Source: an uncultured Planctomycetota bacterium (GTDB lineage: Bacteria > Planctomycetota > JAJSAM01 > JAKLKS01). Taken from it: a DNA stretch of 64,000 nucleotides. Location of the stretch: assembly GCA_964370855.1 (NCBI GenBank), contig CAYJMF010000001.1, positions 5,905 to 69,904 on the forward strand. The letters run 5' to 3'. Every line of letters begins with the position of its first letter. Position 1 is the first letter of the stretch. The position numbers and the translations under genes were made by a program. Shown in pieces: positions 1 through 64,000 of this stretch. The notes beneath the pieces are model-generated. The model saw nothing but the letters and a program-made list of their open reading frames with translations. It did no database searches and had not been told where the DNA came from.

Positions 1-90
1 CTCGACGCCCGGCGGGCCGCCGCGGCCCGCGTCGAGGGGGCCAGGCGCCGGCAGCACGAAGAGGAACCGGCGCTCGAGGCGGCGATTGCG

Positions 91-531
91 ATGGCCGATG
101 AGGCGCTGAAGGAGGCCAGGAGGTGCCTCGACGAGGCCCACCGTGCCAGGTACGAGACCGGCATGGCCCTTCGGCGCCACCGGGACCGCGTCCTCGACGA
201 CATTCGCCGCGGCGAGGGGGAACTGCGGAGAACGGCCGACCCGCGGATCCTCGCCGCCTACGCCCGGGTCCACGAAGCCTGCGCCGAGTGGCACCACACC
301 GCGCGCCGGCTCCTGCGGATCGTGGTGCATGGGGAGTTCATGAACTCCTACCGCGTGGCGGAGAACGAGGCGGAGGTGAATGCGCTGGAACGGCGCCTGG
401 AGGACTGCCACGCGGCCCTGGAGAGGCTGACTCTCGTTGCGGCTCCCGCGGAGGAGGAGATCACGGCAGCGGTCCGGGAGGCCGACGCCGCGGTCGGGGC
501 GGTGACGCTGCCCGACGGCGGCGGCCGGTAG
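91..531 (+). CDS. hypothetical protein (mobile-element cargo, upstream of xis-int)
   Basis: 146-aa ORF co-directional with the downstream xis-int genes; no recognisable motif. High-GC context makes spurious ORFs common. Confidence 0.4.
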   Translation: MADEALKEARRCLDEAHRARYETGMALRRHRDRVLDDIRRGEGELRRTADPRILAAYARVHEACAEWHHTARRLLRIVVHGEFMNSYRVAENEAEVNALERRLEDCHAALERLTLVAAPAEEEITAAVREADAAVGAVTLPDGGGR

Positions 532-556
532 GGGTCCCCCCGGAAAGGAGGTCGTG

Positions 557-979
557 ATGACGAACCGGACACCGAAGTCGCGGGAGGCGAGGATGCGGGT
601 CGTGGAGGTCCTCAAGCTCGAGGCCGGCATGGTGGAGTTCATCCGCACCCCCAGCCGGGACCAGCGGCTGCGGCTCCTCGCCCTTTGGAGGCTTCAGGCC
701 GGCCTGCCCGCGTACGACCCGGCCCCCCGCCGCCCCGCCGGAAAGGGCACGCCCATCGACGTGTCCTTCCTCGTCCGGGAACAGGCCCGCGTGGAGGCGA
801 GGCGGAAGGCCCGCCGGAGGACCCTCAACGCCCTCGGTCTCCACGAGGACGCCCAGGGCCGCACCGTCTGCGTCCTCTGCGGCGAGGCGGTCTCCACGGC
901 GTTCACCGGCCTCCGGGGTGCCTCGCCCTGGGCCGAGGGGCTGTGGCACCGGACCCTGTGCGCCGCGAGGGCGACGTAG
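557..979 (+). CDS. hypothetical Cys/His-containing protein
   Basis: ATG at 557 preceded by AAGGAGG 7 nt upstream (the track starts 3 nt earlier at a GTG). Contains CVLCGE...HRTLC, a possible zinc-binding pair. 23-nt gap after the previous ORF suggests an operon. Confidence 0.5.
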   Translation: MTNRTPKSREARMRVVEVLKLEAGMVEFIRTPSRDQRLRLLALWRLQAGLPAYDPAPRRPAGKGTPIDVSFLVREQARVEARRKARRRTLNALGLHEDAQGRTVCVLCGEAVSTAFTGLRGASPWAEGLWHRTLCAARAT

Positions 980-1057
980 GACCGCCGATGACCGACGCCC
1001 CGCCCCCTCCTACCCGGCGCCCTCCTCACGGTCCCGGAAGCCCTCCGCCTCCTGCCC

Positions 1058-1315
1058 GTGGGGCGGGCCACCATGTACCGGCTCCTGGACCAGGGGACCG
1101 TCCCCTCCGTCCGAGTCGCCTCCCTGGGGTCCCGACGGGGCCGGATCCTCGTCGTCCGCGCTGGCCTGGAGTCCTTTGTTGCCGGCCTCACCCCCGCTCC
1201 CGAACCTCATCCCCTCCCCCGTCCCGAGTCCCGGAGGCGGCCCTCGCGCCGCGTGGACGTGGACGCCCTCCGGGCCCGGATCATCGGGATCACCTCCGCC
1301 CGGGAGGCCTCCTGA
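1058..1315 (+). CDS. xis: excisionase / HTH_17-family DNA-binding protein (Xis-like)
   Basis: 85 aa; N-terminus MYRLLDQGTVPSVRV...RILVVRAGLESFV is a typical winged-helix excisionase/MerR-like HTH. Its TGA stop overlaps the integrase ATG (TGATG at 1313-1317), consistent with translational coupling. Confidence 0.6.
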   Translation: MGRATMYRLLDQGTVPSVRVASLGSRRGRILVVRAGLESFVAGLTPAPEPHPLPRPESRRRPSRRVDVDALRARIIGITSAREAS

Positions 1316-2811
1316 TGGGGCAGGAATTCCTCCAGAACTCCCTTGAGGCGCCCCCCGCCACGAGCCCTCATGTGGCCATGATCAACCACCAGACGACCGA
1401 CGCCCCCGGGCCCGAGTCCCGGGACCGACGCTCTGCGTCCTCTCCCCAGGAGGAGGGGGGCCGCCGCCGGCGCCGCCTCTTCGGCCGGATCTACCGCAAG
1501 CCGACGTCCCAGTCGACTTGGTACATCCGGTACCCCGACCCCGAGAGGCAGCGGGCGCCCAACGGTCGGGTCCGAGAGATCGTCCGGTCCGTCCCCACCC
1601 GCCGGGCCGCCGAGGCCCTCCTGGCCGAGGTCCGGCGGGCCCTCTACTCCGGCGCCTACGAATCCCCGCTTCCCGCACTGCCGGCGCCGAGCGCCCCCGG
1701 GACGGCCCCCGCTGTTCCCGGGGACCGCCCACGCACCTTCACCGTCCTCGACGCCCTCGACGAGTTCATCGACACCCGCGAGGCCGCTGGCCGGTCCCCG
1801 ACGACCATCGTCAGCTACCGCGGCCACCGGGATGCCGTCGCGCAGAGTCCCCTGGGGGTCCTCCCCGCCGCCGAGGTCACCCCCGCCGACATCGAGGCCT
1901 TCCGGGCATGGCGGCGGGAGCGGTCCTGGAGGGCCGTGCGCCGCCCCGGGCGCGTGGACGATCCCGATGTGAAGGTGATCCCCCGGGCGGCGTCGGACTC
2001 GACCGTGAACCGGGCCCTCACCGTCCTCGGGGCCGCCTTCAACAGGCTGGTGAAGCTCGGTCGCCTCCGCGAGAACCCCGTCGCCCGGGTCTCCAAGGCC
2101 CGCGAGCCCCGCCACGCCCGGGCCGCCCTCTCCAAGGACGAGGCCCGACGCCTCATCGATGCCGCGGGCCCCCACCTGCGCCCCCTCATCGTGGCCGGCC
2201 TCTACACCGGGGCCCGCCGCGGGGAACTTCTCCGTCTCACCTGGGCCGACGTGAACTTCGAGTCCGGGACCATCGCTCTCTTCCGCCCCAAGGTCGGGAA
2301 CTCCTCCCGGCTCCCTCTCCACCCCCGCCTCGCCGAGGAACTCCTCGAGGTCCGGGAGGCGCGGGCGCGGAAGCGGGGCCGCCCCGTCCCCGACGACGAG
2401 CACATCTTCCTCGCGAGGTCCGGCCGCCCCTGGGTGACCATCCAGCGCGCCTTCCTGAAGGCGCTGAGGACCGCCGGCCTCGAGGGGCGCAAGGGCCTCT
2501 GCTACCACTCGCTACGCCACACCTTCGCCGTCCACTTCCTCGAGGGCGGCGCGGCGGTCCCGGACCTCCAGGGCCTCCTCGGCCACGCGGACCTGACGAC
2601 CACCCAAGTCTACGCCCGCATGGTGGACAGCCGGACCCGAGAGAGCCTCCTGGCGCTGGACTACGGCGGCCCGCGTAGGCCCCCCCGGCCCCCCCGATCA
2701 AGATGTGGATCCCCCCCGCCCCCGCTACAATGCCGCCGTCGCGCCGGGGCACCGCCACAGCGCCCCGTCGCGGCGGACGCGAGCATGCGTGGACACCTCT
2801 TGCGAACCTGA
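1315..2811 (+). CDS. int: tyrosine recombinase / phage-type integrase
   Basis: C-terminal catalytic domain with LYTGARRGELLRL (Arg I), HSLRHTFAV (His-x-x-Arg) and LLGHADLTTTQVYARMV (catalytic Tyr). N-terminal SAM-like core-binding region (TFTVLDALDEFID...). The track ORF 685-2811 is an upstream read-through extension. An alternative start lies at ~1375. Confidence 0.8.
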   Translation: MGQEFLQNSLEAPPATSPHVAMINHQTTDAPGPESRDRRSASSPQEEGGRRRRRLFGRIYRKPTSQSTWYIRYPDPERQRAPNGRVREIVRSVPTRRAAEALLAEVRRALYSGAYESPLPALPAPSAPGTAPAVPGDRPRTFTVLDALDEFIDTREAAGRSPTTIVSYRGHRDAVAQSPLGVLPAAEVTPADIEAFRAWRRERSWRAVRRPGRVDDPDVKVIPRAASDSTVNRALTVLGAAFNRLVKLGRLRENPVARVSKAREPRHARAALSKDEARRLIDAAGPHLRPLIVAGLYTGARRGELLRLTWADVNFESGTIALFRPKVGNSSRLPLHPRLAEELLEVREARARKRGRPVPDDEHIFLARSGRPWVTIQRAFLKALRTAGLEGRKGLCYHSLRHTFAVHFLEGGAAVPDLQGLLGHADLTTTQVYARMVDSRTRESLLALDYGGPRRPPRPPRSRCGSPPPPLQCRRRAGAPPQRPVAADASMRGHLLRT

Positions 2812-2881
2812 GGTCCGCAGCGGAAACCGATGCTCGCGGGCCGTCGCCGCAAGTCGCGCACGGACGCGCAGATGCAACGGG

Positions 2882-2957
2882 GCGGGCGTAGCTCAGTGGT
2901 AGAGCATCGGCTTCCCAAGCCGAATGTCGAGGGTTCGATCCCCTTCGCCCGCTCCAA
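2882..2957 (+). tRNA. tRNA-Gly (anticodon CCC)
   Basis: GCGGGCG acceptor stem pairing with CGCCCGC (7/7). D-arm GCTC-AGTGGTA-GAGC. Anticodon arm TCGGC-TTCCCAA-GCCGA gives anticodon CCC. T-arm GAGGG-TTCGATC-CCCTT, discriminator T, encoded CCA. Folded by eye, not by software. Confidence 0.8.
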
Positions 2958-3057
2958 ATCCCCCCGAGGCTAACAGCCTCATAAGCATGGGGTTACGACG
3001 CTTTCCCTTCCTCCGAACGGTCGGTTTGGCACAACCCGTTTGTGCCCCGAAATGCCC

Positions 3058-3100
3058 CACTTTGCCGTTTCACGGCAAAGTGGACGGCAAAGTGGCGGCG
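3058..3100. repeat. perfect 11-bp inverted repeat (CCACTTTGCCG-tttca-CGGCAAAGTGG) followed by a direct repeat of CGGCAAAGTGG
   Basis: Seen directly. Lies between the tRNA 3' end and the stop of the minus-strand integrase. Candidate integrase arm-type site, att-region element or terminator. Confidence 0.4.
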
Positions 3101-3148
3101 GACCCCGGGATAGGGGGTGCGGCGGTGCTGGAAGGCCCTCGGCGAGGG

Positions 3149-4394
3149 TCAGCTCGCCGGGGCGGTCTCCACGGTCCCGGCCCCGGCCCGCCGGCCCCGC
3201 CGGCGGCGCGGAACGCCCGCCGCGGGAAGCAGGGAGGGGAGACCCTCGACGGCGCCCTTCACGTCGAAGAGGGCGAGGTCGGTGTAGGCCTTCATCGTCA
3301 GCTCCATGGAGGAGTGGCGGGCGAGGGCCTGCACGACGCGGGGATGGAGGCCGAGCGCCGCGAGCGAGGTGATGAAGGTCCCGCGGAGGGCGTGGAAGTC
3401 CACGGAGCGCCCCCCCTCGTCCACCCTCGCGATGCCCGCCGCCTCGAGGTCGCTGTGGAAGGTGCGGATCTGCGGGAAGCGGGCCGACGGGAAAACGGGA
3501 TCCTGCGGCTCTCCCTTCACCGACTTCCAGCGGTACTCCTTGAGCCACCCCGCGAGTTCCTTCCGGAGAGGGACGGACTGGTCCCTCTTCGACTTGGCCA
3601 CCGCCGCCGGAATCAAGACGGTCCCCTTCTCCAGGTCGAGATCCTTCCAGGAGAGGGCCAGCATCTCCCCCTTGCGGAGCCCCGTCCCCGCGGCGAAGGC
3701 GTAGATGAGCGCGCGGGTCTCGCCGAGGAGAAGCAGCCGCGCCTCCTCGGGAGGGGTGACGCCCCTGTGCTTCCTCTCCGCCCGGGCCTGCTCCAGCGGG
3801 CGGCGGCGAGCGGCATCGAGGAGCCGGCGTAGCTCCCCGTCGGTGAGGGCGCGCCGCACGAGGCGGCGATCGGTCTCCTCGTTGAGGGAGCGGATGTTGA
3901 TGAAGGGGTCGTAGGCGAGACGGCGGTTCCGGACGAGCCATCGGCTGAACTGGAGGAGGGCAGCGCGCATGCGGTTCACGGTCCGCGCACTCAGGCCCCG
4001 GTCGGAGCGGCCCTTGAGCCACGCGGAGGCGCGGGGGCCGTCGAGCTCCTGGAGGCCGGTGAGCCCGTTCTCCTCGACGAAGAGCTGGAGGGTCCGCTCG
4101 CGATCCTCCAGGTGGACGGGGGAGAGGCGGCGGGAGGCCAGTTCGGTGAGGAAGTCCTGGACATGGTCGCCGAGGTGGCGTTCGAGCTGGTCGTCGAAGG
4201 GAGTGACGAGGCCGGCGGCCCGGTGCTCTTCCTTCTTCGAGAGGGCGAGGGCCTTGGAGTAGGCGGCCTGCCGGTCCCGGGTTTCGAGGGAACGGCGGAT
4301 CCGCTTCCCGTCCACGGTGAGGTCCACCCAGTAGACCCGGGCCTCCCGGAGCTTCCCCTTCCCCGTGCGGAATCGCGGCTTGTACACGCGCATG
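3149..4394 (-). CDS. int: tyrosine integrase (phage integrase family), transcribed toward the tRNA
   Basis: Start MRVYKPRFRTGKGKLREARVYWVDLTVDGKRIRRSL is the AP2-like N-terminal domain typical of P4/CP4-57-type integrases. The catalytic region has GTGLRKGEMLALSWKDL (Arg), HALRGTF (H-x-x-R) and MKAYTDL (Tyr). The track ORF extends to 4717 as an upstream extension; ATG at 4394 chosen. Confidence 0.85.
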
Positions 4395-4715
4395 GCGGCC
4401 TCCCGACCCGGGGCGCGCCCTGCCGGCGCCCCCGCTCCGAGGAGCCTAACGTGGAGGGGGCCCATCGACTGCTTCTTGGTTGCCGGGGCGGTCCGGGAGT
4501 CCTCCACCGGGGCGGGGCAGGTGCGGGGCCCCCGGGGTAGAGTCCCGGGGTCACCACCGGGAGGTCCCTTGGCTGGTCCCAGATCCGTCGAACCGGGCTT
4601 CGGGCGCCGGATGCCGCGTCTCCCGGCGGTGGAGACGCTCGCCCGGATCCCCCCGCTGGCCATCCTGGTGTTCCGGGCCACGGCGCCGGTGGCGGTGCCC
4701 CGGAAGGCGACCACC

Positions 4716-5375
4716 ATGATGCCGGAGAAGGAGTGGGAGGCGAATCGGAGGATCGAGGCGGCACGGCCGGGGGCCCACGCGGCGTCGATTCGGGCTCTGG
4801 CGCGTTGGTTCCGGCACCGGGAGATCCCCGTCTACCAGGTGACGGCCCGGGCGGCCATGGTCGAGGGGGTGCTCCGGGGGCCCTGGAGGGATACCGACCC
4901 GGGGCTCGTGGGGCGACTGCTCGAGTACCCGGCGAAGCCGCGGGCGTGGGTCGAACTGCTCCCCTACCTCGAACTGTTGCGGCTCCTTCGGGTCGAAGGA
5001 CATCCGAAGGCAGTACTGGCCGCGGCCCGCGAGGCGGTCGTCGGCGCCGAGAAGTCAGGGGATCCCTTGGGGATGCTGCACGGCGTGCGGGAGGTTGCGG
5101 CGATGCTGCAGGAAGATATCGCGATCCTGCACTGGGCGTCGGTCGATGAAGCCCGCGCCGCGGCGGCTCCTTCCGCGAAGGGTGGCACCGACGGGGGGGA
5201 CCCCAAGGACCCTCTGCGAACGATTCCAGAAGCGGCGAAGAGGCTGACGCTGGGGGTCCGAACGGTATGGAGGGCCATCAGCGTCGGACAGTACCGGGTC
5301 GTCCGCCTCTCGAAGAGGGTGGTCCGCATGAAGGAGTCGGAGATCCAGAGGATTCTCCGCAATAGAGAACCGTAG
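4716..5375 (+). CDS. DNA-binding protein with C-terminal HTH_17 (excisionase/MerR-like) domain
   Basis: C-terminus IPEAAKRLTLGVRTVWRAISVGQYRVVRLSKRVVRMKESEIQRIL is an HTH_17-type helix-turn-helix. Divergent from the integrase. Start uncertain (ATG 4716 or 4611; track ORF from 4365). Confidence 0.5.
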   Translation: MMPEKEWEANRRIEAARPGAHAASIRALARWFRHREIPVYQVTARAAMVEGVLRGPWRDTDPGLVGRLLEYPAKPRAWVELLPYLELLRLLRVEGHPKAVLAAAREAVVGAEKSGDPLGMLHGVREVAAMLQEDIAILHWASVDEARAAAAPSAKGGTDGGDPKDPLRTIPEAAKRLTLGVRTVWRAISVGQYRVVRLSKRVVRMKESEIQRILRNREP

Positions 5376-6054
5376 GCTCCCATGGCAGGCCCAGCCTGGC
5401 ATTTGGGGGAGGCTGGGCGATTAGCACCAGTGGTGCGCCATTTCGTCGAAGATATTGGGTTCGGACACGGCGGTGAGGGAAGCGTCGAAGGACCGTTGTC
5501 CACCAAAGCGAGGCGAGTCCAACTATCAGGACGCTCCCGCTACACCTGAGGCGGCTCGATTGGCTCCCTCGACCACTTGCGAGCTGACGATGCATGAGGG
5601 GGATTCGGCACAGCATTTCCCCACTTCCCGATCGGACAGCTTTCTGATGCGACCCGGATCTTGGCCGCTGCCAGACACCCACACTCCAAGCAGACGACAC
5701 CCAACCCTAGCCGACTACAAGGTCCGCTCCGGCCTGGCTCCCCAAAGCAATGTTGGGATCGAACGGACTCCACTTCAGGACTAGCGCGATCGAAGGAAAG
5801 CGCCGCCCTTGACAAGCCGCGGACACCATCCCCGAGACTCCTAGCAAGGGCCCCAACCGTCGGGCGAACTCCTCTACAGCACCTCAAGAACCCCTCCCCA
5901 TCGCGGTTACCAACCCCACTTCCCCACTTCCTCCGCCACTAGTGCCTCGCAAGGTAGTTCTGGTACACCCCCGCCCGAGGGAATCCTGTACCGGAACTTT
6001 CCGCGTGTCGCCCTCGCACTACCTCGCTCCAGCCACGTCCCATGCGCGCGCACG

Positions 6055-6354
6055 CTATTCACACACCAGCGTGACAAACAGCACTGCGAACGAGAACCCC
6101 GCCACCGTCGCCACAACCACCCGAAGCGGCCGCGCAACAATAGAGAGGCGGGCTAGCACGATGCAGGCCACCATACACACGAGAGTAGCGGTCCACACAA
6201 TGCCGGCCACCATGGGCACACCCATGCGATATTCGGTGCTCTGGTTCATGAACGCCGCAAACCACGTTAGGACGCTTGCCCCTGCCGCAACAACAGCCAT
6301 CACCACCGCTCCAAGATTTGCCGCCAGCACCAGTACTCTCTTACCTCGCGGCAT
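6055..6354 (-). CDS. small membrane protein (about 3 TM helices); candidate immunity protein
   Basis: 99 aa, strongly hydrophobic (LVLAANLGAVVMAVVAAGASVLTWFAAF ... VAGIVWTATLVCMVACIVLARL ... VVVATVAGFSFAVLFVTLV). Its start overlaps the stop of the upstream lipase-domain giant protein by 14 nt. A gene immediately downstream of a toxin domain is the classic immunity position. Confidence 0.6.
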   Translation of the reverse strand: MPRGKRVLVLAANLGAVVMAVVAAGASVLTWFAAFMNQSTEYRMGVPMVAGIVWTATLVCMVACIVLARLSIVARPLRVVVATVAGFSFAVLFVTLVCE

Positions 6355-9300
6355 TGCGGAATGCCTCGCCCAGATCCGTTCCTACGCCACCGTCCGTGCC
6401 AACCCATCCAGAGTCTTCGTGCTTTGCATCATAGGTCTTTCCACCGCCCAAATCCCGCGTACTCGGAGCCAGGATCACACTATCAGCTCTAAACACAAGC
6501 TGCCCCAACTTGCTGTACTTTGACATGTATCCGACAAATGCATTCTGAATATTTCCCGGCAAACCGTAGGGCCTCGAATCAATGTTACTCGAGAAGGCCG
6601 GGGGGAACGACACATGAGTATGACCGCGCATTTGCGCCATGTCAGAGTGGTCCATCAAGCCGCTATCCACCGGATCAATAAGCCCGATAAATCGCACCTT
6701 GAGGCCGGCTCCCAAGATCTTGTTGCCCTTGCACCTACAGCCGGCCTTGCTAATGAACCCCGCAATATACATAGCCATGATTGCTCCGCGCGACCACCCC
6801 ATGATATCGATTTTTATTCTATCCTTATCACACCCCGCCTCCAAGTAGGCGCATACCTTCGAGCAGTACCATGCCATAGCCTTGTGCCACACGGCCATGA
6901 ATTCATTCGTATCCTTCAGCAGCCCCTTCCCCAGGGTGTCTGGAACGGTTGCGCTAACTTCAAAGGTATCGTAAAATGTCTCGCCGGTTGCTCCCTTGCC
7001 CTCGGCCGTCTTCTTGTAGGAGTCGCGCTGTCCCTGAATTGTGGTGTTCGTATATGGAGCATTCCCACGATTCCTGCCCCCCTCAAAGAAGAAGCCGAGC
7101 CACAGGTCCTTCTTGCAGGGGTCCTTTACCCCCTCCTTAGAGTCTCTGGTGGCACTTCGAACACCCTCAGTCGTCGCTTGGTCGGGAGGCTGCTTCGGCT
7201 TCTCCGGGACCTTCGGCTCCTCGGAGACAGGCGCTTCCTCCACCTTCTTCTGCGGTGGAACAGGCTTATCGTCCTGCGCCGGTACGGGAGGGCCCTGCTG
7301 CGCGACAGCCGTAACGGAATCTGCTGCACCAGGGAGCCCGATACCAGCAACGGAATCTCCCGTGAGTTTTCTCTGACCATCCATTAGAGGTGTGTCACCG
7401 CCGGATGGAGGAGGTCCCATGGATCCGGGTTGGCCGATATCAGGCGGCGATTCCCCCGCCCCCCCCTTTCCCTTCTCGGCCGGATCACTCGGCTCCCATT
7501 GGCAGGTGGCATTGTTGCACACAGTAGTTGGGGGACAGGGTGGGTCCATATCCTTGCACTTTGGTGGAGGTCCACAATTCGGCCACGTCCCGAGCGGTAC
7601 CACAGCGTCGTCCTGGGGGGCCTTCTTCTTTCTCTCTTCCTCCTTTCGCTTCTTCCACTCCTCCTCGGTCTCGTCGGCTCTCTTCTTCTTGTCTTCTCCC
7701 TCTTGTTCCTCCTCGTCCGCCTTTCTGTCATAGTCGTCCGCGGCCTTATCGGCCCTTGCTGCCTTTTCTTGGTAGAATGCCACAGCAGCCCAGCGACCCT
7801 CCTTCGCCGCTTGGTCCGCCTTCTTCCTGTAGTAGTCGCCCTGCTTCCTTGCCTCGCCAGCCCTTTTCCGGTTCTTCTCAGCCTCAGCGCGGTGTGCCAT
7901 TGCCTCGCGGAACATTGGATCCCGCTTTGCCCGTTCCTCGTCCGCCTTCTTCTGAAGCCTATCAAGTTCCTTCTTGTTGGCAAGTGCCTTCAACTCCAGT
8001 TCCTTCTTTTTCGCTGTATTGGCCTGTTCCTTTGCCTTATTCGACTTCTCCGTCTCCTCCTTGGCCTTCTTCGAATAGTAATCCTGCGCTGCCTTCGTAC
8101 TGGCTTTCTCAGCTTTCGCCGCGAACTCCTTAGCGCGAGCCTCATGCTTGTCCGCGGCGCGGTTGAATTTTTGAGCAGTATCACCGTGCTTCACTCCCTC
8201 CCTGAATAGGGGATCCTCCGCGGCCCTCTCTAAATCTGCGCGTCGCTGGCGCTTGGCTGCCGCCAAGGCCTCGGCAGCCTGTGTGGCACCTTCCGCCCCT
8301 CCTGCGCCTCCCTCCTTCTCAGTGATTTCCTTATATTCCTTCTCATAGTCATCAATCCTCTTCTGGGCACGTTCCGCAGCCAGAGTATCTCCACGCTTTT
8401 CAGCGTCCGCCTTCTCTTGCTTCGCGCGTTCGACGGCCAGCCTAGCCTGTCTCTCTCTGTCGGATTCAGCCAGGAGGTCCGCCGCCTCCTGCTGTAGTCG
8501 ATCAGCTCGCTCCTTTGCTCGTCTGTAGGCTTCCGCATCTCCGCGCTTCGCGGCTCTCTCCGCATCACGGGCCGCACGATCCGCCACGATAGCAGCTTCT
8601 TTGGCCCGGTCTGACGCAGCCCGCGCCCGGGCAACGACGGCGGGGTCGGCATCGTTCTCAGCATCGCGGAGCCGACTTTCCCGCTCGGCAGCGGCACTCC
8701 GAAGGCCCTGTGCTTGGTAGCGAACCTCACGAGCCTTGCGCAGCCCCTCAGGATCTCTGTACTGTTCGTCGTGTTCTCGCTCGCGCTCCCTCTGCTGCGC
8801 CCTTCGTTGAGCCGCCTGCTCTATGAGCCGCAGGATGTCTGAGGAAGGGGCTGTCGACTGCTGCGATGCCTCGAACCCTGACTTCAAGGCGTCGAGGGTC
8901 CAATAATCCAAGTCTGCCTTTGCCTGTGCGTACTCTTCCTTGGCCCTCTCCAGCTTCGTGGCCAGCTCCACTTCCTTCTTCAATGCACCCTTGAACACCG
9001 CGCCGTAGAAGGCCACGCTCTGTTCAATGCGAGCCAACCACGCAGTGTCTTCTGATTGCTCGTCCTCTCGTTTGACCTCACCCAGGATCACTCTCTTGCG
9101 AATTGAGTCTTCTTCTTCCTGAATTGCGCGGTTGTATTGCTCAGTCAAATCCTTGACCACTTCCTCAGCCTTGACCATCCGCTCGAACGCTTCATCCGCA
9201 TTGTTCTCGGCTTCCCCAGCACGCTGTACTGCGCCGACTCCTCCACCACCAGGCCCTCTTGAAGCGACCCCGGCGATTCCTGCAAGGAGATTGGCTCCAT

Positions 9301-11002
9301 GGCTGGATAGACTCGCTCCGATGCCCGGGGAGAACGGGCTAGGCGTCAAGACCCCACCTGAGACCTGAAGTTGTTTCGGAAGCAGAGAGAGCGAGTTCCC
9401 AAGCGGTTCGATGTTCAATTCACCTCTGCCAGCTGCCAACCACGATGGCCGGCTTGGCATTCCAGGCTCCGAGCCCATCAGGCCCATTTTCGTTCCCGCC
9501 GGTTCGCCACCGAACGACACTTGGATGACTTCCCCTCCTGTGACGCGCTGCAGGACTCCCCCTCCTTCATCGGGCCTAGCATAAATCAAATCGTTGACTT
9601 GGCGGACTCCGTCGACATCCTCATCACCAACGACGCCGAAGTCATGCACGCCAGCGTCCTCTTGCCAGTCCACACTCCACGGCTCGCTGTGAGGTGAATG
9701 GAATTCGGTTAACCACTTTGCGCCCCTGTGTCCATCATCCAGGCTTGGTCCGGGTGTTGCGAGGACACCTCCGCCTGGACCAAGGTCAGAGCCTCCGAGG
9801 TCAAAGTCTCCTGAAGTCGGAGGAGCCAGAACCGGAGGAAACCAGGGTCTCTCGAACCTGCTCGGGTCCACTGCGGCTATTACCGAGTCCTGTGGAGAAA
9901 GATAGGGTTCTGCTCTGAACTCCCGGAGTGGGCTGGAGTGAACCGGTGTAATCGTCGAGAGGATTGGTACTGAGGGAGGCTGCGTACTCGAATCGGCTAC
10001 CCCAGCTCCCGTGGTTCCTCCCGGCGGCCTATGGCCCTCTTCCTCTCTCCTTCGGGGCGGAGGCTCATCCGGAAGCGAAGGCAGCGGTCCACCGGACATC
10101 TGCCCTGCAGGAGACGCAAGGGGCTGGCCGCCGGCCACTTCAGAATCTGGCTCCTCATCCGTACGACGCCCGGCGACTGTTACGCCTCCGGAACCAGTAC
10201 CCTTCATCCTCTCTGGTTCCTGGGCCTCCTTTGGCGCTGCCTTTGATGCCAGAGGCGCATGGGAATCACCGGGGAGTTCCACTTCCTTCCCAACCACGGA
10301 GTGTCCCCCAGCCACTCTCAGCCCTGCCACCGACTCCTGCGGTCGCCCTCCGCCCATTGATTGGCCGGAGATACCTTCACCTGCAGGGTCCGCTCCTCCG
10401 GGTCCAGGTGCCATTCGAAAGCCCTGCTCACCGTAGCCCCTCGTAAGTTGCCCAGAGAACATTGAACCTGGGAAAGCACAGGCACCCGTAGGATGGCCCG
10501 AGCATGTACCAGGAGAATTCGGAACTGTGAAGGTGAGCGCCCACAGGGGCGCCACCTCCGGAGGAGGCGACGCGCCCTCGGCAACCTGTCCTTTAGGAGG
10601 AGTGCCCAGGTCAGGAGTGACACGGTCCATCCCTGCCGGCTCTTGGGGGGGGGTGAAAGGCGCATGCGTAGGCAGGCAGTCGCACTTCGCCACACACTTC
10701 TGTCCGCCCCCTTTCCCCACGACATCCTGCTTCGGTACGTCGAATTGCGCGTCCTTGATAGGGAGCGGGGCGCCCTTGGGCGATAAGGCCCCGGCTCCAT
10801 CGCCACCCCCGGCTTGGGAATCTGCCGGAGCCTCGCTCTGGTTCCCCTTGGCGCTTGGTGGGCTAGCCTGCTGCGGTTTCTGGTCCTTCCTGGTGTCCGG
10901 AGGCGTGACTACAGGCTCAGGGCTCCCCTCGCGGGGGGGGGATTCGCATCCCTCGCACCCGCAGTCACCCGAACTTCCTCCGGCACCGGTATTGCAGGCC
11001 AT
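6341..11002 (-). CDS. giant (1553 aa) protein: Gly/Pro/Ser-rich N-terminus, ~600-aa Ala/Lys/Glu/Arg coiled-coil stalk, Cys-rich linker, C-terminal DUF2235 (Tle1-like alpha/beta-hydrolase, predicted lipase/phospholipase) domain
   Basis: AGAGGAG SD upstream of the ATG at 11002. C-terminal region has LWLGFFFEGGRNRGN, the nucleophile elbow IDIMGWSRGAIMAMYIAGFI (GxSRGA) and VRFIGLIDPVDS, which match the DUF2235 triad of signature motifs (FDGTxN / GFSRGA / FLGVWDTV). The central region is a heptad-like Ala/Lys/Glu/Arg repeat (AKEEYAQAKADLDY..., DRAKEAAIVADRAARDAERAAKRGDAEAYRRAKERADRLQ...). The lipase-domain DNA (about 6341-7400) is visibly lower GC (~52-55%) than the flanks. Confidence 0.8.
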   Translation of the reverse strand: MACNTGAGGSSGDCGCEGCESPPREGSPEPVVTPPDTRKDQKPQQASPPSAKGNQSEAPADSQAGGGDGAGALSPKGAPLPIKDAQFDVPKQDVVGKGGGQKCVAKCDCLPTHAPFTPPQEPAGMDRVTPDLGTPPKGQVAEGASPPPEVAPLWALTFTVPNSPGTCSGHPTGACAFPGSMFSGQLTRGYGEQGFRMAPGPGGADPAGEGISGQSMGGGRPQESVAGLRVAGGHSVVGKEVELPGDSHAPLASKAAPKEAQEPERMKGTGSGGVTVAGRRTDEEPDSEVAGGQPLASPAGQMSGGPLPSLPDEPPPRRREEEGHRPPGGTTGAGVADSSTQPPSVPILSTITPVHSSPLREFRAEPYLSPQDSVIAAVDPSRFERPWFPPVLAPPTSGDFDLGGSDLGPGGGVLATPGPSLDDGHRGAKWLTEFHSPHSEPWSVDWQEDAGVHDFGVVGDEDVDGVRQVNDLIYARPDEGGGVLQRVTGGEVIQVSFGGEPAGTKMGLMGSEPGMPSRPSWLAAGRGELNIEPLGNSLSLLPKQLQVSGGVLTPSPFSPGIGASLSSHGANLLAGIAGVASRGPGGGGVGAVQRAGEAENNADEAFERMVKAEEVVKDLTEQYNRAIQEEEDSIRKRVILGEVKREDEQSEDTAWLARIEQSVAFYGAVFKGALKKEVELATKLERAKEEYAQAKADLDYWTLDALKSGFEASQQSTAPSSDILRLIEQAAQRRAQQREREREHDEQYRDPEGLRKAREVRYQAQGLRSAAAERESRLRDAENDADPAVVARARAASDRAKEAAIVADRAARDAERAAKRGDAEAYRRAKERADRLQQEAADLLAESDRERQARLAVERAKQEKADAEKRGDTLAAERAQKRIDDYEKEYKEITEKEGGAGGAEGATQAAEALAAAKRQRRADLERAAEDPLFREGVKHGDTAQKFNRAADKHEARAKEFAAKAEKASTKAAQDYYSKKAKEETEKSNKAKEQANTAKKKELELKALANKKELDRLQKKADEERAKRDPMFREAMAHRAEAEKNRKRAGEARKQGDYYRKKADQAAKEGRWAAVAFYQEKAARADKAADDYDRKADEEEQEGEDKKKRADETEEEWKKRKEEERKKKAPQDDAVVPLGTWPNCGPPPKCKDMDPPCPPTTVCNNATCQWEPSDPAEKGKGGAGESPPDIGQPGSMGPPPSGGDTPLMDGQRKLTGDSVAGIGLPGAADSVTAVAQQGPPVPAQDDKPVPPQKKVEEAPVSEEPKVPEKPKQPPDQATTEGVRSATRDSKEGVKDPCKKDLWLGFFFEGGRNRGNAPYTNTTIQGQRDSYKKTAEGKGATGETFYDTFEVSATVPDTLGKGLLKDTNEFMAVWHKAMAWYCSKVCAYLEAGCDKDRIKIDIMGWSRGAIMAMYIAGFISKAGCRCKGNKILGAGLKVRFIGLIDPVDSGLMDHSDMAQMRGHTHVSFPPAFSSNIDSRPYGLPGNIQNAFVGYMSKYSKLGQLVFRADSVILAPSTRDLGGGKTYDAKHEDSGWVGTDGGVGTDLGEAFRNAAR

Positions 11003-11014
11003 CGCTCCTCTATG

Positions 11015-11374
11015 CTAGCTCAGCCGCTGCTCGAGGAACCCCACCGCCCACCCGGTCAGGACGGGATCAGACCCCGCGATCGTGATCTTGAGCCGGAACC
11101 AGCGCCTCGTCAGGGTCGCGGACATCTGGACCTCGGTGCTGGCCCCGACCGCGGTGGGACCGCCTCCCGTGCAGGTCGACCAGCTGTTCTGATCCGTCGA
11201 CTCCTGCGCGGTCACGCTCCAGGTCGCTCCCGCCGGGACGTCGGGTCCGCGCCAGAGGCTCAGGAGGGCAGTCTGGTACTCCGTCACGTCCATGGCGATC
11301 GTGTAGAAGTCCGTCGCCCCTGCGAACGTGGTGAACCGCGGCACCATCACGACCGGCACGAGCTCGCCCGCCAT
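11015..11374 (-). CDS. small beta-rich protein, paralog family member 1 (PRFT...WRGP...GGG...WFRLKITI...WAVGFLEQRL)
   Basis: 119 aa from ATG 11374 with AGGAGG SD. Shares conserved blocks with the ORFs at 11480, 12363, 12762, 13444 and 13740. Its stop is 13 nt upstream of the giant gene's start. Confidence 0.7.
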   Translation of the reverse strand: MAGELVPVVMVPRFTTFAGATDFYTIAMDVTEYQTALLSLWRGPDVPAGATWSVTAQESTDQNSWSTCTGGGPTAVGASTEVQMSATLTRRWFRLKITIAGSDPVLTGWAVGFLEQRLS

Positions 11375-11479
11375 CTCTTCCTCCTGGGCTCTTGGCCCTG
11401 TCCTGCATCTCACCAGAAACCGTCGTTACCAGGGCCGGCCTCGTTCAGCGCATGCCACGAGCCGTTACCCTACCATCTC

Positions 11480-11848
11480 CTAGACCAGTCGCTGCTCCAA
11501 GTACCCCGTTGCCCACACCGTCACCGCGGCATCCGAGCTTGTGCCCAACGGCAGGTCGATCTTCATCCGCAGCCACCGGCGCCTGAGGTTCTGAGCGATG
11601 ATAGTTGTCAGGTCCTCCCCCGGATCAACCGGGGACCCGAGATCCTGCCATGTTTCCGCATCGTGCGAGTGCTGAAGGACCACGCTGAAAGTCCCTCCAC
11701 CCTGTACGGGACCGCGCCACACTGTCAGGACACAACGGGAGTATCTGTCGACCTGGAGCGCTACCGTCACGAAAGAACTGTTCCCGAAGTACGATGTAAA
11801 GCGCGGAGCCATGACGAGTGGGACCTGAACACCCTTGGGCTGTGCCAC
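11480..11848 (-). CDS. small beta-rich protein, paralog family member 2
   Basis: 122 aa; GTG start with GGGAGG SD. Motifs LVMAPRFTSYFG, VWRGPVQGGGTFSV, RRWLRMKIDL, VWATGYLEQRLV align to paralog 1. Confidence 0.7.
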   Translation of the reverse strand: MAQPKGVQVPLVMAPRFTSYFGNSSFVTVALQVDRYSRCVLTVWRGPVQGGGTFSVVLQHSHDAETWQDLGSPVDPGEDLTTIIAQNLRRRWLRMKIDLPLGTSSDAAVTVWATGYLEQRLV

Positions 11849-11937
11849 TTCAACCTCCCGTTTGGTCTGCCGACCGGTCGCGGCTCTTCACTTCCGTTGG
11901 AACCCGGCGTCGCACGTCAAGCACTCTAGACATCGTC

Positions 11938-12300
11938 CTAGGTGAACTCGATAACAACGACCTGAACGGGAGCGACAAGACCTACGCCGTCGATTTCCCC
12001 CTCGTAGGTTACTCCCGCGGGGAAGGTGAACAGCCCTCCCGGAGGCACGAGGAGGTCCGTAACCAGGACGGGGCCGACACCCAGTCGGATATTCAGGGGA
12101 TTCACGGGGTCCAAGTTCTGGATCAAGACCTGGAACCTCCCTTGAAGCGGCGCAGCAATCGCCATGCTCGCTCCGACGAGGTAGTAGTTCGTCGTTACCC
12201 CGGAGATGGCACCGCGCACGGTGAGCTCGCCCTTCGTACCAACGAGCATCCCCGTCCCGAGTCCTTTCAGGCCGTCTTGGATCATATTGAATTCCGGCAT
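11938..12300 (-). CDS. small Gly-rich beta protein, not a member of the paralog family
   Basis: 120 aa; ATG with GGGAGG SD. Gly/Val-rich (GLKGLGTGMLVGTKGELTVRG...FTFPAGVTYEGEIDGVGLVAPVQVVVIEF). Embedded within the paralog array and co-oriented with it. Confidence 0.65.
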   Translation of the reverse strand: MPEFNMIQDGLKGLGTGMLVGTKGELTVRGAISGVTTNYYLVGASMAIAAPLQGRFQVLIQNLDPVNPLNIRLGVGPVLVTDLLVPPGGLFTFPAGVTYEGEIDGVGLVAPVQVVVIEFT

Positions 12301-12362
12301 CTCGCCTCCCTATGACCGCTTCTTCGTCGGAACTTCCAGCTCCGAACTCCCGTGGCCTGGTT

Positions 12363-12731
12363 CTAAGCCCCAGACCTCTTGTCGAAGTCGCCCACGGCCC
12401 AGCATGTGTACCCGGGATCAGGAGCCCCCCCGGTGATCGTGATCTTCAAGCGCAGCCACTCCGTCTCGAGCGCCGCGAACGCCTGTGCCACCTCCTGCTC
12501 ATCAGCAGGCGTGAAGGGAGTCCCTTCCGAGGTCCAAATCACCAGATCGGGAGATTTCTCGACCTGGACGGAAAACGTCGGAGTACCACCACCGATGGTC
12601 ATCCCCTTCCACACACTCATGTTTGCAGAGGAGTACTGCCGCACGTTCACGGGAGCAGTGGCGTACTCCATCGCTCCGGATAGGCTCGTGAACCTGGGCA
12701 GAAGCACGATCTTGTCCACATCGGCAGCCAT
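12363..12731 (-). CDS. small beta-rich protein, paralog family member 3
   Basis: 122 aa; AAGGAGG SD. IVLLPRFTSLSG, VWKGMTIGGGTPTFSV, EWLRLKITITGG, YTCWAVGDF. Confidence 0.7.
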   Translation of the reverse strand: MAADVDKIVLLPRFTSLSGAMEYATAPVNVRQYSSANMSVWKGMTIGGGTPTFSVQVEKSPDLVIWTSEGTPFTPADEQEVAQAFAALETEWLRLKITITGGAPDPGYTCWAVGDFDKRSGA

Positions 12732-12761
12732 CGTAAGACCTCCTTCATACTGACCTGTGCC

Positions 12762-13133
12762 CTACCGCAGAAGGCCCTCGGCCCAGCACGTTACGCGAGT
12801 GTTCGAACCGTAAATGACGATTCGCAATCTGAACCACCGAAGCCGGAACCCATAGCTGAAGAACCTGCCGTCCGTACCGGGGTCAATCCCGTATGCTGAC
12901 GTGCCCGCTCCCGTAATCCAGTCCTGGCCGTTTAGCGATTCCTCGATGTACATCGTGAATGTCGGAGTAGCCCCACCTCCGAGAGGCCCGCGTCGGAATT
13001 CGAATTCGGCCGACGCGTATTCTGAGATATCCAGTGGCTGGGTCGTGAAGACGAACGAACCGGGCGTCGTTCCCTTGCCGACAAGCGTCGTGAACCTCGG
13101 GAGCAGCGTCAGAGCCGACTTCGCATACCCCAT
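12762..13133 (-). CDS. small beta-rich protein, paralog family member 4
   Basis: ATG 13133 (MGYAKS...) with AGGAGGAG SD; the track ORF extends to 13169. LTLLPRFTTLVG, FRRGPLGGGATPTFTM, RWFRLRIVIYG, VTCWAEGLL. Confidence 0.7.
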   Translation of the reverse strand: MGYAKSALTLLPRFTTLVGKGTTPGSFVFTTQPLDISEYASAEFEFRRGPLGGGATPTFTMYIEESLNGQDWITGAGTSAYGIDPGTDGRFFSYGFRLRWFRLRIVIYGSNTRVTCWAEGLLR

Positions 13134-13443
13134 TCGCCTGCTCCTCCTATGGGCGACAAGTGTGAGCATTGACGCAAACGGTTGACGGATTCAAGACGAA
13201 GTCATTGCTGCCTTGCCTTTCGCGGCGACTCGAGTCCTCGCTGTCCAGACCGATGGTCTCCGCATATTCGGGCCTCCGCCTGGAATGGCCTTGGGCGTCG
13301 CCGAGCTGGGGCATGTCCAGAGGAGGCGCGGGGAACTCGGACCAGGACCGCCTTGCGGGAGCAGATGCGCGCGACAAGTCTCTGGTTCTGCCATCGACAG
13401 CTTGTGCCGGCATGGGTGTTATCCCTACGGGTCTCGAAGGCAC

Positions 13444-13743
13444 CTACCTGTCCCCTTCTCTGAACCAGCGCACTCTCATGCGCGCATCTCCGCCGAATTG
13501 CCGCAGCCGCAACCGTCCCCAAGAAGTCCCCTGCGGTCGGCAGGGAACCGATTGCCGCTGGCCAGGGGACACGACTCCGGAGAGTATCCCGGTCCAGAAC
13601 GACTTGTCCTCGCTACCCTCCAGGACGAAATCGACTGCCCCGGTGTACTGTGGGACGGATTCGACCGCTTCGATGTAGACGACGCCTCCCGCCCTGCAGT
13701 CGAACGGCTCGGTGACGAACTCGTTCGCTTGTTCCACGTTCAC
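13444..13743 (-). CDS. divergent paralog family member 5 (lacks the N-terminal PRFT block)
   Basis: 99 aa; GTG start with GGGGAGGA SD. Its start overlaps the upstream gene's stop (GTGA). VDFVLEGSEDKSFWT and WGRLRLRQFGG...RVRWFREG align with the TFSV...W and WLRLKITITGG...CWAVG blocks of members 1-4. Confidence 0.55.
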   Translation of the reverse strand: MNVEQANEFVTEPFDCRAGGVVYIEAVESVPQYTGAVDFVLEGSEDKSFWTGILSGVVSPGQRQSVPCRPQGTSWGRLRLRQFGGDARMRVRWFREGDR

Positions 13744-14150
13744 TCCTCCCCACCATCCTTGGTGCGCTCCCCTGTCCTGCGTCGGCGCACGGAGGACTGC
13801 CTTCGACTGGCCCTCCCCATCACGGACGGACGGTGGGGCCCGGACCGCGCGGACACGCGCTTCTGGCTCATTGTCGGGAGCTCGTCGGAACCTCGTTCGG
13901 TGTCGTCCGTCTGGATGATCCGGATTGTGAGCTTGCGCCCTATGGGGATGGAGATGGCGCGGAAGGCCGAGACATCGATGAACGCCTGTACTTCATTGCT
14001 TCCGACGATCGTCGAGTATCGCGGGTAGAACTCGAGGGGTACGACCTTCGCATGGGAGGGCTCGGGGGAACGCTTGCGGAAGTCACGCCTCCCTCTCGCC
14101 TTGGCGGCACGCCTCTCCTTGTTTGACTCCTGCCGTGGTCGCGCGCTCAT
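13740..14150 (-). CDS. divergent paralog family member 6 with basic N- and C-terminal tails
   Basis: ATG 14150 (MSARPRQ...) with GGGAGG SD 5 nt upstream; the track ORF extends to 14216. VVPLEFYPRYSTIVG resembles the LLPRFTxxxG block. Highly basic termini (RRAAKARGRRDFRKR; RRQSSVRRRRTGERTK). First gene of the operon. Confidence 0.55.
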   Translation of the reverse strand: MSARPRQESNKERRAAKARGRRDFRKRSPEPSHAKVVPLEFYPRYSTIVGSNEVQAFIDVSAFRAISIPIGRKLTIRIIQTDDTERGSDELPTMSQKRVSARSGPHRPSVMGRASRRQSSVRRRRTGERTKDGGEE

Positions 14151-14291
14151 TCGACCTCCCTTGCGTCCATTGTCGTTCCTGAGTTCCTGTGTAGGCCATG
14201 GCCCCGCTGTCGTCAACTCACCTTTGGAGCGGGGCCTTCACCGTTGGAGCGGACCCCGCTCGAGAGGTTCCACCCGCCCGCATCAATGGCC

Positions 14292-15107
14292 TCACTCGAT
14301 TGGGAAGGGGATGTTTCGCCTAGTGTAGGCTCGATTCAGGGAATAGGCATTCGCGAGGCCAACGGATGCGGCGATCTGACTCTCGCCACGTTGGAGGCGG
14401 ACCCCACTCTGCACCCTTGCGTGAAAGAACTCCCAAGCGACTTCTTCGGGGGGTAGACCTACGGTCGATATGCAGAGACGCTTGAGGACATGGCGATTCA
14501 CTCCGAGTGCTCTGGCCCAGGACTTCACCTGGAAGTCCGACCCCACTTTTAGGGTGAGGAGCGCCTTTCGCATCTTCTCCCTCTTGGAAAGGAGACTGAA
14601 GGGCTTCTCGTCGGAGAGATCCGCGCCTCCGTTCCGGCAGGCCGCCGCAATCCTCTGCGAGATCTCTCCTTCGGGAACGAATTCGATGGGGCATCTGCGC
14701 GCCCAGTCGGCGACCACATGGGCGGGGCAGTCGGGTGCGTCGGCGAAGGAGGTGCAACCGGGCCGTTTCAGGAGTGAAGCGACTACCGAGGGTCTGAGCC
14801 GCATGAGCGCCTCGACCCCGAGGACCACCACATGAGGGCCGGACTGGAACTCCAGCACATGAAGGAGCCTTCGGGCTTCTACCCTGATTGCCGAAAGGTG
14901 GTGACCGTCGAGATTCAAGTCGACGACGCCTGCCAGGATGAGCGGCACGGAAACGGCCGCAACCGATGCCATAGCTTCCAACAATGCAGCCATGGATTCG
15001 CTGGCTGGAGCGACATCGAGGGCATTGGCCTTGCCCCTTCGGGGCTGGAGGCTGGCCGCTGCGGGAGAACCACCTCTTGTGGGGCGATCGCCGCCTTTCA
15101 GTGCCAT
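14292..15107 (-). CDS. AraC/XylS-family transcriptional regulator
   Basis: C-terminal double HTH (VKSWARALGVNRHVLKRL ... IAASVGLANAYSLNRAYTRR) typical of the AraC family. Start ambiguous (15107 or 14993; track ORF to 15218). Confidence 0.6.
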   Translation of the reverse strand: MALKGGDRPTRGGSPAAASLQPRRGKANALDVAPASESMAALLEAMASVAAVSVPLILAGVVDLNLDGHHLSAIRVEARRLLHVLEFQSGPHVVVLGVEALMRLRPSVVASLLKRPGCTSFADAPDCPAHVVADWARRCPIEFVPEGEISQRIAAACRNGGADLSDEKPFSLLSKREKMRKALLTLKVGSDFQVKSWARALGVNRHVLKRLCISTVGLPPEEVAWEFFHARVQSGVRLQRGESQIAASVGLANAYSLNRAYTRRNIPFPIE

Positions 15108-15597
15108 CCCATCCTCGGACTTCATGCACTTGTTCCCTGTCTGCGAGGAACTCCCCGGACCGGCATCCTCGAACTCTCCATCAGTTCCTCTCTCCCCGGC
15201 GCCGGTGGAACCCGGCACTTTCGATTCGTCCTTTTGTCCGCAGTTGCCTCCGCGGCGGCGCGCCCAATGCGCCCCACTGGAGATAGAACGCCCGAGACCC
15301 GCAAATCTGTCGCGGGATCCCGAGAATCTTCCGCAAACCTCCTATCCTCCGGGCCGGCCCCGCCCACCCCCGGGGCCCTACACCCCCCCAGAGGCATTGA
15401 ACCCGCCCCGGAATCGAAAAGGGCCGCTGACCACAGACCGTCCCCCTGCCGGGATGCACTGCCCCCCCGACGAGGGGGACCGCTGCCTGTGTCAGCGGCC
15501 CTTCGAGAGGGACCTTAACGAGAGGCCGGTCCGGAAGTCAAGCGCCTGTTTCGATGCCGGGAGTGCCCCCAGCGTGCGCTGGTCGCCCCGGGCCGGA

Positions 15598-24799: not shown

Positions 24800-26188
24800 T
24801 CACTCCCCGAGGGGCACGACAACCACGCGGAGGCTCAAGAAACCGCTGTTGTCCGTGAGGTTCTTGTCATTGACACGGACCGTGAGTTCGCCGCCCTCGT
24901 TCTCGATGCGCACGAGACCTGAAACGACTCCCGCCACGATCACAGCCTTGCCGGCCCGGAGGAGCAGAGACCCGTGGGTGTACTGCCCGTCGATGGAAAG
25001 GCGGTCGAGTTCATCACCGGCGAAACCCCCGGGGCCGCACTTCCCGACGAAGGTCCCGAGGGTCCACTCTCCGCTGGCGCTGATCCCGATGAGATCCCCT
25101 TTGCGAGCGGTCGCACCTATCTCCTTCCAATCAGAACGGGAATCCACCTTGACCTTAAGGTCCTTGATGCCACCAACGGCCCTCTCCAGCTTCTCAACCG
25201 ACGCGGCCCCATCCTTCCGAGTCTTCTCCATCCACGCTCTCGTCTCAGCGAACCCCAACTTGGTTTCGTAGGCCCCGTTCTGATCGAGGAACCCCGTCAG
25301 GTCGTCCATCATCGTCCCGATCCGCCCGATGTTCGCTTTCGAGTCGGAGCGCACGCGTTCAAGAGCGCTGATCAGGGACTGCGGTTCCGGGGTCTTCAGG
25401 CTGGCGACGAACCTCTCTTGCAGGTCAGCCTTGAAGCGCTCGATCTCCGACTTGATGAGTTGAACCTTGGCGTCCACCTGCTTGCGGACCGCCGCCGGAT
25501 TGAGAAGCCGAAGCGCGACGGGGACGACCGTTGGGGATCCCTTCCAAGTGGCATCCGCCTGGAACGTCAGCCGCCCGGACAGGTTGTCGGCAGCCTTCGT
25601 CAGGTCGGCGCTGATCGTCACCTGCGCGGGCGTCACACCCCCTGAGGGGGTCACCTTGAGCCACGGGTCGTCCGTCGCCACGGTCCATCGCAGCCCCGCC
25701 TTCCCCGGGGAGTCGACCGTCAATGCAACGGTCGCGGAGGAGGGCTCGCCCGCATCGCCCTCCAGCGTCACGGCCTGGGTCGGGCCGATGCGCAGGCACC
25801 CAAGGGCGGTGAATCGGACCGGAACGTCCACAGATCCCTGCTTCGACTCGAAGCGCAGGGACACCTCGTTCTCTCCGTACTTCAGCTTCTCGTGGTCGAT
25901 GGTGAGGTTCAGGTCCGCCGGAGTGCCACCCGTCGCGCTCGACAGCGTGACCCACTCCGCCGGAGACGAGGCCGTCCAGCCGACGCTCTGGTCGGGTTGG
26001 TCGCTGGCCAACTTCAGGGCCATGGCCTTCGGTGGCTCGGTGTCGCTCCCGAACTTCCCGGTCACGATGGCAGACGTGGGGGACACGGTGAGCCTGGGAG
26101 GAGGACCGCACGCAGCGAGGCCTGCGCACCCAGCAACGAGCACAAGCGCTTCCGAGAGAAGGACCGACGGCGTCTTCATCTTGCCCAT
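24800..26188 (-). CDS. secreted lipoprotein of unknown function
   Basis: ATG 26188 gives MGKMKTPSVLLSEALVLVAGCAGLAAC, a signal peptide with a LVAGC lipobox. C-terminal beta-rich region (GEWTLGTFVGKCGPGGFAGDELDRL...). The track starts at an upstream GTG (26221). Confidence 0.7.
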   Translation of the reverse strand: MGKMKTPSVLLSEALVLVAGCAGLAACGPPPRLTVSPTSAIVTGKFGSDTEPPKAMALKLASDQPDQSVGWTASSPAEWVTLSSATGGTPADLNLTIDHEKLKYGENEVSLRFESKQGSVDVPVRFTALGCLRIGPTQAVTLEGDAGEPSSATVALTVDSPGKAGLRWTVATDDPWLKVTPSGGVTPAQVTISADLTKAADNLSGRLTFQADATWKGSPTVVPVALRLLNPAAVRKQVDAKVQLIKSEIERFKADLQERFVASLKTPEPQSLISALERVRSDSKANIGRIGTMMDDLTGFLDQNGAYETKLGFAETRAWMEKTRKDGAASVEKLERAVGGIKDLKVKVDSRSDWKEIGATARKGDLIGISASGEWTLGTFVGKCGPGGFAGDELDRLSIDGQYTHGSLLLRAGKAVIVAGVVSGLVRIENEGGELTVRVNDKNLTDNSGFLSLRVVVVPLGE

Positions 26189-26237
26189 GGCGTCCTCCAC
26201 GACCGTGTCCAGCCCATTCACTGGTAGCCTCTCCCTG

Positions 26238-26299
26238 CATTGCAGCGCATGCCATCATCGACGTGTCAGTTGCTCACGGGAAGGACAATCGTGGTCCCC
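26238..26299 (-). promoter_or_regulatory. conserved ~62-bp cis-element, copy 1 (upstream of the lipoprotein gene)
   Basis: cattgcagcgcatgccatcatcgacgtgtcagttgctcacgggaaggacaatcgtggtcccc; about 54/62 identical to copy 2 at 33672-33733. In gene sense it contains CACG-N11-CGTG. Confidence 0.5.
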
Positions 26300-26420
26300 T
26301 CCCGTTACGGCTGGTCTGCACCGCCAACACCGACCGGATGGCCAGCGTCACGTGGATCCACTGGCGACACTCGGCGGAGTTCCCGACCTACGGACTGCGC
26401 GACCTCGAACCCGTGAGTGC

Positions 26421-28670
26421 TCATGACACACTCTCGGCAAGGAGCCTGCCCATCGCCCTTCGAGCCCCTTTGGGATCGAGGTGACCGGAAGCGTAAGTAG
26501 CCGCGAGCAGGTCCGCGGGGAGGAGAGAGTCGTACTTCTCGCGAAGCCTGTTCTTGACGCCCTCGGCCATCACGATTCCTGACGGAGGGTCCGATGCCTC
26601 CAATGGCTCGAGGATCTCGCGCATTTCCCGGGGGGACTTTCCCATGACCTGGAGCGCGATGCCATCGTGGCTGACCTCGAGCCCCCTGCCCTCAAGGAGG
26701 ATCCGGATGGTGTGCATCGCGAGATCGCCCATCCACGGGAAGAGGAGTGTGTCGGAGCCGCTTGACACGATGCGGGACTTGTCGAGTCCCAGAGCCGCGA
26801 AGTTGCCTCGGGCCTCGATGAGGAGACGCCGTGCCGTCGTGTCGAGGTAGGGCGGGACCTCCGAAGAACCGTAGACCCTCACCATCTCCTCCCGCACCCG
26901 ATCATGAACGAGGGCACGGCCCCCGCCGAAGAGCGGCGCCCTCCCTCCGGGGGCGGGCACCAGGTCGATGACCAGGCTCTCCGCGTCCACCGAGACGACC
27001 TTCCAGCGCCGCCCCGCGAAGATGAGGAAGGCCCCGACCGTGAGGGGGTAGTCGATCGGGAGCGACCCGAGCGTCCTCCCCCCGTGAACGAGTCGGTACT
27101 CGTCGGGCGTCATGAAGACCGCGTAGAACGAGTAGTGTCCGACGATGCGCTCCCCGGTCAACCCCAGGGTGAGGGAACCGTCAGATGTCTGGACGAGGAC
27201 GTCATGCTCGCCAAGGGCACGAAGCAGCTCGGCGAAAGCCCCCTGGTTGACTCCCTTGAACGGGCCTGACACGCAGAGGGCCCGCCATGCCTCCAGGGCC
27301 TGGACGCCTCCATACTGGGAGATGAGCGACAGGAGCTGCTGGACCAGGGTGGAGAGGTGCAGGGCGCCCACCCGCGGCGGCTCGTTCCACCGAGCCAGCA
27401 GCAGCTGGACCATGGCGATGGTCTGGACGAGCTCGGCGCGCAGGCGGTCCTGGGGCGGCGTGCGGGGCGTGATCTCCCGCTCCCGCACGTAGCCCCGCAG
27501 GATCCCCGGCTCTCCTCGGCGCCCGGAGCGCCCGAGACGCTGCCGGAGGCTCGCCACCGAGGGCGGGGTGCCAACCTGGGCGATGCTCGTCACGCGACCA
27601 ATGTCGATGCCGAGCTCCAGGGTGCTCGTGCAGACTGCGGTCGCCGGACGGCCCCCTTCCTTGAGGATGCGCTCCACGTCCTCGCGGAGCTCCTTCGAGA
27701 GGTTCCCGTGATGGGGGTAGAACTCGTTCGGGACGCGCTCCCGCTCGCACAGTCGCGCCAGGAGATCGGCGTACCGCTCGACGCGGTTCCGGCTGTTGGC
27801 GAAGACGAGATTGCTCGTCCCGCGGAGAGTCTTGAAGAGGTGTTCGACGATGGCGATCTCGTCGCCCGTGGGCTCCTCGGACTCCGATGGCTCCTCTCCC
27901 ACCACCTTGGGCATCGGATCTGCGGCGACGTAGCCACGGACCTGGAGCTTGAGCTCCTGGGCCTCTCCGGCGGCCTCGATGACCCGAACCGCTTCTCCCC
28001 GGCCCGGCCGGAGGAACTCCGACGCCATGGCCATGTCGCCCAAAGTGGCGCTGAGCCCGATCCTGGGGACCCGACGGCGGAGGACGAGTTCAACCCTGTG
28101 GAGCAAGGACTGGAGCTGTCGGCCGCGCTCGGACCCGATGAAGGAGTGCAGCTCGTCGATGACCACGTGCCCGAGCCCCGAGAAGACCTTCCCCACCTTG
28201 AGGCCGTGGATGACGAAGAGGGCCTCCAACGACTCGGGGGTGATGAGGAGGATCCCCGAGGGCTCCGCGAGGAGCTTCTTCTTGCGACCACCGTCCACGT
28301 CTCCGTGCCAGCGGTGCACCGGGATCTCGAGGTTCTCGCACAGCCGATCGAGCCGCTCGAACTGATCGTTGATGAGAGCCTTGAGCGGGCTCACGTAGAG
28401 GACCCGGACGCTTCCCTCGGACTTCCCGACGAGCATGGAGACGATGGGCAGGAAGGCGGCCTCGGTCTTCCCGCTCGCCGTCTGCGCCGCGAGGATGACG
28501 TCCTCGCTCCCCCCGAGGATGGGATCGACGGCCGCCTCCTGGACGTCGCGCAGATCCGTCCAGCGCTGCTCCCAGATCCAGCGGCGGACCTTCTCGTGGA
28601 GCTTCCCGAAGGCCGCGGAGGGGGAACTCGCCGCCCCGGGGCTAGAGCCGGAAGGAGGAGAGGTCATCAT
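26421..28670 (-). CDS. sngC: DEAD/DEAH-box (SF2) helicase; third gene of a TerB/ATPase/helicase (Shango-like) operon
   Basis: Start MMTSPP at 28670 (the track ORF extends to 28976). Motifs AQTASGKTEAAFLPIV (motif I), VIDELHSF (DExH), LSATLGD (motif III), helicase C-terminal domain (ICTSTLELGIDIG...QRLGRSGRRG), plus a long C-terminal extension. Overlaps the preceding gene by 29 nt. Confidence 0.8.
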   Translation of the reverse strand: MMTSPPSGSSPGAASSPSAAFGKLHEKVRRWIWEQRWTDLRDVQEAAVDPILGGSEDVILAAQTASGKTEAAFLPIVSMLVGKSEGSVRVLYVSPLKALINDQFERLDRLCENLEIPVHRWHGDVDGGRKKKLLAEPSGILLITPESLEALFVIHGLKVGKVFSGLGHVVIDELHSFIGSERGRQLQSLLHRVELVLRRRVPRIGLSATLGDMAMASEFLRPGRGEAVRVIEAAGEAQELKLQVRGYVAADPMPKVVGEEPSESEEPTGDEIAIVEHLFKTLRGTSNLVFANSRNRVERYADLLARLCERERVPNEFYPHHGNLSKELREDVERILKEGGRPATAVCTSTLELGIDIGRVTSIAQVGTPPSVASLRQRLGRSGRRGEPGILRGYVREREITPRTPPQDRLRAELVQTIAMVQLLLARWNEPPRVGALHLSTLVQQLLSLISQYGGVQALEAWRALCVSGPFKGVNQGAFAELLRALGEHDVLVQTSDGSLTLGLTGERIVGHYSFYAVFMTPDEYRLVHGGRTLGSLPIDYPLTVGAFLIFAGRRWKVVSVDAESLVIDLVPAPGGRAPLFGGGRALVHDRVREEMVRVYGSSEVPPYLDTTARRLLIEARGNFAALGLDKSRIVSSGSDTLLFPWMGDLAMHTIRILLEGRGLEVSHDGIALQVMGKSPREMREILEPLEASDPPSGIVMAEGVKNRLREKYDSLLPADLLAATYASGHLDPKGARRAMGRLLAESVS

Positions 28671-30012
28671 CGCCGCGTCCCGGTAGCGGGGGAATCTGGG
28701 GCGAAGCAACCGCCCCGCCGGGGCCTCCGATCTCCTCCTCGCCGGGGAGGGGCTCGAGATCGGGGTTGCTCTCGGTCGGGACCTGGACGCCGCCGAGCAG
28801 GTCCTTCCAGTTGGCGCCGGGGTTCTGCTCCAGGACGGAGAGGAAGTCGGCGAAGGCCTTGATCGAGTTCCGGGGAGTCCGGAAGTAGGAGTCCCCGATC
28901 CTCTTGGAGCAGTGCTCCAGGAAGCCGTGGAGCGCTTCGTCCGGGACGAGGTAGGCCTTCTCGTCGCCGCTGGCATAGACGTGGCGGATCTTCCCGAGGA
29001 GGACGTAGAGGTCCTCCGGGGTGAGGTTGGGAAGGCGCAGAACGGGCCCGCTCATGTCCACGAGGCCGTCCCGGGCGAAGGTGTTCTCGGCGAGGCGCGA
29101 CTGGAGCGCCTGGTAGCTGTAGAGGCCCTTCCGGGTGTCCATCAGGAACTCCGGAGTCCCTCCCTTCACGAAACCCAGCGACTCGGCGGAACCCTGGAAG
29201 CAGTCATTCACGATGCGCAGCACCTGCTCGTAGTTGGCGTTGCGGGCCTGGGTGTGGGCGAGCTTGTAGAGGTTCACCATCTCGTCGAGGCAGACGAGCA
29301 CGCCGCTGAACCCCGCCAGGCGGACGAACCGGGCAAAGAGCTTCAGGTGGTCGTAGAAGCTCGCGTCCTCGATGATGGTCCGTACCCCGAGCGCAGACCG
29401 GGCGTCGGTCCTGGTCGTGAACTCGGCCCGGAGCCACCGGAGCGCGTCGGACATGAGCTGCTCGTTGCCCGTGTCGTGGCCCTTCCAGTAGGCCGCGACG
29501 ACCGCGGCAAAGTCGTAGCCGCCCACCATCTCCGACAGGTCTCGAAGGCGCTCCTGGATGACCTTCTCCGGGCTGACGCCCCGCTCTCGGGCCTCCGTCA
29601 TGGCGGTGCTCACAAACCTCTCCACGACGCTCGGAAGCGCCCCTCCGTCGGGTTTCGCACGGGTGGACAGGTTCCGCATCAGCTCTGCGTAGAGCGAACG
29701 GGCCTGGCCGCCCGTCGCCTGGAGGCGGCGGTCCGGGGTCAGGTCCGCGTGGGCCGTGACGAGCTTCTTCTCCATGGCCACGGCGCGGACCAGGTGGAGG
29801 AAGAAGGTCTTCCCCGAGCCGTACTCCCCGATGACGAACCGGATGGCCGAGCCTCGGTCCGCGATTCGGTCGATGTCCTGCAGGAGGGCCTCGATCTCCC
29901 TGGCCCTGCCGACCTGGATAAGATGCTGTCCCACGCGGGGCACGACCCCGGCCCGAAGCGACTGCAGGACCGCATCCCGGTCCTTCGCGCGGATCTTTCT
30001 CGGCTCGGTCAT
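28642..30012 (-). CDS. sngB: P-loop ATPase (DUF2791-like); second gene of the Shango-like operon
   Basis: ATG 30012 (MTEPRKIRAKD) overlaps the TerB gene's stop (ATGA). Walker A GEYGSGKTF and Walker B VLVCLDEM. The long upstream part of the 823-aa track ORF is read-through noise. Confidence 0.8.
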   Translation of the reverse strand: MTEPRKIRAKDRDAVLQSLRAGVVPRVGQHLIQVGRAREIEALLQDIDRIADRGSAIRFVIGEYGSGKTFFLHLVRAVAMEKKLVTAHADLTPDRRLQATGGQARSLYAELMRNLSTRAKPDGGALPSVVERFVSTAMTEARERGVSPEKVIQERLRDLSEMVGGYDFAAVVAAYWKGHDTGNEQLMSDALRWLRAEFTTRTDARSALGVRTIIEDASFYDHLKLFARFVRLAGFSGVLVCLDEMVNLYKLAHTQARNANYEQVLRIVNDCFQGSAESLGFVKGGTPEFLMDTRKGLYSYQALQSRLAENTFARDGLVDMSGPVLRLPNLTPEDLYVLLGKIRHVYASGDEKAYLVPDEALHGFLEHCSKRIGDSYFRTPRNSIKAFADFLSVLEQNPGANWKDLLGGVQVPTESNPDLEPLPGEEEIGGPGGAVASPQIPPLPGRGDDDLSSFRL

Positions 30013-33000
30013 CGCAGGAACTCGCTCAGGGCCACGGCGTTCACATCGATCGGATCGTCCCCCTCGCAGAGGGGCTCCCCGCATCTCTCCAGAGCCGTCT
30101 CGTTCAGAACATCCAGCGCACCGTCGGGCAGCAAGCCCACCTCCGAGGCCACCCTCTCGAGGTCGGGGCGGCTCCACTGCGGTTTCGCGGCAAGGCCGCG
30201 GAGGAGTCGGCTGTGCGCGGCGTCGAAACCCTCGACGAGGTCCTCTTGGACCGACTCGGCGGGTTCCGGTGCTGCCGGCGCCTCGCACTCCTCCGAGGCG
30301 AAGATACCGCTCAGGAGGCTGGCCACGGCGGCCGTTTCCCGGAGTTTCACCTCGACGGCCTCCATATCGATGGTCACACGGCCGACGTCCGCGGGCTTCT
30401 CCGAAGCCGGCGGCTGAGGGACTGCGAAGGTCCGCGCCGGTGCCCCGGCCACGAAGACCGAGACCGGCCCGACGTCGGGAGCCGTTGGCCGGCTTGCGTG
30501 GGCGTGGGCCCGACTGAAGACTTCCTGCTCCGGGAGCCCCATCGCCTTGAAGAGCTGTCCGAGGACCTTCACCTCCGCCGGCTCGAACCGCCCGTCGGCC
30601 CCGGCGACGGACACGAGCAGGTTGGCGAGAAGGTCGCGCTGGCCCTCGGGGACCTCGATGAGCCGCTTCTTCACTCCGCCCATCCCCGGGGGAGACGCCG
30701 CGAGGTGGCGAAGGTGCGCCCGCAGACGGGTCCTCTCGGGCGGGGAGAAGTCCATGGACGACTCGAGGTGCTCCTCGAGGTGGTCCATCTCCTCGGGGCT
30801 GACGGCCCCGTCGGCGGCGGCCACGACCGAGGCCAACCGTAGAAGGAGCGAGCCGGCGAGGTAGGACGGCGTCGGGGCCTTGAGGGAGGGCTGCGTCTCC
30901 CGGAAGAGGACGACCTTCTCCCCTTTTCCCGGCGCGGCACCCCCGAACCTCACGTCGGGCTCCAGCCCGATGCCCTCCCGTTCCAGGACCTGCGCCAGGG
31001 CGACGGCGTCCGCCTTCCTGAGCTTGTTGCCCGCCACCCCGGGCCATCGCGCGAACAGGTCCTTCCCTTCGACCACGACGTGGTCCTTCCCGGCGAGGGA
31101 GGTGTCCACCCACTCGAGGAGCGCCTTTCCTCCCGCCGTCTCCCTAGGGGACACGAGCCCCTCCGGGAGAAGCGCCGCGGCGGCCAGGGTGCCCGCGGCC
31201 CTGGGACTGCGGTTCACGAACCGGCTGTAGGCATCAAGCTCGTCGGCACAACGGTCGGCGAGCTCGGCCAGGTCGTGGATGGGGCGGCTCAGCCGGTCGA
31301 TGTCGGGAAGGCCATCCACGACTACCTGCTGGGGCCGCGGGATCCCCGAGCAGGCCGGGTTGTACTCCACCCTCCACTTCACGGACCTGGCCGCGACACG
31401 GAGCCCCTCGGCGTAGGCCTGCGAGTAGCGAATGAGGAAGATCTTCCGGAACTCTTCGGGGCATCGTCGCGCCGGAGTCCGGAATCTCACCTCCGGGTGG
31501 TGCAGGAGCCACGCGAACGCCCACTCGCCGGGAAGCGGCTTCCCCTCGGAGATGAATGTTCCGATGGCCTTCTTCAATCTCGGAGGGATGCCCCACCCTC
31601 GCCCTTCCAGGGGCGTCGAGGGTGCGGCAGCCTCGGGTGCCGGCAGGATGAATTCCACGAAGTCGAGGAACTGCCCGGAGTAGGAGCGGAAGGAGCCGTT
31701 GCTCCCGTTGAGTTCGCGAAGCCGCCGCACCTCGTCCAGCAGGGCTCGTGTCTCGGCGACCAGCGTGGCGCTCCGGCTCCGGTCGCCGAGGATGCGCCTC
31801 TCGATGCCGTAGAAGTGCAGGAACACGTGTCCGATGCCGATGCCCGGGTCGTTCCTCCCCTGCTCCATCCATTCGATGTGGGCGGCACGGGCCGCAGGAG
31901 TGAGCGTGGAATAGGAAGGCCAGTAGCTCATCGTGGCCCCGGCCCGGTCGGGACTTGTGAAGTTGGCCGGCAGCTTCGGGTCAATGAGGGCCGGCTCCGC
32001 GTCCCACTCCGACGAGAGGCTGGGCAGTCCCTCGCCGAAGTAGTACCCGCCGCCGGGGAGTTCCCTCCCGCCGATTCGCACCGAACTCCCCGGAGGGACC
32101 CAACAGTCCTGCTCTCTTGCCTTCCCTTCCTTCTTGGACCGGGTCCCGAAGCCGACTCCATCGAACGTGACGGAGTCCTCCTCGGGTTCCCTCCCCCGCG
32201 TCAGGGAGCTGCCCCCGACCTTGACCTCAACCCTCAAGCCGTACCCGAGGTTGACCGCGAGGGGAACTGTCCCAGGAAGGGGCTCGACTCTGACGGGCTC
32301 TCGGCCTGGACCGGGTTCCGGGGGCGAGTAGCTCACGGGCCTCTCCGGGGCCGTCGCCGGCACGCTCTCCCCCCTTGGTGGCGGCCGGTCAGGCACCATC
32401 CTCGAAGGTTCGGTGCCAAGCCTGTCGAGGCACGCCTTTGCGTCCACGTGCTGGAGGTTCACCGCGAAGAACTGCTCCCTCGTCGCGTAAAGAGCGTGGA
32501 CACGGCGGGTCTCCTCCTGCCCCGTCGCCGGATCCAGGTCCCGGACCCACGCCCGCACCGAGATCGCCTTCGTGTGATTCGTGTAGAGCGAGTGGAACGC
32601 CTCGTAGGCGGTTCGGAGCGTGGCTTGCACGAGGGCCGCCTCGAAGAGCGCTCGATGGTCCGCCTTCTTCATCGCGGTCGGCCGCACCTCGTCCCCACGC
32701 GCCACGTACCTGTACTCGGCCACGGACGGGATCGCCCGCTGCGGCGGGAGCATCACGTCCACGACCAGCGTCCCCCTGGGCGCGTCATACACGGCGGTAT
32801 ACTCCCGCGGGAAGCAGTCCGGGTAGGTCGAGCGCTCGAAGACCCCGCGCACGTACTCCTCGATGGCAGAGGCCTCGCCCGCATCGAACCGCCGGCGAAA
32901 GTCCTCCACCTCCCGATTGCGCTCAGCCTGTCCTTCTTCGTACCGCGCCTTCTGACGCCAGTGGGACTCCCATGACTTCTTCCTGGCCTCCTCCCAGGCT

Positions 33001-33605
33001 CGCACCTGGCTCTGCCATCGCTCTTCGTGAGCGCGGGCCTTCTCCTGATCTCCCTGCAGGATCTCCGCTTCAAGGGCAAGTCGTCGCCTCTTGAGTGACG
33101 GCAAGAGCCACTCCCAGAAGCTCGGCTTGGGAATCGAAGAGGGTAGAGGTGAAGGTGGTTGGACGGGGTGGGGGGGCTCGAACGAGAACGGCGGGAACGG
33201 CGCCGTGTCCATGAGCTCCGCCCACTCGAGCCTGGGACTCGTCTTGAGGGCGGCCGGCAGGAGCGAACCCAGGGCCGTGAGCGTCTCCTGAAGACTCTGG
33301 TTCGCCCGCTCCGCATCGTCCTTCGCCCGATCGCGGGCGTCCGTCTTGGCGGCGGCGATCCGCTGCCGGATCTCCTGCTCGTCCCACTTGAGGAGGAGGT
33401 TCTTCGCCTTGCCTCGGACTTCCGCGTCGGACTTCCCCTGGACCGTCCGCACCTCGTTCAAGCAGGAGTTCCGGACGGTCGCGACGTAGACGGGGACGGA
33501 ACGCCGCCGTCCCGACGGAGTCATCCAATCGACCGTGACCCCAATGGTGTGGGACCTTCGCTCGATTTCAGCCCGGATCGCCCGCTCGTCCTCTTCCGAC
33601 CCCAT
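30009..33605 (-). CDS. sngA: large TerB-N/TerB-C domain protein; first gene of the Shango-like operon
   Basis: TerB-type motifs (LRLASVVAAADGAVSPEEMDHLEEHLESSMDFSPPERTRLRAHLRHL and LANLLVSVAGADGRFEPAEVKVLGQLFKAMG). Start chosen at 33605 (MGSEEDE), downstream of the conserved cis-element; 33674/33692 are alternatives. 1198 aa. Confidence 0.75.
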   Translation of the reverse strand: MGSEEDERAIRAEIERRSHTIGVTVDWMTPSGRRRSVPVYVATVRNSCLNEVRTVQGKSDAEVRGKAKNLLLKWDEQEIRQRIAAAKTDARDRAKDDAERANQSLQETLTALGSLLPAALKTSPRLEWAELMDTAPFPPFSFEPPHPVQPPSPLPSSIPKPSFWEWLLPSLKRRRLALEAEILQGDQEKARAHEERWQSQVRAWEEARKKSWESHWRQKARYEEGQAERNREVEDFRRRFDAGEASAIEEYVRGVFERSTYPDCFPREYTAVYDAPRGTLVVDVMLPPQRAIPSVAEYRYVARGDEVRPTAMKKADHRALFEAALVQATLRTAYEAFHSLYTNHTKAISVRAWVRDLDPATGQEETRRVHALYATREQFFAVNLQHVDAKACLDRLGTEPSRMVPDRPPPRGESVPATAPERPVSYSPPEPGPGREPVRVEPLPGTVPLAVNLGYGLRVEVKVGGSSLTRGREPEEDSVTFDGVGFGTRSKKEGKAREQDCWVPPGSSVRIGGRELPGGGYYFGEGLPSLSSEWDAEPALIDPKLPANFTSPDRAGATMSYWPSYSTLTPAARAAHIEWMEQGRNDPGIGIGHVFLHFYGIERRILGDRSRSATLVAETRALLDEVRRLRELNGSNGSFRSYSGQFLDFVEFILPAPEAAAPSTPLEGRGWGIPPRLKKAIGTFISEGKPLPGEWAFAWLLHHPEVRFRTPARRCPEEFRKIFLIRYSQAYAEGLRVAARSVKWRVEYNPACSGIPRPQQVVVDGLPDIDRLSRPIHDLAELADRCADELDAYSRFVNRSPRAAGTLAAAALLPEGLVSPRETAGGKALLEWVDTSLAGKDHVVVEGKDLFARWPGVAGNKLRKADAVALAQVLEREGIGLEPDVRFGGAAPGKGEKVVLFRETQPSLKAPTPSYLAGSLLLRLASVVAAADGAVSPEEMDHLEEHLESSMDFSPPERTRLRAHLRHLAASPPGMGGVKKRLIEVPEGQRDLLANLLVSVAGADGRFEPAEVKVLGQLFKAMGLPEQEVFSRAHAHASRPTAPDVGPVSVFVAGAPARTFAVPQPPASEKPADVGRVTIDMEAVEVKLRETAAVASLLSGIFASEECEAPAAPEPAESVQEDLVEGFDAAHSRLLRGLAAKPQWSRPDLERVASEVGLLPDGALDVLNETALERCGEPLCEGDDPIDVNAVALSEFLR

Positions 33606-33671
33606 CGGCACCCCACCGTTCAGCGCCCGTCTGCTCCGATTCTCTCCTTCAGCAGCCGGAGGAACTCCCTT

Positions 33672-33733
33672 CATTGCAGCACCCACCATCATCGACGTGA
33701 TGGTTGCTCACGGGAAGGACAATCGTGATTCCC
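33672..33733 (-). promoter_or_regulatory. conserved ~62-bp cis-element, copy 2 (upstream of the TerB gene)
   Basis: cattgcagcacccaccatcatcgacgtgatggttgctcacgggaaggacaatcgtgattccc; see copy 1. Confidence 0.5.
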
Positions 33734-34001
33734 TGCCACCCACACTCGTGGGTACATCGACTTCCTGGCGCTCATTGTCCATGGAGACTGCGAGCCGGCA
33801 TCTTCGTCATGAAAACTGTCAGTCGAAGCGTGGAGGTTCCCCGCCTGCGGCCGGAGGCACTGAGGGAGCAGTGTCCATTCCGACGCCAGATTCTGCCCCT
33901 CGTGAACAGGTCAGGCCATGCCGCAGGGGGGAAAGTGCCAGCAGACTCAAGTGAAGACGGTGGTTGACCTGGGTGGACTCGCGTCCTAGCATGGCCGTCG
34001 G

Positions 34002-37000
34002 ATGGGCCGGCAAGGTGAGGGCATTGTCATGATGAGATTCCGGGGCGCATCTCCTGATTCCTCTCGACCGAGGTGGCGGTGGGCGCTGCGTTCCATAGCC
34101 AACTGCGGACTCATGGTGCTCCTCGCCGCATCGCCGGGCAGTTCCGAGGGCGCGGAAGAGAGTGCTCCCTCCTGGGAGGTCTACACCAGCCCCTTGAACC
34201 GCACCCCGTATGAGATCCATGTGGACCGGAAGGCCCGGACCAAGACCTTCGTGGGGCCCACGGGGGAGACCTTTGGCTCCATCGAGGAGATCCTCGCCGC
34301 CGAATCGAGCGGGCTGAGTCCCTTGCAGCGGGTCGTCGCCCCCTCCCTCTGGGGCCACCTGCAGTCCCCCACGCCCTCGGGGGACCTGGTCCCGGTCACC
34401 ATCGTCCTTCGCAACCAGCCCGCCCACGACGCGAGCCAGGTCGCACGGGAGCGCCATGCGCCTCGGCTCGCCGAGGCCCTCGGCAGGGCGCGGCGGATCC
34501 TCGGGCGCCTGGAGCCCCTCCTTCCCTCGCCCGAGGTCCGGAAGCGGATGACCCTCCGTCAACTCATGGAGGCGGAGGGCGCGCTCCTCACGGTCGAGGA
34601 GAAGGCCGAGTTGAAGGCCGTTCGCGAGGAAGTCCGCGCCACGCTGGGGATCCTGCGGTCCGAGGTCCTGGCTCAGGCACGTTCCCAAGCCCAGGCGGAC
34701 AAGGCCCCCATCGTGGCGTGGCTCGCCGCCACGCCCGGGTGCAGGCTCGTCGGGGACTCCACCATCCTCAGCGCGGTCTTCGCCGAGGTCCCGGGCCACG
34801 TGATCGAAACCATGGTGGAGACCTTCCCGGAGATTGCCCGCGTCTCACCTATCGGCCGGGCCGAAGCGACCATGAACACCAGCACGGGGACCATCGGCGC
34901 CTCCGACTGGTGGAACGCCGGGTACAACGGGAGTTCCTCGACGAAAGTGGCGGTGGTGGACTCCGGGGTTGACTCGGGACACCCGGCCCTTTCGAGCGTG
35001 GTCTCCGACGCCGCAGTCCACCTCGCCTACGGGAAGCTATTGTCGGTCTTCAACGACAGTTCCACGAGTACCGACGACCTCCACGGGCATGGCACCCATG
35101 TGGCCGGAACGGTGGCAAGCACTGACTCCACCTACCGGGGAGTGGCCTACGGCGGTTTAGTGATGGGCGCGAAGTGCCTGTTCAGGACCACCACCGGAGG
35201 CGCCGGCGGGGTTGACCCCGACATCTTCAGCGCCATGGACTGGGCGACGGACAACGGCGCCGACGTCTTGAACCTGAGTCTCGGGGGCTCCTCATCGAAC
35301 GGCGGGGAGAGCGACATCGCACACTTCTGCGATGCCGTTGCGTACGGCCTTGTCATCCCCGTGGCGGTGGCCAGCGGGAACTCGGGCTCAAGTTCCGGAA
35401 CCGTGGGAACTCCCGGGGACGCCTACAACGTCATCACCGTCGGCAACTTCGATGACTGGGACACGACCGGCCACTCCGACAACATCTTGTCCTCCTCCAG
35501 CAGCAGGGGGCCCACTTCGGATGGAAGGCGGAAGCCCGACTTGAGCGCGCCGGGGGAGGACATCGCTTCCTGCAACAACACCTGGGAAGGTGCGGGCTCC
35601 GACTTCGTGAACAACTCCGGCACCAGCATGGCGTGCCCCCACGTCGCCGGCTCCTGCGGCATCCTCCTTGACTACGCCTCGTCCTGGTCCCCGGAGGCGC
35701 TGAAGGCCCTTCTCGTCACCACGCCAAGGAACACGTCACCGTACCCGACCTCCCCCGACAACAACTGGGGGTACGGCGGCTTGAACCTCGCCTCCGCCTA
35801 CGCGCACCGGGCCTCCATCTACGAGGGGACGCTGACGAAGACCGGACCGGAGTTCGTCTTCCTGAAGCTGGGCTCCATGACTGCGGGGGACAGGTCCACC
35901 CTCGTCTGGAACCGCCACGTGACCTCGAACAACGCCTCCGCACCGACGGTGTACTACTCGCTCCTCGACCTTGATCTCTACCTCTACGACGAAGCAACGG
36001 ACACCGAGCTCGACTACAGCCTCTCCGGGCTCGAGCCCGTCGAGCAGTGCTCCGTCTCCTCGACGGTCTCCTCTCCCGTCGCCAAGGTGTACCGATACGA
36101 CTCCTTCCCCTCGGCCTTCTCGACGGAGTACTTCGCCTTTGCGTCCGAGACGACGACCTCCCCGACCCTGGCGGATCCCCCCGAACTTGCCTGCACCTTC
36201 ACTTCGCTGCCCTCCTTCGTGGCCGCGTCCACGTCCTTCACCGTCACGGTCCAGGTCACCAACCAGGGGGACATCCGAGCCTTCTCGCCGGAAGTCACCC
36301 TGTCCATCCCGACCGGCTACACGGTGCTCTCGGGCGCCAATCCGAGGACGCTGTCCAACCTGTCGGCGGGCGCGTCGACCAGCGTCTCTTGGACCGTGCA
36401 GTCTCCCTCCTCGGGAGGCACCGCCACCTTCGACGCCGAGGCCTGGACCATCTCCTATGGCGAGCTCTTCTATGGGGACACGGTCTCCCAGGCCATGGCC
36501 ACCGATTCGGCGGCTCCAACCGGGTCGGTGGCCCTGGATGCCGGTGCCGCCGCCTCCCAGGATCTCGACGTGACCCTCTCCATTAACGCCACGGACGATC
36601 GCTCGGGGATCGCCGAGATGCGGATCCGCAACCAGGGCGATTCCTGGCCCGCCTGGACGGCCTTCAGCGCCACCGTGGCCAGGACCCTTCCGGAGGGCGA
36701 GGCGGAGAGGACCGTCGAGGTCCAGCTCCGGGACGCCGTGGGGAACGTCTCCGCCACCCTCTCGGACTCCATCTACCACGACCTGACTCCTCCCACGGGT
36801 TCGGTCGTCGTCGGAGGCGGAGCCGCCTACACCAATGCTAGGCCTACGCCGTTGACCCTGGACGCCTCCGACGGCGTGAGCGGGGTCCAGGACATGCGCT
36901 TCAGGACCGATGGCGTGAACTGGGGCAGCTGGATCCCCTACGCGGCATCGACCTCCCTGGACCTCGGGTCCGTTGACGGCGCCAAGACCGTCGATTGCCA

Positions 37001-38588
37001 GTTCCGGGACCGGGCACTGAACGTCTCCTCCACGGTCCAGGACGGCATCGTCTACGACGGCACCGCCCCCACGGGGACTCTTTCCGTGGAGGACGGCGCC
37101 TTCTTCACCGGCACCTCGACGGTGGATCTCACGATCTCCGGACTCGATTCCCTCTCCGGCCTGGAGGGGATGCGGTTCCGGGGATGGGCCGCTGACAGCG
37201 ACACGTGGTCGTCCTGGGTGCCCTTCTCGACCTCCCACACCATGGTGCTGAACGCCGCACAAGGGCTCCTGACCATCGGACTCCAGGTCCGGGACTATGC
37301 CGGGAACATGTCCACGGTCGCCTCCGACGGGATCTACTTCGACGCGACCCCGCCTACCGGGACCGTCCTCCTTCTCGACGACAGGGCCGCCATCAACACC
37401 ACCGCGATCCAGGTCCAGATGTCCTGGAGCGACGTCGGTTCCAGCGTGGAGGCCTACCGCCTGCGCAACGAGGGCGGTTCCTGGACCGACTGGGCTCCTC
37501 CCACCGCCGTCCTCCCCTGGGACCTTCCTGCGGCAGACGGAGTCAAACGCGTCGAGGTCGAGTTCCGGGACCTTTGCGGACTCGTGTCCAGCACCCTCTT
37601 CGACGAGATCCTCCTGGACACCGTTCCCCCTGTGGGGTCCTTCGCCCTGAACGGCGGGGCCGGGTACCTGCTTCCCTGGGAGGCCCTCGAGGCCGTCACC
37701 ACCTCCGAGGACACCCCCGATGGATCCGGTGTCGACGGTTACCGGTACTCCACGGACGGTGGGGAGACCTGGTCCGCCTGGTCGGACCTGGCATCGGACG
37801 GCGTCCATGAGGTGACGCGCCCGGGTGCGGTCCACCAGGTTGAGGTCCTGGGGCAGTTCCGCGACGCCGCCGGGAACGAATCCGTTGCCAGCGCCGAGTC
37901 CATCTACTTCCTGAAGGGAGACCCCCAGCGGCTGACCTTCACCCCGAACATCCGCGGGACGACCGAGCCGGGGGGCGACCATGACGCGTTCACGGTGGAC
38001 CTCGGCCCCGGGGATCTCCTCGACTTGAAGGTGTCCGCCAAGAGCAGCATCAAGAAGGGGGACTTCCAGCTCCTCGTGGACGTGTACGCTCCCGACGGGA
38101 CGAAGGTCGTGGACGGCCTCTACCCCTCCAGCTCCAAGAAGGTCGGCGTGAAGAAGTTCCCGGCTCCCGTGGCGGGCCAGTACTGGGTGGTCCTGCGCCC
38201 TCTGGGGGCGGACCTCGACGCGGGCGCGTACTACACCCTGAAGTCCAAAGCCCGGATGTCGAAGACCCGTCGCGTGATCGCGGGTTCGGTGACTCCTGCC
38301 GGGGTCCCGCCGTCCGCCGTTGTCCAGATTACCGCTGCGGATCGCGAACAGCTCAGCGGCACGATCCAGATGGCGGTCCTGGAGTCGATCGAACTCCACG
38401 GGCCCAACGACTGGACCGACCCGGTGTCGTTCACGTCCAAGGGCTACAAGCGGACCCTGCCCTCCCGCACGCTCGGCTCTGGGTCGGGGACCTACGACCT
38501 CGAGCTCTTCGGCAATGGGCTGGCCTCCTACAAGTTCCTGCTGAAGCCGCCGGTCCAGGACAAGGCCTTGACGGAGGAGGAGGAGTAA
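34002..38588 (+). CDS. secreted subtilisin-like serine protease (peptidase S8) with five tandem ~93-aa Ig-like repeats and a C-terminal PPC (pre-peptidase C-terminal) domain
   Basis: Catalytic triad contexts VAVVDSGVDSGHP (Asp), HGHGTHVAGT (His), GTSMACPHVAG (Ser). Five repeats each beginning D-x-T/A-P-P-T-G. C-terminal FTPNIRGTTEPGGDHDAFTVDLGPGDLLDL...YYTLKSK is PPC-like. Arg-rich n-region plus hydrophobic core indicates a signal peptide (start 34002 or 34029). Confidence 0.8.
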   Translation: MGRQGEGIVMMRFRGASPDSSRPRWRWALRSIANCGLMVLLAASPGSSEGAEESAPSWEVYTSPLNRTPYEIHVDRKARTKTFVGPTGETFGSIEEILAAESSGLSPLQRVVAPSLWGHLQSPTPSGDLVPVTIVLRNQPAHDASQVARERHAPRLAEALGRARRILGRLEPLLPSPEVRKRMTLRQLMEAEGALLTVEEKAELKAVREEVRATLGILRSEVLAQARSQAQADKAPIVAWLAATPGCRLVGDSTILSAVFAEVPGHVIETMVETFPEIARVSPIGRAEATMNTSTGTIGASDWWNAGYNGSSSTKVAVVDSGVDSGHPALSSVVSDAAVHLAYGKLLSVFNDSSTSTDDLHGHGTHVAGTVASTDSTYRGVAYGGLVMGAKCLFRTTTGGAGGVDPDIFSAMDWATDNGADVLNLSLGGSSSNGGESDIAHFCDAVAYGLVIPVAVASGNSGSSSGTVGTPGDAYNVITVGNFDDWDTTGHSDNILSSSSSRGPTSDGRRKPDLSAPGEDIASCNNTWEGAGSDFVNNSGTSMACPHVAGSCGILLDYASSWSPEALKALLVTTPRNTSPYPTSPDNNWGYGGLNLASAYAHRASIYEGTLTKTGPEFVFLKLGSMTAGDRSTLVWNRHVTSNNASAPTVYYSLLDLDLYLYDEATDTELDYSLSGLEPVEQCSVSSTVSSPVAKVYRYDSFPSAFSTEYFAFASETTTSPTLADPPELACTFTSLPSFVAASTSFTVTVQVTNQGDIRAFSPEVTLSIPTGYTVLSGANPRTLSNLSAGASTSVSWTVQSPSSGGTATFDAEAWTISYGELFYGDTVSQAMATDSAAPTGSVALDAGAAASQDLDVTLSINATDDRSGIAEMRIRNQGDSWPAWTAFSATVARTLPEGEAERTVEVQLRDAVGNVSATLSDSIYHDLTPPTGSVVVGGGAAYTNARPTPLTLDASDGVSGVQDMRFRTDGVNWGSWIPYAASTSLDLGSVDGAKTVDCQFRDRALNVSSTVQDGIVYDGTAPTGTLSVEDGAFFTGTSTVDLTISGLDSLSGLEGMRFRGWAADSDTWSSWVPFSTSHTMVLNAAQGLLTIGLQVRDYAGNMSTVASDGIYFDATPPTGTVLLLDDRAAINTTAIQVQMSWSDVGSSVEAYRLRNEGGSWTDWAPPTAVLPWDLPAADGVKRVEVEFRDLCGLVSSTLFDEILLDTVPPVGSFALNGGAGYLLPWEALEAVTTSEDTPDGSGVDGYRYSTDGGETWSAWSDLASDGVHEVTRPGAVHQVEVLGQFRDAAGNESVASAESIYFLKGDPQRLTFTPNIRGTTEPGGDHDAFTVDLGPGDLLDLKVSAKSSIKKGDFQLLVDVYAPDGTKVVDGLYPSSSKKVGVKKFPAPVAGQYWVVLRPLGADLDAGAYYTLKSKARMSKTRRVIAGSVTPAGVPPSAVVQITAADREQLSGTIQMAVLESIELHGPNDWTDPVSFTSKGYKRTLPSRTLGSGSGTYDLELFGNGLASYKFLLKPPVQDKALTEEEE

Positions 38589-38803
38589 TCCGGAGGCTGC
38601 ACCTCTCCAGCGGTTCATCCGAGGACACCAGTCAGGAGATGGGACTGCCGGCCATGGCGAAAACCTCGCGGCCCCCTCTCGTGACGGCTCGGAGGTTGGC
38701 CCGATGGGAGCCCGACTCGGAGATGGGGCCGTCTAGAGGTATGCTCTTTGGAGTAGACGGTCCGTCGTATCGATGCCCCTGTTCGTATACGACTGAGGAA
38801 CTG

Positions 38804-39793
38804 ATGGCCACAGCTGCCCAGGTGAAGGCTCTGATCCGCACGTACGCTGAACGCGACGACGACCGGTTCTTCACGGTCGCGCTGCAAGTCGCTGCCCATG
38901 CTGCGCGGACCGGGCACACGAAGTTCGCTCAGGAGCTGAAGCAGGTCATCGAGGAGGCTCAGTCCCGGGCAAGGTCCGCACCACCCGCACCCGGCGCAAA
39001 GATCGTCTCGATCATCCAGCCCAGGGGTGAGTTGGCTGGCCTACTTACCGTCGAGTACCCGAAGCAGCGACTCGCGAGCATGGCGCTGGACGACTCAGTC
39101 CGCCAGAGGCTGGACCGAGTTCTCCTTGAACAGAGGCACCAAGGTCGCATCCGGGAGCATGGGTTTGGTCCGATGCGCAAGCTGCTCCTGGTCGGGCCAC
39201 CCGGGACCGGGAAGACGATGACCGCGGGGGTGCTCGCGGCCGAACTGGGACTCCCACTTTTCACCATCCAACTGGATGGCCTGATCACGAAGTACATGGG
39301 GGAGACAGCAGCCAAGCTGAGGTTGATCTTCGATGCGATCCGGCAGACGCGGGCGATCTACCTCTTTGACGAGTTCGATGCCATCGGAGGCAAGCGCGTG
39401 GCATCGAACGATGTCGGCGAGATCCGCCGTGTGCTCAATTCGTTCCTTCAGTTCCTGGAGCAGGACACCTCCGAGAGTCTTATTCTCGGAGCAACGAACC
39501 ACCCTGAACTTCTAGATCGCGCCCTGTTCCGACGATTTGACTCAGTCATCGAGTACGACCTCCCTTCACCCATAGTTGCCCAATCGGTGATGAAGGCACG
39601 GCTCTCCCTGCTCGACACCTCGGAGATCGACTGGAGAGCGTCTGTTGGTGGCGCGAAGGGACTCAGTCACTCAGACGTGGCACGCGCCTGTGAGAGCGCC
39701 GCCAAGGACGCCATCCTTGCACACAAACTGAAGATCGAGACGGACGCGCTCCTTCGAGCGCTGAACGACCGAAGGGCTGTTCAAGGCAGGTAG
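38804..39793 (+). CDS. ietA: AAA+ ATPase (IetA-like)
   Basis: ATG 38804 with GAGGAA SD. Walker A GPPGTGKT, Walker B YLFDEFD, sensor-1 GATNHPELLD. 18-nt gap to the downstream S8 peptidase gene. Confidence 0.8.
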   Translation: MATAAQVKALIRTYAERDDDRFFTVALQVAAHAARTGHTKFAQELKQVIEEAQSRARSAPPAPGAKIVSIIQPRGELAGLLTVEYPKQRLASMALDDSVRQRLDRVLLEQRHQGRIREHGFGPMRKLLLVGPPGTGKTMTAGVLAAELGLPLFTIQLDGLITKYMGETAAKLRLIFDAIRQTRAIYLFDEFDAIGGKRVASNDVGEIRRVLNSFLQFLEQDTSESLILGATNHPELLDRALFRRFDSVIEYDLPSPIVAQSVMKARLSLLDTSEIDWRASVGGAKGLSHSDVARACESAAKDAILAHKLKIETDALLRALNDRRAVQGR

Positions 39794-39811
39794 TGCCCAG
39801 GAGGGGAGCGC

Positions 39812-42331
39812 GTGCCGGCTCCGCGGGATCGTCGCCACATCGTGCTTCCGGGGCAACCACAGACTGAGCCCTACAAGCCTTGGCCCAGGGGCGGCAGCAG
39901 CCCGCTCCCACCGCTGCCTCCCCACCTACGACGCAGGCATGCGACCCGGCTGAAGGCCGAAGTCGAGCAGGCCAAGGAAGACGCTGACCTTCGACGGAAG
40001 GCAGCGGTGCAAGCCGGCTTCGAGCGAACCGTCAACGCGATCACTCTGGCGTTCGTGAGCCCTCCGGGGTTCGACCTAGAACTTGGTTCACTTGAGAGTC
40101 AGCGGAAAGGCATCGAGCTCCTGTCCGTACAGGCAGAGCAGCGGGCGGACGGCGACCTCTCTCAGCGCGCGGTGGTGAGGGTTCCGGATGAAGAGGTGGG
40201 CTTCTTCCTCAAGCGATTTGAGGCATTCGCAACCGAGAAGACCAAGGAGAAGGGCAACCCGAAGCACCAGCAGATGGTGCAGCGTATCGCCGCGGTTCGG
40301 CTCGCCACACTCAGGGAACTATGGACTGACTCAGCCCCTTACCCCGCCGACGGAGCGGTCGTCTGGTGGGAGATCTGGCTTCGAAGGCGGGACGGCATGG
40401 AAGAAGGTCGACTTGCGTCCTTCGCGGAGACTGCAGGAGTCGCGCTTGGTGCGAGCAGGCTCGGTTTCGAAGATCGGACTGTAGTACTGGCGCGAGCCAC
40501 GCCTGAGCAACTCGCTGCCTCGGTTGATGTCTTGGGTGACATCGCGGAGGCCCGTCTGGCCAAGGAGTCACCGAGTTTCTTCGAAGAACTCCCCCCTACA
40601 GAGCAAGCCGAGTGGACAGCGGATCTCCTTCAGCGCATGTCCGCCCCCAGAGCGGACGCCCCTTCGGTGTGCGTGCTCGATACGGGCGTGCACCGCGGAC
40701 ATCCCCTCCTTCAGGGTGCGACCGCGGCCACCGACGTCCAATCATGTGATGTCGCTTGGGGCGTTGATGATCACCACGGTCACGGGACTGAGATGGCAGG
40801 GCTTGCACTTCTGGGTGACCTGGGCCCCCATCTTGCGGGTGGCGCCGCTGTCCCCGTGAACCACCGACTGGAGTCAGTGAAGATCCTGCCCCCGGTCGGA
40901 CTCGCCCCTACTCCCCCCGAACTCTATGGCGCTCGCACGGCTCAAGCGAGCAGTCTCGTGGAGATTCAGGCACCGGCTCGATCGCGCGCCTTTCTGATGG
41001 CAGTGTGCTGCCAAGACACTCGAGACCGAGGGTTACCGACGTCATGGTCGGCGGCAGTGGATGCATTGGCATCCGGCAGGACTTTTGATCCCTCAACTCA
41101 GGGCCTTGTGTACATAGATGCTCACGCTCCGGCAGACGGGCGGCTCTTCGTCCTTGCTGCAGGGAATGTTGATGACCTCGCACTCGAGCACCTGGACCGA
41201 AGCGACCTGGAGGTCGTACACGACCCCGGGCAAGCCTGGAATGCGCTGACGGTCGGAGCGTTCACGGAGCGCGGTGTAATTCAAGATCCGGGATACGAAG
41301 ACTGGCGCCCAGTCTCAGCACCGGGAGGCCTCTCTCCCTACAGCGCGACGTCAATCTCGTTTGGTAGCCAGTGGCCCTTGAAACCGGATGTTGTGTTTGA
41401 AGGCGGCAACGTCGGACATAACGGAGCCGGGCAGTTCCAGGCAGGTCTCCCGTCTCTGTCGCTCCTCACAACCTACCGGCGGCCAGCGGTCGGACACTTC
41501 GTCTCATCCTGGGCCACCAGTGCGGCGGCAGCCCAAGCTGCCAGAATGGCCGCACGCATTCGCCATCAGTATCAGGAACTCTGGCCAGAGACTGTCCGAG
41601 CGCTTATCGCGAATTCTGCACGCTGGACTCCGCAGATGAGGGCTCTATTGGGCAGTTCCGCAACTGCTCGTGCCAAGGAGAACCTCGTCCGGAGATTTGG
41701 TCTCGGGGTTCCAGACGAGAGCCGGGCTATGTACAGCGCTCGAGATGCGCTGACCCTGGTCTCGCAGTCAGTCATCAGGCCATTCGAGGATGGTGCCCTG
41801 CGCGAGCTTCACTTCCATGCCCTTCCGTGGCCCAGAGAGGAGCTCGCCCATCTCGGTGAGATGCCCGTCTCGCTGAGGGTCACCCTCTCCTACTTCGTTG
41901 AGCCGAACCCTGGAAGGCGAGGGTGGAAGTTGCGCCACAGTTACGCTTCGCATGGATTGAGATTTGAGGTGAAGGGAGCATTTGAAGAGGTCGACCACTT
42001 TCGTGCTCGCCTGAATCGGTTGGCTGTCGAAGAGGAGACTGAGCGCCCCACGACAGAGGACTCCGGAGACGGGTGGTTTCTAGGCCGGACCCTTCGCACC
42101 CGCGGATCGCTGCACTCCGATGTCTGGCAGGGGACAGCGGCGGATCTGGCCGAGCGGGGGCAAGTCGCGGTTTTTCCCGTGTCTGGTTGGTGGAAGGCGC
42201 AACAGAAGCGAGATCGCAGCGAGATCGGCGCCAGGTATGCGTTGATCGTGACGATCGAGTCTCCTAGTGTCGATGTCGACATCTGGACTCCGGTAGCCCA
42301 ACTCGTGGGCGTTCCTGTGACATCGCATTAG
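39812..42331 (+). CDS. ietS: intracellular subtilase-family S8 peptidase (IetS-like)
   Basis: SVCVLDTGVHRGHP (Asp), DDHHGHGTEMAGLA (His), SWATSAAAAQAARMAA (Ser). No signal peptide. Paired with the upstream AAA ATPase as in the described ietAS defence pair. Confidence 0.8.
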   Translation: MPAPRDRRHIVLPGQPQTEPYKPWPRGGSSPLPPLPPHLRRRHATRLKAEVEQAKEDADLRRKAAVQAGFERTVNAITLAFVSPPGFDLELGSLESQRKGIELLSVQAEQRADGDLSQRAVVRVPDEEVGFFLKRFEAFATEKTKEKGNPKHQQMVQRIAAVRLATLRELWTDSAPYPADGAVVWWEIWLRRRDGMEEGRLASFAETAGVALGASRLGFEDRTVVLARATPEQLAASVDVLGDIAEARLAKESPSFFEELPPTEQAEWTADLLQRMSAPRADAPSVCVLDTGVHRGHPLLQGATAATDVQSCDVAWGVDDHHGHGTEMAGLALLGDLGPHLAGGAAVPVNHRLESVKILPPVGLAPTPPELYGARTAQASSLVEIQAPARSRAFLMAVCCQDTRDRGLPTSWSAAVDALASGRTFDPSTQGLVYIDAHAPADGRLFVLAAGNVDDLALEHLDRSDLEVVHDPGQAWNALTVGAFTERGVIQDPGYEDWRPVSAPGGLSPYSATSISFGSQWPLKPDVVFEGGNVGHNGAGQFQAGLPSLSLLTTYRRPAVGHFVSSWATSAAAAQAARMAARIRHQYQELWPETVRALIANSARWTPQMRALLGSSATARAKENLVRRFGLGVPDESRAMYSARDALTLVSQSVIRPFEDGALRELHFHALPWPREELAHLGEMPVSLRVTLSYFVEPNPGRRGWKLRHSYASHGLRFEVKGAFEEVDHFRARLNRLAVEEETERPTTEDSGDGWFLGRTLRTRGSLHSDVWQGTAADLAERGQVAVFPVSGWWKAQQKRDRSEIGARYALIVTIESPSVDVDIWTPVAQLVGVPVTSH

Positions 42332-42508
42332 GAGAACCTGGTAGCGATTCCGGTTCCTCACGTTTCCCTGATCCGTCTGTTGATCCGCTAGGGGGCCGAG
42401 CCTGCCATCCGGGACCTGCCCCCCCATTTGGCGAGACCGAGCAAGGCAGGAGTGACGCCGGAGGGGCAGAACGAGCCGGTGGGGATGCGGGTGGGGTAGG
42501 GGAATCGA

Positions 42509-43144
42509 ATGGCACGAGTGGTCGGGCGACCTGGGAGCGTCACAGCCCTCGAGGCCGATGTTGACGCAAGGCGGCAAGAGGCGGTCGGTTGCCTTGGAGT
42601 GTTCGGCCGTGTCCTCAGCGCCGTCCTGGGTCAGAGTCGAATCGAGACCCGATCACGGGGCATGCTTCGGGCTGGCGCGTATGGGGAGACTCGTGTGGCC
42701 GAGGAGCTAGAGCTCCTCCCGGACTCCTACTGGGTCATCCACGATGTCCGCCTCCGGTCGACAAGCCCTATGAAGTTCGATGGCAAGGGGCTCTTCACAG
42801 CCCAGGTGGACCACCTCGTCGTGGGCCCCACGGGGGTGTTCGTGATCGAGGCGAAGTGCTGGTCCACGGACCTGGCGTCCGCCGACTTGCCCTTCAGCCC
42901 TTTCGACCAGGTTCGACGGGCCGGCTACCTGTGCTACAGGCTCCTGAAGGAGAATGTGGGAGAGACCAAGGTCCAGCAGATCATCGTCTCCGTCGGGGCG
43001 CCTCTCAGGAGGGTCAACGACCACCACGTCCAACTCGTTTGGCCTAACGGGTTGGTGCGCTGGATCGTGGGTGGCAGGGATAGGCTCCCTTCAGTTCGGG
43101 TAGACGCCATTGCGAACTATCTGGCGGGACTGGTCGGCACCTGA
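42509..43144 (+). CDS. NERD (nuclease-related domain) protein
   Basis: GETRVAEELELLPDSYWVIHDVRL...DHLVVGPTGVFVIEAKCWS matches the NERD core. Confidence 0.75.
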   Translation: MARVVGRPGSVTALEADVDARRQEAVGCLGVFGRVLSAVLGQSRIETRSRGMLRAGAYGETRVAEELELLPDSYWVIHDVRLRSTSPMKFDGKGLFTAQVDHLVVGPTGVFVIEAKCWSTDLASADLPFSPFDQVRRAGYLCYRLLKENVGETKVQQIIVSVGAPLRRVNDHHVQLVWPNGLVRWIVGGRDRLPSVRVDAIANYLAGLVGT

Positions 43145-43319
43145 GTCCTCGCCCGGAGTGGCGACCACCGAGATTACAGACTCTCTGGGAACGAGGACTA
43201 GCCAGGCCTCCTGCGACGGACGAGCACAGAGAAGCAGCCATCCCCCATTGAGGCGACTGGCCTCGGTGTGGCATGCTCAACGAACAGCGCACTCTCCCGT
43301 GCGCAACCGAGGGAATTCC

Positions 43320-44084
43320 ATGAGCGTACTCGTGATCCCGTCCTTCATCAGAAGCCGCTGGGATCGGAAGTGCCTTGATCGCCTGTTGCAGAGCGTCCGC
43401 GAGCAGTCCGTTCCCTTCGACCGTGTGTACGTCGTGGACGATGCGAGCCCCGCGGAGTGGGAGGTCGATCCCGGTCTCGCGGAGCGCATCCGCCTCGACA
43501 AGAACGGCGGGCCCGCCATGGCCCGGAACGTCGGGATCGACCGCGCACTCGCCGATGGCGCTGAGCATGTCCTCTTCACGGACCACGACTGTGTTCTCGA
43601 CCGGGCCTGGAACGAGCACATGGTCCGTTTCCTCGAGATGACGACGTTCGGAGCCGTCGGCGGGATGACCTACGCCCTCGGATCGACGCTGCTCGACCAC
43701 TACCACGACCTGAACGGAACCCTGAACGGCAAGTGGCTCCTCCCGGGCCGAAAGGAGCTCTGGTACATGCCGTCCCTCAACTTCGGCATGAAGGCCGAAG
43801 TGGCGAGGGACTTCACGTTCGACGAGCGGTTCCCCACGGCCGCGGGCGAGGACGTCGACATCTGCCTGCGCATCCGGAGCAAACACCGGATCGGGTTCTG
43901 CCCCGGCGCCAGGCTGTGGCACGACTTCGGCTACCGCTCCACCCTAACGGGACTCCCGCGGTTCGTCCGGCTGTTCATGAAGTACAAGAGCTCCAGCGCG
44001 ACGCTTTACGACGGGCACACGGTCCTGCTCTGGGACTCGTCGGAGTCCATCTATGAGGGGAATGCACATGAGCCTCATCTATAG
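43320..44084 (+). CDS. family-2 glycosyltransferase
   Basis: ATG 43320 with GAGGGA SD. GT-A motifs VYVVDDASP and TDHDCV (DxD). 255 aa. Confidence 0.75.
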   Translation: MSVLVIPSFIRSRWDRKCLDRLLQSVREQSVPFDRVYVVDDASPAEWEVDPGLAERIRLDKNGGPAMARNVGIDRALADGAEHVLFTDHDCVLDRAWNEHMVRFLEMTTFGAVGGMTYALGSTLLDHYHDLNGTLNGKWLLPGRKELWYMPSLNFGMKAEVARDFTFDERFPTAAGEDVDICLRIRSKHRIGFCPGARLWHDFGYRSTLTGLPRFVRLFMKYKSSSATLYDGHTVLLWDSSESIYEGNAHEPHL

Positions 44085-45087
44085 GAAGCGCGCGAATGCC
44101 CCGAGCCTCACGCACTGGATGTACGACTACTACGGGGAGTTGAAGCCGTTCGCCCGCCGCATCGACCGGAAGATGGCGGTGCTCCCGCTCGTGTTCCTGA
44201 AGTCGCTCGAGTGGGCGATCTACCGGTGGTACCGGACCCCGATCCGGCGTTTCTACGGCGTGAAGGGCAACGAGCTGATCTACATGATCACGCGCCGGTG
44301 CGGCGAGCGCTGCCCCAAGTGCAACATCCCGGCGAACCCCGAGTTGAACCCCGATCACCTCGCTTTGGACCACTTTCTCGAGTGCCTGCGCCGGCTCCAC
44401 GAGAACCTCTACCAGGTGACGCTCACGGGTGGCGAGCCGATGATCTTCCGCGAGGATCTCCTTCGCATCGCCGAGGAGGCCCGGATGCTCGGGGTCCCCA
44501 TGGTCGTAGTGACCGCCGGAGCCCTGCTGACGGAGCCGTTCCTCCGCCGGTACGGGGAGCTGCGCCATGTGCTCGTCATCTCGCTCGACACCGTCGATCC
44601 GGCGAAGTGGAAGGCCTTCCGGGGACGCGATCACTACGAGCGGGTCATGCACAACGTCGCCCTCGCCCGGGAGGTCCTGGGCGACCGCCTTCGGGTCCAG
44701 TCGGTCCTCGCCCGGGAGAGCGAGCACGATATCGCTGGCGTTGCCGCGTTCTGCCGGGAACGCGGGATCCGCCACTCGATCCAGCCCTACATGGACTTCG
44801 GCGGCACATGGCACGGCGTCGACGGGTTGAAGGTCGGCGACGAGCCGTGCGCGGCGCGGAAGAACATCTGCATCTACCCGAACGGGGACGTCGTCAAGTG
44901 CTTCGACCACCGGCGCATCCCGATTGCCCGGGATCCCCTCGGCAACATCGGGCGCGAGGACATCATCGAGATCCTGTGCCGTAGGCGCGCGACCGAGGTG
45001 TCACGCGTGATGAAGACATGCAACCTCCCCTGCAAGCAGATGTCCTGCAACAAGCCCGCCGTCCTCCTCGATGAGGTGCCGGCGTGA
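44062..45087 (+). CDS. radical SAM protein with N-terminal extension (possible RRE) and C-terminal Cys-rich SPASM/twitch-like region
   Basis: CxxxCxxC at CGERCPKC about 95 aa from the start. Seven C-terminal Cys (CAARKNICIYPNGDVVKC...LC...TCNLPCKQMSC). Overlaps the GT2 stop. Start 44062 or 44068. Confidence 0.7.
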   Translation: MHMSLIYRKRANAPSLTHWMYDYYGELKPFARRIDRKMAVLPLVFLKSLEWAIYRWYRTPIRRFYGVKGNELIYMITRRCGERCPKCNIPANPELNPDHLALDHFLECLRRLHENLYQVTLTGGEPMIFREDLLRIAEEARMLGVPMVVVTAGALLTEPFLRRYGELRHVLVISLDTVDPAKWKAFRGRDHYERVMHNVALAREVLGDRLRVQSVLARESEHDIAGVAAFCRERGIRHSIQPYMDFGGTWHGVDGLKVGDEPCAARKNICIYPNGDVVKCFDHRRIPIARDPLGNIGREDIIEILCRRRATEVSRVMKTCNLPCKQMSCNKPAVLLDEVPA

Positions 45088-45641
45088 CGCCTCCCGACCT
45101 CATCGTGATCCGAGGGGCGCCGGGCTCCGGAAAGAGCGAGGCCGCGAAGTGCCTGGCGGCGCGTCTCGGCCGTGGCGCACGGGTGGAAGTCGACACGCTG
45201 CGGGCGATGATCGTCTCCGTGGACTGGACAGACCAGCGGGAGCACATCGCCGTGCTTTCGCTTTCCGTGAGCATGGTCGCCGGCTTCCTTCGGCTGGGAC
45301 ACCGCCCCGTGATCGTGGTGGACACCTTCAGCGGGGACAAGTTGGGGAGGTTCCTGGATGACGTCGGAGCCGCACACCCTGGAGCATCGGTGCGCCCGTT
45401 CTCGCTTGCCCCGAGCAAGTCGGCGCTCCGAGCCCGGGTCGAGGCCAGACCGGAGGGTGGCTACAAGGACCTCCGCGTCTGCGAGAAGCTGAATGCAGAT
45501 GTCGCCCGCCGGCTCGTTCCTGGAGAAACGCTCATCGACAACTCCTCGCTCACGCCGGAGGAGTCCGTGGATGTGATCATGAGGGCTTGCCAGATTTCCA
45601 CTCACCTCACTCCCGCCGCAGCGCCCCCTCCGGGAGCTTGA
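45084..45641 (+). CDS. P-loop kinase-like NTPase (AAA_33-like)
   Basis: Walker A GAPGSGKSE near the N-terminus. 185 aa. Start overlaps the radical SAM stop (GTGA). Confidence 0.65.
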   Translation: MTPPDLIVIRGAPGSGKSEAAKCLAARLGRGARVEVDTLRAMIVSVDWTDQREHIAVLSLSVSMVAGFLRLGHRPVIVVDTFSGDKLGRFLDDVGAAHPGASVRPFSLAPSKSALRARVEARPEGGYKDLRVCEKLNADVARRLVPGETLIDNSSLTPEESVDVIMRACQISTHLTPAAAPPPGA

Positions 45642-45936
45642 GCTCCCGCCCGTCGGCGGGGGCGGTGTAGGTACCGAGGTCGGTGCGACCACGCCCGGCG
45701 TTCCAGAAGAGGACGACGGGGCCCGGTGGCAGGCCGCTGAGCCGGAAGGTGCCGTCCTCCGTCGAGGTCTCCACTCCCATGTAGTGCTCCCCTCCCACCT
45801 CGCCCCCGAACCAGGTGCTGAGTGCGGGTTTCCCCTCGGATGTCAGAAGACGGCCGGTGACCTCGAAGCCTTCCTTCACCGTGAGACGGACATTCGATCG
45901 GACGAGGTGGACCGTTCCATGGTCTCCACGGATGAG
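45607..45936 (-). pseudogene. orphan CarboxypepD_reg-like domain fragment (possible remnant)
   Basis: Translation ...GTVHLVRSNVRLTVKEGFEVTGRLL...GTFRLSGLPPGPVVLFWNAGRGRTDLGTY resembles the C-terminal repeat of the 1014-aa protein at 60931-63975 (GKFRLGGLAEGRVRISVFLEGGERDLGEF). No ATG; only an internal GTG. Confidence 0.3.
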
Positions 45937-46040
45937 TCACCGGCCGGGGCCCGGTCGTTTCAGGGTATCCGGGAGAGCATCCAGAGGCGGCCTGGGTGCG
46001 GGAAGGACCGGTGGCGTCGGGATCGGGGGCCGACGGCTCC

Positions 46041-49000
46041 TTACGGGCTGAGGTTCCCGGGGAACAGCTTCCCGTCCTTCTCCACCATGCGCCCGCTCCT
46101 CTGAAGCCTGTCGAGCGTCATGGAGAGACGCCCTCGGATCTCATCACCCGTGCGGGCGAAGCCGAACTCGCGTGAGGTGGCAACGATCGCGTCGCCGGGC
46201 GTTATTCCGTAGGACCTCGCTACGACTGCCTCCAGGCCCGCCGCCAGCTCGACGAAGGAGATCTCGTGGATTCGGGTCCTGCCCCCCGACGAGTCTGTCC
46301 CCCTCGGGCGAGCCGACTTGGCTCCGGGCAGGCAGAAGAACTCCCTCTCCCCGTGGTCCCCGCCGATGGAGTCGTCCAGGTAGACGAACAGCCCGTTCCG
46401 CACAGCCGTCTTCTGGATTTGGCGAAGGCGATCCTCGATCACCCGGCCGATTCGGCCGCATCGATAGAGAGCGCGGAGCCGCTTCCACACGACCTGTTCA
46501 TGTACGGGCTGCTCGACCTTGACCACCTCCGCGATCTTCGAGGCGATCTCATTGTCGCTGGCGGAACTGATGTCATGGCGGGGGATGTTTTTGAAGAGGA
46601 TCCGTTGATAGGGGTCGAAAGCCGAATCCGAAGCGGCCACCTGGACCGTCTCCCTGTACTTCTCGGACGCATCGTCGCCGGACTTCGGTTCGAAGGACGG
46701 CACCGTTGCGGACCGCACCTGTCGAGCCCTCTCAAGCGCCTCCTCCACCCTGGCCACTTCGCGGGCCGGATCCAGAATCCACGACCTCGACCAGATGCGG
46801 TGGATGGTCCATCCCAGCCCCTCCAGGACACTCTGACGCTGCCAGTCCCGGTCGCGGGCGCTGGGGGAGGAGTGGTAGGTCGCACCGTCGCATTCGATCC
46901 CGAGGTCGAACCCCGAACCGTCCTCCGCCTCCACGGCCAGGTCGATGAAGTACCCGTTGCACCCCACCTGGCAGAACACCTTGTGCCCCCGCGAGACGAG
47001 GGCCCTGTAGACGGCCTCCTCGAACTCGCTCTCGGGTGCGTCGGTCGTGGGCCGCACTTCCCCGGCCTCGAGCGCCCCCGCCGGTGATGCTACATACTCC
47101 AGGTACCGCCGGAGGAGCCGAGGGCCCTGCATCTCGGAGGTGATGTCCTGCGGACGGAGGGAGTGAACGACGGTGAGGCTCATCCGGGCGCGGCTCACGG
47201 CGACATTCAGGCGCCGGTGTCCGCCATCGTGGCTCAGGGGACCGAACCGGTTGGGGACCGCGTCGGAGCCCACGGTGGGTCCGTAGCCGATGTCGAGGAT
47301 GATGTGATCCCGCTCGTCCCCCTGGACATTCTCCAGGTTCTTGACGAAGAACCGCTCATGGCGGTCCTCCGCGAACCGGTCGTCGAGCGCGCGCTCCACG
47401 AGTCGTCGCTCGTTCACGAGGCGTTCGATGAGGTCGGCCTGGGCCCTCGACAAAGCGACCACGCCGATGCTCTCCTTGGGGGGGCGGTCTCTCATGAGTT
47501 CGAAGACCTTGTCGACCACGGCCTCCGCCTCACCTGGGTTGGTTCGAGTGCCCCCTGCGTCGTAGCGCGCGTCTGGCAGGTACACGTCCCGGAGTCCCAG
47601 GTCCGGACGCCCGGGGGAAGCCGTTGGGAATACGAGCAGCCGGCCATCGTAGAAGTAGCGGTTCGAGTACCGGATCAGGTCCTCGTGTCGGCTCCGGTAG
47701 TGGACCATGAGGGAGTGCTCCTCGACGGCAAGCCCCTTCAGACCCACCATTGCATCGAGGATGCTCTCGCGTCCCACGGTCAGGCTCTCCGGGGTCACAT
47801 CGGCTTCCTCGAGCGGAGCATCGTCCTCATCGGCACCCTCACTCCTGAAGAAGTGGGTCGGGGGCAGTTGATGTTCGTCCCCCACGACGACGGCCTGATC
47901 GGCCCGAGATAGCGCGGGAATGGCATCCCAGGGAAAGACCTGCGAAGCCTCGTCGAAGATCACCGTATCGAAGGCGGGCCCCGTTTCCGTCACGGCACAG
48001 CGCGGGAGGAACTGGCTCACGGCCAGCGGGCTCATGAGGAAGCAGGGCTTGAGGGACTGGATGACATTGGGGATCTCCTCCATGAGCCACCGGACCGGGC
48101 GCTGCCTTCGCTTCTTCGTGAGCTCGGTCTGGAGCTGTCCCAGTTCCCCGAGGCCGCGCGTGGGAAGCCCCTGGTCGGGGTACTTGCCGAAGCACCGCTC
48201 CCGAACCCGCTCCCGGTTCGCAAGAACGAAGGCGCGGTCCAGGTCCTTGAAACTGCGGCGGCGCGCGTCAAGGTCCGGCGCCGTCGTGCGCAACTCCGTC
48301 GTCGTGGCGTAGGCGTGATCGAGCCAGGCCTCGTACACCCTTCGAAGAACGACTCCAGGAACTTCGTCCGCGTTGTCGGTGGCCTGCCACACTCCATCCA
48401 CCACCCCGTCCTCCAGGAAGGCGTGAACCTCCTCCACGGCCTGCAGGTAGTCCAGCCAGGCATGGGCGGACTCGGGGGCTTCCAGGATCTCCTCAGACCA
48501 GGCCTTGCCCGTCTCGAATCGGAATGTCTCCGCATCAGGGCAGGGAGTCTCCTGGAGGCTGAAAATCAGACCGGCCGCTGCATGCGCCTCGGCCAGCTTC
48601 GCGACAAGGCCCTTCAACCGGGCGGCAGGCTTCCGGTAGTCCTCCCCCTGTTGGGGGTGTTCCAGGTGGCACTTCAAGACATCGCTGGTGATGTCGGGGA
48701 GCGCCTCCCCATGACCGCCCATCCACTGTGCGGCAGGTCCCAGCGAGGCCCAGTCACCGGTCTCCGGGAGGAACTCCTCCGGAACTTCGGCAAACAGGGT
48801 CCTCCAGATGTCGTCCAGAGTCCTCCGGCACTCGTCCCGGTTCTGAACGGCTCTCAACGCCCCCCTCAGCGACTCCAACGATGGAACCGCGTCGGACAGG
48901 CATCCACTCAGCCGGGACCGCGCACCGGCCAGGATCTCTGCCACGGCCCTCACTGCCGTCAGGGCCTCCAGGATGTCGCTCACATGTGTGGCAGGATCGA

Positions 49001-51749
49001 TGGCGCCCCTGCTGACTCCCTCCAGGTAGGCGACTCCGGTCGGGAGAGCCCCCGGATCCTCCGAGGGGGCGCACTCCCTCCACAACATGTCCGTGGTTTG
49101 CCGCAGGGCCCTCATCCTCTCCAGGACCGTGGCTCTCGCCTCCCCAAGCTCCTTCTTCGCTTCCTTGGAACACAGGAGGGAGGGGAGCGTGTCTCCGGAC
49201 AGCCGCTCCTCCACGAGGAGAGAAGGCACCTGCCCGAGGAGCCCGGTCAGGACCTCCCAGTCTCCGACCGAAGCATCAAAGACGCCGGCCGTGGCCATTG
49301 ACAAGGCATGCATCTGCTCCTTCAGCTCGGCGCGCTTCTCCTTGACCTGCATGACCCGGTTCAGGACGGAGAGAATGTCCTCCCGCACCAGCTTTCCAGA
49401 CGAAGTCCTGTTGCCGGCCACGGTCCGCCAGTCGCGCCGGTACTGCATCGAGAACAGGCGGCGCCAGAAGGACTGGTAGTCCACCTTGAAGCGGAGGAGC
49501 ATGTCCTCGTCTACGGCATCCACGAGCCGTAGCGAGTAGTCGCTGGCCAGGTCCATCTCCGCGGCGGTGAGTTCCCTCCGGAGGACCCCGGCCCTCTCGG
49601 CTAGGACCTCGATCCTGCGGACACCCTCCACGGTGCTCCACACGGCAGGAAGCACGGGCAGTCTCCCCAGCGCGAGGCTGGTGTCGAGCGCCCATGGGAC
49701 ATCATCCAGTGAGTCCGGAGTCGGCCGCGCCATCAGGAGGGAGTGGAGGGCATTCGCCCCGGCGAGGAGCCCCCGAAACGAGGACTCGACGGCGGCGATG
49801 TGTCGCGCAACCAGTTCATTCCGTTCCAGGAGAAGGCGGTCCCAGTCGGCCCCCAGAAGTACTCGGCACGCCCTGCCCTTGGACTCGTCGATGTTGAGCA
49901 GGGTGAGGATGTCGGGAATGGACTCCAGTGCGGGGGAGTGGGTGAACACGACGGCAATCTCCCCGTCAAGTCTCCGAACCTCCTCCACCTTCGGCAGGGC
50001 CCTTCCGTACAGGTCCCGGAACTTCCTCCGGCGCGATGGAGAGCACCAGGCGGAGGGGACGCCGGGACATGTGGCCATGGCATCGAGAATCGGGACCAGC
50101 CGCGAAGCCTCTCCGGCGCACCGGGGCCGTTCCGTCCCCAGCCACCGCCCTGTCGCCTCCGACTCCCGGTCGAGTTCCTCGATGGCCCCGCCGAGGGCAT
50201 TCGCAACGTCACGGATGTCCGTGGTCAGGCGAAGCGTGCTCGACCGGGCCTTAAGGGCCCTCCACCGGCTGGTGCCGTGTTCCGAGTACTCGCGCTGACG
50301 ACGCTGGATCCTCGCGAGGGCGCCGTCAATCTGCGAGAGACGCTCTCCTGTGAGGCCCCCGACACCGGTCACAGAGAAGTCCACCACGGGATAGTCATGG
50401 ACCAGGCTGAACCTGCCCTGAACCTGGAACACGGTGAGCCCCAGTGGCTCCCGAACCCGATGAAGTTCCCTGGTCAGGGTGTTGAGCTGGGTCCGTATCT
50501 TCTCCAGCTTCTCGAAGGGCACCCCCTTTGCCCGGGTCCGGGATTCATCGAGCGCATCCCGGAGTTGTCCGTAAACGGACGCCTTGCGTCCTCTCTCGCT
50601 GTGAAGGTCCAGGCAGAAGACTCCCAGGTCGCACTCCTCTAGTCGCCGCTTCACCACATCCAGGGCGGCGGTCTTCTCGCTTACGAAGAGGACCCTCTTC
50701 CCGTCGGCGAGCAACCCCGCGATGATGTTGGCGATGGTCTGGGACTTTCCCGTTCCCGGAGGCCCGTGAATCACCATGTGGGAGCCGGCCCTTGCACGCT
50801 CGATGGAGATCAACTGGCTGAAGTCGGCCTCCATCACCGTGTGTTCGTTCTTCACGCCGATCAGGTCATCCAGCCTCCCCCCCGTGAGCTCCGCGACGGG
50901 GGGGAACGGGGAGGCGTGCTTCTCACTCTCGTCCCTGAGGCTTCCGATGTCTCCGGCGAGGCACCGAACGAGGGGATGGTCCACCCCCTGCTTGCGCATC
51001 GCGTCCAGGTCCTCCCAGATGGCCATCTTCGAGAAGGCGAAAGTGGCGAGGTAGACATCCTCCCGGACCACCCAGTCCGGCTTCCCTCGGATGGCCTCCC
51101 GGACCCGATCGAGGTACTGGGATGGAGACTCCTGCCCAAGGTCGGGGATCTCCACTCCCAGCGCCCCGACCTTCTGGCGCAGGGTGGAGTTGTGGACGGG
51201 ATCGTCCCCCTCCTTCAGGAGGAGGAAGGGATCCCGGGGAGACTCCCGCAGAAGGTCGCAGGGGCAGAGGAACAACGGCGCGATGGCCCGGGTCCCCTCG
51301 TCGTCGATCCACTGGAGGGTCCCGACCGCCAGGAACAGGACGTTGAGGCCCTGCTCCTCCATCCACTCGCGCTCCCTCTTCCGGAGAGCGGAGAGCCGCT
51401 TCTGGAGCTCACGGGGGTCGCCATCGGTGTCGAGATCCCCTTCGATGACGAAGTAGTCAGGCTCGGACTCGTCATCAGCACTGCTCTCGGGTGCGAAGAG
51501 GTTCCTCTCGTCCCGCCTCCCCCGGGGCTGAACATGGTCGAAGGACAGCCCCTTCTCGGAGTCCTCCAGGTTCTGGTAGAGGTCGTCCACGTCCTCGGTA
51601 AGGATGCGGACGGAGGAGCGGCTAGCCTTGAAGTAGAGGAGGCCGTTGCGGCGATCGAGCTGGAGGACGCGCGCCTGCCACTCCGCGATCCGCGTCTTCA
51701 GGTCGGACCTGGAGGATGCCCTGTCGCCGTTGGGTCCCATCGCCTTCAC
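46041..51749 (-). CDS. 1902-aa DUF4011 / Upf1-DNA2-like SF1 helicase with C-terminal REase-like (DUF559) and DUF3320-like domains
   Basis: Walker A HGPPGTGKSQT and Walker B VIFDEASQ. SF1 C-terminal motifs (VVGDEHQLPP, YRSRHEDLI, LNVAVSRAR). A Vsr/DUF559-like endonuclease fold (FCQVGCNGYFIDLAVEAEDGSGFDLGIECDGATYHSSPSARDRDWQRQSVLEGLGWTIHRIWS) and a long C-terminal tail. Confidence 0.85.
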   Translation of the reverse strand: MKAMGPNGDRASSRSDLKTRIAEWQARVLQLDRRNGLLYFKASRSSVRILTEDVDDLYQNLEDSEKGLSFDHVQPRGRRDERNLFAPESSADDESEPDYFVIEGDLDTDGDPRELQKRLSALRKREREWMEEQGLNVLFLAVGTLQWIDDEGTRAIAPLFLCPCDLLRESPRDPFLLLKEGDDPVHNSTLRQKVGALGVEIPDLGQESPSQYLDRVREAIRGKPDWVVREDVYLATFAFSKMAIWEDLDAMRKQGVDHPLVRCLAGDIGSLRDESEKHASPFPPVAELTGGRLDDLIGVKNEHTVMEADFSQLISIERARAGSHMVIHGPPGTGKSQTIANIIAGLLADGKRVLFVSEKTAALDVVKRRLEECDLGVFCLDLHSERGRKASVYGQLRDALDESRTRAKGVPFEKLEKIRTQLNTLTRELHRVREPLGLTVFQVQGRFSLVHDYPVVDFSVTGVGGLTGERLSQIDGALARIQRRQREYSEHGTSRWRALKARSSTLRLTTDIRDVANALGGAIEELDRESEATGRWLGTERPRCAGEASRLVPILDAMATCPGVPSAWCSPSRRRKFRDLYGRALPKVEEVRRLDGEIAVVFTHSPALESIPDILTLLNIDESKGRACRVLLGADWDRLLLERNELVARHIAAVESSFRGLLAGANALHSLLMARPTPDSLDDVPWALDTSLALGRLPVLPAVWSTVEGVRRIEVLAERAGVLRRELTAAEMDLASDYSLRLVDAVDEDMLLRFKVDYQSFWRRLFSMQYRRDWRTVAGNRTSSGKLVREDILSVLNRVMQVKEKRAELKEQMHALSMATAGVFDASVGDWEVLTGLLGQVPSLLVEERLSGDTLPSLLCSKEAKKELGEARATVLERMRALRQTTDMLWRECAPSEDPGALPTGVAYLEGVSRGAIDPATHVSDILEALTAVRAVAEILAGARSRLSGCLSDAVPSLESLRGALRAVQNRDECRRTLDDIWRTLFAEVPEEFLPETGDWASLGPAAQWMGGHGEALPDITSDVLKCHLEHPQQGEDYRKPAARLKGLVAKLAEAHAAAGLIFSLQETPCPDAETFRFETGKAWSEEILEAPESAHAWLDYLQAVEEVHAFLEDGVVDGVWQATDNADEVPGVVLRRVYEAWLDHAYATTTELRTTAPDLDARRRSFKDLDRAFVLANRERVRERCFGKYPDQGLPTRGLGELGQLQTELTKKRRQRPVRWLMEEIPNVIQSLKPCFLMSPLAVSQFLPRCAVTETGPAFDTVIFDEASQVFPWDAIPALSRADQAVVVGDEHQLPPTHFFRSEGADEDDAPLEEADVTPESLTVGRESILDAMVGLKGLAVEEHSLMVHYRSRHEDLIRYSNRYFYDGRLLVFPTASPGRPDLGLRDVYLPDARYDAGGTRTNPGEAEAVVDKVFELMRDRPPKESIGVVALSRAQADLIERLVNERRLVERALDDRFAEDRHERFFVKNLENVQGDERDHIILDIGYGPTVGSDAVPNRFGPLSHDGGHRRLNVAVSRARMSLTVVHSLRPQDITSEMQGPRLLRRYLEYVASPAGALEAGEVRPTTDAPESEFEEAVYRALVSRGHKVFCQVGCNGYFIDLAVEAEDGSGFDLGIECDGATYHSSPSARDRDWQRQSVLEGLGWTIHRIWSRSWILDPAREVARVEEALERARQVRSATVPSFEPKSGDDASEKYRETVQVAASDSAFDPYQRILFKNIPRHDISSASDNEIASKIAEVVKVEQPVHEQVVWKRLRALYRCGRIGRVIEDRLRQIQKTAVRNGLFVYLDDSIGGDHGEREFFCLPGAKSARPRGTDSSGGRTRIHEISFVELAAGLEAVVARSYGITPGDAIVATSREFGFARTGDEIRGRLSMTLDRLQRSGRMVEKDGKLFPGNLSP

Positions 51750-52391
51750 CTGCCTGATCCCGCCGAGGGCACCTCGGCTTCCCGATCGAAGAGGTTACCG
51801 TCCGATGCTGCGAGAACGGCATCGCATCCACGACTCCCGGGAGTCCGGCTCCTCCGAATCGAAGGGGTGACGCCGGCCCAGGGGGAGGGTCTTCCCGAGA
51901 TCGTCGTGTGGCTGGAACCGGCCGGCACTTGACAGTGTCGGGAGCGGCGACGTCCGTTGTCGCCGCCATCCACTCCGGCGAACACGGGCGGGTCCCTTCG
52001 CGGAGCCTCGGGTTCCTCGGCCGAGGAGTACCTCAAGGCGCCCGCCGGGTGGGAGGACCTTGCCGCCGCCTTGGCGGACGCCTTGACGGCCGGCCCCGGG
52101 GAGTCCGTCGAGGTGCGGATCAGGGTGATGCGGAACTAGGAGGTCCAGAGAACGACTGTGGCTGTTAACGGCAGGGTTGTAGGTTTGAGTCCTATTCGGG
52201 GAGCCACACAACCGTCGTCGGCTCCGTCCCTTGCGGCGACCGGGGCTGTCCCGTCCTGTGCGTCCGACCGGCCGTGGCACCCAACATGGCACCCTGAATG
52301 CGGCCAACGGCACGACTCATACCCCATGGGACCGGGGGAGTCAACGGAGGTCGGACCGGGCGTCGGGGGTCGGTAGTACTCTCCCTTCGCC

Positions 52392-53021
52392 ATGAGTTGG
52401 GCCCAGACCGTCACCAGGAACCTGCTGCCGCTTTCGGTCGCCGACACCTTTGAGGCGGCGATGCAGGAGTGGGCTGCGACCGGAGACTGCGAGATCCGTG
52501 AGGAGGCCGACGGGACCTGCGAACTCTGCGAGCATGAAGACATCCGCTACGAGTTCGAGATCACCAACGACCTGAATGGGAATCGGATGGAGGCAGTCGG
52601 GTCGAAGTGCATCACGAAGTTCATCCGCCTCTTCGACGGCGAGGTGGAGATCCTGGGGGAGTCGAACAAGGACGCCTATCTCGCTCGGCGGGCAAGGCAG
52701 GCCCTCGATGCGATGCGGAGGGACAAGGCCTGGGGCGTGCTTCTGGCCATCTCCCGGAAGAACACCGACTTCCCCGCCGCGCACCTCTTCGAGTCGTGGG
52801 AGAAGGGGCACACGATCAAGCAGTTGTGGTGGATCCTGTCCGCGGGCAAGCACGCGAGCATCCAAGTGGATATCGGCCTCTTCAACGCGGCCTTCAGGCG
52901 GGAGAGGTACAGGGACCAGGTACGCGAGACCCCGCCATGGAAGTACGCGAAGATCCGTCCTGCTCTTTCATCCGCGCAGCGGGCGAAGTACGACCCCGAG
53001 TTCGGCTGGAAGGGGAAGTAG
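52392..53021 (+). CDS. hypothetical protein with Cys/His cluster
   Basis: 209 aa. GDCEIREEADGTCELCEHEDIRYEF ... GSKCITKF is a possible metal-binding motif. No family recognised. Confidence 0.5.
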   Translation: MSWAQTVTRNLLPLSVADTFEAAMQEWAATGDCEIREEADGTCELCEHEDIRYEFEITNDLNGNRMEAVGSKCITKFIRLFDGEVEILGESNKDAYLARRARQALDAMRRDKAWGVLLAISRKNTDFPAAHLFESWEKGHTIKQLWWILSAGKHASIQVDIGLFNAAFRRERYRDQVRETPPWKYAKIRPALSSAQRAKYDPEFGWKGK

Positions 53022-53178
53022 CCGGTCAGGCCCGCAGCGGGCGCTCGGGCCACAACCCCACCGCCGCCCGTTACCGCGTCGTGCCCGACCACCCGGACTC
53101 CCCCTACAAGAAACGTGGCGTTCGCGCCGTGGCGTAGGGGCAACGAGTCCGAGCGGCCGGGCAGTTCGACGGTGCTAC

Positions 53179-53394
53179 CTACTTGCTCGGCGCCGACGGC
53201 GGAGCGTTCGTCCGGCCGCCACCGGAGGGGTTGCCAGTCGTGGACGGCCAGCCGCCGCCCCCGCCGCCACCCTTCCCGCCGCCGCCACCTCCGCTCCCGC
53301 CCTTGCCGCCGCCCCCATCTCCTCCGCCGCCGCCCTTGCCACCACCTCCGCCTCCGCCGCCTCCACCCTTGCCGCCACCGCCGCCCTTGCTCAT
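53179..53394 (-). CDS. Gly/Lys-rich low-complexity peptide (71 aa)
   Basis: ATG 53394 with GGAGA SD 8 nt upstream. MSKGGGGGKGGGGGGGGGGKGGGGGDGGGGKGGSGGGGGGKGGGGGGGWPSTTGNPSGGGRTNAPPSAPSK. Encoded by a GGC/GGT/GGA/AAG microsatellite-like tract. The opposite-strand Pro-rich frame 53183-53449 is the alternative reading. Confidence 0.4.
   Translation of the reverse strand: MSKGGGGGKGGGGGGGGGGKGGGGGDGGGGKGGSGGGGGGKGGGGGGGWPSTTGNPSGGGRTNAPPSAPSK
53230..53390. repeat. GGN/AAG codon-level simple-sequence tract
   Basis: Near-periodic (GGC)n/(GGT)/(GGA) with interspersed AAG, seen directly. Potentially length-variable. Confidence 0.6.
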
Positions 53395-53543
53395 GGCGAG
53401 TCTCCTATCCCGGGTAGGGACCATTCCCTGGCCGGGAGCCCGAGCATGACGAGGGGCTTGAGCGCCCCCCAAAGAACTGGCGCTCGGGTTGCCCCGTGTC
53501 GTCCCGACGGCCGGGTAGGCTCTCCGTCTCGGAGGAGTCGGCT

Positions 53544-53945
53544 ATGCCCAAGCACAAGAAGTCGTTCCCCTGCGGCCATGTCGGGTTCGGGCAGTTCTGT
53601 CACCCCTGCCGGGACGCGGAACGGGCGGAGGCCAAGCGGACGGCGGCGGTCGAAGCCCGGCGGCAGGAGAAGGCGGCAAAGGCCGAGGTCCTTGACGCCT
53701 CCCCCGTCCCTCTCGACGGGCTCCCCGACGCCGTCCAGAGGAAGGCGCTCGAAGTAATGGCCGCCGTCGCCGCGGGCCGCCCGTGGCAGGAGTTCCGGGG
53801 GAAGAAAGTCGATTCCCGGCGCGGCGTCCGCGTCGTTGTCCCCCACGGCTGGTCCTACCGGCTCCTGTTCAAGTGGACCGGGAGCGGCGGCCTCGTGCCC
53901 GAGAAGGCGCTGTCGCACGAGGCGTACAACGGGTTGTTCTCATAG
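53544..53945 (+). CDS. hypothetical zinc-ribbon protein
   Basis: ATG 53544 with GGAGGAG SD. N-terminal CGHVGFGQFCHPC. C-terminal VRVVVPHGWSYRLLFKWTGSGGLVPEKALSHEAY. Confidence 0.5.
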   Translation: MPKHKKSFPCGHVGFGQFCHPCRDAERAEAKRTAAVEARRQEKAAKAEVLDASPVPLDGLPDAVQRKALEVMAAVAAGRPWQEFRGKKVDSRRGVRVVVPHGWSYRLLFKWTGSGGLVPEKALSHEAYNGLFS

Positions 53946-53955
53946 GAGGTGTTCG

Positions 53956-54750
53956 ATGGCAGGGCGCAAGTCAGCCGAGCCGGGGCCTCCTGTGATCAAG
54001 CAGTTCACCGCCGCAGAGATTGACCGCGCAATCCCTCGCCTCCGCAGGAGGATAGATGAGACCCGAAGACTCCTAGCGGATCGGGTTCAGCGCAACGACG
54101 CGAGAGTCGAGGAGGTTGTAGACCGGATCCGCGAGGACATCCTCGCCATCTTCGGTCCCGACTCCCCTCAGTACCGCGCCCACCGTTACCTGAGCATCTA
54201 TCAGGGAACCAGGTACATGGGCATGTCTGACTACGAGTCTCAGGCCAACTTCGAGGCCGGGATCCCACAGGCCGTAGGCACGCTTGAGGGGTTGATAAGG
54301 ACTCTGGAGGAACGGCGGGCTGAACTTGGCGAGGATCCGGGCGCTCCTGCTCGCGCTGCTCTAGAGGGCGCGGACCTTCACCCGAGCATCGCGGCGGCCA
54401 GCATGGACCTATTCCGGAGTCGCAACTACCGGAACGCCGTCCTCGACGCCTGCATCGCGTTGGTCAACCTCGTGAAGGAGCGGTCCGGGAGGAACGACCT
54501 CGACGGGGCTCCGCTCATGCGGACGGTCTTCTCCCGACGGGGACCGATACTCGCTTTCAACGACCTCGCGGACCAGACCGACGAGGACGAACAGGAAGGG
54601 ATGATGCACCTGTTCGAGGGAGTCTGCCTTGCCCTCCGAAACCCACGGGGGCACGCGCTGGAGCAGGACACCCCCCAGGAAGCGATGGAGGCTCTCACCA
54701 TCCTGAGCATCCTCGCCAAGCGGCTGGAGGGGACGAAGAAACGGCCGTAG
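53956..54750 (+). CDS. HEPN-domain (Rx4H) Abi-like protein
   Basis: ATG with AGGAGG SD. C-terminal LFEGVCLALRNPRGHALEQD contains the HEPN Rx4-6H motif. Confidence 0.7.
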   Translation: MAGRKSAEPGPPVIKQFTAAEIDRAIPRLRRRIDETRRLLADRVQRNDARVEEVVDRIREDILAIFGPDSPQYRAHRYLSIYQGTRYMGMSDYESQANFEAGIPQAVGTLEGLIRTLEERRAELGEDPGAPARAALEGADLHPSIAAASMDLFRSRNYRNAVLDACIALVNLVKERSGRNDLDGAPLMRTVFSRRGPILAFNDLADQTDEDEQEGMMHLFEGVCLALRNPRGHALEQDTPQEAMEALTILSILAKRLEGTKKRP

Positions 54751-54869
54751 GGCGTCGGGACCCACTCCTCAGGGGCCAGTCAGGTGACGGGGATCGTGGC
54801 ACCCGCAGACCATCCAGCGGATTGCCTCGTTGTTTGGTCGTCTCCACCCAGGTGCCTAGGATCGCGGGG

Positions 54870-55112
54870 ATGAACTACATCTACCGTCGCGACTACACCC
54901 CGGGAACGGGCCACGCGGCCGGGGGAGCCGTCGTAACCGGACTCACGGGACTCGGGCTCCGAGTTGCCCTCGGCCGCGTCGGAGTCGCGGCCCTCGGCAC
55001 CGCCATCGGCGTCGGATTCTGGCCCATGGTCCTCGGCGGTACGGTCCTGGGCGCTGGGATCGGATGGGCCTCGCACCGCTTCTACGAGGCCACGCGCCCT
55101 ACTCTCGGCTAG
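54870..55112 (+). CDS. small Gly-zipper membrane protein
   Basis: VTGLTGLGLRVALGRVGVAALGTAIGVGFWPMVLGGTVLGAGIGW; two TM helices with GxxxG repeats. Confidence 0.45.
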   Translation: MNYIYRRDYTPGTGHAAGGAVVTGLTGLGLRVALGRVGVAALGTAIGVGFWPMVLGGTVLGAGIGWASHRFYEATRPTLG

Positions 55113-55551
55113 TAGCCCTCGCCACCTTCACGCCGCCCGTTCCGATATCGGTAGCCTCCGGTCTCGGAAGGGCCACTCGATTCCGATGTCTGCGGCTGGG
55201 GAAGTCCCGAGAGCGGGCAGACAGACGCGATTCCTGCCGAACCGCGCCCGCGGGAACTGGTTAGAATGCGGTGTCGCCTTCCAGGTCGCCGTGTAGAGGG
55301 GCCGGGCGACGGAGTCGCCATTCTTGCAGAGTTTCTCTAGCAGGGCGGCCTGACCCGTCCCCGCACCCGAGGTGCGGCGGCGGGACCGGCCGAGTCGGGA
55401 GGTAGCCCCCCTCTCGGGCCGCCCAGCATACGACCACCAACGCCGGGTGATAGTCCGGCGTGGTTCTAAGCAGGGGCCTTGTCGCAACCTGAGCAGACGA
55501 ACTGGGGGAGGGGCCACGCGCCTCTCCCCCATCTCCTTCCGACGGCAACTG

Positions 55552-56208
55552 CTACTCGGACCTTGTCACCGCAGCGTAAAGGACTTGGGCAAGCGGCGTC
55601 ACTCCGACCTCTAGGTGATCGAAGTCCCGAGTCGGCGGCGGCGGCAAGACGCGGGTATTTCTCCCGACCCGGGTGTGCCTCGACAGGGTCTTCAGCAACC
55701 CGTTCGCCTCTAGGAGCAGGACGGAGTGTGCTTCCGCCGTCCTGCGATCCGCGGCGACTCCGATTGCGTGGCTCGGCCCCTGAGCGCAGTACTCGACGGC
55801 GGTCTTGAACACCCGGGCGTCGAGCGGGGAGAAGTCCCGAAGCAACCGGATGAACATTGGCTGCTGCGCTGCGTCGCGCTGGACGCCGGACACCAAGAGG
55901 TGGGCCCACATATCCTGAAGCGTCGCGTCGTCCATGTAGCCCGCCGCCTCGATGACCGGGAGCAGGAAGGACGGGGGAACGATCCGCGCCGCGACCTTCA
56001 TCTCCTCCATGATCTCCTTGGCGCGGGCCGCCATCCGCACGCGGTTCTGCCACTTCCACATCTCCACCTGATCCGCGATGGCGCTCCCGGCGACCTTCAG
56101 GGGTTCCCCTAGTAGGCTCTCCACGAAGCCGACGGCCGACTTCACCACTGGCTCGGGGACACCGGCCAGCGACTTTAGGATGGAGACGGCGGTGGACGGC
56201 TCGGGCAT
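55552..56208 (-). CDS. Abi_alpha (DUF4393) family abortive-infection protein
   Basis: LLPVIEAAGYMDDATLQDMWAHLLVSGV...MFIRLLRDFSPLDARVF matches Abi_alpha signature blocks. Confidence 0.75.
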   Translation of the reverse strand: MPEPSTAVSILKSLAGVPEPVVKSAVGFVESLLGEPLKVAGSAIADQVEMWKWQNRVRMAARAKEIMEEMKVAARIVPPSFLLPVIEAAGYMDDATLQDMWAHLLVSGVQRDAAQQPMFIRLLRDFSPLDARVFKTAVEYCAQGPSHAIGVAADRRTAEAHSVLLLEANGLLKTLSRHTRVGRNTRVLPPPPTRDFDHLEVGVTPLAQVLYAAVTRSE

Positions 56209-56227
56209 AGTCCCTCCTTGGATGCGA

Positions 56228-57142
56228 TCAGGGGGTCATTCCCCAACACGGGCCGAGCGTCACAAGGGTCGGATCGGACACGACGGCCGGGGCCGCGAAG
56301 TCCGGGGATTCCACGATTGCGGCCATTTCCCTCGCCAGGTGCAGCAAGATCGGAAGGGCAAAGTCCCACGCGCTCCTGAAGCCCCACGCCCTGAAGTCCA
56401 CCACCTGCATGTGGCGGAAGTCGAAGGCCCGGTTGTCGAACCGCACGCTCTCGTTCTTCCCCTTCGGGCTGACGAAGGCCCCGTTGTTGTGGACCGTGTT
56501 CCTCACGAGGCGCATGAGATTGAACATCGGCTTGGCCCTCTTTCGTTTCGACCGAGCGACCACCCACGAGTAGATGCTCTCGAAGTTTGCCGCCCCGCCC
56601 TCGCATGCAGCCGGGTCCCCCTCTCGTACCATGGATCGAAGGCTCGTCTCCATCACCGAGAAGATGGCGTGGAATAGCCCGACCCCGACGAACCGCATCA
56701 CCTCGTCCGAGACGACGGCCCTGTCCTCCGCGGATGGCACACGGTCGAACTTCCCCTTCCACCATTCGGGCGAGTGCAAGTCGTTCGTCTGGAAGGCGGT
56801 CAGGACCAGGGCGGTCTGGGCAATGCCGTGTACCCGCCAGAAGAAGGCCAGTCGCGCATCGCGGTCCCTGTCCCATCCGGGATGTCGAGCCTCCAGGTCG
56901 CGCCCGGCAGCGGCGTAGGTGTCCCGAAGGAGTTGGATGCCCTGAGTGAGTTCTATCGTTGGCACGGCTTCTCCCTCCTCGGTCTCTCTGGCTTCACCCG
57001 ACATGGATACCATCACTTCGCGCGGAACTGGTCCCGAGCGGCGAGAGGTTGTCCCATCGCTGGGGCTAGGGTCGATCTGCAAATGAGAGCGGGCCGCACT
57101 CTTCCTCCCGAAGAGGGCCACCCAGTTGACGAACCTCAACAA
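56228..57142 (-). CDS. hypothetical protein (possible HEPN-like)
   Basis: Co-operonic with Abi_alpha. LMRLVRNTVHNNG is a weak Rx6H candidate. Start uncertain (57013 MVSMSGE is an alternative). Confidence 0.45.
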   Translation of the reverse strand: MLRFVNWVALFGRKSAARSHLQIDPSPSDGTTSRRSGPVPREVMVSMSGEARETEEGEAVPTIELTQGIQLLRDTYAAAGRDLEARHPGWDRDRDARLAFFWRVHGIAQTALVLTAFQTNDLHSPEWWKGKFDRVPSAEDRAVVSDEVMRFVGVGLFHAIFSVMETSLRSMVREGDPAACEGGAANFESIYSWVVARSKRKRAKPMFNLMRLVRNTVHNNGAFVSPKGKNESVRFDNRAFDFRHMQVVDFRAWGFRSAWDFALPILLHLAREMAAIVESPDFAAPAVVSDPTLVTLGPCWGMTP

Positions 57143-57887
57143 CGGTGATCTCCGGGGCGATCTTGCCCCGCTCGTTCGTGAGTTCCGCGCACACGCAGAG
57201 ATCGCCGTACATCCTGAGGATCACTCTCCGAGGAGCGGACCCTACGACGAAAAACTTCCTCTGCCGAACCGCTGCGCCATCTCCGGCCGCATTGGCAATG
57301 AGGATCGACCACAGGAAGACAAGGGACCCGACGAACACTTCTGGTCCGAAGCGGCGCATGACCGGCGTGGCTGGTCCCTCAACCGTCTGCTCGAACTGGT
57401 CCTGTGCCTCGATCTTCGCTGCGAGTCCCGGGACCCTCCCGTACCGAATGACAGCCAGCAGGATGTGAAGTATCGCTGGTAGGAGAACGAAACCGAGCAT
57501 CCACAAGTGCTTCGACGGTTGTCCTCCGTAGGCGAAGAGGACTCCAATCCAGAGGAGGATCCCCACCCCTGTTCCGGATAGGGGTCCGCGGAAAGGCGCG
57601 GGGAGGTTCTGGAACGCCTTTCGGAATGAGATCCAACAGAGGAAAACGACCGAGGCCACCGCTACCACCGCCATGCAGGCGTCCAGTACATGAGAGCCAC
57701 CCAAGGATATCAGCCCCTTCGGGATCCGGAAGGCCGCGCAATACCCCTCTTCGTAGGAGAACGCTACGCCGAAGCTGATGAGTGGCAGCACCGCCGCAAT
57801 GAGAGTGTCCGTAACCCACGACCGCTTGGGAGGTGGAACTCCGGCCTGAACAGGCACTTCGTGTTCGGGCGTGCTGTCGCCAGTCAT
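57066..57887 (-). CDS. membrane protein with about 4 TM helices
   Basis: ATG 57887. Hydrophobic stretches LIAAVLPLISFGVAF, MAVVAVASVVFLCWI, GVGILLWIGVLFAY, LGFVLLPAILHILLAVI. Confidence 0.6.
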   Translation of the reverse strand: MTGDSTPEHEVPVQAGVPPPKRSWVTDTLIAAVLPLISFGVAFSYEEGYCAAFRIPKGLISLGGSHVLDACMAVVAVASVVFLCWISFRKAFQNLPAPFRGPLSGTGVGILLWIGVLFAYGGQPSKHLWMLGFVLLPAILHILLAVIRYGRVPGLAAKIEAQDQFEQTVEGPATPVMRRFGPEVFVGSLVFLWSILIANAAGDGAAVRQRKFFVVGSAPRRVILRMYGDLCVCAELTNERGKIAPEITVVEVRQLGGPLREEECGPLSFADRP

Positions 57888-58182
57888 CCGGGAATCGTAA
57901 CCGCCCGAACGCCCCGCTTCGCAGTCGGTTCCACGAGGGACATTGCCTATCAGAATGGGCCTTCTCGATGGCATTCGGAGGTACGGATGCCTGATGGAGA
58001 TGGGCAGGAGTACCGCGTTACCAACATCCATTGAACGCCGGAGGGGTTCTCCCCGCACTTCCAGAGCACCGGGACGCCTCGTCCCGCCCACGAAATCGAC
58101 GGTCACCAGACACGGCCCGCCACACCCGGGCTTTCGGACGAGCACCGGCGCGTCCTTCTCCGGTAGCCTCAAGCGGAACAAC

Positions 58183-59397
58183 ATGCGCCCAACGACCCTC
58201 GCCGTTCTGGCCGCCGTCGCCTTTCTCCTCCCTTCTTCCGCGAGCTCCGCCATTGCGGAGAGCGACCGGGCGACGGCCCTCCCCCCCCTCCCACTGCGCA
58301 CCCAGGGCCGCTGGATCGTGGATGCCGAGAGCCGCCGCTTCAAGCTCGCCGGCGTGAACTGGTACGGTGCGGAGCAGAAGGACCATGTCGTCGGCGGGCT
58401 GGACCGAGCCCCGCTGGCGGACATCGCCCGGTCCATCCGGACCATGGGCTTCAACTCCGTGCGGATCCCATGGTCGAACGAGATGCTCGAGAAGAACCCG
58501 AAGGTCGCGGACGCGTGCCTCGCGGCCAACCCGTCCCTGAAGGGGAAGAAGGCGCTCGAGATTCTGGACGCCGTCGTAGACGCCCTGGCAGCCGAGGGGA
58601 TCGTCGTCATCCTCGACAACCACATGAGCGATGCCGACTGGCCCAACGGAGAGGGGGACGGGAACGGCTTGTGGTGGAACGACCGCTACCCGGAGAAGAG
58701 CTGGCTCGCCGACTGGCGGACCATTGCCCGCCGCTACAAGTCGAAGCCGGCGGTCATCGGCGCCGACCTCCGCAACGAACCGCGGCCCGCCATCCTGAAG
58801 GACGGGAAACGCCGGGTCCCCATCTGGGGAGGTTCGGACCCGGAGATCGACTGGGGCGCGGCCGCGGAGCGGGGAGGCAACGCTGTTCTCGATGAGTGCC
58901 CCCACTGGCTCGTCTTCGTGGAGGGCGTGAACTTCGCCATGGACTTCTCCGGAGCGCAACCGAAGCCAATCCGGTTCAAGGTGCCGAACCGCCTGGTCTG
59001 GTCCCCCCACGACTACTCGTGGTTCCACAATGGCCTCCGGTCCCTCGAGGAACTGCGCGAGGACCTCGGGCGGCAATGGGGCTTCCTCCTCGTTCAGGAC
59101 GAGGCATGGACCGCACCCGTGTGGGTGGGCGAGTTCGGGACGCCACACGGCGCAAACGGGGACGTCTACGCTTCCTCCGGCGCCGGGCTCTGGTATGCGG
59201 CCTTCCGCGACTACCTTTACCGCGCAGACATCGACTGGTGCTACTGGGCCCTGAACGGGACACAGTCCCGCGGTGCGACCCGCACCGCCGGGGCGGAGGA
59301 GACCTTCGGCGTCATGGACCGGGAGTGGAAGGGCCCGGCCCTGCAGCGCCATCTCGATGCGCTCAGGACGCTACAGCCGGCAACGCAGGGGCCCTGA
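58183..59397 (+). CDS. secreted glycoside hydrolase family 5 (cellulase-like)
   Basis: Signal peptide MRPTTLAVLAAVAFLLPSSASSAIA. GH5 acid/base IGADLRNEPR (NEP) and nucleophile VWVGEFGTP. Confidence 0.8.
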   Translation: MRPTTLAVLAAVAFLLPSSASSAIAESDRATALPPLPLRTQGRWIVDAESRRFKLAGVNWYGAEQKDHVVGGLDRAPLADIARSIRTMGFNSVRIPWSNEMLEKNPKVADACLAANPSLKGKKALEILDAVVDALAAEGIVVILDNHMSDADWPNGEGDGNGLWWNDRYPEKSWLADWRTIARRYKSKPAVIGADLRNEPRPAILKDGKRRVPIWGGSDPEIDWGAAAERGGNAVLDECPHWLVFVEGVNFAMDFSGAQPKPIRFKVPNRLVWSPHDYSWFHNGLRSLEELREDLGRQWGFLLVQDEAWTAPVWVGEFGTPHGANGDVYASSGAGLWYAAFRDYLYRADIDWCYWALNGTQSRGATRTAGAEETFGVMDREWKGPALQRHLDALRTLQPATQGP

Positions 59398-59580
59398 ATC
59401 CGCGCAGGCGGTCCTACTCCCGTCGTCCTCCCGCCTCGGCCCTCGGTGGGCATGGCGGAGGTTCCGGGCCGGGATCCCTGGGGCCCTTCAGACTTCTGTG
59501 CCGCCGTCGGAGCCGCCATGTTGTTGGAACCGGGATGCCCCTGAAGCGGCATCTGGGCGCGCCCGTCCTCGGCTTCCTTC

Positions 59581-60786
59581 CTATTGGGAAAGGACCTCCT
59601 TCAGCAGGGTGCCCAGCCGCTCCTCGACGAGCCGGGCGATCCGCTCGCGGGTATGGAGGATCTCCCCTTCGCGCTCCAGTATGGCGAGGAAGTCAATGCG
59701 GGCCTGATCCCTGGCGGAATAGGTGCGCTCCCAGTGGATCCGAAGGGCCCTCCTCTGCGGCGGTTCGAGGAGCCTCACGGCCGCGTCCCACTCCGACTCG
59801 AAGTCGCGGCGCGCCGCCGCCAGGGCCGCCTTCCGCTGCTTCCTCCTGCGGGAGGCGGCGTGGAGCGAAGTGAGGATCTCCTCGGCGACCTGTTCCGCCG
59901 TGGCCTCGGGACGCCCCGCCAGAAGGGCCTCGATGGCCTCGTTCGTGGATGTGAGGTCCTCCCTCGGCATGTCCGTGGGCAGTTTCTCGTTGACCAGCCG
60001 GTACACCGCCGCCCTCCGCGCCTCCTCCTGGGCCCGCCGGCGCCGCTCTAGGTACGGGCCCATGGACCGGCCCAGCGCCTCCTGGATCTGCGACTTCCCG
60101 GGGAGAACTCCCGGACTGCAGCGGGCAAGGAGGACCTCCAACTCGCGAACAGCCTCGGACCGTTCTTCGGGCTGCAGGTCGCCGGGCAAGTACTTCCTGC
60201 TCAGGGTCTCGAGTGCCCGCCGCCTCCAGGCGGCCAGGGCAGCCGGATCCATGGGAATCGGTGCAACGGGGCGCACCTTGGAGACCCGTGGCGACGGCAG
60301 AGACGCCCCATCGAAGGCCTCGGGAGGGCCCAACTGAGTACCAGACTCCCCCATTCCGAGCACTCCCAGTCCATCCGTGGTGCAAGAAGCCCGGAAGTTC
60401 CCCGCCCCCGGGGGGGGCTGTGGGAGCAGGTAATTTTGGTCACCTGCGAGGCGCAAATTAGGGGGGCAGAACCCGGGGGCGGAAGGGGAATTTACAGGGG
60501 GGGCGGAACCTGGGGTCGGGCTCGCAGAGGCAAGGGGACCCTCGGATCCAGATGACCTCCGCGAGGGGCCTTTCCGGAGGTCGTCCGGAAGCCCACCAAG
60601 GACTCTCCGGACCGACCGTGGCGAGATGTTCAACTCGCGGGCGATGGCCTTTCCGGATAGGCCCTGCAGGTGGAGGCGCACGACCTCCTCGCGGTCAATC
60701 TCCCGTGGCCGCCCTCCGGAGGCCGGTGCGGGCTCCTTTCCGGCGCCCTTCGTCTGGGCCCGCTTCGGGGCCTTCTTCCTGGCCAT
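59581..60786 (-). CDS. DNA-binding protein with N-terminal resolvase/sigma-70 region-4-like HTH
   Basis: EVVRLHLQGLSGKAIARELNISPRSVRRVL is a HTH_23/LuxR-like motif. Remainder low-complexity and helical. Confidence 0.55.
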   Translation of the reverse strand: MARKKAPKRAQTKGAGKEPAPASGGRPREIDREEVVRLHLQGLSGKAIARELNISPRSVRRVLGGLPDDLRKGPSRRSSGSEGPLASASPTPGSAPPVNSPSAPGFCPPNLRLAGDQNYLLPQPPPGAGNFRASCTTDGLGVLGMGESGTQLGPPEAFDGASLPSPRVSKVRPVAPIPMDPAALAAWRRRALETLSRKYLPGDLQPEERSEAVRELEVLLARCSPGVLPGKSQIQEALGRSMGPYLERRRRAQEEARRAAVYRLVNEKLPTDMPREDLTSTNEAIEALLAGRPEATAEQVAEEILTSLHAASRRRKQRKAALAAARRDFESEWDAAVRLLEPPQRRALRIHWERTYSARDQARIDFLAILEREGEILHTRERIARLVEERLGTLLKEVLSQ

Positions 60787-60930
60787 GGTCGGAGTCCTGC
60801 GTGGGAGGAGCGAAGAGGACAACCCGGGGCCTCACTCCCGGGACCGCCAGTCTACCGCCTCGCCCATGGCGGGTGGGGCATGGCGCTAGGCGGAAACTCG
60901 ACCGCCGTACGGAAGTGCCCCGTGCCGAAC

Positions 60931-63900
60931 CTATCGGACGACGACTTCGACTCCGGCCGCCGGAGCACCGAACTCCCCAAGATCCCGTTCGCCCCCCTCG
61001 AGGAAAACGGAGATCCGCACCCTCCCCTCGGCGAGCCCGCCAAGGCGGAACTTCCCGTCGTCCCCCGGCCAGGCCTGCACCAGCGTGGGCACGGGCACGG
61101 ACTGCCGTGCCATGAGGAGCTGCACCTTCACCGGCTTCCCGTCGCCGTCGAGGAGGCGCCCCTCCAGCACGACCCCGGGCGCCACGCGCACTCCCGCTTC
61201 CCCCTGGTCCGGCCGGACCGGAGACTCGGCCGCGCCGGCCGCGAACTCCCCGCCCTCTCCTCCGGCAGCCACGATGTACTCCCGGTCTTCGAGTCCCCCG
61301 AGGGTGAACCGCCCGTCGGACCCGGTCACCGCCCTCGCGGCCATGCTGACCGCATTCGGGTCCTCGCCCGTGCGCCAGGCGCGTACCACCACCCCGGCCG
61401 GTGCGGCGCTCCCGTCGGCCAGGAGCACGCGCCCCGCGATGGAACGCCCCACCGTCAGGACGACCTTCACCCCCGTCGCGCCCGGTGCCACGCCCTCGAC
61501 CCTGGCCCCCGCCGTCCCGGAGAAGTCCCCCCTCTCCGCCACGATGTCGTAGGTGCGCCCCGTCCTCAGGGCCGGGGTGTTGAACTCCCCCCACATCCCC
61601 ACAGGCACGGTCGTGGCCTTGTCCCCGCCTTCCCCCCGGGGAACGATGGTCAGGGTCCCCTTCCCCTTCCACCGGCCGCCCGCTTCGTCCACGAGGAAGC
61701 CCGCGATGGGGAGTCCGCGGTGAAGACGGACCTCCAGGTTCTCCGTCCCCGCGGCCACGCCCTCCAGGCGCGTCGGGGCATAGAGCCCGGCCTGGTTGCT
61801 GTCCCCCTGGTAGGGGTCGGGGTCCACGAGGATGTCGTAGGTCCCGGGCTCGAGCCCTCCGAGTCGGAAGGTCCCGTCGGGGAGGGAGCGGCCCTGCCGC
61901 CCCTGGCCGGGAGGAACCGGCCGGGCGAAGAGGCGCATGGCCAGTGCGGCGGGGCGCCCCTCCTCGTCCACGAGCCGCCCTGCGAGGGCGAGCCCGCGGC
62001 GGAGGGACAGCCGAAGGTCCCGGGTCCCCGTCGCGACGCCGCTCCGCTGGACAGGAACGAAGATCCCGTCCCCCTCCTGGTCCCCCGCCGTGACCTCGTG
62101 GGGACCGTCAAGGAGACCGGTCACCGTGAAGGTGCCGTCGGAGCGGGTCAGCGCCCTTCCACTGCTCCAGCGGTCGCCGAACTGGCCCGCGGCCCTGACC
62201 GGGACGCCCGCGACCGACTCCCCCGTGGCCCCGTCGAGGGCGACCCCGCCGATGGAGCCGAGGGACTCGAGGACCAGGGCAAGCGGCTGCCCGCCGGGAC
62301 GGGCCCGGAGCCGGGCCGGCAGGAGGCCGGGCGCGGAGACGATGACCTGGTACTCGATGTCCGCGAGCCCCCCGACCGCGAACTTGCCGTCGGCGCCGCT
62401 CACGCCGCGGATGGCCATGAGGTAGGTGGGCCCCCACGTCTCCTCCGCGACGACGACCTCCGCTCCCTCCACCGGCACCCCCTCGCCGTCGAGGATGCGA
62501 CCCTCGAGGCGGGATTCGGGCGCGAGGCGAACGGAGACCTCCTCCCGTTGCTCCCCGGGCTCGAGCTGCAGGGTGGGGCCGCGGGAGGGGCCGAAGCCGG
62601 GAGCCTCGGCGAGAAGGGTCACCGTCCCGCTCCGCACCTCCTCGAACCGGAAGGAGCCGTCGGCGGCGACGGGAGTCATCCCCCCGTGCCACTTCCCGCT
62701 CTCCCAGAAGTTCATCCCCGGGCGGCCCTCCGGGCTCCCCTGCAGAAGCCACAGGCGGGCACCGCCGACCGCGGAGCCGTCGGGCGCCGTCACCCGCCCG
62801 GCGAGGGAGGAGCCGGGATGGTCCACGACGACCACGGTGATGCCCGTCGCCTTCCCGCCCTCAGGCAGGTCGAAGGGGTCCGACTTCCCCCACCGGCCCC
62901 CGGGGCCGGGGACGAAGGCGGTGACCGTGACCCCGGTGCCTGTGCGGACTCCCTCCAGTCGGTAGTCCCCGTCCAACCCCGTCGGCTCGGCGACACCTCC
63001 GCTCTGGAACCCCGTGGGCCCCGCATGGAGCATCGCCCCGGCCAGGGGGTTCCCGTCGCGGTCCACGACTCTCCCTTCGACCACCGCCCCCGCGGGAAGG
63101 GCGAAGTCGCGGATCACCTCGCCGGACTCCGGCAGCTCCACGACGAGGGACTCCGGAGCCAGACCCTTCTGGAGCGCCTGGGCGGACCAGGGCGGCTGGT
63201 CGGGGTGGTGGTGGAGGTCGTCCCCCACGAAGAAGAGCGCCCGCTTCCCGCCGCGGGTGCGCAGGAGGTAGCGCCCCTCCGTGTCGGCCTCGGTCCGCGG
63301 ACTCGTGTCCCCGTCCTGCCCTTCGAGGAGGATCGTCACACTGGACCCGGGTAGCGGGGTTCCCGCGGTGTCGGTGATGCGGCCACGCACGACCACGCCC
63401 CTCTCCAGGGGAAGGTCCAGGCGGTAGGGAACACCGTCCTCGAGGGGAGGCCTCTCGGACGGAGGGGGGCTGAAGGCGTTGGCGAGGAACCCCTCCTTCT
63501 CCGCGGACACGGTGCAGAGGCTGCCGGCGGGAAGGTCGCGAAGGACGAAGGTCCCGTCGGGGTTGGAGAGCGCGGTGGGGTAGGTGCTTCGGAAGGGGGA
63601 GCCGCCCGCGGTGACCCAGGCGACCACGGACGCTCCTTCCAGGGGTGCCCCCGTCGCGGCGTCGAGGACCCGGCCCTCCATCCGGGCTCCGTCCTCGAGG
63701 ACGAGGTCGAGGCGCTCCGGCCCGGGGAGGAGAACCGACCCCATCTCCTGCACGGTGCCCGAGGGGAGACGCAGGCGGATCTCGAGGAGCCCCGGGGTGA
63801 GGCCCTCCATCCGCCAGAGGCCCCGGGAGTCGGTCATGCAGCTGAGGTGGCTGAACCCGGCCGTCCGGGCGTCCCAGGGTGGGGATAGCAGGACCTCCAC

Positions 63901-63975
63901 CCCGGGGACGGGGGCATTGTCCCTGGTGCGGAGGCTCCCGGCCAACCCGCAGGACCGCTGGAGGAGGACGACCAT
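60931..63975 (-). CDS. large protein composed of about 10 tandem CarboxypepD_reg-like beta-sandwich domains
   Basis: Repeated GxVxDxxGxPxxGAxV...DGxFRLxGLxxGxY modules throughout 1014 aa. Confidence 0.7.
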   Translation of the reverse strand: MVVLLQRSCGLAGSLRTRDNAPVPGVEVLLSPPWDARTAGFSHLSCMTDSRGLWRMEGLTPGLLEIRLRLPSGTVQEMGSVLLPGPERLDLVLEDGARMEGRVLDAATGAPLEGASVVAWVTAGGSPFRSTYPTALSNPDGTFVLRDLPAGSLCTVSAEKEGFLANAFSPPPSERPPLEDGVPYRLDLPLERGVVVRGRITDTAGTPLPGSSVTILLEGQDGDTSPRTEADTEGRYLLRTRGGKRALFFVGDDLHHHPDQPPWSAQALQKGLAPESLVVELPESGEVIRDFALPAGAVVEGRVVDRDGNPLAGAMLHAGPTGFQSGGVAEPTGLDGDYRLEGVRTGTGVTVTAFVPGPGGRWGKSDPFDLPEGGKATGITVVVVDHPGSSLAGRVTAPDGSAVGGARLWLLQGSPEGRPGMNFWESGKWHGGMTPVAADGSFRFEEVRSGTVTLLAEAPGFGPSRGPTLQLEPGEQREEVSVRLAPESRLEGRILDGEGVPVEGAEVVVAEETWGPTYLMAIRGVSGADGKFAVGGLADIEYQVIVSAPGLLPARLRARPGGQPLALVLESLGSIGGVALDGATGESVAGVPVRAAGQFGDRWSSGRALTRSDGTFTVTGLLDGPHEVTAGDQEGDGIFVPVQRSGVATGTRDLRLSLRRGLALAGRLVDEEGRPAALAMRLFARPVPPGQGRQGRSLPDGTFRLGGLEPGTYDILVDPDPYQGDSNQAGLYAPTRLEGVAAGTENLEVRLHRGLPIAGFLVDEAGGRWKGKGTLTIVPRGEGGDKATTVPVGMWGEFNTPALRTGRTYDIVAERGDFSGTAGARVEGVAPGATGVKVVLTVGRSIAGRVLLADGSAAPAGVVVRAWRTGEDPNAVSMAARAVTGSDGRFTLGGLEDREYIVAAGGEGGEFAAGAAESPVRPDQGEAGVRVAPGVVLEGRLLDGDGKPVKVQLLMARQSVPVPTLVQAWPGDDGKFRLGGLAEGRVRISVFLEGGERDLGEFGAPAAGVEVVVR

Positions 63976-64000
63976 GGGGTCGGGGGACCGGCCCCTTTCG

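Follow-up and report, generated by a model that had tools for sequence, protein, structure and literature searches.

P4-like islands and tRNA-integrating ICEs are classic examples of elements inserted at the 3´ side of tRNA genes. In the Islander collection, the 3´-side islands form the majority class (3,760/3,919), islands displacing a 5´ tDNA fragment are a documented minority (159/3,919), and 125 cases of tandem island arrays at one tDNA are recorded (PMC4383910). A different arrangement is found in actinobacteriophages with tRNA-dependent lysogeny, where a ~10-bp core is shared with attB, the host tRNA gene is not rebuilt and a separate complete tRNA is present (PMC10865867). Here we describe a 64-kb stretch of DNA from an uncultured Planctomycetota bacterium (the window) carrying one tRNA-Gly(CCC) gene with a tyrosine integrase gene on each side. 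We consider it probable that these belong to two unrelated integrative elements, termed element A (upstream) and island B (downstream), that lie on opposite sides of the gene. Both are of known types, the upstream type being rarer and the downstream type common.

The tRNA-Gly(CCC) gene (Rfam RF00005, 73 bits) is the sole tRNA found by ARAGORN in the window (Table 1). That it is flanked by two different tyrosine integrases, as originally predicted, was borne out: Int-A and Int-B are 32% identical over 180 residues, with PF00589 scores of 86.5 and 81.8 bits, respectively (cut-off 27.1). All six R-K-H-R-H-Y catalytic residues are present in both proteins (Int-B aligned to XerD, Int-A to XerA) and are invariant across the alignment of the Int-A clade. 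Judged by sequence, Int-A and Int-B are predicted to be intact tyrosine recombinases of different families. In both cases, the integrase gene lies inside the candidate island and an intact tRNA gene adjoins it, which is one part of the Islander definition of a tDNA-integrated island. These observations support the original prediction of separate integrative elements at this gene; its suggestion of tandem or nested islands does not hold, as the elements lie on opposite sides of the tRNA. The locus resembles tandem arrays in having more than one integrase-bearing element per tRNA gene, but the members of an array share a side and each have their own tDNA fragment, whereas the two elements here would use different halves of the gene. 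The locus clearly illustrates how a single tRNA gene can be a landing pad on both of its sides.

Table 1. Features of the locus in window coordinates (L002, source contig)
Feature	Position	Strand	Details
Element A 211-aa gene, 3´ part	1-531	+	L002:5800-6435; starts 104 nt before the window
Element A 128-aa gene	593-979	+	L002:6497-6883
Xis-like small gene	1058/1073-1315	+	80-85 aa; weak HTH_17 match is the only family match
Int-A, tyrosine integrase of element A	1315-2811	+	498 aa; PF00589 E=2.4e-24
Conserved motif GCTACAATGCCGCCGTCGC (TAnAAT...CCGTCGC)	2724-2742	+	-10-like box; just past int in all clade members
~80-nt conserved segment with palindrome GCGAACCTGAGGTCCGC	2788-2866	+	directly upstream of tRNA
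Contig start in some samples	2868		L137 and 3 similar contigs; 14 nt 5´ of tRNA
tRNA-Gly(CCC)	2882-2956	+	anticodon loop 2912-2918; proposed shared attachment target of both elements
Three exact copies of ACGGCAAAGTGG	3057-3095		tRNA-int interval; one inverted, two tandem direct
Int-B, tyrosine integrase of island B	3149-4393	-	414 aa; tail-to-tail with tRNA 3´ end
254-aa protein	4611-5375	+	C-terminal excisionase-type HTH; divergent from Int-B
Lowest-GC module (57-65% over 5-15 kb)	5400-15384		1553-aa low-complexity protein and tandem small-gene family
Repeat R, right copy	15384-15505	+	123-bp, hairpin-forming; left copy at window -5844..-5722
PD-Lambda-1-type defence protein	19704-22217	-	DUF4041 and T5orf172 domains; E=3.5e-153
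IS1595-family insertion sequence	22949-24076	-	45-bp terminal inverted repeats
Shango defence operon	26231-33737	-	bracketed by 73-bp direct repeats
SngC	26421-28976	-	
SngB	28973-30012	-	
SngA	30009-33692	-	
ietAS-type defence module	34002-42331	+	subtilase, then IetA (AAA ATPase), then IetS (subtilase)
Hhe / PDC-S37-like protein	46041-51749	-	1902 aa; DUF4011-helicase-MTES_1575 nuclease
Hypoth_Ymh/HEPN-like protein and Abi_alpha protein	53836-56208		

Element A spans ~8.2 kb, from about -5290 to the tRNA. The expectation that it is cut by the window start proved right: its start lies ~5.3 kb before the window, and the source contigs continue for 5,904 nt to the left of the window (window position 1 is L002:5905). 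A 927-aa protein of the element matches phage primase/helicase families, the only PHROG matches among the element A proteins; neither the 211-aa nor the 128-aa gene has a Pfam or PHROG match. Pfam searches covering most of the large window ORFs detected no capsid, tail or terminase genes, and IMG/VR contained no close relatives of either integrase or of the 80-nt segment. The ATG of int-A overlaps the stop codon of the preceding small ORF (TGATG), which matches HTH_17 weakly (E=0.038, 14.7 bits, below the cut-off of 27). Genes with weak HTH_17 matches occupy the same position before int in two relatives (L007 and L008), and the position of the small gene and its overlap with int fit an Xis. 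In three other relatives (L012, L009 and L054), the Int-A stop codon is a TAG that aligns with 2676-2678 of the window. The window is missing one G just before this TAG, a 1-nt deletion that lengthens the Int-A ORF by 44 codons and gives it a C-terminal tail that might impair the enzyme. The 70-nt gap originally reported from the Int-A stop (2811) to the tRNA start (2882) holds for the ORF in its present form; counted from the ancestral stop, ~200 nt of conserved non-coding DNA precede the tRNA.

Two features stand out in this non-coding DNA. The TAnAAT box may serve as a promoter; a consensus scan found no full sigma-70 promoter. The 80-nt segment is 82-86% identical in L009, L054 and L061 and 78% identical in L008. 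We considered and rejected a structured RNA, as the segment folds no better than shuffled sequence (z=-0.55), and a protein-binding arm region is therefore the likelier candidate. No Rfam family matched the non-coding pieces of the locus. The contigs that start at 2868 probably reflect a branch in the assembly graph, consistent with element A being present in part of the population and absent from the rest.

As one option, the original prediction allowed for a second element whose att site lies elsewhere. This is most likely not the case. In all six members of the close Int-A clade (at least 67% identity), xis-int is followed by a co-oriented tRNA that starts 31-203 nt past the int stop codon. 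Half of these loci are at tRNA-Gly(CCC) (window, L009 and L054) and half at tRNA-Arg(CCT) (L007, L008 and L063). At two further junctions (L061 and L008:14177-14282), the 3´ end of int is followed by the spacer and nt 1-39 of tRNA-Arg, and the sequences diverge immediately past the anticodon loop TTCCTAA, implying an attP that would hold the 5´ half of the tRNA. Given the same order in six loci and the two Arg-type junctions that end at the anticodon loop, the tRNA is most likely the Int-A attachment site, entered from the 5´ side. The anticodon-loop boundary is seen in the Arg-type relatives only (L061 and the second L008 copy); by analogy, crossover in the Gly-type element would also be at this point. 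The 106-bp blocks of L008 are inverted and on the "wrong" side, which reflects a rearrangement and counts against this reading. More distant Int-A relatives (L056 and L060, 42-47% identity) show the canonical convergent int/tRNA order. The "wrong side" position of Int-A thus appears to be a signature of the whole clade and not an accident, and an integrase so placed can mark a clade rather than an annotation oddity.

Like the 5´-fragment islands, element A lies upstream of, and co-oriented with, what would be a regenerated tRNA, with its tyrosine integrase at the tRNA-proximal end, a geometry found in the window and in five relatives. Also as in such islands, the element end in the Arg-type relatives carries the tRNA 5´ half as far as the anticodon loop (crossover subsite "A"). 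The differences are that no displaced 5´ fragment is detectable in the window, that the clade comes from Planctomycetota and has two target tRNA species (Gly-CCC and Arg-CCT), and that the attP arm directly follows the int stop codon, overlapping it in the Arg-types. The clade is a compact set of related integrases in which the att geometry is flipped and two different tRNAs are targeted; it could aid both island-finding software, which mostly expects 3´ fragments, and the mining of integrases with new target sites.

On the other side of the tRNA, the predicted integrase gene is present, though the end originally given (4394) was one base too far. Int-B (PF00589 E=6.5e-23; Phage_int_SAM_1 E=3.7e-6) is in the canonical place and orientation for a 3´-side tRNA island, as had been proposed. 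In the 1.86-Mb contig L004, a 65% identical relative likewise lies tail-to-tail with a tRNA-Gly(CCC); a 48% identical relative in L189 faces the 3´ end of a tRNA-Gly(CCC) 2.4 kb away. The P4-like N-terminus attributed to Int-B was not recovered: a Pfam scan (E≤0.05) gave only PF00589, PF02899 and a weak DUF6538 match. The P4-type N-terminal arm-DNA-binding and SAM-like domains are PF13356 and PF14659/PF22022. Int-B differs from the P4 type in that it lacks such an arm-binding domain and its core-binding domain is XerD-like (SAM_1).

The window, L004 and L005 share an identical block of three 12-mers between the tRNA and int-B, despite integrase identity of only 65% and, between the window and L004, only ~70% identity in the DNA flanking the block. 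We regard the ACGGCAAAGTGG copies as candidate Int-B arm-type binding sites in attL; the block could double as a hairpin terminator (z=-6.2). The window contains no further exact copies. Used as a marker for the far island end, the 12-mer gave only chance-level matches with 2 mismatches. The 254-aa protein matches HTH_17 (E=0.019), TIGR01764 (E=0.0018) and phrog_66, "excisionase and transcriptional regulator" (E=2.2e-5). Its counterpart is kept beside int in L004 and L005, and it is a candidate regulator or recombination directionality factor. Island B is like other 3´-side islands in having an int convergent with the tRNA 3´ end, arm-type motif repeats between the two, a divergent excisionase-type HTH gene and variable cargo behind int. 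It is unlike them in its compositionally mixed cargo and in the missing attR, no 3´ fragment being found within 61 kb.

Taken together, these features suggest how the two elements might have come to share the gene. Int-B would have recombined the chromosomal tRNA gene with an attP containing its 3´ part, leaving the integrase tail-to-tail with the regenerated tRNA. The three ACGGCAAAGTGG arm-type sites would then lie in the interval, and a lower-GC patchwork of defence genes behind Int-B. Element A would carry its attP immediately 3´ of int, as a conserved non-coding arm (the TAnAAT box and the 80-nt segment) followed by the tRNA 5´ half up to the anticodon loop. Crossover in this loop would place the element upstream of the tRNA, and the original 5´ half of the tRNA, presumably along with the promoter, would give way to element A copies. 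Element A may thus supply the tRNA promoter, and either element may still be active. A further-reaching version, in which tRNA-Gly(CCC) is rebuilt wholly from mobile DNA (promoter and 5´ half from element A, 3´ part from island B) and the Int-A clade has inverted its att geometry and switched between tRNA-Gly and tRNA-Arg targets, is tentative and on balance doubtful. If element A does give the promoter and 5´ half, the tRNA-Gly(CCC) supply would be tied to the element, with a possible stabilizing or addiction-like effect; if the tRNA is rebuilt from mobile DNA, expression of a chromosomal tRNA would depend on a resident mobile element. The clade, if it did invert and switch, would be a natural system for how integrases change tRNA side and identity.

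Alternatively, element A could carry a complete tRNA-Gly(CCC) as cargo at its right end and integrate elsewhere, or disrupt a host tRNA without rebuilding it, with island B then inserted into the element-borne tRNA. There are known phages whose own tRNA makes up for the host tRNA that they disrupt (PMC10865867). The homology shared by element A and L009 extends from L002:620 to exactly the tRNA 3´ end, with nothing beyond, which fits this alternative as well as the two-element reading; the tRNA is conserved anyway, so homology through the 3´ half says little. The alternative also agrees with the missing 5´ fragment at the left boundary, where resemblance to the tRNA is at chance level (p = 0.4-0.6, shuffle-controlled local alignment). 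A search for a tRNA-like remnant there and at the contig left end with ARAGORN, Rfam and the same alignments returned nothing significant. Two observations make this alternative unlikely. The two attP-like Arg-type junctions hold only the 5´ half and loop, no whole tRNA; such a half-tRNA at the element end sets the Int-A relatives apart from tRNA-dependent lysogeny and implies that the gene is reconstituted. In addition, the nearly identical tRNA-Gly(CCC) of L004 has ordinary genes upstream, pointing to a normal chromosomal gene in related hosts.

The reading of two elements at opposite sides of the tRNA also has to be weighed against a fixed ancestral piece of chromosome, in which decayed or domesticated integrases lie beside the tRNA by chance and nothing is mobile now. 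The original prediction held that missing att repeats combined with a shared gene order in relatives would point to such an arrangement, and only the first was observed. Direct repeats of the tRNA 3´ end, expected as attR, were not found: nothing of at least 14 nt from 2781-3160 recurs in the window, which has only chance-level 10-13-mers, and the window with the extra 5.9 kb contains no half-copy of the tRNA-Gly allowing up to 6 substitutions. The displaced tDNA fragment sought by Islander is therefore missing for both elements (window, and left side with 5.9 kb), as are att repeats for the Int-B family in L189 and L004. An ancestral arrangement would also agree with the GC of both integrase genes, which is that of the presumed backbone (72-75%), and with the frameshift at the Int-A end. 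Gene order differs among relatives, which argues for insertions. Of these loci, the window alone combines the two elements: L004 carries an Int-B element but lacks element A, and in L009 and L054 element A is present but the DNA downstream of the tRNA is not of the Int-B type. Across these genomes the two elements are independent. Moreover, relatives of element A at 76-83% DNA identity have unrelated flanks, all catalytic residues are kept in both integrases, and the samples whose contigs break at 2868 hint at polymorphism. We consider an ancestral arrangement slightly less likely still than a cargo tRNA. The 75-nt tRNA has no exact match in the GTDB species genomes, so there is no close reference genome for a true empty-site comparison; L009 and L004, tried as an occupied/empty pair, have identical tRNAs but unrelated flanks.

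Least probable is one composite element of ~21 kb that has the 123-bp repeats R at its ends and both integrases and the tRNA inside: although R is the only significant direct repeat bracketing the locus (88% identity, direct orientation, E=1e-37) and its right copy coincides with a GC step from ~62% to ~75%, the integrases are ~7 kb and ~11 kb away from the copies, R is absent from all relatives, the relatives of each integrase associate with tRNA genes independently, and both the long-hairpin folding (z=-2.7 to -5.3) and the break of all contigs ~60 nt to the left of the left copy suggest a dispersed genomic repeat.

The region behind Int-B was originally described as ~55 kb of cargo. This fits the gene content and the composition, with GC of 57-69% across 5.4-61 kb compared to 72-75% at both window ends; no boundary repeat was found to delimit it. 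The lower-GC region is interrupted by a 74-76% GC stretch at 16-18 kb, and since the 5-61 kb region is compositionally heterogeneous, it may represent several accretions rather than a single 55-kb island. A 1014-aa protein (60931-63975), tried as a synteny anchor to a 1013-aa protein of L004, shares only repeat-domain similarity with it. As in other defence islands at tRNA hotspots, the cargo combines PD-Lambda-1, Shango, IetAS, Hhe-like, HEPN/Ymh and Abi_alpha genes with an IS, the host phylum being the only unusual feature. The three adjacent Shango genes were detected by PADLOC (SngC E=9.1e-281, SngB E=1.3e-156, SngA E=3.8e-84), and in the ietAS module the ATPase adjoins a subtilase (IetA E=3.2e-70, IetS E=1.8e-34). 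Island B thereby adds examples from Planctomycetota for the Shango, IetAS, PD-Lambda-1 and Hhe types of defence system.

The tRNA-Gly(CCC) gene (2882-2956, + strand) is the sole tRNA detected by ARAGORN in the 64-kb window and scores 73 bits with the Rfam tRNA model. As the original prediction proposed, it lies between two different tyrosine integrases, here termed Int-A (upstream) and Int-B (downstream); both match PF00589 and carry the R-K-H-R-H-Y catalytic residues, with only 32% identity between them across 180 residues. Two details of the downstream integrase were revised: in the correct frame, the gene ends one base short of the predicted 4394, and it matches PF00589 and Phage_int_SAM_1, the proposed P4-like N-terminus not being supported. 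The Int-A ATG overlaps the stop codon of the preceding Xis-like ORF. We conclude that two independent elements sit at the same tRNA-Gly(CCC) gene, one on either side: island B, a canonical 3´-side defence island, and element A, a small primase-encoding element whose integrase belongs to a Planctomycetota clade specialised on the tRNA 5´ side. Island B belongs to the known kind of 3´-side tRNA islands, and element A is of the same kind as the already known 5´-fragment class of Islander, a minority of about 4%; the locus is a new member of these kinds, to which it adds a neat two-sided arrangement and a useful clade-level observation.

Main features around the tRNA gene and in the downstream island
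Feature	Position	Strand	Details
Xis-like small ORF	1058/1073-1315	+	80-85 aa; only match is a weak HTH_17 (E=0.038)
Int-A ORF	1315-2811	+	498 aa; tyrosine recombinase, PF00589 E=2.4e-24; XerA/XerC/XerD-like (NCBIfam)
Int-B gene	3149-4393	-	PF00589 E=6.5e-23, Phage_int_SAM_1
254-aa gene	4611-5375		divergent from Int-B; excisionase-type HTH at its end
PD-Lambda-1	19704-22217		
IS1595	22949-24076		45-bp inverted repeats
Shango operon	26231-33737		complete (SngA/B/C), with 73-bp direct repeats either side
Subtilase / IetA / IetS	34002-42331		
NERD nuclease	42509-43144		
Glycosyltransferase / radical-SAM / kinase trio	43110-45641		
Hhe / PDC-S37-like helicase-nuclease	46041-51749		
Ymh/HEPN-like and Abi_alpha proteins	53836-56208		

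The independence of the two elements is seen in their separate occurrence. L004, a 1.86-Mb contig, has the Int-B module with an ordinary STAS-domain gene upstream of the tRNA; two other contigs (L009 and L054) have element A with other sequence downstream of the tRNA; and the window carries both. In addition, contigs from at least four samples start at window position 2868, one nt past a conserved 80-nt segment and 14 nt ahead of the tRNA 5´ end, which we infer to fit an assembly-graph branch arising from presence/absence polymorphism of element A.

Metagenome contigs in ENA identical to the window (source assemblies ERZ13692940-ERZ13693126; e.g., ERZ13693126 NODE_138, 195 kb) all have their left end 5,904 nt before window position 1. 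From this extra 5.9 kb onward come genes for proteins of 194, 88, 927, 129, 166, 211 and 128 aa, and after them the Xis-like gene and Int-A. The 927-aa product has its matches among phage primase/helicase families (phrog_29234, E=6e-79; phrog_239, 'DNA primase/helicase', E=1e-16). The JGI contig L009, whose integrase P0123 shows 80% protein identity to Int-A, is syntenic with element A, and DNA homology of 71-83% identity begins at position 620 of the source contig (L002:620, window about -5285) and ends at L002:8861, precisely the tRNA 3´ end, with none beyond either limit, so that element A measures about 8.2 kb. Resemblance to the tRNA at its left boundary is at chance level (p = 0.4-0.6). 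The exact tRNA sequence has no match among 185,579 GTDB species genomes, and the Int-A and Int-B homologues with a source name are mostly from Planctomycetota MAGs.

The distance of 70 nt between Int-A and the tRNA in the original prediction holds for the ORF as read, but not from the ancestral stop codon, which lies about 200 nt away. One G is missing in the window right before a TAG (2676-2678) that is the stop codon in L012 (96% identical), L009 and L054; because of this deletion the ORF extends to 2811, with a frameshift tail of 44 aa translated from conserved att-arm DNA (2673-2811). The true pre-tRNA spacer of about 200 nt is conserved and non-coding, and contains a TAnAAT...CCGTCGC box (2724-2742, with TACAAT at 2728-2733) and the 80-nt segment with a palindrome (2788-2866). 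That the tRNA is wholly rebuilt from mobile DNA and driven by an element promoter is a tentative idea that we consider rather doubtful. Separately, the variant contig L134 (ERZ13692946 NODE_299) carries a tandem duplication of 120 nt, in frame, at the Int-A C-terminal end (window 2642-2679), giving 538 aa vs 498; this may be genuine or an artefact of assembly.

In every close relative of Int-A with enough sequence to judge, the integrase is followed by a co-oriented tRNA. The tRNA is Gly(CCC) in L009 (gap of 163 nt) and L054 (78% identical to Int-A, about 200 nt), as in the window, and Arg(CCT) in L007 (74%, 32 nt), L008 (67%, 30 nt) and L063 (83% over a partial match, about 30 nt). Relatives that are 42-47% identical show the canonical convergent order (tRNA-His in L056, tRNA-Val in L060) or no nearby tRNA. 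The 'unusual side' of Int-A is a property of its clade. At the L061 junction, the integrase 3´ end and spacer are joined to nt 1-39 of tRNA-Arg, with divergence directly past the anticodon loop TTCCTAA, and in L008 a 106-bp inverted block (14177-14282), 98% identical to 11362-11467, has the same junction content. We regard these junctions as decisive for the Arg type: they have the look expected of an attP that would carry the tRNA 5´ half and cross over in the anticodon loop, evidence that is limited to Arg-type relatives. In Islander, the displaced tDNA fragment is a 5´ one for 159 islands vs a 3´ one for 3,760, and the attP site is anticodon-centred in 2,083 islands (PMC4383910).

Since the block in L008 has the inverse orientation, is found on the downstream side of the tRNA and flanks a 2.7-kb segment, some rearrangement has taken place at this locus (GCA_964607145.1, CAZSIX010000015.1). 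The segment between the 106-bp inverted repeats holds the tRNA 3´ half and three genes, and could be invertible by the integrase, with tRNA-Arg intact in both orientations. Gly-type elements have the 80-nt segment between integrase and tRNA; at the attP-like junctions of the Arg type (L061:875-952; L008:14045-14123) it is past the crossover, in the opposite orientation. This would be a rearrangement of a putative arm site between sister subclades.

The Int-B family is large (183 matches at E<=1e-10). Its member on L004, P0003 (65% identical), is also tail-to-tail with tRNA-Gly(CCC), at 168 nt vs 192 nt in the window. Among relatives with 48% identity, that on L189 is 2.4 kb from a tRNA-Gly(CCC) 3´ end and faces it, and that on L006 is without an adjacent tRNA. 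Between tRNA and integrase, the block CCACTTTGCCG-N4-CGGCAAAGTGGACGGCAAAGTGG (window 3057-3095) recurs unchanged in L004 and L005, within a spacer that has otherwise diverged. The block has a strong predicted hairpin (z=-6.2), and its 12-mer has no exact copies elsewhere in the window; we read these conserved repeats as candidate arm-type integrase sites. A counterpart of the 254-aa gene also adjoins the integrase in L004 and L005.

Behind the Int-B module, GC falls from 72-75% to 57-69% and stays in that range as far as about 61 kb, with an exception of 74-76% at 16-18 kb. Direct repeats of the tRNA or its flanks, the att repeats that the original prediction proposed to look for, were not found in the window, the longest matches being 12-13 nt (chance level), nor were tRNA half-copies allowing up to six substitutions for either element; no repeat therefore marks a far end of island B, and the downstream region may be several accretions instead of a single 55-kb island.

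A 123-bp hairpin-forming direct repeat, R (88% identity), is present at -5844 to -5722 (L002:60-182) and 15384-15505. Both integrases lie between the copies and the right copy lies where GC steps up from about 62% to 75%, as a composite element bounded by R would have it, a reading to which we assign low probability; in our view R is a dispersed repeat, and this would also account for all source contigs breaking some 60 nt before the left copy.

Further observations concern the downstream genes. The 73-bp repeats (26231-26303 and 33665-33737, 85% identical) exactly flank SngC/SngB/SngA and could be the edges of a mobile defence cassette. On the - strand, a protein with long low-complexity, charged, coiled-coil-like stretches (6341-11002; 1110 or 1553 aa depending on the gene caller) has no Pfam match. 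Five small tandem genes (11015-13133, - strand, 119-123 aa), four of them clear paralogues (34-44% identity), have no significant family match, with a weak F5/8 type C match in one. A 1000-aa ORF (15598-18600, - strand, about 74-76% GC) without Pfam or PHROG matches has lower-GC island segments on both sides, and could be a backbone piece or cargo from another high-GC donor. Finally, a 413-aa protein (59581-60822, - strand) has a resolvase-type HTH_7 at its N-terminus and no recognised catalytic domain; its gene sits near the return of GC to backbone level and might be transposase-like, near the island edge.

Follow-up and report, generated by a model that had tools for sequence, protein, structure and literature searches.

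A plausible tRNA-Gly-linked defence and conflict island, apparently decayed and accreted, in an uncultured bacterium

Gene content of the locus

The window, i.e. the whole stretch of 64,000 nucleotides analysed here, contains a tRNA-Gly(CCC) gene, the single tRNA gene at the island anchor, flanked by the tyrosine integrase genes int2 and int1 (Table 1). Beginning with the tRNA-Gly/int1 pair, nearly all genes are mobile, defence- or conflict-related or of unknown function, as a preliminary description of this DNA had stated. Its gene inventory (integrase, DUF4041-T5orf172, IS1595, Shango, IetAS, NERD, DUF4011, HEPN, Abi_alpha and GH5) was largely borne out by Pfam and PADLOC. By homology, at least four recognised anti-phage systems are predicted, among them PD-Lambda-1, Shango, IetAS and a PDC-S37/Hhe-type DUF4011 helicase-nuclease.

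Table 1. Features of the tRNA-Gly locus in window coordinates
Feature	Position	Strand	Basis
int2, second tyrosine integrase, 498 aa, tRNA 5' side	1315-2811	+	Phage_integrase
tRNA-Gly(CCC)	2882-2956	+	ARAGORN; Rfam tRNA model, 73 bits
int1, tyrosine integrase, 414 aa	3149-4393	-	Phage_integrase and SAM-like domains (Pfam)
254-aa DNA-binding protein, excisionase-like HTH_17	4611-5375	+	HTH_17, E=0.019 (weak)
99-aa three-helix membrane protein, candidate immunity protein	6055-6354	-	Translation
1553-aa near-orphan protein, C-terminal lipase-like (GWSRG) domain	6341-11002	-	Homology searches
Array of seven small ORFs, 97-136 aa	11015-14150	-	Four of seven paralogous, ~33% identity (alignment)
308-aa protein heading the toxin operon, possible AraC-type regulator	14292-15218	-	HTH_18, E=0.029 (sub-threshold)
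894-aa TPR-like solenoid, C-terminal flavodoxin-like domain, uncharacterised family	15598-18282	-	GC 0.74, host-like
PD-Lambda-1 (DUF4041 + T5orf172/GIY-YIG-like)	19704-22217	-	Pfam; PADLOC PD-Lambda-1, E=3.5e-153
IS1595-family IS, intact	22949-24076	-	DDE_Tnp_IS1595 and Zn ribbon
473-aa BACON-domain protein	24800-26221	-	BACON_2, E=3.9e-12
73-nt repeated leader, copy 1, upstream of BACON gene	26231-26303	-	Repeat search, alignment
SngC	26421-28670	-	PADLOC, 9.1e-281
SngB	28642-30012	-	PADLOC, 3.8e-179
SngA, 1227 aa	30009-33692	-	PADLOC, 3.8e-84
73-nt repeated leader, copy 2, sngA start	33665-33737	-	Repeat search, alignment
S8 subtilase with DUF11/CARDB, 1528 aa	34002-38588	+	Pfam; PADLOC 'subtilase' 3e-31, weak IetS
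IetA, AAA ATPase	38639-39793	+	PADLOC, 3.2e-70; Pfam AAA
IetS, S8 protease	39812-42331	+	PADLOC, 1.8e-34; Pfam Peptidase_S8
NERD nuclease-like gene	42509-43144	+	Pfam
NERD, then GT2 glycosyltransferase, radical-SAM/SPASM enzyme, AAA_33 kinase	42509-45641	+	Pfam
1902-aa DUF4011/SF1 helicase/MTES_1575 nuclease/DUF3320 protein	46041-51749	-	Pfam, PADLOC
ParE-like/DUF7682 protein	53544-53945	+	Pfam; L001 gene calls
HEPN (Hypoth_Ymh)	53956-54750	+	Pfam; PADLOC Aga_HEPN, PD-Lambda-3_B
Four-gene operon: 273-aa, 245-aa, Abi_alpha and 134-aa proteins	55128-57887	-	Gene calls
Abi_alpha	55552-56208	-	Pfam, E=4.2e-15; PADLOC PDC-S47
Secreted GH5, boundary zone	58183-59397	+	Cellulase domain (Pfam)
401-aa HTH protein, boundary zone	59581-60786	-	Resolvase/IS21-type HTH only

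The toxin module (5-15.2 kb) centres on a 1553-aa ORF with a GC of 0.60, the window minimum. It returned no Pfam, PADLOC or PDB match and only 14 matches among 1.84 billion representatives. Its C-terminal ~170 aa, which contain the GWSRG lipase-type motif and give weak Tle1-like/thioesterase matches, recur at the C-termini of RHS-repeat proteins, supporting the toxin operon named in the preliminary description. The gene for the 99-aa membrane protein overlaps the stop of this ORF by 14 nt. By homology, we propose that the 1553-aa protein is an inter-bacterial, polymorphic-toxin-like lipase and that the 99-aa protein may provide immunity. Similar to polymorphic toxins (RHS-type and related), the 1553-aa protein ends in a C-terminal module followed by a small overlapping putative immunity gene. 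It differs from them in that searches detected neither an RHS or LXG domain nor any other domain known for trafficking or secretion, an array of small paralogues precedes it, and its body has a single full-length homologue, a distant one. The seven-ORF array gave no Pfam match except a weak F5_F8_type_C. The AraC regulator of the preliminary description corresponds to the 308-aa protein, in which an HTH_18 match is present but sub-threshold, with none at 1e-3.

Among 5.8 billion clusters, only 7 are close homologues of the 894-aa family. Both close homologues examined lie among defence genes, with ApeA-HEPN, PLD and HNH as neighbours in L012, and a Wadjet-like operon (DUF2399 is on record, and gene size is the basis for the others), GmrSD and BREX in L013. 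Distant homologues with scanned neighbours adjoin defence-type genes in four of six cases, namely BrxC, an MmeI-type methylase with a helicase-nuclease, an SNF2 helicase and a DruE-like helicase, making six of eight contexts in all. Host-like GC notwithstanding, the gene appears to fit the island, as its family seems usually to reside in defence islands.

The terminal inverted repeats of the IS1595 element are 40 nt long and 90% complementary, and the neighbouring BACON protein had no PADLOC match. The sngA-sngB-sngC genes form a complete, co-oriented operon with overlapping start and stop codons. Their Pfam domains (TerB_N/TerB/TerB_C, BrxC_BrxD and DEAD/Helicase_C) correspond to the TerB protein, BrxC/D-like ATPase and DEAD-box helicase described for Shango (PMC10250203). 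SngA of the window differs by an added N-terminus of ~520 aa (1227 aa against a 528-position PADLOC profile), which resembles type IV/Mrr-like restriction endonucleases and matches PADLOC mREase_IV and plasmid 'restriction endonuclease' genes. Shango is bracketed by the 73-nt repeated leader, whose perfect 25-nt core is present twice where chance predicts 0 occurrences.

The gene for the 1528-aa subtilase lies directly upstream of ietA. In the radical-SAM cluster that begins with NERD, similarity to pVip is partial and at core level only, and all NCBIfam matches fall below cut-off. The DUF4011 protein scored 1172 bits against PADLOC PDC-S37, and is Hhe-like (2.5e-148 against Hhe). The 273-aa, 245-aa and 134-aa proteins encoded with Abi_alpha had no Pfam match; the 273-aa protein is a probable membrane protein. 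By homology, the ParE-like/HEPN pair and Abi_alpha would be abortive-infection or toxin-type genes. The int2 gene, the ParE-like gene and the host-like GC of the 894-aa gene are absent from the preliminary description.

The integrase module and the limits of the island

The exact 414-aa int1 product is catalogued as P0121. Its gene lies downstream of tRNA-Gly and is convergent with the tRNA 3' end at a separation of 192 bp. Among 22 related loci scanned, 13 have a tRNA gene ~100-250 bp from the integrase 3' end, and the orientation is convergent in 12 of these tRNA-adjoining int1-family loci, whose integrases, from Planctomycetota MAGs, show 30-53% identity to int1. The adjoining tRNAs are Val, Met, Gly-CCC, Asp, Ala, Arg, Ser and Cys. 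In L023, the tRNA 3' half recurs 7.7 kb away as a copy of ~50 nt, which marks the att site of the family. On sequence grounds, the int1 family is demonstrably tRNA-targeting. The 254-aa protein has an L007/L008 homologue with HTH_17 on record and a tblastx match of 51%, and is, judging from these matches, a conserved partner of int1.

With up to 3 mismatches allowed, the tRNA 3' end occurs only once. The tRNA 3' half is not directly repeated anywhere between -5.9 and +75 kb, and the Rfam tRNA model gave no match to a partial tRNA at E≤5. The best local matches to the tRNA 3' end were 17-18 nt long with E values of at least 0.39. The resemblance at 58022-58045, pointed out earlier as a weak similarity to the tRNA 3' end, is noise, with neither a second copy nor a partial tRNA. 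As attR and a partial tRNA are absent, the classic island signature is incomplete.

Composition departs from the host-like GC of ~0.74 between ~4.5 and 58 kb, except at 15-18 kb. Measured against the host reference, tetranucleotide distance is 1.2-2.2 for the flanks and ~2.0 for the 894-aa gene segment, versus 2.6-5.4 at 4-14 kb and 17-58 kb, and per-gene GC is 0.59-0.70 inside versus 0.74 outside. The host flank also contains GC patches of 0.62-0.67, and GC3 is still high (0.82-0.92) in many internal genes. The atypical stretch is a mosaic interrupted by host-like DNA. With at least three GC classes and an IS, piecemeal accretion fits this mosaic better than a single transfer.

At the right-hand side, GC is 0.684 in the GH5 gene, 0.690 in the 401-aa HTH gene and 0.740 in the next gene, while tetranucleotide distance is at host level from 58-59 kb. 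Because the GC of the former two genes is island-like, the right end can be placed only within 57.9-60.9 kb, and because the right flank shows no synteny with any relative recovered, this placement relies on composition alone. The locus had been described as one ~55-kb island spanning 2882-58180; its start at tRNA-Gly/integrase and its gene content stand, whereas the single unit is plausible and 58180 is one position within the possible range for the end.

Contigs with flank proteins number 39-48 in the index, of which 24 were read. All flank-bearing assemblies recovered (24 or more) represent the same clone with identical content and context, and three contigs compared base by base with the window showed 0 mismatches over 27 kb. 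They are therefore uninformative on conservation, and for the same reason no empty site was found among the flank-bearing contigs recovered. Shared gene content at the locus, raised in the preliminary description as a point against an island, occurs trivially in these clonal copies and not in the one real relative, L007. This distant relative has an orthologous tRNA-Gly(CCC)/int/HTH_17 module, with a 65% identical integrase and a near-identical tRNA. An N-terminal remnant of the DUF4011 gene (346 nt, 82% nucleotide identity, same orientation) directly abuts this module, whereas the window DUF4011 gene lies ~41 kb beyond it. Therefore, L007 has no equivalent of ~5.4-51.1 kb of the window (about 45 kb). 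The remnant apparently ties both ends of the window stretch to one variable locus; alternatively, L007 and the window could each have acquired this common cargo gene on their own instead of inheriting it from one ancestor.

Origin of the locus

We consider it likely that the stretch from the tRNA-Gly 3' end to 57.9-60.9 kb is an integrase-associated genomic island, now seemingly immobile and built stepwise. A decayed, accreted tRNA-linked defence/conflict island is a plausible description, as is 'one island'. The gene identities, the pairing of tRNA and integrase, the compositional mosaic, the missing attR and the link between integrase module and DUF4011 gene in L007 are observed; that the DNA came in horizontally and lost its mobility, the sequence in which it accreted and where it ends on the right are what we infer. 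We propose that a tRNA-targeting tyrosine-integrase element would have integrated at the anticodon-loop-to-3'-end att site used by the int1 family. The element might then have lost its distal att site together with whatever replication genes it had, and the locus would have become a landing pad on which cassettes of differing composition accumulated.

It is possible, if doubtful, that the variable locus is bigger and lies on both sides of the tRNA, with an int2 block on the left and the GH5 and HTH genes on the right in the same hotspot, so that 2882-58180 is too narrow on both sides. The int2 gene, which ends 70 bp before tRNA-Gly, closes a ~8.7-kb block of unknown genes reaching left beyond the window. 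One gene of this block encodes a protein of 927 aa that gives a weak Toprim match, and the layout resembles the primase-integrase modules of related elements. In addition, all metagenome contigs read break off at the same place, 5.9 kb to the left of the window, one contig ends 14 bp short of the tRNA 5' end, and the GC of the GH5 and HTH genes would suit this extension. However, the left block is host-like in composition and has no detectable att repeats, and int2, 30% identical to int1 in the catalytic domain and otherwise unrelated, faces the tRNA 5' end, unlike tRNA-integrating relatives. An apparent separate 8.6-kb contig ends in a poly-G artefact, and tetranucleotide distance is host-like already from about 58.5 kb.

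More than one independent insertion or hotspot, in which a native gene at 15.6-18.3 kb splits the toxin module from a defence block (18.3-58 kb) and only the toxin module belongs to the tRNA-Gly integrase, seems unlikely. The 15-18 kb segment is indeed compositionally indistinguishable from the flanks, and the GC classes, IS1595 and the 73-nt repeat around Shango indicate modular assembly; but the rarity of the 894-aa family and its defence contexts are unlike a housekeeping gene, and L007 has the DUF4011 gene, which belongs to the far block, directly next to its integrase module. Still less probable, in our view, is a vertical, lineage-specific region lying by chance next to a tRNA gene and a degenerate integrase, its lower GC reflecting gene-specific constraints. 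The missing att repeat, the identical content of every assembly recovered, the high internal GC3 and the GC patches of the host flank are consistent with it. The assemblies, being clonal, are however silent on conservation, and the sole true relative with an orthologous tRNA/int module is without about 45 kb of the content. The intact IS, the tRNA-targeting integrase, the dense defence systems and the near-orphan toxin gene are also typical of an accessory genome.

Comparison with known systems

Loci of this kind are familiar, but a few genes here are new. P4-like islands are the classical tRNA-integrating islands with a tyrosine integrase. Similar to these and to the planctomycete elements L016, L017, L020 and L023, the window island combines an integrase convergent with a tRNA 3' end and atypical composition. 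The attL and attR of L023 are the tRNA half-site repeat, whereas the window island has no attR; relatives with the int1 family also have a primase/helicase next to the integrase, which is absent here. L023, the only related element with both ends located, measures 7.7 kb against about 55 kb in the window. In contrast to such tRNA-integrating elements, the window island looks immobilised and secondarily expanded.

The defence-island concept reportedly goes back to Makarova et al. in 2011. Among tRNA/tmRNA-flanked hotspots, cDHS1 and cDHS2 of Pseudomonas aeruginosa are core defence hotspots (PMC10250203). Similar to them, the window locus occupies a fixed site by a non-coding RNA gene, carries many anti-phage systems including Shango, has unknown genes and mobile-element remnants mixed in, and was apparently assembled by several mobile elements. 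It differs in being known in one occupied state, in an uncultured and probably planctomycete host, and in including an inter-bacterial toxin module.

The tRNA anchor, the integrase family and base composition

At one end, the locus abuts the 3' end of a tRNA-Gly(CCC) gene, and a tyrosine integrase (int1) is encoded next to it (see the table). The int1 start is placed downstream of the first ATG, giving 414 residues instead of the 522 of the maximal ORF. Among 22 homologous loci scanned in GTDB Planctomycetota genomes, 13 carry a tRNA gene 100-250 bp past the integrase 3' end, and 12 of these 13 tRNA genes are convergent with the integrase. A locus with a related integrase (L023) revealed a clean attR at a distance of 7.7 kb, where ~50 nt of the tRNA, from its anticodon loop through its 3' end, are repeated. 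Judged from these gene arrangements, the int1 family behaves as a tRNA integrase, and the locus has such an integrase adjacent to its tRNA. At another locus (L019, 8573-11152), int1-family integrases are arranged in tandem at tRNA-Gly(CCC). In further loci (L016, L017 and L020) the integrase adjoins primase/helicase genes, namely DUF3987 with RepB primase, Prim-Pol with D5_N, or Prim-Pol with AAA_25. The tandem integrases and the primase/helicase neighbours, all in related Planctomycetota MAGs, suggest that the phylum harbours small replicative integrative elements of one family.

Several ENA metagenome contigs, such as NODE_139 of ERZ13692987, match the window, and the stretches aligned (14.4 kb and 13.1 kb) contain 0 mismatches. 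ERZ13693126 is another ENA sample with this clone. The host is most likely an uncultured planctomycete, because the named homologues of the flank proteins and of the integrase come overwhelmingly from Planctomycetota MAGs. GC is ~0.74 at the window ends and falls to 0.56-0.70 between ~5 and 58 kb, with the exception of 15-18 kb. The tetranucleotide distance also departs from the host inside this stretch (2.6-5.4 versus 1.2-2.2), again excepting 15-18 kb, and the atypical DNA starts less than 2 kb downstream of the tRNA. The GC content is also a mosaic. The toxin module has the lowest GC of the window and is the most deviant (0.56-0.65), the remaining cargo ranges from 0.61 to 0.70, and both int1 and the gene of an 894-aa protein (GC 0.74) have host-like composition.

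Named defence systems

The gene content claimed earlier, comprising Shango, IetAS, DUF4041-T5orf172, NERD, DUF4011, HEPN, Abi_alpha and IS1595, is borne out by Pfam and PADLOC matches. Several independent anti-phage systems thus lie within tens of kb: PD-Lambda-1, Shango, IetAS and the PDC-S37/Hhe-like gene, together with HEPN, Abi_alpha and NERD genes, are all found in 19.7-56.2 kb.

Table. Coordinates of features in and beside the tRNA-linked locus
Feature	Position	Strand	Evidence or remark
int2, second tyrosine integrase, 498 aa	1315-2811	+	ends 70 bp before tRNA 5' end
tRNA-Gly(CCC)	2882-2956		ARAGORN and Rfam; sole tRNA found
int1, tyrosine integrase, 414 aa	3149-4393	-	just downstream of tRNA-Gly(CCC)
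Toxin module	6055-15218	-	
Near-orphan protein, 1553 aa	6341-11002	-	14 matches among 1.84 billion representative proteins
TPR-like protein, 894 aa	15598-18282	-	
PD-Lambda-1 (DUF4041 and T5orf172 in one protein)	19704-22217		Pfam; PADLOC E=3.5e-153
IS1595 transposase, intact IS	22949-24076		mid-island; 40-nt terminal inverted repeats
SngC	26421-28670		DEAD+Helicase_C; PADLOC
SngB	28642-30012		BrxC_BrxD; PADLOC
SngA	30009-33692		TerB_N/TerB/TerB_C; PADLOC
S8 subtilase, 1528 aa	34002-38588	+	DUF11/CARDB
IetA/IetS	38639-42331		PADLOC IetA 3.2e-70, IetS 1.8e-34; Pfam
NERD	42509-43144		Pfam
DUF4011/SF1-helicase/MTES_1575 protein, 1902 aa	46041-51749		Pfam; PADLOC PDC-S37, 1172 bits
ParE-like/DUF7682 and HEPN pair	53544-54750	+	
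HEPN (Hypoth_Ymh)	53956-54750		Pfam/PADLOC
Abi_alpha	55552-56208		Pfam/PADLOC
GH5	starts 58183		Pfam match

The TerB protein SngA, the ATPase SngB and the helicase SngC are encoded in one operon with overlapping start and stop codons. This Shango operon is complete and, by homology, would have an anti-phage role. SngA carries an extra N-terminus of ~520 aa (32133-33692, minus strand), making it more than twice the usual length. This extension matches the PADLOC model mREase_IV (E=1.4e-22), and residues ~215-440 share 28-32% identity with plasmid genes of Methylobacterium, Agrobacterium and Xanthomonas that are annotated as 'restriction endonuclease'. It is possible that the nuclease-fused SngA reveals the missing effector of Shango in a built-in form. 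In addition, a 73-nt direct repeat (26231-26303 and 33665-33737) is 85% identical between its copies and contains a 25-nt perfect core, CACGATTGTCCTTCCCGTGAGCAAC on the minus strand. The copies form the leader or start of a BACON-domain gene and of sngA, with the 7.4-kb Shango operon between them. No other locus fetched has this repeat; it might serve both genes as a regulatory element, or a cassette insertion might have left it as a scar.

IetA and IetS, an AAA+ ATPase beside an S8 protease, are separated by an 18-bp gap. Because the subtilase gene has the orientation of ietA and lies 50 bp upstream of it, all three genes may form a single unit with two proteases. The 1902-aa protein consists of a DUF4011 N-terminus, an AAA_11/AAA_12 helicase and a C-terminal PD-(D/E)xK-type nuclease (MTES_1575/DUF559), as in PDC-S37/Hhe-like proteins, its similarity to Hhe being confined to the C-terminal part. 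A ParE-like toxin domain fused to the zinc-binding DUF7682, absent from the preliminary description, is encoded 10 bp upstream of the HEPN gene. The IS1595 transposase contains DDE_Tnp_IS1595 and an N-terminal Zn ribbon, and terminal inverted repeats flank it.

The NERD gene opens a tight four-gene cluster (42509-45641, plus strand), followed by a GT2 glycosyltransferase, a radical-SAM/SPASM enzyme and an AAA_33 kinase. The glycosyltransferase is closest to mycofactocin MftF, below the cut-off. The cluster matches no named defence system and could be a small modification/RiPP-like cassette or an undescribed system. Assignment of the radical-SAM gene as viperin (pVip) was rejected, as the match covers the radical-SAM core only and a SPASM domain is present; the enzyme rather resembles a maturase of peptides or cofactors.

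Ends and history of the locus

A weak similarity to the tRNA 3' end at 58022-58045 had been pointed out earlier, and we attribute it to chance, since all searches for a tRNA copy were negative. Exact and mismatch pattern searches found no attR, that is, no tRNA copy at ≤3 mismatches. Neither a blastn-short query of the tRNA and a further 200 nt nor a search with relaxed scoring from -5.9 to +75 kb detected one, the best local tRNA matches being only 17-18 nt long (E≥0.39). With the Rfam tRNA model, neither the window nor the 11 kb beyond it gave a partial tRNA at E≤5. A distal direct repeat is thus missing: no second copy of any tRNA part was found at useful stringency in the window, 5.9 kb to its left and 11 kb to its right. 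An empty site was not found either, every contig bearing the flank proteins being from the same clone.

The left end of the island is the tRNA, and the right end lies somewhere between 57.9 and 60.9 kb. The tetranucleotide distance is back to the host level at about 58-59 kb. GC is 0.68-0.69 in GH5 and in the following 401-aa HTH protein versus 0.74 in the next gene, and the host flank also has patches of 0.62-0.67. No recovered relative is syntenic with the right flank. A 52%-identical 'orthologue' of a right-flank sigma/CarboxypepD_reg protein was rejected as a guide, having an unrelated context and many paralogues. The clonal contigs and the unrelated context of that protein therefore gave no boundary based on synteny.

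A distant relative, L007 (a 1.86-Mb contig), has the same order of tRNA-Gly(CCC), integrase (65% identical) and HTH_17 gene. Directly past the HTH_17 gene lies a 346-nt piece with 82% nucleotide identity to residues ~93-211 of the DUF4011 gene of the window, and its orientation with respect to the integrase is as in the window. There, ~41 kb separate the DUF4011 gene from the integrase module, whereas the two abut in L007, which lacks ~45 kb of the window content and whose far side is not syntenic with the window. In the simplest reading, both lineages would have inherited an island containing these two features, and the DNA between them would then have been lost in L007 or gained by the window. 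Whichever lineage changed, both ends of the stretch appear to belong to one variable locus, because the DUF4011 remnant adjoins the integrase module in L007.

The proposal of one island at 2882-58180 therefore holds in part. The tRNA/integrase anchor, the composition and the linkage in L007 support it, whereas the lack of attR, the mosaic GC and a right end placed only within 57.9-60.9 kb do not. Similar to classical tRNA-integrated islands, the locus has a tRNA anchor, an integrase of the expected family and deviating composition, but it differs from them in the att repeat. It also has no primase/helicase beside the integrase, where the related elements have one. We conclude that the locus was probably built stepwise and would no longer be an intact mobile element, because attR and the primase/helicase are missing, the GC is mosaic, and IS1595 and the 73-nt repeat are present. 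All formal mobility signatures (attR, replication genes) can thus vanish while an island stays traceable through the remnant in a relative. In Pseudomonas aeruginosa, defence hotspots are flanked by tRNA/tmRNA genes, and Shango is found there (PMC10250203); the present locus works alike. It documents a tRNA-linked defence island, together with its tRNA-targeting integrase family, in apparently high-GC uncultured Planctomycetota.

Unnamed genes of the island and its flanks

The main recognisable systems have already been named, and the locus is in this respect one more tRNA-linked defence island. Its interest comes mainly from the unnamed genes, and the candidates it offers are a ~900-aa TPR protein, a Shango with a restriction-endonuclease-like TerB protein, and a near-orphan lipase-type toxin with an unusual array of small paralogues.

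The 894-aa protein consists of a TPR-like solenoid and a small C-terminal flavodoxin/DUF2325-like domain, and has no match in Pfam, PADLOC, NCBIfam or PDB sequences. A conserved motif in its C-terminus reads GGNE...GWSSNWGR...CTGHGRD. Only seven close homologues (57-61% identity) were found, and a metagenome scan added 24 more distant members. With its host-like GC, the gene might have belonged to the core genome, dividing the region into two parts. However, defence genes adjoin the family member in six of eight neighbourhoods examined. Both close contexts read are defence islands: one (L012) contains HNH, ApeA-HEPN, PLD, an SNF2 helicase and an SLFN-type helicase, and the other (L013) a Wadjet-like operon (DUF2399 on record, the others by size), GmrSD and BREX (BrxL/PglZ/PglX). 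Pfam was run on selected neighbours in six loci of distant members. These revealed BrxC (L098), an MmeI-type methylase and an AAA_11/12-MTES_1575 helicase-nuclease (L115), an SNF2 helicase (L112) and a DEAD/MZB, DruE-like protein of 1804 aa (L103). The remaining two gave only a GT2/methyltransferase/deacetylase protein and a UvrD-like helicase (L101), or only a PDZ-domain protein (L100). By BLAST grouping, the gene of a ~830-aa UvrD-like helicase immediately precedes the family member at three loci (L101, L103 and L108), the UvrD-like Pfam match being obtained for the L101 copy only. Because of these defence-gene neighbourhoods elsewhere, the 894-aa gene suits the theme of the island and is a candidate new defence component. 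That the protein founds a new anti-phage family, as a single-gene system or as a sensor/accessory subunit, is a tentative proposal which we consider possible rather than probable.

The toxin module contains, from head to tail, a possible AraC-like regulator, seven small ORFs, the 1553-aa protein and a 99-aa membrane protein. The earlier label of AraC regulator holds only weakly for the first of these, a 308-aa ORF (14292-15218) whose HTH_18 match of 15.1 bits (E=0.029) is below the cut-off of 33.6. The toxin operon itself is supported by a lipase-like C-terminus common to RHS-repeat proteins. The body of the 1553-aa protein has no Pfam domain, and its last ~170 aa bear a GWSRG nucleophile-elbow motif and match 12 proteins whose lengths vary, two of them RHS-repeat proteins in which the match is C-terminal. 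Short proteins weakly similar to Tle1-like proteins or thioesterases also contain the domain. The domain therefore recurs on unrelated N-terminal bodies, as in polymorphic toxins. The 99-aa ORF overlaps the stop codon of the 1553-aa ORF; its product has three hydrophobic segments, is probably membrane-spanning and is, by position, a candidate for immunity. Four of the seven small ORFs upstream of the 1553-aa gene are paralogues of about 33% identity that carry the pattern PRFT...W.RL.I.I...VT.WA.G.

On the other side of the tRNA, the unrelated integrase int2 is 30% identical to int1, and only within the catalytic domain. A ~8.7-kb block (locus L094, 1-8715) of about nine unknown genes, one encoding a 927-aa protein with a weak Toprim match, ends with int2. 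No att-like repeats were found in the block, and no relatives in viral contigs. In all metagenome contigs of the clone that were read, the sequence breaks off at one and the same base 5.9 kb to the left of the window, and one contig stops 14 bp short of the tRNA. We rejected the block as a circular or separate element, as the two ends of the 8.6-kb contig do not overlap and the contig terminates in a poly-G run. The left block with int2 may be another integrative element.

The right flank, from 60931 to 64000 and onwards (locus L001, 1-14134), contains three consecutive large paralogous genes encoding 1092-1377 aa, one of which runs past the window end. Each product is an ECF sigma-70 domain fused to many CarboxypepD_reg repeats, an unusual architecture that is common in MAGs of Planctomycetota and Acidobacteriota.

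What the first reader, a model, noticed from the sequence alone, without database searches (positions are those of the whole stretch)
6055..14216. Lower-GC nine-gene operon: seven small genes (six paralogous) -> 1553-aa coiled-coil protein with C-terminal Tle1/DUF2235-like lipase domain -> small TM protein; candidate undescribed toxin-delivery or conflict system
All nine genes are on the minus strand, tightly spaced or overlapping, and each has a canonical SD (GGGAGG/AAGGAGG). The terminal giant protein combines a long Gly/Pro-rich N-terminus, a ~600-aa Ala/Lys/Glu heptad coiled-coil stalk, a Cys-rich linker and a C-terminal alpha/beta-hydrolase with the DUF2235 motif triad (GFFFEGGRNRGN / GWSRGA / IGLIDPVDS). 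The next gene encodes a 99-aa 3-TM protein in the classic immunity position. That N-terminal trafficking region / stalk / C-terminal toxin / immunity layout is the logic of polymorphic toxins. The window has no T6SS (Hcp/VgrG/PAAR), T7SS (WXG100) or phage tail genes that would explain delivery of a Tle1-type lipase. Instead the toxin gene is preceded by a tandem array of seven ~120-135-aa beta-rich proteins, six of them mutually paralogous. This configuration is superficially reminiscent of multi-component secreted toxin particles (a stalked polymorphic toxin plus paralogous accessory proteins) but matches no family I recognise. The whole block (about 5.4-14.2 kb) is visibly lower in GC (~55-62%) than the ~70% flanks, implying recent acquisition as a unit next to the integrase.
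Basis: partly seen in the sequence, partly recalled or inferred. Interest (0 to 1): 0.9.

Follow-up and report, generated by a model that had tools for sequence, protein, structure and literature searches.

The report
Planctomycete giant swappable-toxin operon
This is a ten-gene operon found almost only in Planctomycetota. It combines a giant protein that carries an exchangeable toxin tip (here a lipase) with its protective membrane protein and a fixed-order set of small beta-barrel helper proteins; it is a bacterial weapon of a familiar logic, built on a carrier that no database describes.

Summary

- **Small proteins.** Four are clear paralogues and two are divergent ones. The seventh is a separate family. 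Both modelled families fold as single jelly rolls.
- **Conserved pairing.** In 23 of 26 related loci with room, the small-gene array is followed by a giant ORF. The giants share no sequence, only a scaffold: three Cys clusters, a Gly/Pro-rich region and a charged helical stalk.
- **Variable tips.** The C-termini differ: a Tle1-like lipase here; Endonuclease_NS_2, a DddA-like deaminase with Imm1, and a GIY-YIG-type domain by Pfam elsewhere; AHH- and JAB-like tips by eye only. One locus has an orphan toxin/immunity cassette.
- **Lipase.** It fails Pfam's cut-off (18.5 against 27 bits), but its family profile matches Tle1 structures.
- **Immunity candidate.** The lipase/TM pair recurs in a second locus.
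- **Context.** No secretion-system or phage-tail domain was found among the window ORFs scanned. No relatives were found in phage collections or in Pfam, NCBIfam or PADLOC; PHROGs gave only weak hits.

Verdict: a polymorphic toxin-immunity system on an undescribed carrier module. The delivery route is unknown.

The parts
13740..14149 (-). X0: first small gene (136 aa from the ATG at 14149). Basic N-terminal arm, N-terminal third of the jelly-roll family (FYPRYS motif), basic tail.
   Evidence: ORF. ATG at 14149 preceded by GGGAGG. Called as 136 aa in other assemblies. 18.1 bits against the broadened family profile over positions 4-43, with the same pattern in L005.
13444..13743 (-). X1: divergent jelly-roll paralogue (99 aa) lacking the first strand. 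Its start overlaps the X0 stop by 4 nt.
   Evidence: 16.0 bits over profile positions 36-110, with a counterpart in L005.
12762..13133 (-). P5-type single-jelly-roll paralogue (123 aa).
   Evidence: E 1.3e-22 against the family profile. Orthologues at the same array position in L007 and L010.
12363..12731 (-). P4-type single-jelly-roll paralogue (122 aa).
   Evidence: E 1.1e-26. Weak PHROG 9522 match, E 4.5e-5, to the C-terminal part of a 'major tail protein' family. Orthologues in L006, L007, L010, L014 and L015.
11938..12300 (-). Family B: a separate 120-aa family with a cupin/jelly-roll fold. It holds a fixed place in the array, between P4 and P2.
11480..11848 (-). P2-type single-jelly-roll paralogue (122 aa).
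   Evidence: E 6.4e-31. Weak Pfam F5_F8_type_C match, E 0.002. Orthologues in L005, L007, L010, L014 and L015.
11015..11374 (-). P1: the core, most conserved single-jelly-roll protein (119 aa), present in every related locus. Its stop lies 12 nt before the giant gene.
6341..11002 (-). Giant polymorphic toxin (1553 aa): the conserved scaffold plus an exchangeable C-terminal toxin.
   Evidence: ORF. No Pfam, NCBIfam or PADLOC family and no PHROG on the whole protein. Equivalent giants follow the array in 23 of 26 related loci.
10946..10996 (-). Cys cluster 1 (aa 3-19, MAC..CGCEGC) at the extreme N-terminus of the giant.
   Evidence: Same motif at the N-terminus of giants in L002, L003, L005, L008, L010, L011, L012, L018, L020, L022 and L031.
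10676..10696 (-). Cys cluster 2 (aa 103-109, CVAKCDC). It belongs to the CxCxCxC-type cluster found in the first ~320 aa of almost all giants.
   Evidence: 22 of 23 giants carry a Cys cluster in their first 360 aa. Cys is otherwise rare in these proteins (4-21 per protein).
7643..9190 (-). Charged helical stalk (aa 605-1120): 72% A/E/K/R/D/Q, 4.7% G+P.
   Evidence: Heptad periodicity is weak. Helix-rich spans precede cluster 3 in all giants.
7502..7576 (-). Cys cluster 3 (aa 1143-1167), just after the stalk and before the toxin-proximal linker.
   Evidence: Present in every full-length giant except L010 (which also runs off its contig), typically ending CxC.
6344..7135 (-). C-terminal Tle1-like (DUF2235-type) alpha/beta-hydrolase toxin domain. 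Predicted triad: Ser1404 (GWSRG), Asp1443 (IDPVD), His1528.
   Evidence: PF09994 E 0.0014, below the cut-off. 27 homologues. 13 of 24 aligned members (window domain plus 23 homologues) match PF09994 (best E 1.4e-11) and 5 carry RHS repeats. The family profile hits Tle1 structures 6sjl 5e-8, 9j3f 3e-7 and 4o5p 8e-4. Ser and Asp invariant, His nearly invariant.
6055..6354 (-). 99-aa three-TM protein, candidate immunity protein. Its start overlaps the giant's stop by 14 nt.
   Evidence: A 109-aa TM protein, 33% identical (pairwise E 8e-12 without composition correction), overlaps the stop of the closest lipase homologue in L017. A non-homologous 3-TM ORF follows the lipase homologue in L016.
5540..5887 (-). 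115-aa Cys-rich protein (MRCC.., VCLECGCL, CPIGKWG), the last conserved gene of the toxin-proximal cassette. Function unknown.
   Evidence: 51% identical (E 3e-31) to the gene that follows the TM gene in L017. No Pfam, NCBIfam or PADLOC hit.
14292..15218 (-). 308-aa protein with a weak AraC-type HTH match, inside the low-GC block just upstream of the array. Possible local regulator; membership uncertain.
   Evidence: PF12833 E 0.029, below the cut-off. Called as a gene in L049. Not seen upstream of arrays in other loci.
2882..4717 (.). tRNA-Gly(ccc) (2882-2956, + strand) and a tyrosine integrase (3149-4717, - strand): the likely integration end of the island that carries the operon.
   Evidence: No second copy of the tRNA 3' end in the window.

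Best explanation
**What it is.** A polymorphic toxin-immunity system built on an undescribed carrier module that occurs almost only in Planctomycetota.

**The effector.** The 1553-aa protein has a conserved scaffold: an N-terminal Cys cluster, a CxCxCxC-type cluster, a long Gly/Pro-rich region, a charged helical stalk and a third Cys cluster. This scaffold presents an exchangeable C-terminal toxin. Here the toxin is a Tle1-like Ser-Asp-His phospholipase that would attack the membrane of a competitor.

**Self-protection.** The overlapping 99-aa three-TM protein protects the producer's own membrane. The conserved 115-aa Cys-rich protein travels with this toxin cassette.

**The small proteins.** The seven small single-jelly-roll proteins come in a fixed order (X0, X1, P5, P4, B, P2, P1), and P1 is the universal core. 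They are structural or adaptor subunits that assemble with the conserved part of the giant. They form the complex that holds, exports or displays it, rather than being toxins or immunity proteins.

**The Cys clusters.** I infer that the clusters bracketing the stalk are inter-chain (or giant-to-jelly-roll) disulfide or metal staples. That would suit a protein that works outside the cytoplasm.

**What is shown and what is inferred.**
- Shown: gene content, folds, the conserved co-occurrence and order, the variability of the toxin tip, the recurring toxin/TM pair, and known toxin/immunity pairs in relatives.
- Inferred: toxicity, immunity, physical assembly of the jelly-roll proteins with the giant, export, and the role of the cysteines.
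For: - **Co-occurrence.** Long same-strand ORFs follow the jelly-roll array in 23 of 26 related loci with at least 1.5 kb of room. 22 of them have a Cys cluster in the first 360 aa.
- **Scaffold without sequence similarity.** The giants show no BLASTP similarity to each other apart from one pre-toxin segment, yet they share the three Cys clusters and the helical span.
- **Different C-termini.**
  - Tle1-like lipase in the window.
  - PF13930 Endonuclea_NS_2 in L003, E 2.3e-13.
  - PF14428 DddA-like deaminase in L018, E 2.2e-18, followed by PF14430 Imm1, E 1.6e-8.
  - GIY-YIG/T5orf172-type in L014, E 3.6e-5.
  - AHH-like, JAB-like, glycine-zipper and PD-(D/E)xK-like tips, by eye only.
- **Orphan cassette.** L003 has a second toxin-tip cassette that repeats the pre-toxin region, plus a second copy of the 105-aa downstream gene.
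- **Recurring toxin cassette.** The lipase, TM protein and Cys-rich protein recur together in L017. Five members of the lipase-domain alignment carry RHS repeats; in those read through, the domain sits at the Rhs C-terminus.
- **Fixed order of orthologous small genes**.
- **Confident jelly-roll models** with structural neighbours that are oligomeric or fibre-forming: XepA pentamer, Ena fibres, viral penton and spike proteins.
- **Self-contained module.** Flanking genes differ in every locus (RecA, AsmA, HEAT-repeat proteins, glycosyltransferases, integrases). No secretion-system or phage-tail domain is recorded among the genes annotated in L001 and L013-L016 or among the window ORFs scanned.
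Against: - Neither the giant nor any small protein has a recognisable signal peptide or known trafficking domain (sequences). Export is assumed, not shown.
- The lipase domain does not reach Pfam's own threshold.
- The TM-protein similarity is between hydrophobic proteins and was scored without composition correction. The TM ORF in L016 is not homologous.
- Nothing shows that the jelly-roll proteins bind the giant.
- Three of 26 loci lack a detected long ORF.
- One relative of the toxin, P0123, has the Cys-rich N-terminus and the lipase but no jelly-roll genes upstream.
- In the window the operon sits among defence-type genes. That would also suit an intracellular conflict role.
Confidence: 0.62

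Rival explanations
1. Prophage or phage-derived structural module. The giant would be a tape-measure-like or fibre protein, and the small jelly-roll proteins would be head-decoration/cement or tail-accessory proteins of a (defective) phage integrated at tRNA-Gly.
For: - Weak PHROG hits: phrog_9522 'major tail protein', E 4.5e-5, for P4, and phrog_5707.
- The best PDB sequence hit is not significant: the BPP-1 cementing protein, E 0.52.
- The top fold matches XepA and YomS are prophage proteins.
- 59 Foldseek matches at E <= 0.001 in BFVD, mostly small uncharacterised phage proteins, the best with TM 0.65-0.73.
- tRNA-Gly and integrases lie next to the block.
- Two terminase genes lie about 7 kb upstream in L001.
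Against: - No capsid, portal, terminase, tube, baseplate or tape-measure family was found among the window ORFs scanned.
- Flanks of the other related loci annotated (L013-L016) are ordinary chromosomal genes.
- No relative was found in 2.9 million IMG/VR contigs or by tblastn in 50,697 phage genomes.
- Tape-measure proteins do not carry swappable toxin tips with Imm1-type immunity genes and orphan cassettes.
Confidence: 0.05
2. Intracellular conflict (abortive-infection type) system. The jelly-roll proteins would sense an invader, for example phage capsid components. The giant would then release a toxic domain that kills the infected cell, with the TM protein keeping it in check.
For: - In the window the operon lies in an island rich in defence-type genes: BrxC/D-like ATPase, TerB-N protein, DEAD helicase, DUF4041-T5orf172 and a DUF4011 helicase-nuclease.
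- No signal peptides are visible.
- The jelly-roll fold is shared with capsid-associated proteins.
Against: - No PADLOC family matches.
- The other related loci examined are not in defence islands.
- The toxin tips and partners are those of interbacterial polymorphic toxins: DddA-like + Imm1, Endonuclea_NS_2, a lipase domain shared with Rhs proteins, and an orphan cassette.
- Clustered cysteines bracketing a long stalk fit an oxidising, extracytoplasmic setting better. This point is inference.
Confidence: 0.1
3. Surface fibre or adhesin system whose primary role is attachment or matrix building. The jelly-roll proteins would form a fibre, and the giant would be a tip fibril with an enzymatic or binding head. 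Toxicity to competitors would be secondary or absent.
For: - Ena fibres need only three genes and carry a long tip fibril that docks into the ring lumen, with disulfide cross-links (PMC11362473).
Against: - The heads are nucleases, a deaminase and a lipase, with cognate immunity genes. A pure adhesin has no need for these.
- No DUF3992 match.
- The small proteins lack the Cys-bearing N-terminal connector that defines Ena subunits.
Confidence: 0.1

Closest known systems
Polymorphic toxin systems (Zhang, Aravind and co-workers 2012, PMC3482391), such as CdiA/CdiI, Rhs, LXG and MafB
   Same: - A large multi-domain protein whose N-terminal scaffold is kept while the C-terminal toxin domain is swapped.
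- An immunity gene immediately downstream.
- An orphan toxin/immunity cassette (L003).
- Toxin tips from the known repertoire: Tle1-like, Endonuclea_NS_2, DddA-like + Imm1, GIY-YIG.
   Different: - No FHA/TPS, RHS, LXG/WXG100, PAAR, MuF, DUF4157 or other known trafficking or repeat domain, and no signal peptide.
- Instead there is a Cys-cluster/Gly-Pro/helical scaffold and an obligatory upstream array of single-jelly-roll proteins, which no described polymorphic-toxin class has.
- The 2012 survey does not contain the terms 'jelly-roll' or 'cysteine-rich'.
T6SS phospholipase effector Tle1 (PF09994/DUF2235; structures 4O5P, 6SJL, 9J3F)
   Same: - Alpha/beta-hydrolase with a GxSxG nucleophile elbow (GWSRG) and conserved Asp and His.
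- The profile of the window domain's family matches Tle1 chains at E 5e-8 to 8e-4.
- 13 of 24 alignment members match PF09994.
   Different: - The window domain itself scores 18.5 bits against a cut-off of 27, over 31 residues only.
- It is much shorter (about 260 aa) than Tle1.
- It has family-specific conserved cysteines (C91, C95, C133, C135).
- It is fused to a non-T6SS carrier.
- Its partner is an integral membrane protein rather than a periplasmic Tli-type protein. That comparison rests on my own knowledge.
Bacillus endospore appendages (Ena1A/B/C; the Ena3A/L-BclA/ExsL cluster; DUF3992)
   Same: - Tandem genes for ~115-aa jelly-roll subunits next to a gene for a long stalk protein with a globular head.
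- No dedicated secretion machine.
- Cysteines used as covalent staples.
   Different: - No sequence relationship: no DUF3992 hit and no PDB sequence hit.
- The small proteins here have no Cys-bearing N-terminal connector; the cysteine clusters sit on the giant.
- The head is a toxin with an immunity gene.
- The hosts do not sporulate.
- Fibre formation is untested.
XepA (PBSX) and YomS (SPbeta) prophage proteins
   Different: - 5-10% identity and no sequence-level match.
- They lie in phage lysis cassettes, not next to a giant toxin.
- Their own function is unknown, so the match adds fold but not mechanism.
LXG toxins of the type VII secretion system with small upstream partner (Lap/targeting-factor) genes
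   Same: Gene-order logic: several small genes directly upstream of a polymorphic toxin, whose products bind the toxin's conserved N-terminal part to make it export-competent. This description rests on my own knowledge.
   Different: - Those partners are alpha-helical WXG100-like proteins, whereas these are jelly rolls.
- No LXG, WXG100 or EssC/FtsK-type ATPase was found among the window ORFs scanned.

Membership tests
Polymorphic toxin system | Homologous or architecturally conserved carrier with different C-terminal toxin domains in different loci | tested here: met
   Tle1-like in the window. PF13930 (L003), PF14428 (L018) and GIY-YIG/T5orf172 (L014) by Pfam. Others by eye. The three Cys clusters are shared.
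Polymorphic toxin system | Cognate immunity gene immediately downstream of the toxin | tested here: inconclusive
   Genomic side met: Imm1 follows the DddA-like tip in L018, and the 3-TM gene overlaps the lipase stop in the window and in L017 at 33% identity. Protective function cannot be tested here.
Polymorphic toxin system | Orphan toxin-tip/immunity cassettes downstream that allow recombinational replacement | tested here: inconclusive
   Present in L003: a 274-aa cassette repeating the pre-toxin region, plus a second 105-aa gene. None found in the window between 4720 and 5540.
Polymorphic toxin system | N-terminal domain that assigns the toxin to a known export route (Sec/T2SS, T5SS, T6SS, T7SS, PVC, MuF, TcdB/TcaC) | tested here: not met
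   No Pfam, NCBIfam or PADLOC domain on the N-terminal 1290 aa. No signal peptide visible in the sequence. No such machinery among the window ORFs scanned or the annotated flanks of related loci.
Tle1-like phospholipase (PF09994 / DUF2235) | Score at or above Pfam's gathering threshold (27 bits) | tested here: not met
   18.5 bits, E 0.0014, residues 108-138 of the isolated domain only. No hit on the whole protein.
Tle1-like phospholipase (PF09994 / DUF2235) | Profile-level relationship to Tle1 proteins | tested here: met
   13 of 24 alignment members hit PF09994, best E 1.4e-11. The family profile hits 6sjl_D 5e-8, 9j3f_A 3.1e-7 (144 profile positions) and 4o5p_A 8e-4.
Tle1-like phospholipase (PF09994 / DUF2235) | Ser-Asp-His catalytic residues, with Ser in GxSxG | tested here: met
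   GWSRG Ser1404 and IDPVD Asp1443 are invariant and His1528 is nearly invariant in the 24-sequence alignment. Catalysis itself is not testable here.
Tle1-like phospholipase (PF09994 / DUF2235) | Delivery by a type VI secretion system (VgrG/Hcp/PAAR association) | tested here: not met
   No T6SS domain among the window ORFs scanned. Five members of the domain alignment carry RHS repeats instead.
Ena endospore appendage subunits (DUF3992) | Sequence membership in DUF3992 | tested here: not met
   No DUF3992 hit at E <= 1 for any small protein. No Ena chain in the profile search of the PDB at E <= 10.
Ena endospore appendage subunits (DUF3992) | Jelly-roll core plus an N-terminal connector bearing cysteines that cross-link subunits | tested here: not met
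Phage tail module (tape-measure protein plus tail proteins) | Matches to tape-measure, tail-tube, chaperone or baseplate families, within a prophage | tested here: not met
Rhs/YD-repeat toxins | RHS/YD repeats forming a shell, with a DPxGL cleavage motif before the toxin | tested here: not met
   No RHS_repeat hit in the giant. The same toxin domain does sit behind Rhs cores in other organisms.

The most novel reading that the evidence does not exclude
The jelly-roll array plus the Cys-cluster giant is a self-assembling toxin-delivery apparatus of a new type, independent of any secretion machine. A hetero-oligomeric ring or fibre of single-jelly-roll subunits would form, with P1 as the core. 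The giant would be stapled into it through its N-terminal cysteine clusters, much as a tip fibril docks into an Ena ring. The assembly would present the toxin at the end of a long stalk for contact-dependent killing. That would make it a new delivery route for polymorphic toxins, specific to Planctomycetota.
Probability: 0.3. Interest if true: 0.9.

Novelty: new variant of a known kind. Interest (0 to 1): 0.78.

Why it matters
- **A gap in Planctomycetota biology.** I found no paper describing this module, and I know of no characterised interbacterial weapon or dedicated toxin-delivery route in the phylum.
- **A recurrent, compact, portable module.** The core protein has 248 detected relatives. 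The module carries much of the familiar toxin repertoire on a carrier with no known trafficking domain. Either these bacteria export very large proteins by an unrecognised signal, or the small jelly-roll proteins form a new kind of delivery scaffold.
- **A defined test system.** It gives a short, well-defined gene set for testing how single-jelly-roll proteins, the fold from which many viral capsids are built, are used by cells for assembly.
- **New annotation handles.** It provides new toxin/immunity pairs: a compact Tle1-like lipase with a three-TM partner and a conserved Cys-rich third gene. It also yields sequence signatures that would let these loci be annotated: the P1 family and the giants' Cys-cluster pattern (MAC..CxCxxC near the N-terminus, then a CxCxCxC-type cluster).

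Tried and rejected
- **Whole-giant family scans.** Pfam, PHROGs, NCBIfam and PADLOC on the whole giant gave nothing. Only the isolated C-terminal domain gave a sub-threshold PF09994 hit.
- **Single-sequence PDB search** with the lipase domain gave only chance hits.
- **Word-indexed search** with the lipase domain found a single homologue. The exhaustive HMMER search was needed.
- **Genome scan with the four window paralogues** failed for lack of a conserved stretch. It worked after building a P1-orthologue alignment.
- **BLASTP among giants** gave only one pre-toxin segment, L003 against L012. Homology of the giants therefore rests on architecture, not sequence.
- **AFDB50 fold library** was unavailable.
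- **Viral collections.** The viral-contig scan and two tblastn searches of phage genomes found no relatives.
- **att repeat.** A search for a second copy of the tRNA-Gly 3' end found none in the window, so the island borders are undefined.
- **Promoter and terminator scan** gave no more sites than chance.
- **The 310-nt gap and the stretch 4720-5540** hold no degenerate paralogue or orphan toxin that I could recognise.
- **X0 + X1 as one split jelly-roll gene.** Considered and rejected: both are conserved as separate genes in L005, and each covers overlapping parts of the fold.
- **The shorter 1110-aa form of the giant in other assemblies as a real variant.** Rejected: the DNA is 100% identical and only the called start differs.
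- **Literature searches** found no description of this module.

Full report
**1. What is in the sequence**

Window 5.0-15.5 kb has GC 0.53-0.66, between flanks of 0.70-0.76. On the minus strand it carries, in the direction of transcription:

| Gene | Coordinates | Size | Note |
|---|---|---|---|
| X0 | 13740-14149 | 136 aa | the ATG at 14149 has a GGGAGG motif upstream; the longest ORF runs to 14216 |
| X1 | 13444-13743 | 99 aa | |
| P5 | 12762-13133 | 123 aa | |
| P4 | 12363-12731 | 122 aa | |
| B | 11938-12300 | 120 aa | |
| P2 | 11480-11848 | 122 aa | |
| P1 | 11015-11374 | 119 aa | |
| giant | 6341-11002 | 1553 aa | |
| TM protein | 6055-6354 | 99 aa | three TM segments |

Every start has a Shine-Dalgarno-like motif. 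Spacing is tight except for a 310-nt gap between X1 and P5, which holds no recognisable gene. A tRNA-Gly (2882-2956) and two tyrosine integrases lie beside the block. No second copy of the tRNA 3' end exists in the window. The scan for promoters and terminators gave nothing above chance.

**2. The small proteins**

*Paralogy.* P1, P2, P4 and P5 are 34-44% identical to each other. They match the family profile at E 1e-22 to 1e-57. X0 and X1 are divergent relatives. X0 matches the N-terminal third of a broadened profile and X1 matches positions 36-110, at 16-18 bits each. The same two genes exist in locus L005. B is a different family, with homologues inside the arrays of five other loci and 14 homologues overall.

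*Database matches.* No small protein matches any Pfam family above its cut-off, or any NCBIfam or PADLOC family. The only matches are weak:
- F5/8 type C, E 0.002;
- a PHROG 'major tail protein' C-terminal region, E 4.5e-5.

*Folds.*
- AlphaFold2 models P1 as an eight-strand jelly roll (pLDDT 92.9).
- Foldseek against viral models finds mostly small uncharacterised phage proteins among the best hits (TM 0.65-0.73).
- These are fold resemblances. The best sequence hit in the PDB is not significant (BPP-1 cementing protein, E 0.52).

**3. Relatives and the census**

The P1 family has 248 detected members. All are unnamed or 'hypothetical', none has a Pfam domain, and the named ones come from Planctomycetota MAGs. 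P1 orthologues are 47-64% identical.

*Where relatives were found.*
- A scan of one genome per species gave 10 loci: nine Planctomycetota and one Gemmatimonadota.
- A metagenome scan gave 31 more.
- The viral-contig scan gave none.
- tblastn of P1 and P4 against 50,697 phage genomes gave none.

*What follows the array.*
- In 26 related loci with at least 1.5 kb beyond the last paralogue, 23 have a long same-strand ORF. It is 400 to more than 1900 aa, or runs off the contig.
- 22 of those 23 have a cysteine cluster in the first 360 residues.
- Flanking genes differ from locus to locus: RecA, AsmA, HEAT-repeat proteins, glycosyltransferases and integrases. Terminases appear only once.

*Order of the small genes.* Where the array is long, the small genes keep the same order of orthologous types: X0, X1, P5, P4, B, P2, P1, giant. 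Short arrays always keep P1. These are therefore old, differentiated subunits in a fixed order, not recent duplicates.

**4. The giant proteins**

The giants show no BLASTP similarity to one another, apart from one pre-toxin segment shared by L003 and L012. They do share a scaffold:
1. an N-terminal cluster of the form M-A/S-C...C-x-C-x-x-C;
2. a CxCxCxC-type cluster within the first ~320 aa;
3. a Gly/Pro-rich region;
4. a span rich in helix formers;
5. a third cluster ending CxC just after that span;
6. a linker, often with glycine-zipper hydrophobic segments;
7. a variable C-terminus.

Cysteine is otherwise rare in these proteins (4-21 per protein).

In the window protein the clusters are at aa 3-19, 103-109 and 1143-1167. 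Its first 600 aa are 17% Gly and 13% Pro. Residues 605-1120 are 72% A/E/K/R/D/Q. Heptad periodicity in that stretch is weak. I therefore call it a charged helical stalk rather than a proven coiled coil.

Other assemblies of the same organism call the gene from codon 444, but the DNA is identical. The N-terminal motif conserved across loci supports the long form.

**5. The variable tips and their partners**

*The window tip.*
- On its own it matches PF09994 (Tle1-like) at E 0.0014 and 18.5 bits. That is below the 27-bit cut-off and covers only the nucleophile elbow.
- An exhaustive HMMER search found 27 relatives.
- Of the 24 sequences aligned (the window domain plus 23 relatives), 13 match PF09994 (best E 1.4e-11) and 5 carry RHS repeats. 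In those read through, the domain follows the DPxGL end of the Rhs core.
- The family profile matches Tle1 structures: 6sjl at 5e-8, 9j3f at 3e-7 over 144 positions, and 4o5p at 8e-4.
- Ser1404 (GWSRG) and Asp1443 are invariant, and His1528 is nearly so.
- It is therefore a compact, divergent member of the Tle1-like hydrolase group.

*Tips in other loci.*
- L003 ends in Endonuclea_NS_2 (E 2.3e-13). It is followed by a 105-aa gene, then by an orphan cassette that repeats the pre-toxin region with a diverged nuclease, then by a second 105-aa gene.
- L018 ends in a DddA-like deaminase (E 2.2e-18), followed by an Imm1 immunity protein (E 1.6e-8).
- L014 ends in a GIY-YIG/T5orf172-type domain.
- L012 is followed by a DUF6572 protein.
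- AHH-like, JAB-like, glycine-zipper and PD-(D/E)xK-like tips are visible by eye but got no significant Pfam hit.

*Partners of the window tip.*
- The closest lipase homologue (P0121, 53-56% identical) is followed in L017 by an overlapping 109-aa TM protein. It is 33% identical to the window's 99-aa protein.
- Next in L017 comes a 119-aa protein that is 51% identical (E 3e-31) to window 5540-5887.
- A more distant lipase carrier, P0123, has a Cys-rich N-terminus and is also followed by a three-TM ORF. That ORF is not homologous, and no jelly-roll genes lie upstream.

**6. Interpretation**

*What the data establish.* The variable tips, a known cognate immunity pair, an orphan cassette and the recurrent toxin/TM pairing are the hallmarks of polymorphic toxin systems as defined in PMC3482391. 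This system adds two things:
- a new carrier, with no known trafficking or repeat domain and no signal peptide;
- an obligatory array of differentiated single-jelly-roll proteins.

*Role of P1.* P1 is strongly conserved while the giants diverge beyond recognition. P1 must therefore bind something that stays constant. The only constant features of the giants are the cysteine clusters and the overall layout.

*My best mechanism, marked as inference.* The small proteins form a hetero-oligomeric scaffold that assembles with the N-terminal part of the giant. The clusters that bracket the stalk act as covalent or metal staples, as disulfide knots do at the ends of other fibrous proteins. The complex then presents the toxin outside the cytoplasm.

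*Nearest working analogue.* The Ena3A/L-BclA/ExsL cluster of Bacillus makes a disulfide-linked jelly-roll fibre with a long tip fibril from three genes and no secretion machine (PMC11362473). This system is not a member of that family.

*The main gap.* How the proteins leave the cell is unknown.

**7. Rivals**

- **Prophage tail or head module.** It is contradicted by four results:
  - no structural phage family among the window ORFs scanned;
  - non-phage flanks in the other loci examined;
  - no relatives in viral collections;
  - the toxin/immunity logic of the tips.
- **Intracellular abortive-infection role.** The defence-type neighbours in this window suggest it: BrxC/D-like ATPase, TerB-N protein, helicases and DUF4041-T5orf172. 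The other related loci examined do not support it, PADLOC gives no match, and the toxin/immunity repertoire does not fit.
- **Pure adhesin fibre.** This does not explain nuclease, deaminase and lipase heads paired with immunity genes.

**8. Novelty and score**

The logic is known (a polymorphic toxin with immunity). The carrier and accessory module are not in Pfam, NCBIfam or PADLOC, PHROGs gives only weak hits to the small proteins, and I found no paper describing it. I rate it a new variant of a known kind, with a real chance (about 0.3) that it is a new delivery apparatus.

Interest is 0.78: high, because it is recurrent, compact, restricted to one phylum and directly testable. It is held back because secretion, assembly, toxicity and immunity are all still inferred.

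Noticed in passing
window 26421-33692 (- strand): A DEAD/DEAH helicase (26421-28976), a BrxC/BrxD-like ATPase (28642-31113, PF10923 E 1.6e-153) and a 1227-aa TerB_N/TerB/TerB_C protein (30009-33692) lie in a row. This looks like a conflict/defence-type gene cluster. The listed ORFs overlap, so the true starts need checking.
   Followed up: partly
window 19704-22217 and 22991-24025 (- strand): An 837-aa DUF4041 + T5orf172/MUG113 (GIY-YIG-type) protein, followed by an IS1595-family transposase. GC is again lower here (0.62-0.67), which suggests further mobile or defence cargo.
   Followed up: no
window 46041-51749 (- strand): A 1902-aa protein with DUF4011, AAA_11/AAA_12 helicase, MTES_1575 restriction-endonuclease-like and DUF3320 domains: a large helicase-nuclease of the kind seen in defence islands.
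   Followed up: no
window 34002-45087 (+ strand): Two large S8 subtilases (34002-38588 and 39812-42331) flank an AAA ATPase (38639-39793). A radical SAM/SPASM protein lies at 44053-45087.
   Followed up: no
window 685-4717: Two tyrosine integrases (685-2811 on +, 3149-4717 on -) flank tRNA-Gly(ccc) at 2882-2956. No second copy of the tRNA 3' end was found in the window, so the island borders are undefined.
   Followed up: partly
window 5540-5887 (- strand); L017 929-1288: A conserved 115-119-aa Cys-rich protein (MxCC at the N-terminus, VCLxCGCL, CPxGKWG) follows the TM gene in both loci that carry this lipase (51% identity). It matches no family and its role is unknown: second immunity factor, maturation factor or something else.
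   Followed up: partly
window 9671-11002; L049/L050 4660-6000: In 26 other contigs of the same organism the giant is called from codon 444 (1110 aa). The DNA is 100% identical over 10.7 kb, so this is a gene-calling artefact in a low-complexity region. Such giants are likely to be truncated in public annotations.
   Followed up: yes
window 13134-13443: A 310-nt stretch inside the otherwise compact array has no recognisable ORF or degenerate paralogue. It could hold a regulatory element or an internal promoter.
   Followed up: partly
window 15598-18600 (- strand): A 1000-aa ORF in a high-GC stretch (0.72-0.76) between two lower-GC blocks has no Pfam match. Other assemblies call an 894-aa gene ending just upstream of the 308-aa gene (L049).
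   Followed up: no
L016 10001-12459: A 716-aa Planctomycetes protein (MCG3135804.1) has an MPGCGCP N-terminus, a run CCCCCCCECPCEC, repeated Cys-containing segments and the same lipase domain (33% identity). A 3-TM ORF follows, but there are no jelly-roll genes upstream. It may be a shorter, array-free relative of the giants.
   Followed up: partly
L003 16008-17663; L001 19851-20360: L003 has an orphan Endonuclea_NS_2-type toxin cassette with a duplicated 105-aa partner gene. In L001 a stand-alone Toxin-deaminase gene with a SUKH/SMI1 immunity gene lies 3.5 kb beyond the giant.
   Followed up: partly
L005 10503-13132 and L040 689-1582: In two loci the paralogue after P1 carries a ~160-aa C-terminal extension. 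In L005 the following Cys-cluster protein is only 528 aa and lies next to a transposase gene. This may be a decayed or rearranged version of the system.
   Followed up: no

Follow-up and report, generated by a model that had tools for sequence, protein, structure and literature searches.

What is the giant protein encoded near one end of a 64,000-nt stretch of DNA (the window) from an uncultured Planctomycetota bacterium, and how did it come by its lipase-like C-terminus? The original prediction saw in the gene a polymorphic toxin whose C-terminal toxin domain, together with the small gene after it, had been exchanged on a conserved stalk, and took a fall in GC content at that domain as the trace of the exchange. 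We address these questions through the architecture of the protein, the relatives of its C-terminal domain, its genomic setting and the base composition of the gene.

Architecture of the giant protein

The protein opens with a Pro/Gly-rich region that is probably disordered and bears clusters of Cys (residues 3/14/16/19, 103/107/109 and 167/175); this gives way to a highly charged stalk, a Pro-rich linker and a compact C-terminal domain, the tip (Table 1). In the stalk, E, K, R, D, A and Q make up 55-90% of each 40-aa segment, a composition from which we infer a helical structure. A charged rod of this length would measure roughly 80 nm if it were a single helix. No signal peptide or hydrophobic segment was found along the full 1,553 aa, and neither the giant protein nor the rest of the window showed a PAAR, VgrG, Rhs, TPS or LXG element, a signal peptide, or a domain for secretion or trafficking. 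The protein as a whole has no family match in Pfam, PHROG, PADLOC or NCBIfam, and residues 1-1290 have none in Pfam, NCBIfam or PHROGs.

Table 1. Features of the locus, with their positions in the window
Feature	Position	Strand	Basis or remark
tRNA-Gly(CCC)	2882-2956	plus	Left edge of island
Tyrosine integrase	3149-4393	minus	Left edge of island
Cys-rich zinc-ribbon-like ORF, 115 aa (VCLECGCLAAAKIRVASESCPIGKWG)	5540..5887	minus	Next gene downstream; homologues in L010, L015 and L016
Candidate immunity protein, 99-aa ORF	6055..6354	minus	Three hydrophobic helices; overlaps giant gene's stop by 14 nt
Giant ORF, 1,553 aa	6341..11002	minus	1,553-codon open frame in 60% GC DNA
C-terminal alpha/beta-hydrolase tip, compact, Tle1/DUF2235-like (aa 1293-1553)	6344..7126	minus	AF2 model, Foldseek, family profile, phmmer
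His1528 codon	6419-6421	minus	Alignments A1 and A4
Asp1443 codon	6674-6676	minus	Invariant column, alignments A1 and A4
Ser1404 codon, putative nucleophile (GWSRG)	6791..6793	minus	Invariant column, alignments A1 and A4
Pro-rich linker (P 19%)	7127..7612	minus	Five Cys (1143-1167); stops at ...DPCKKDLWLG right before hydrolase domain
Central stalk, ~530 aa, highly charged	7613..9202	minus	A 21, E 15, K 12, R 12, D 8%
N-terminal part, ~600 aa, Pro/Gly-rich	9203..11002	minus	Composition (G 16%, P 12%)
Five tandem paralogous ORFs, ~100-135 aa	within 11015..14216	minus	'PRFT...W.RLKI'; directly upstream of giant gene
Unrelated ORF, 120 aa	11938-12300	minus	In paralogue array
Weaker sixth paralogue	13740-14216	minus	In same array

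The tip and the Tle1/DUF2235 superfamily

The DUF2235-like character originally ascribed to the C-terminal domain is borne out, albeit not by Pfam, in which PF09994 reaches only 18.3 bits (cut-off 27; E 0.0015) over 31 aligned residues. A family profile built from alignment A1 retrieved, among PDB sequences, the Tle1 protein of EAEC (6sjl_D, 9.5e-8), TleB (9j3f, 5e-5) and Tle1 of P. aeruginosa (4o5p, 0.005), with the motifs GIFFDGTG, FGFSRGA and RFLGLFDTV aligned in that order. The AF2 model of the tip (pLDDT 88, pTM 0.89) has the DUF2235 structures 4m0m, 4o5p and 9j3f as its best Foldseek matches (E 6e-6 to 1e-4), above generic esterases, with TM-scores against the Tle1 structures of just ~0.5 of the query. 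Profile and predicted fold thus support the assignment of the tip to the Tle1/DUF2235 superfamily of alpha/beta-hydrolases as a divergent member that falls below the Pfam threshold. Its motifs include a GWSRG nucleophile elbow, LIDPVD and a His in AKHEDSGW; across the 18 aligned sequences, neither the Asp nor the Ser, Arg and Gly of GWSRG varies. Four further invariant residues in alignments A1 and A4, Cys 1380, 1384, 1422 and 1424, probably bind zinc or pair as disulfides.

The Tle1 phospholipase effectors of type VI secretion systems (PF09994, T6SS_Tle1-like_cat / DUF2235; 4o5p, 6sjl, 9j3f), the best matches of the tip by both sequence profile and fold, share with it the alpha/beta-hydrolase core, the invariant Ser and Asp, and the hGhFFDG, G-x-S-R-G-A and RF-h-G-h-h-D-x-V blocks in the same order. 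The tip differs from them in comprising the catalytic core alone (~260 aa), in scoring below the Pfam gathering threshold and in its four invariant Cys; Tle1 of P. aeruginosa has an additional membrane-anchoring module, D2-D4 (PMC13133936). The canonical Tle1 system is linked to VgrG, a DUF4123 adaptor or T6SS genes, and its immunity protein is a DUF3304 outer-membrane lipoprotein (PMC13133936). Neither VgrG, the DUF4123 adaptor, T6SS genes nor DUF3304 occurs among the Pfam matches of the window's ORFs, and the candidate immunity protein here is a small polytopic membrane protein rather than a DUF3304 lipoprotein.

A portable module on disparate carriers

A word-indexed single-sequence search with the tip as query returned no match; an exhaustive phmmer search recovered 26 relatives, and a scan of GTDB species representatives placed the domain in four Planctomycetota loci, none of them from the window's own genome. 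Relatives of known name come from Planctomycetota and Verrucomicrobiota, and many bear precomputed PF09994 matches and the names 'RHS repeat-associated protein' or 'DUF2235'. The more distant ones begin at the same first beta-strand, straight after the DPxGL end of Rhs/YD proteins (P0009, P0010, P0011, P0013, P0014, P0022, P0025 and others). This domain class and its association with Rhs were already described in 2012 (Zhang et al. 2012, PMC3482391): Tox-ABhydrolase-1 (DUF2235) was catalogued among the polymorphic-toxin domains borne by RHS proteins, those of planctomycetes included, and no immunity family was assigned to it (PMC3482391). The Rhs tips that follow DPxGL in many Planctomycetota and Verrucomicrobiota proteins belong to the same family as ours, with an identical module boundary, whereas the giant protein lacks Rhs/YD repeats, the DPxGL cleavage motif and any recognised trafficking domain.

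In the closest relatives the domain is borne by two further N-terminal regions, again not of Rhs type: one of 440 aa, rich in Pro, Gly and Cys (P0006), and a short one (P0007/L096). P0006 (716 aa; Planctomycetota MAG Bin_16R, GCA_022072415.1) is the closest full-length relative of the tip, at 30% identity over 284 aa (E 7e-36). Like the giant protein, it has a Pro/Gly-rich N-terminus that opens with Cys clusters, and the two share a 'PC....WLG' junction before the domain; like the window's 99-aa ORF, a 116-aa three-helix ORF comes next and overlaps the stop of P0006. Unlike the giant protein, P0006 lacks a charged helical stalk, and no homology is detectable between the two N-terminal regions. 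A 'GNPLP..SFTFQY' segment ahead of the domain is present in P0006 and P0007/L096 and missing in the giant protein. As regards the features that mark polymorphic toxins (Zhang et al. 2012), the toxin domain is found on differing carriers (Rhs, P0006, P0007/L096 and the giant protein), and no N-terminal trafficking or secretion domain or signal was found. The sequence comparisons support the view that the tip is an ancient, portable toxin module, carried by Rhs cores and at least two other kinds of N-terminal region and shuffled among them over deep time. The window contains no second copy of the tip, and no orphan toxin/immunity cassette is present downstream.

The downstream membrane protein

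Four loci (the window, L009/L011, L010 and L095), some of them with Rhs carriers, have a three-helix ORF of ~100-120 aa directly after the domain; none was found after the domain in the more distant relatives L012, L013 and L014. Homology between these ORFs is seen in one pair, the window's 99-aa ORF and the membrane ORF of L010 (E 2e-8), while those of P0006 and P0009 have the same topology as the window's with no demonstrable sequence similarity (18% identity). The 99-aa ORF has no Pfam match. Its position and topology suggest that it is likely the immunity partner of the tip.

At a probability of about 0.6, we favour the view that the giant gene encodes a modular lipid-hydrolysing toxin, in which a Tle1/DUF2235 tip is mounted on a unique carrier and paired with a membrane immunity partner. 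The tip, a compact serine hydrolase using Ser1404, Asp1443 and His1528, would be the part that attacks lipids, presumably as a lipase or phospholipase; the ~600-aa Pro/Gly-rich region, the ~530-aa charged helical rod and the Pro/Cys linker would form the carrier of an exported product; and the translationally coupled 99-aa protein would shield the producer's own membrane. The comparisons define a compact, Cys-bearing sub-family of Tle1/DUF2235 lipase toxin modules that escapes Pfam and moves between Rhs and non-Rhs carriers. The 2012 catalogue assigned this toxin class no immunity family, and small three-helix membrane proteins are proposed here as a candidate type. The carrier, a Pro/Gly/Cys-rich region joined to a long charged helix for which no homologue was found among the matches listed, would represent an unexplained mode of toxin presentation, and nothing in the present results marks it as a new secretion principle.

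The genomic island

The low-GC block that holds the giant gene adjoins a tRNA-Gly gene and two integrases, and no repeat of the 3' end of the tRNA-Gly (att site) occurs in the window. Also present in the island are PD-Lambda-1 (E 3.5e-153), BrxC/D-like and TerB_N proteins, a DEAD helicase, NERD, Abi_alpha and a DUF4011-helicase-MTES_1575 protein. The giant gene and its neighbours are cargo of a tRNA-Gly-linked island with anti-phage defence genes. The Cys-rich gene downstream has 285 metagenome relatives and homologues at 50-51% identity in L010 and L015 and 48% in L016; it is part of the element backbone rather than of the toxin pair. In L015 and L016 the giant gene is missing and homologues of the upstream paralogues directly adjoin the Cys-rich gene, an arrangement that marks the giant gene as accessory cargo. 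The paralogues themselves are predicted to form 8-strand jelly-rolls, and a fold search with one of them gave generic matches only.

Scans of viral contigs with the tip alignment, the N-terminal region and the Cys-rich gene gave no match, nor did tblastn searches of phage genomes with the Cys-rich gene and one paralogue. PADLOC and NCBIfam have no match for the giant gene or its neighbours, and PHROGs have none beyond two weak ones on the paralogues. A prophage tape-measure protein, another reading of a long helical protein, was dropped in the absence of phage structural genes and PHROG matches.

The setting amid anti-phage genes would also fit an intracellular role. One can accordingly picture an abortive-infection or defence effector that is never exported, whose rod and disordered N-terminus would detect infection and whose lipase would destroy the membrane of its own cell, with an anchoring or regulatory part for the small membrane protein. 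The company of PD-Lambda-1, BrxC/D-like and other defence genes, the accessory nature of the gene and its lack of a signal peptide or secretion domain all agree with such an effector. We nevertheless consider it unlikely: no PADLOC model fits, the relatives of the domain are overwhelmingly Rhs tips, an exported-toxin context, and the recurrence of the coupled membrane ORF on Rhs carriers is better suited to immunity than to sensing.

Returning to the exported toxin, a more elaborate form of it would make the giant protein a new, self-contained scaffold that delivers a lipase toxin in Planctomycetota, with no obvious T6SS at this locus. The rod would present or inject the tip, the upstream jelly-roll paralogues would perhaps join it in a fibre, metal binding or disulfide cross-links would fall to the Cys clusters, and the small polytopic membrane proteins would constitute a new immunity family, the first for Tox-ABhydrolase-1. 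This proposal is speculative, and we regard it as quite improbable in its entirety.

The extent of the giant gene

The metagenome contigs on which the giant protein occurs (L001-L007) match the window at 99.9-100% identity. Gene callers differ over its start even where the DNA is identical: some place it near residue 444 (P0002, 26 contigs), and cluster members of 1,110 and 1,318 aa are alternative start calls rather than orthologues. Together with the minimum of GC3 (GC at third codon positions) along the gene, 0.54-0.59 across codons 100-600, and the lack, among the matches listed, of a homologue or domain for the N-terminal region, this could mean that the first ~440-600 codons are untranslated or decaying, that the real product has ~1,110 aa, and that the giant layout is in part an artefact of annotation. 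We hold this to be very doubtful, given that all 1,553 codons stay open in DNA of 60% GC, that the ATG at 11002 lies only 13 nt past the stop of the upstream gene, and that P0006 has a similar Pro/Gly/Cys-rich region before the same domain.

Base composition along the giant gene

The predicted fall in total GC is real: positions 6341-7400 have a GC content of 0.559 (56%; 0.53-0.56 in 300-nt windows across 6301-7200), compared with 0.587 (59%) in the charged-helix region (7613-9202), 0.628 in the N-terminal part and 0.73-0.74 at the ends of the window. An analysis of codon usage along the gene, however, gives a different picture, in that total GC falls at the tip and synonymous-site GC does not. 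GC3 is flat, at 0.59 in the N-terminal part, 0.65-0.66 in the stalk and 0.65 in the tip, and the drop is confined to GC1 (0.51 vs 0.68-0.71) and GC2. If the amino acids of the tip are encoded with the synonymous codon preferences found elsewhere in the giant gene, a GC content of 0.542 is predicted for the tip, and 0.544 is observed; for GC3 the corresponding values are 0.636 and 0.654 (binomial SE 0.03). The lower GC of the tip arises because it has fewer Ala, Glu, Arg, Pro and Gly codons and more Lys, Phe, Ile, Tyr, Ser and Thr codons. The GC step is thus fully explained by amino-acid make-up, and is not a signature of foreign DNA or of a recent swap. More generally, an intragenic drop in GC is no evidence of a cassette swap unless it is seen at synonymous sites, where it is absent here. 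What does stand apart is the entire giant gene with its neighbours, a block of 61% GC at 5.4-15.3 kb; GC3 is 0.62 over the whole giant gene, against 0.85-0.93 in integrase, HTH and host-like genes. The immunity-like gene, placed by the original prediction in the same 52-55% GC segment as the tip, has 60% GC and a GC3 of 0.68, as befits the block at large.

The conserved stalk on which an exchange was supposed to have taken place fared no better: a word-indexed search of 5.8 billion proteins with the full protein as query gave, among the 8,000 candidates listed, only the protein itself, although this scope and the low complexity of the sequence leave some room for N-terminal relatives. Hence, even with a fall in total GC from ~59-63% to ~54% near position 7400 and a portable toxin module beside an immunity-like gene, a recent replacement of the C-terminal toxin/immunity cassette on a conserved N-terminus and stalk is hardly credible in view of the unchanged GC3, the ordinary GC of the membrane gene and the lack, among the matches listed, of a second protein with this stalk. 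Of the proposed toxin shuffling, the part that survives is the portable module with its immunity-like neighbour, moving over deep time. In L010 (SRR20217207), the one syntenic relative and a fragment with a stop codon 19 nt from the contig edge, identity to the window is 54-56% for the tip, 33-36% for the membrane ORF and 50-51% for the next gene, a pattern of co-divergence and not of replacement.

The C-terminal module, its carriers, and its membrane partner

The C-terminal module of the giant protein (the tip, residues 1293-1553) has a single Pfam match, a sub-threshold one to PF09994 (Tle1-like/DUF2235) around GWSRGA. When 1.84 billion representative proteins were searched exhaustively with phmmer, 26 relatives emerged. 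In an 18-sequence alignment of these, the invariant residues are Ser1404 with the Gly, Arg, and second Gly around it in GWSRG, the Asp of LIDPVD (Asp1443), and four cysteines (1380, 1384, 1422, and 1424); His1528 is invariant within the close set. The family profile matches solved Tle1 proteins (6sjl_D, 9.5e-8; 9j3f, 5e-5; 4o5p, 0.005), with three motif blocks aligned in the same order. The AlphaFold model is an alpha/beta-hydrolase (pLDDT 88, pTM 0.89) that, among PDB entries, most resembles the DUF2235 structures 4m0m, 4o5p, and 9j3f, with generic esterases ranking below. On the combined profile, invariant-residue, and fold evidence, the tip belongs to the Tle1/DUF2235 superfamily as a divergent and compact (~260 aa) member. 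Unlike Pseudomonas aeruginosa Tle1, which carries a membrane-anchoring module, it corresponds to the catalytic core alone (PMC13133936). Genome matches of the family are all from Planctomycetota.

In P0009, P0010, P0011, P0013, P0014, P0022, P0025, and other relatives, the domain ('IGIFFDGAG') starts right after the DPxGL that ends the Rhs/YD core, and RHS_repeat Pfam matches confirm these carriers. A profile search yielded 74 additional proteins, many of them from Planctomycetota and Verrucomicrobiota and named "RHS repeat-associated protein" or DUF2235. The closest relatives of the window's tip, which share an insertion with it, sit on carriers other than Rhs: P0006 (716 aa, from a Planctomycetota MAG) has a 440-aa N terminus rich in Pro, Gly, and Cys, P0007 (locus L096) has a short one, and P0005 (L010) is a fragment at a contig end. 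P0006 and P0007 both have a 'GNPLP...SFTFQY' pre-domain, which the window protein lacks. At least four types of N-terminal region (Rhs, P0006, P0007, and the window protein) thus bear the same module at one shared boundary, and the portability foreseen in the original prediction is supported. It matches a known polymorphic-toxin class, Tox-ABhydrolase-1 (DUF2235), listed for RHS proteins, planctomycetes included, without an assigned immunity family (PMC3482391).

Directly after the domain, ORFs of 109-123 aa with the topology of the window's 99-aa membrane ORF occur in L009/L011 (P0006), L010 (P0005), and L095 (the Rhs protein P0009), which with the window makes four loci; those of L010 and the window are homologous (33% identity, E 2e-8). 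More distant relatives (L012-L014) have other genes there. By this arrangement the 99-aa ORF looks like a candidate cognate immunity gene, as had been supposed; its GC3 of 0.68 and its place in a general 61% GC block do not tie it compositionally to the tip. In canonical Tle1 systems, by contrast, immunity is provided by a DUF3304 lipoprotein. On comparative grounds, we favor a predicted Tle1-like toxin module that has been transferred from carrier to carrier with its membrane partner retained.

Features of the giant-gene locus and its surroundings
Feature	Position	Strand	Remarks
Tyrosine integrase	1315-2811	+	One side of tRNA-Gly(CCC)
tRNA-Gly(CCC)	2882-2956		Between the integrase genes
Tyrosine integrase	3149-4393	-	Other side of tRNA-Gly(CCC)
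Cys-rich ORF, 115 aa	5540-5887	-	Zinc-ribbon-like; family motif C..C.C...K.R..SE.CP.GKW
Membrane ORF, 99 aa	6055-6354	-	Three hydrophobic helices; 14-nt overlap with stop of giant gene
Giant ORF	6341..11002	-	1,553 aa
Five tandem paralogous ORFs plus weaker sixth	11015-14216	-	~100-135 aa; 'PRFT...W.RLKI'; predicted 8-strand jelly-rolls, pLDDT 81
ORF, 894 aa	15598-18282	-	Host-like composition; GC 74%, GC3 0.92
PD-Lambda-1 (DUF4041/T5orf172)	19704-22217		Right of giant-gene locus; E 3.5e-153
DEAD/Helicase_C protein, BrxC/D-like ATPase, TerB_N/TerB/TerB_C protein in a row	26421-33692	-	PF10923, E 1.6e-153 (ATPase); 1,227 aa (TerB protein)

Genomic setting

To the right of the locus, besides PD-Lambda-1, lie further anti-phage genes (NERD, a DUF4011-helicase-MTES_1575 protein, and Abi_alpha) and the helicase-BrxC/D-TerB row, which looks like a multigene defense system and in which ORF calls overlap. 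This part of the window also encodes an IS1595 transposase, S8 peptidases accompanied by an AAA ATPase, one radical-SAM protein, and one Hypoth_Ymh protein. Secretion genes (T6SS, Rhs, TPS, or others) were not detected in the window, and the giant protein has no signal peptide or hydrophobic segment. That it is instead an intracellular defense effector is unlikely, though the best placed of the alternatives, when set beside the Rhs-borne relatives of the tip.

No direct repeat of the tRNA-Gly 3' end occurs anywhere within the 64 kb. An integrase fragment almost identical in sequence carries the annotation "Planctomycetes bacterium," which, together with the Planctomycetota origin of the tip family's genome matches, points to a high-GC planctomycete as the probable host. 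One metagenome contig, L002, is collinear with the window over 2862-19623 and diverges just ahead of the PD-Lambda-1 gene; the junction (window ~19623; L002 1-1181) looks like a strain-variable point inside the island. The 894-aa ORF, between the low-GC block and the defense genes, is kept in all related contigs and has no match in Pfam, PHROGs, PADLOC, or NCBIfam.

The carrier region and the question of a swap

Residues 1-600 of the giant protein are rich in Pro and Gly with Cys clusters, residues 601-1130 (the charged, putatively helical stalk) consist of 55-90% E/K/R/D/A/Q, and residues 1131-1292, also rich in Pro, contain five Cys. The protein shares with P0006, its closest full-length relative, a Pro/Gly-rich start bearing Cys clusters (MACNTGAGGSSGDCGCEGCES in residues 1-20, 10943-11002); P0006 begins MPGCGCPS... 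and later, within residues 1-100, has CCCCCCCECPCEC. Metal binding, cross-linking, and acylation are possible roles. Residues 1-1290 gave no homolog: a search of 5.8 billion proteins with the full protein returned only the protein itself among 8,000 word-sharing candidates scored, and a viral-contig scan with the N-terminal region gave no match. All contigs carrying the giant gene are 99.9-100% identical to the window, and the conserved stalk that had been postulated found no support in these searches. Shorter members of the giant-protein cluster are alternative start calls; that the N terminus is over-called is improbable, given the similarly Pro/Gly/Cys-rich N terminus of P0006.

In L010, a fragment and the only syntenic relative, the tip (54-56% identical), membrane ORF (33-36%), and Cys-rich gene (50-51%) have diverged together from those of the window. 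In L015 and L016, homologs of the jelly-roll paralogs directly precede the Cys-rich gene (51% and 48% identical to the window's), and the giant gene and membrane ORF are absent. Taken together, these loci indicate that the variable unit seen so far is the whole toxin gene plus its membrane partner within a conserved backbone, not the C terminus alone. In L010 (1-60), an in-frame stop lies just ahead of the tip's conserved 'DDTNEF,' 14-16 nt from the contig edge. This tip could thus be a pseudogene or a cassette that is truncated or orphaned, or the stop could reflect an assembly error at the contig end.

Base composition

Recomputation reproduced the drop in GC on which the original prediction rested: 55.9% over 6341-7400 (53-56% in 300-nt windows across 6301-7200), against 58.7% in the charged helical region (7613-9202), 62.8% in the N-terminal part, and 73-74% at the window ends. 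The drop is real, yet it is accounted for by amino-acid composition. It sits in GC1 (0.51 versus 0.68-0.71) and GC2, whereas GC3 does not fall (N-terminal part, 0.59; stalk, 0.65-0.66; tip, 0.65). Predicted from the tip's own amino acids with the synonymous codon usage seen elsewhere in the gene, its GC is 0.542 (observed, 0.544) and its GC3 0.636 (observed, 0.654; SE 0.03); Ala, Glu, Arg, and Pro codons are scarcer, and Lys, Phe, Ile, Tyr, Ser, and Thr codons commoner. The step thus vanishes at synonymous sites, and a recent swap of the C-terminal cassette, with no stalk homolog among the 8,000 candidates scored in the 5.8-billion-protein search, is very improbable. Of the earlier interpretation, the mobile Tle1-like module with a membrane partner is supported, and the recent swap onto a conserved stalk family is not.

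The real compositional unit is larger than the tip: the giant gene (GC3 0.62 overall) and its small neighbors (Cys-rich gene, 0.59; upstream genes mostly 0.71-0.76) form one 61% GC block at 5.4-15.3 kb, flanked by host-like genes with GC3 of 0.85-0.93.

Neighboring small-gene families

The Cys-rich ORF has no match in Pfam or among isolated phage genomes. Its family is very widespread: JGI metagenomes contain 285 relatives (L015-L094 among the loci), whose contigs range from 35-72% GC, and its closest members begin MGCC, MGGCC, or MRCC. The jelly-roll paralogs, whose homologs adjoin this gene in L015 and L016, have only generic fold matches: the birnavirus VP2 P domain, the Eph ligand-binding domain, CBMs, and the Ena2A spore-fiber subunit.
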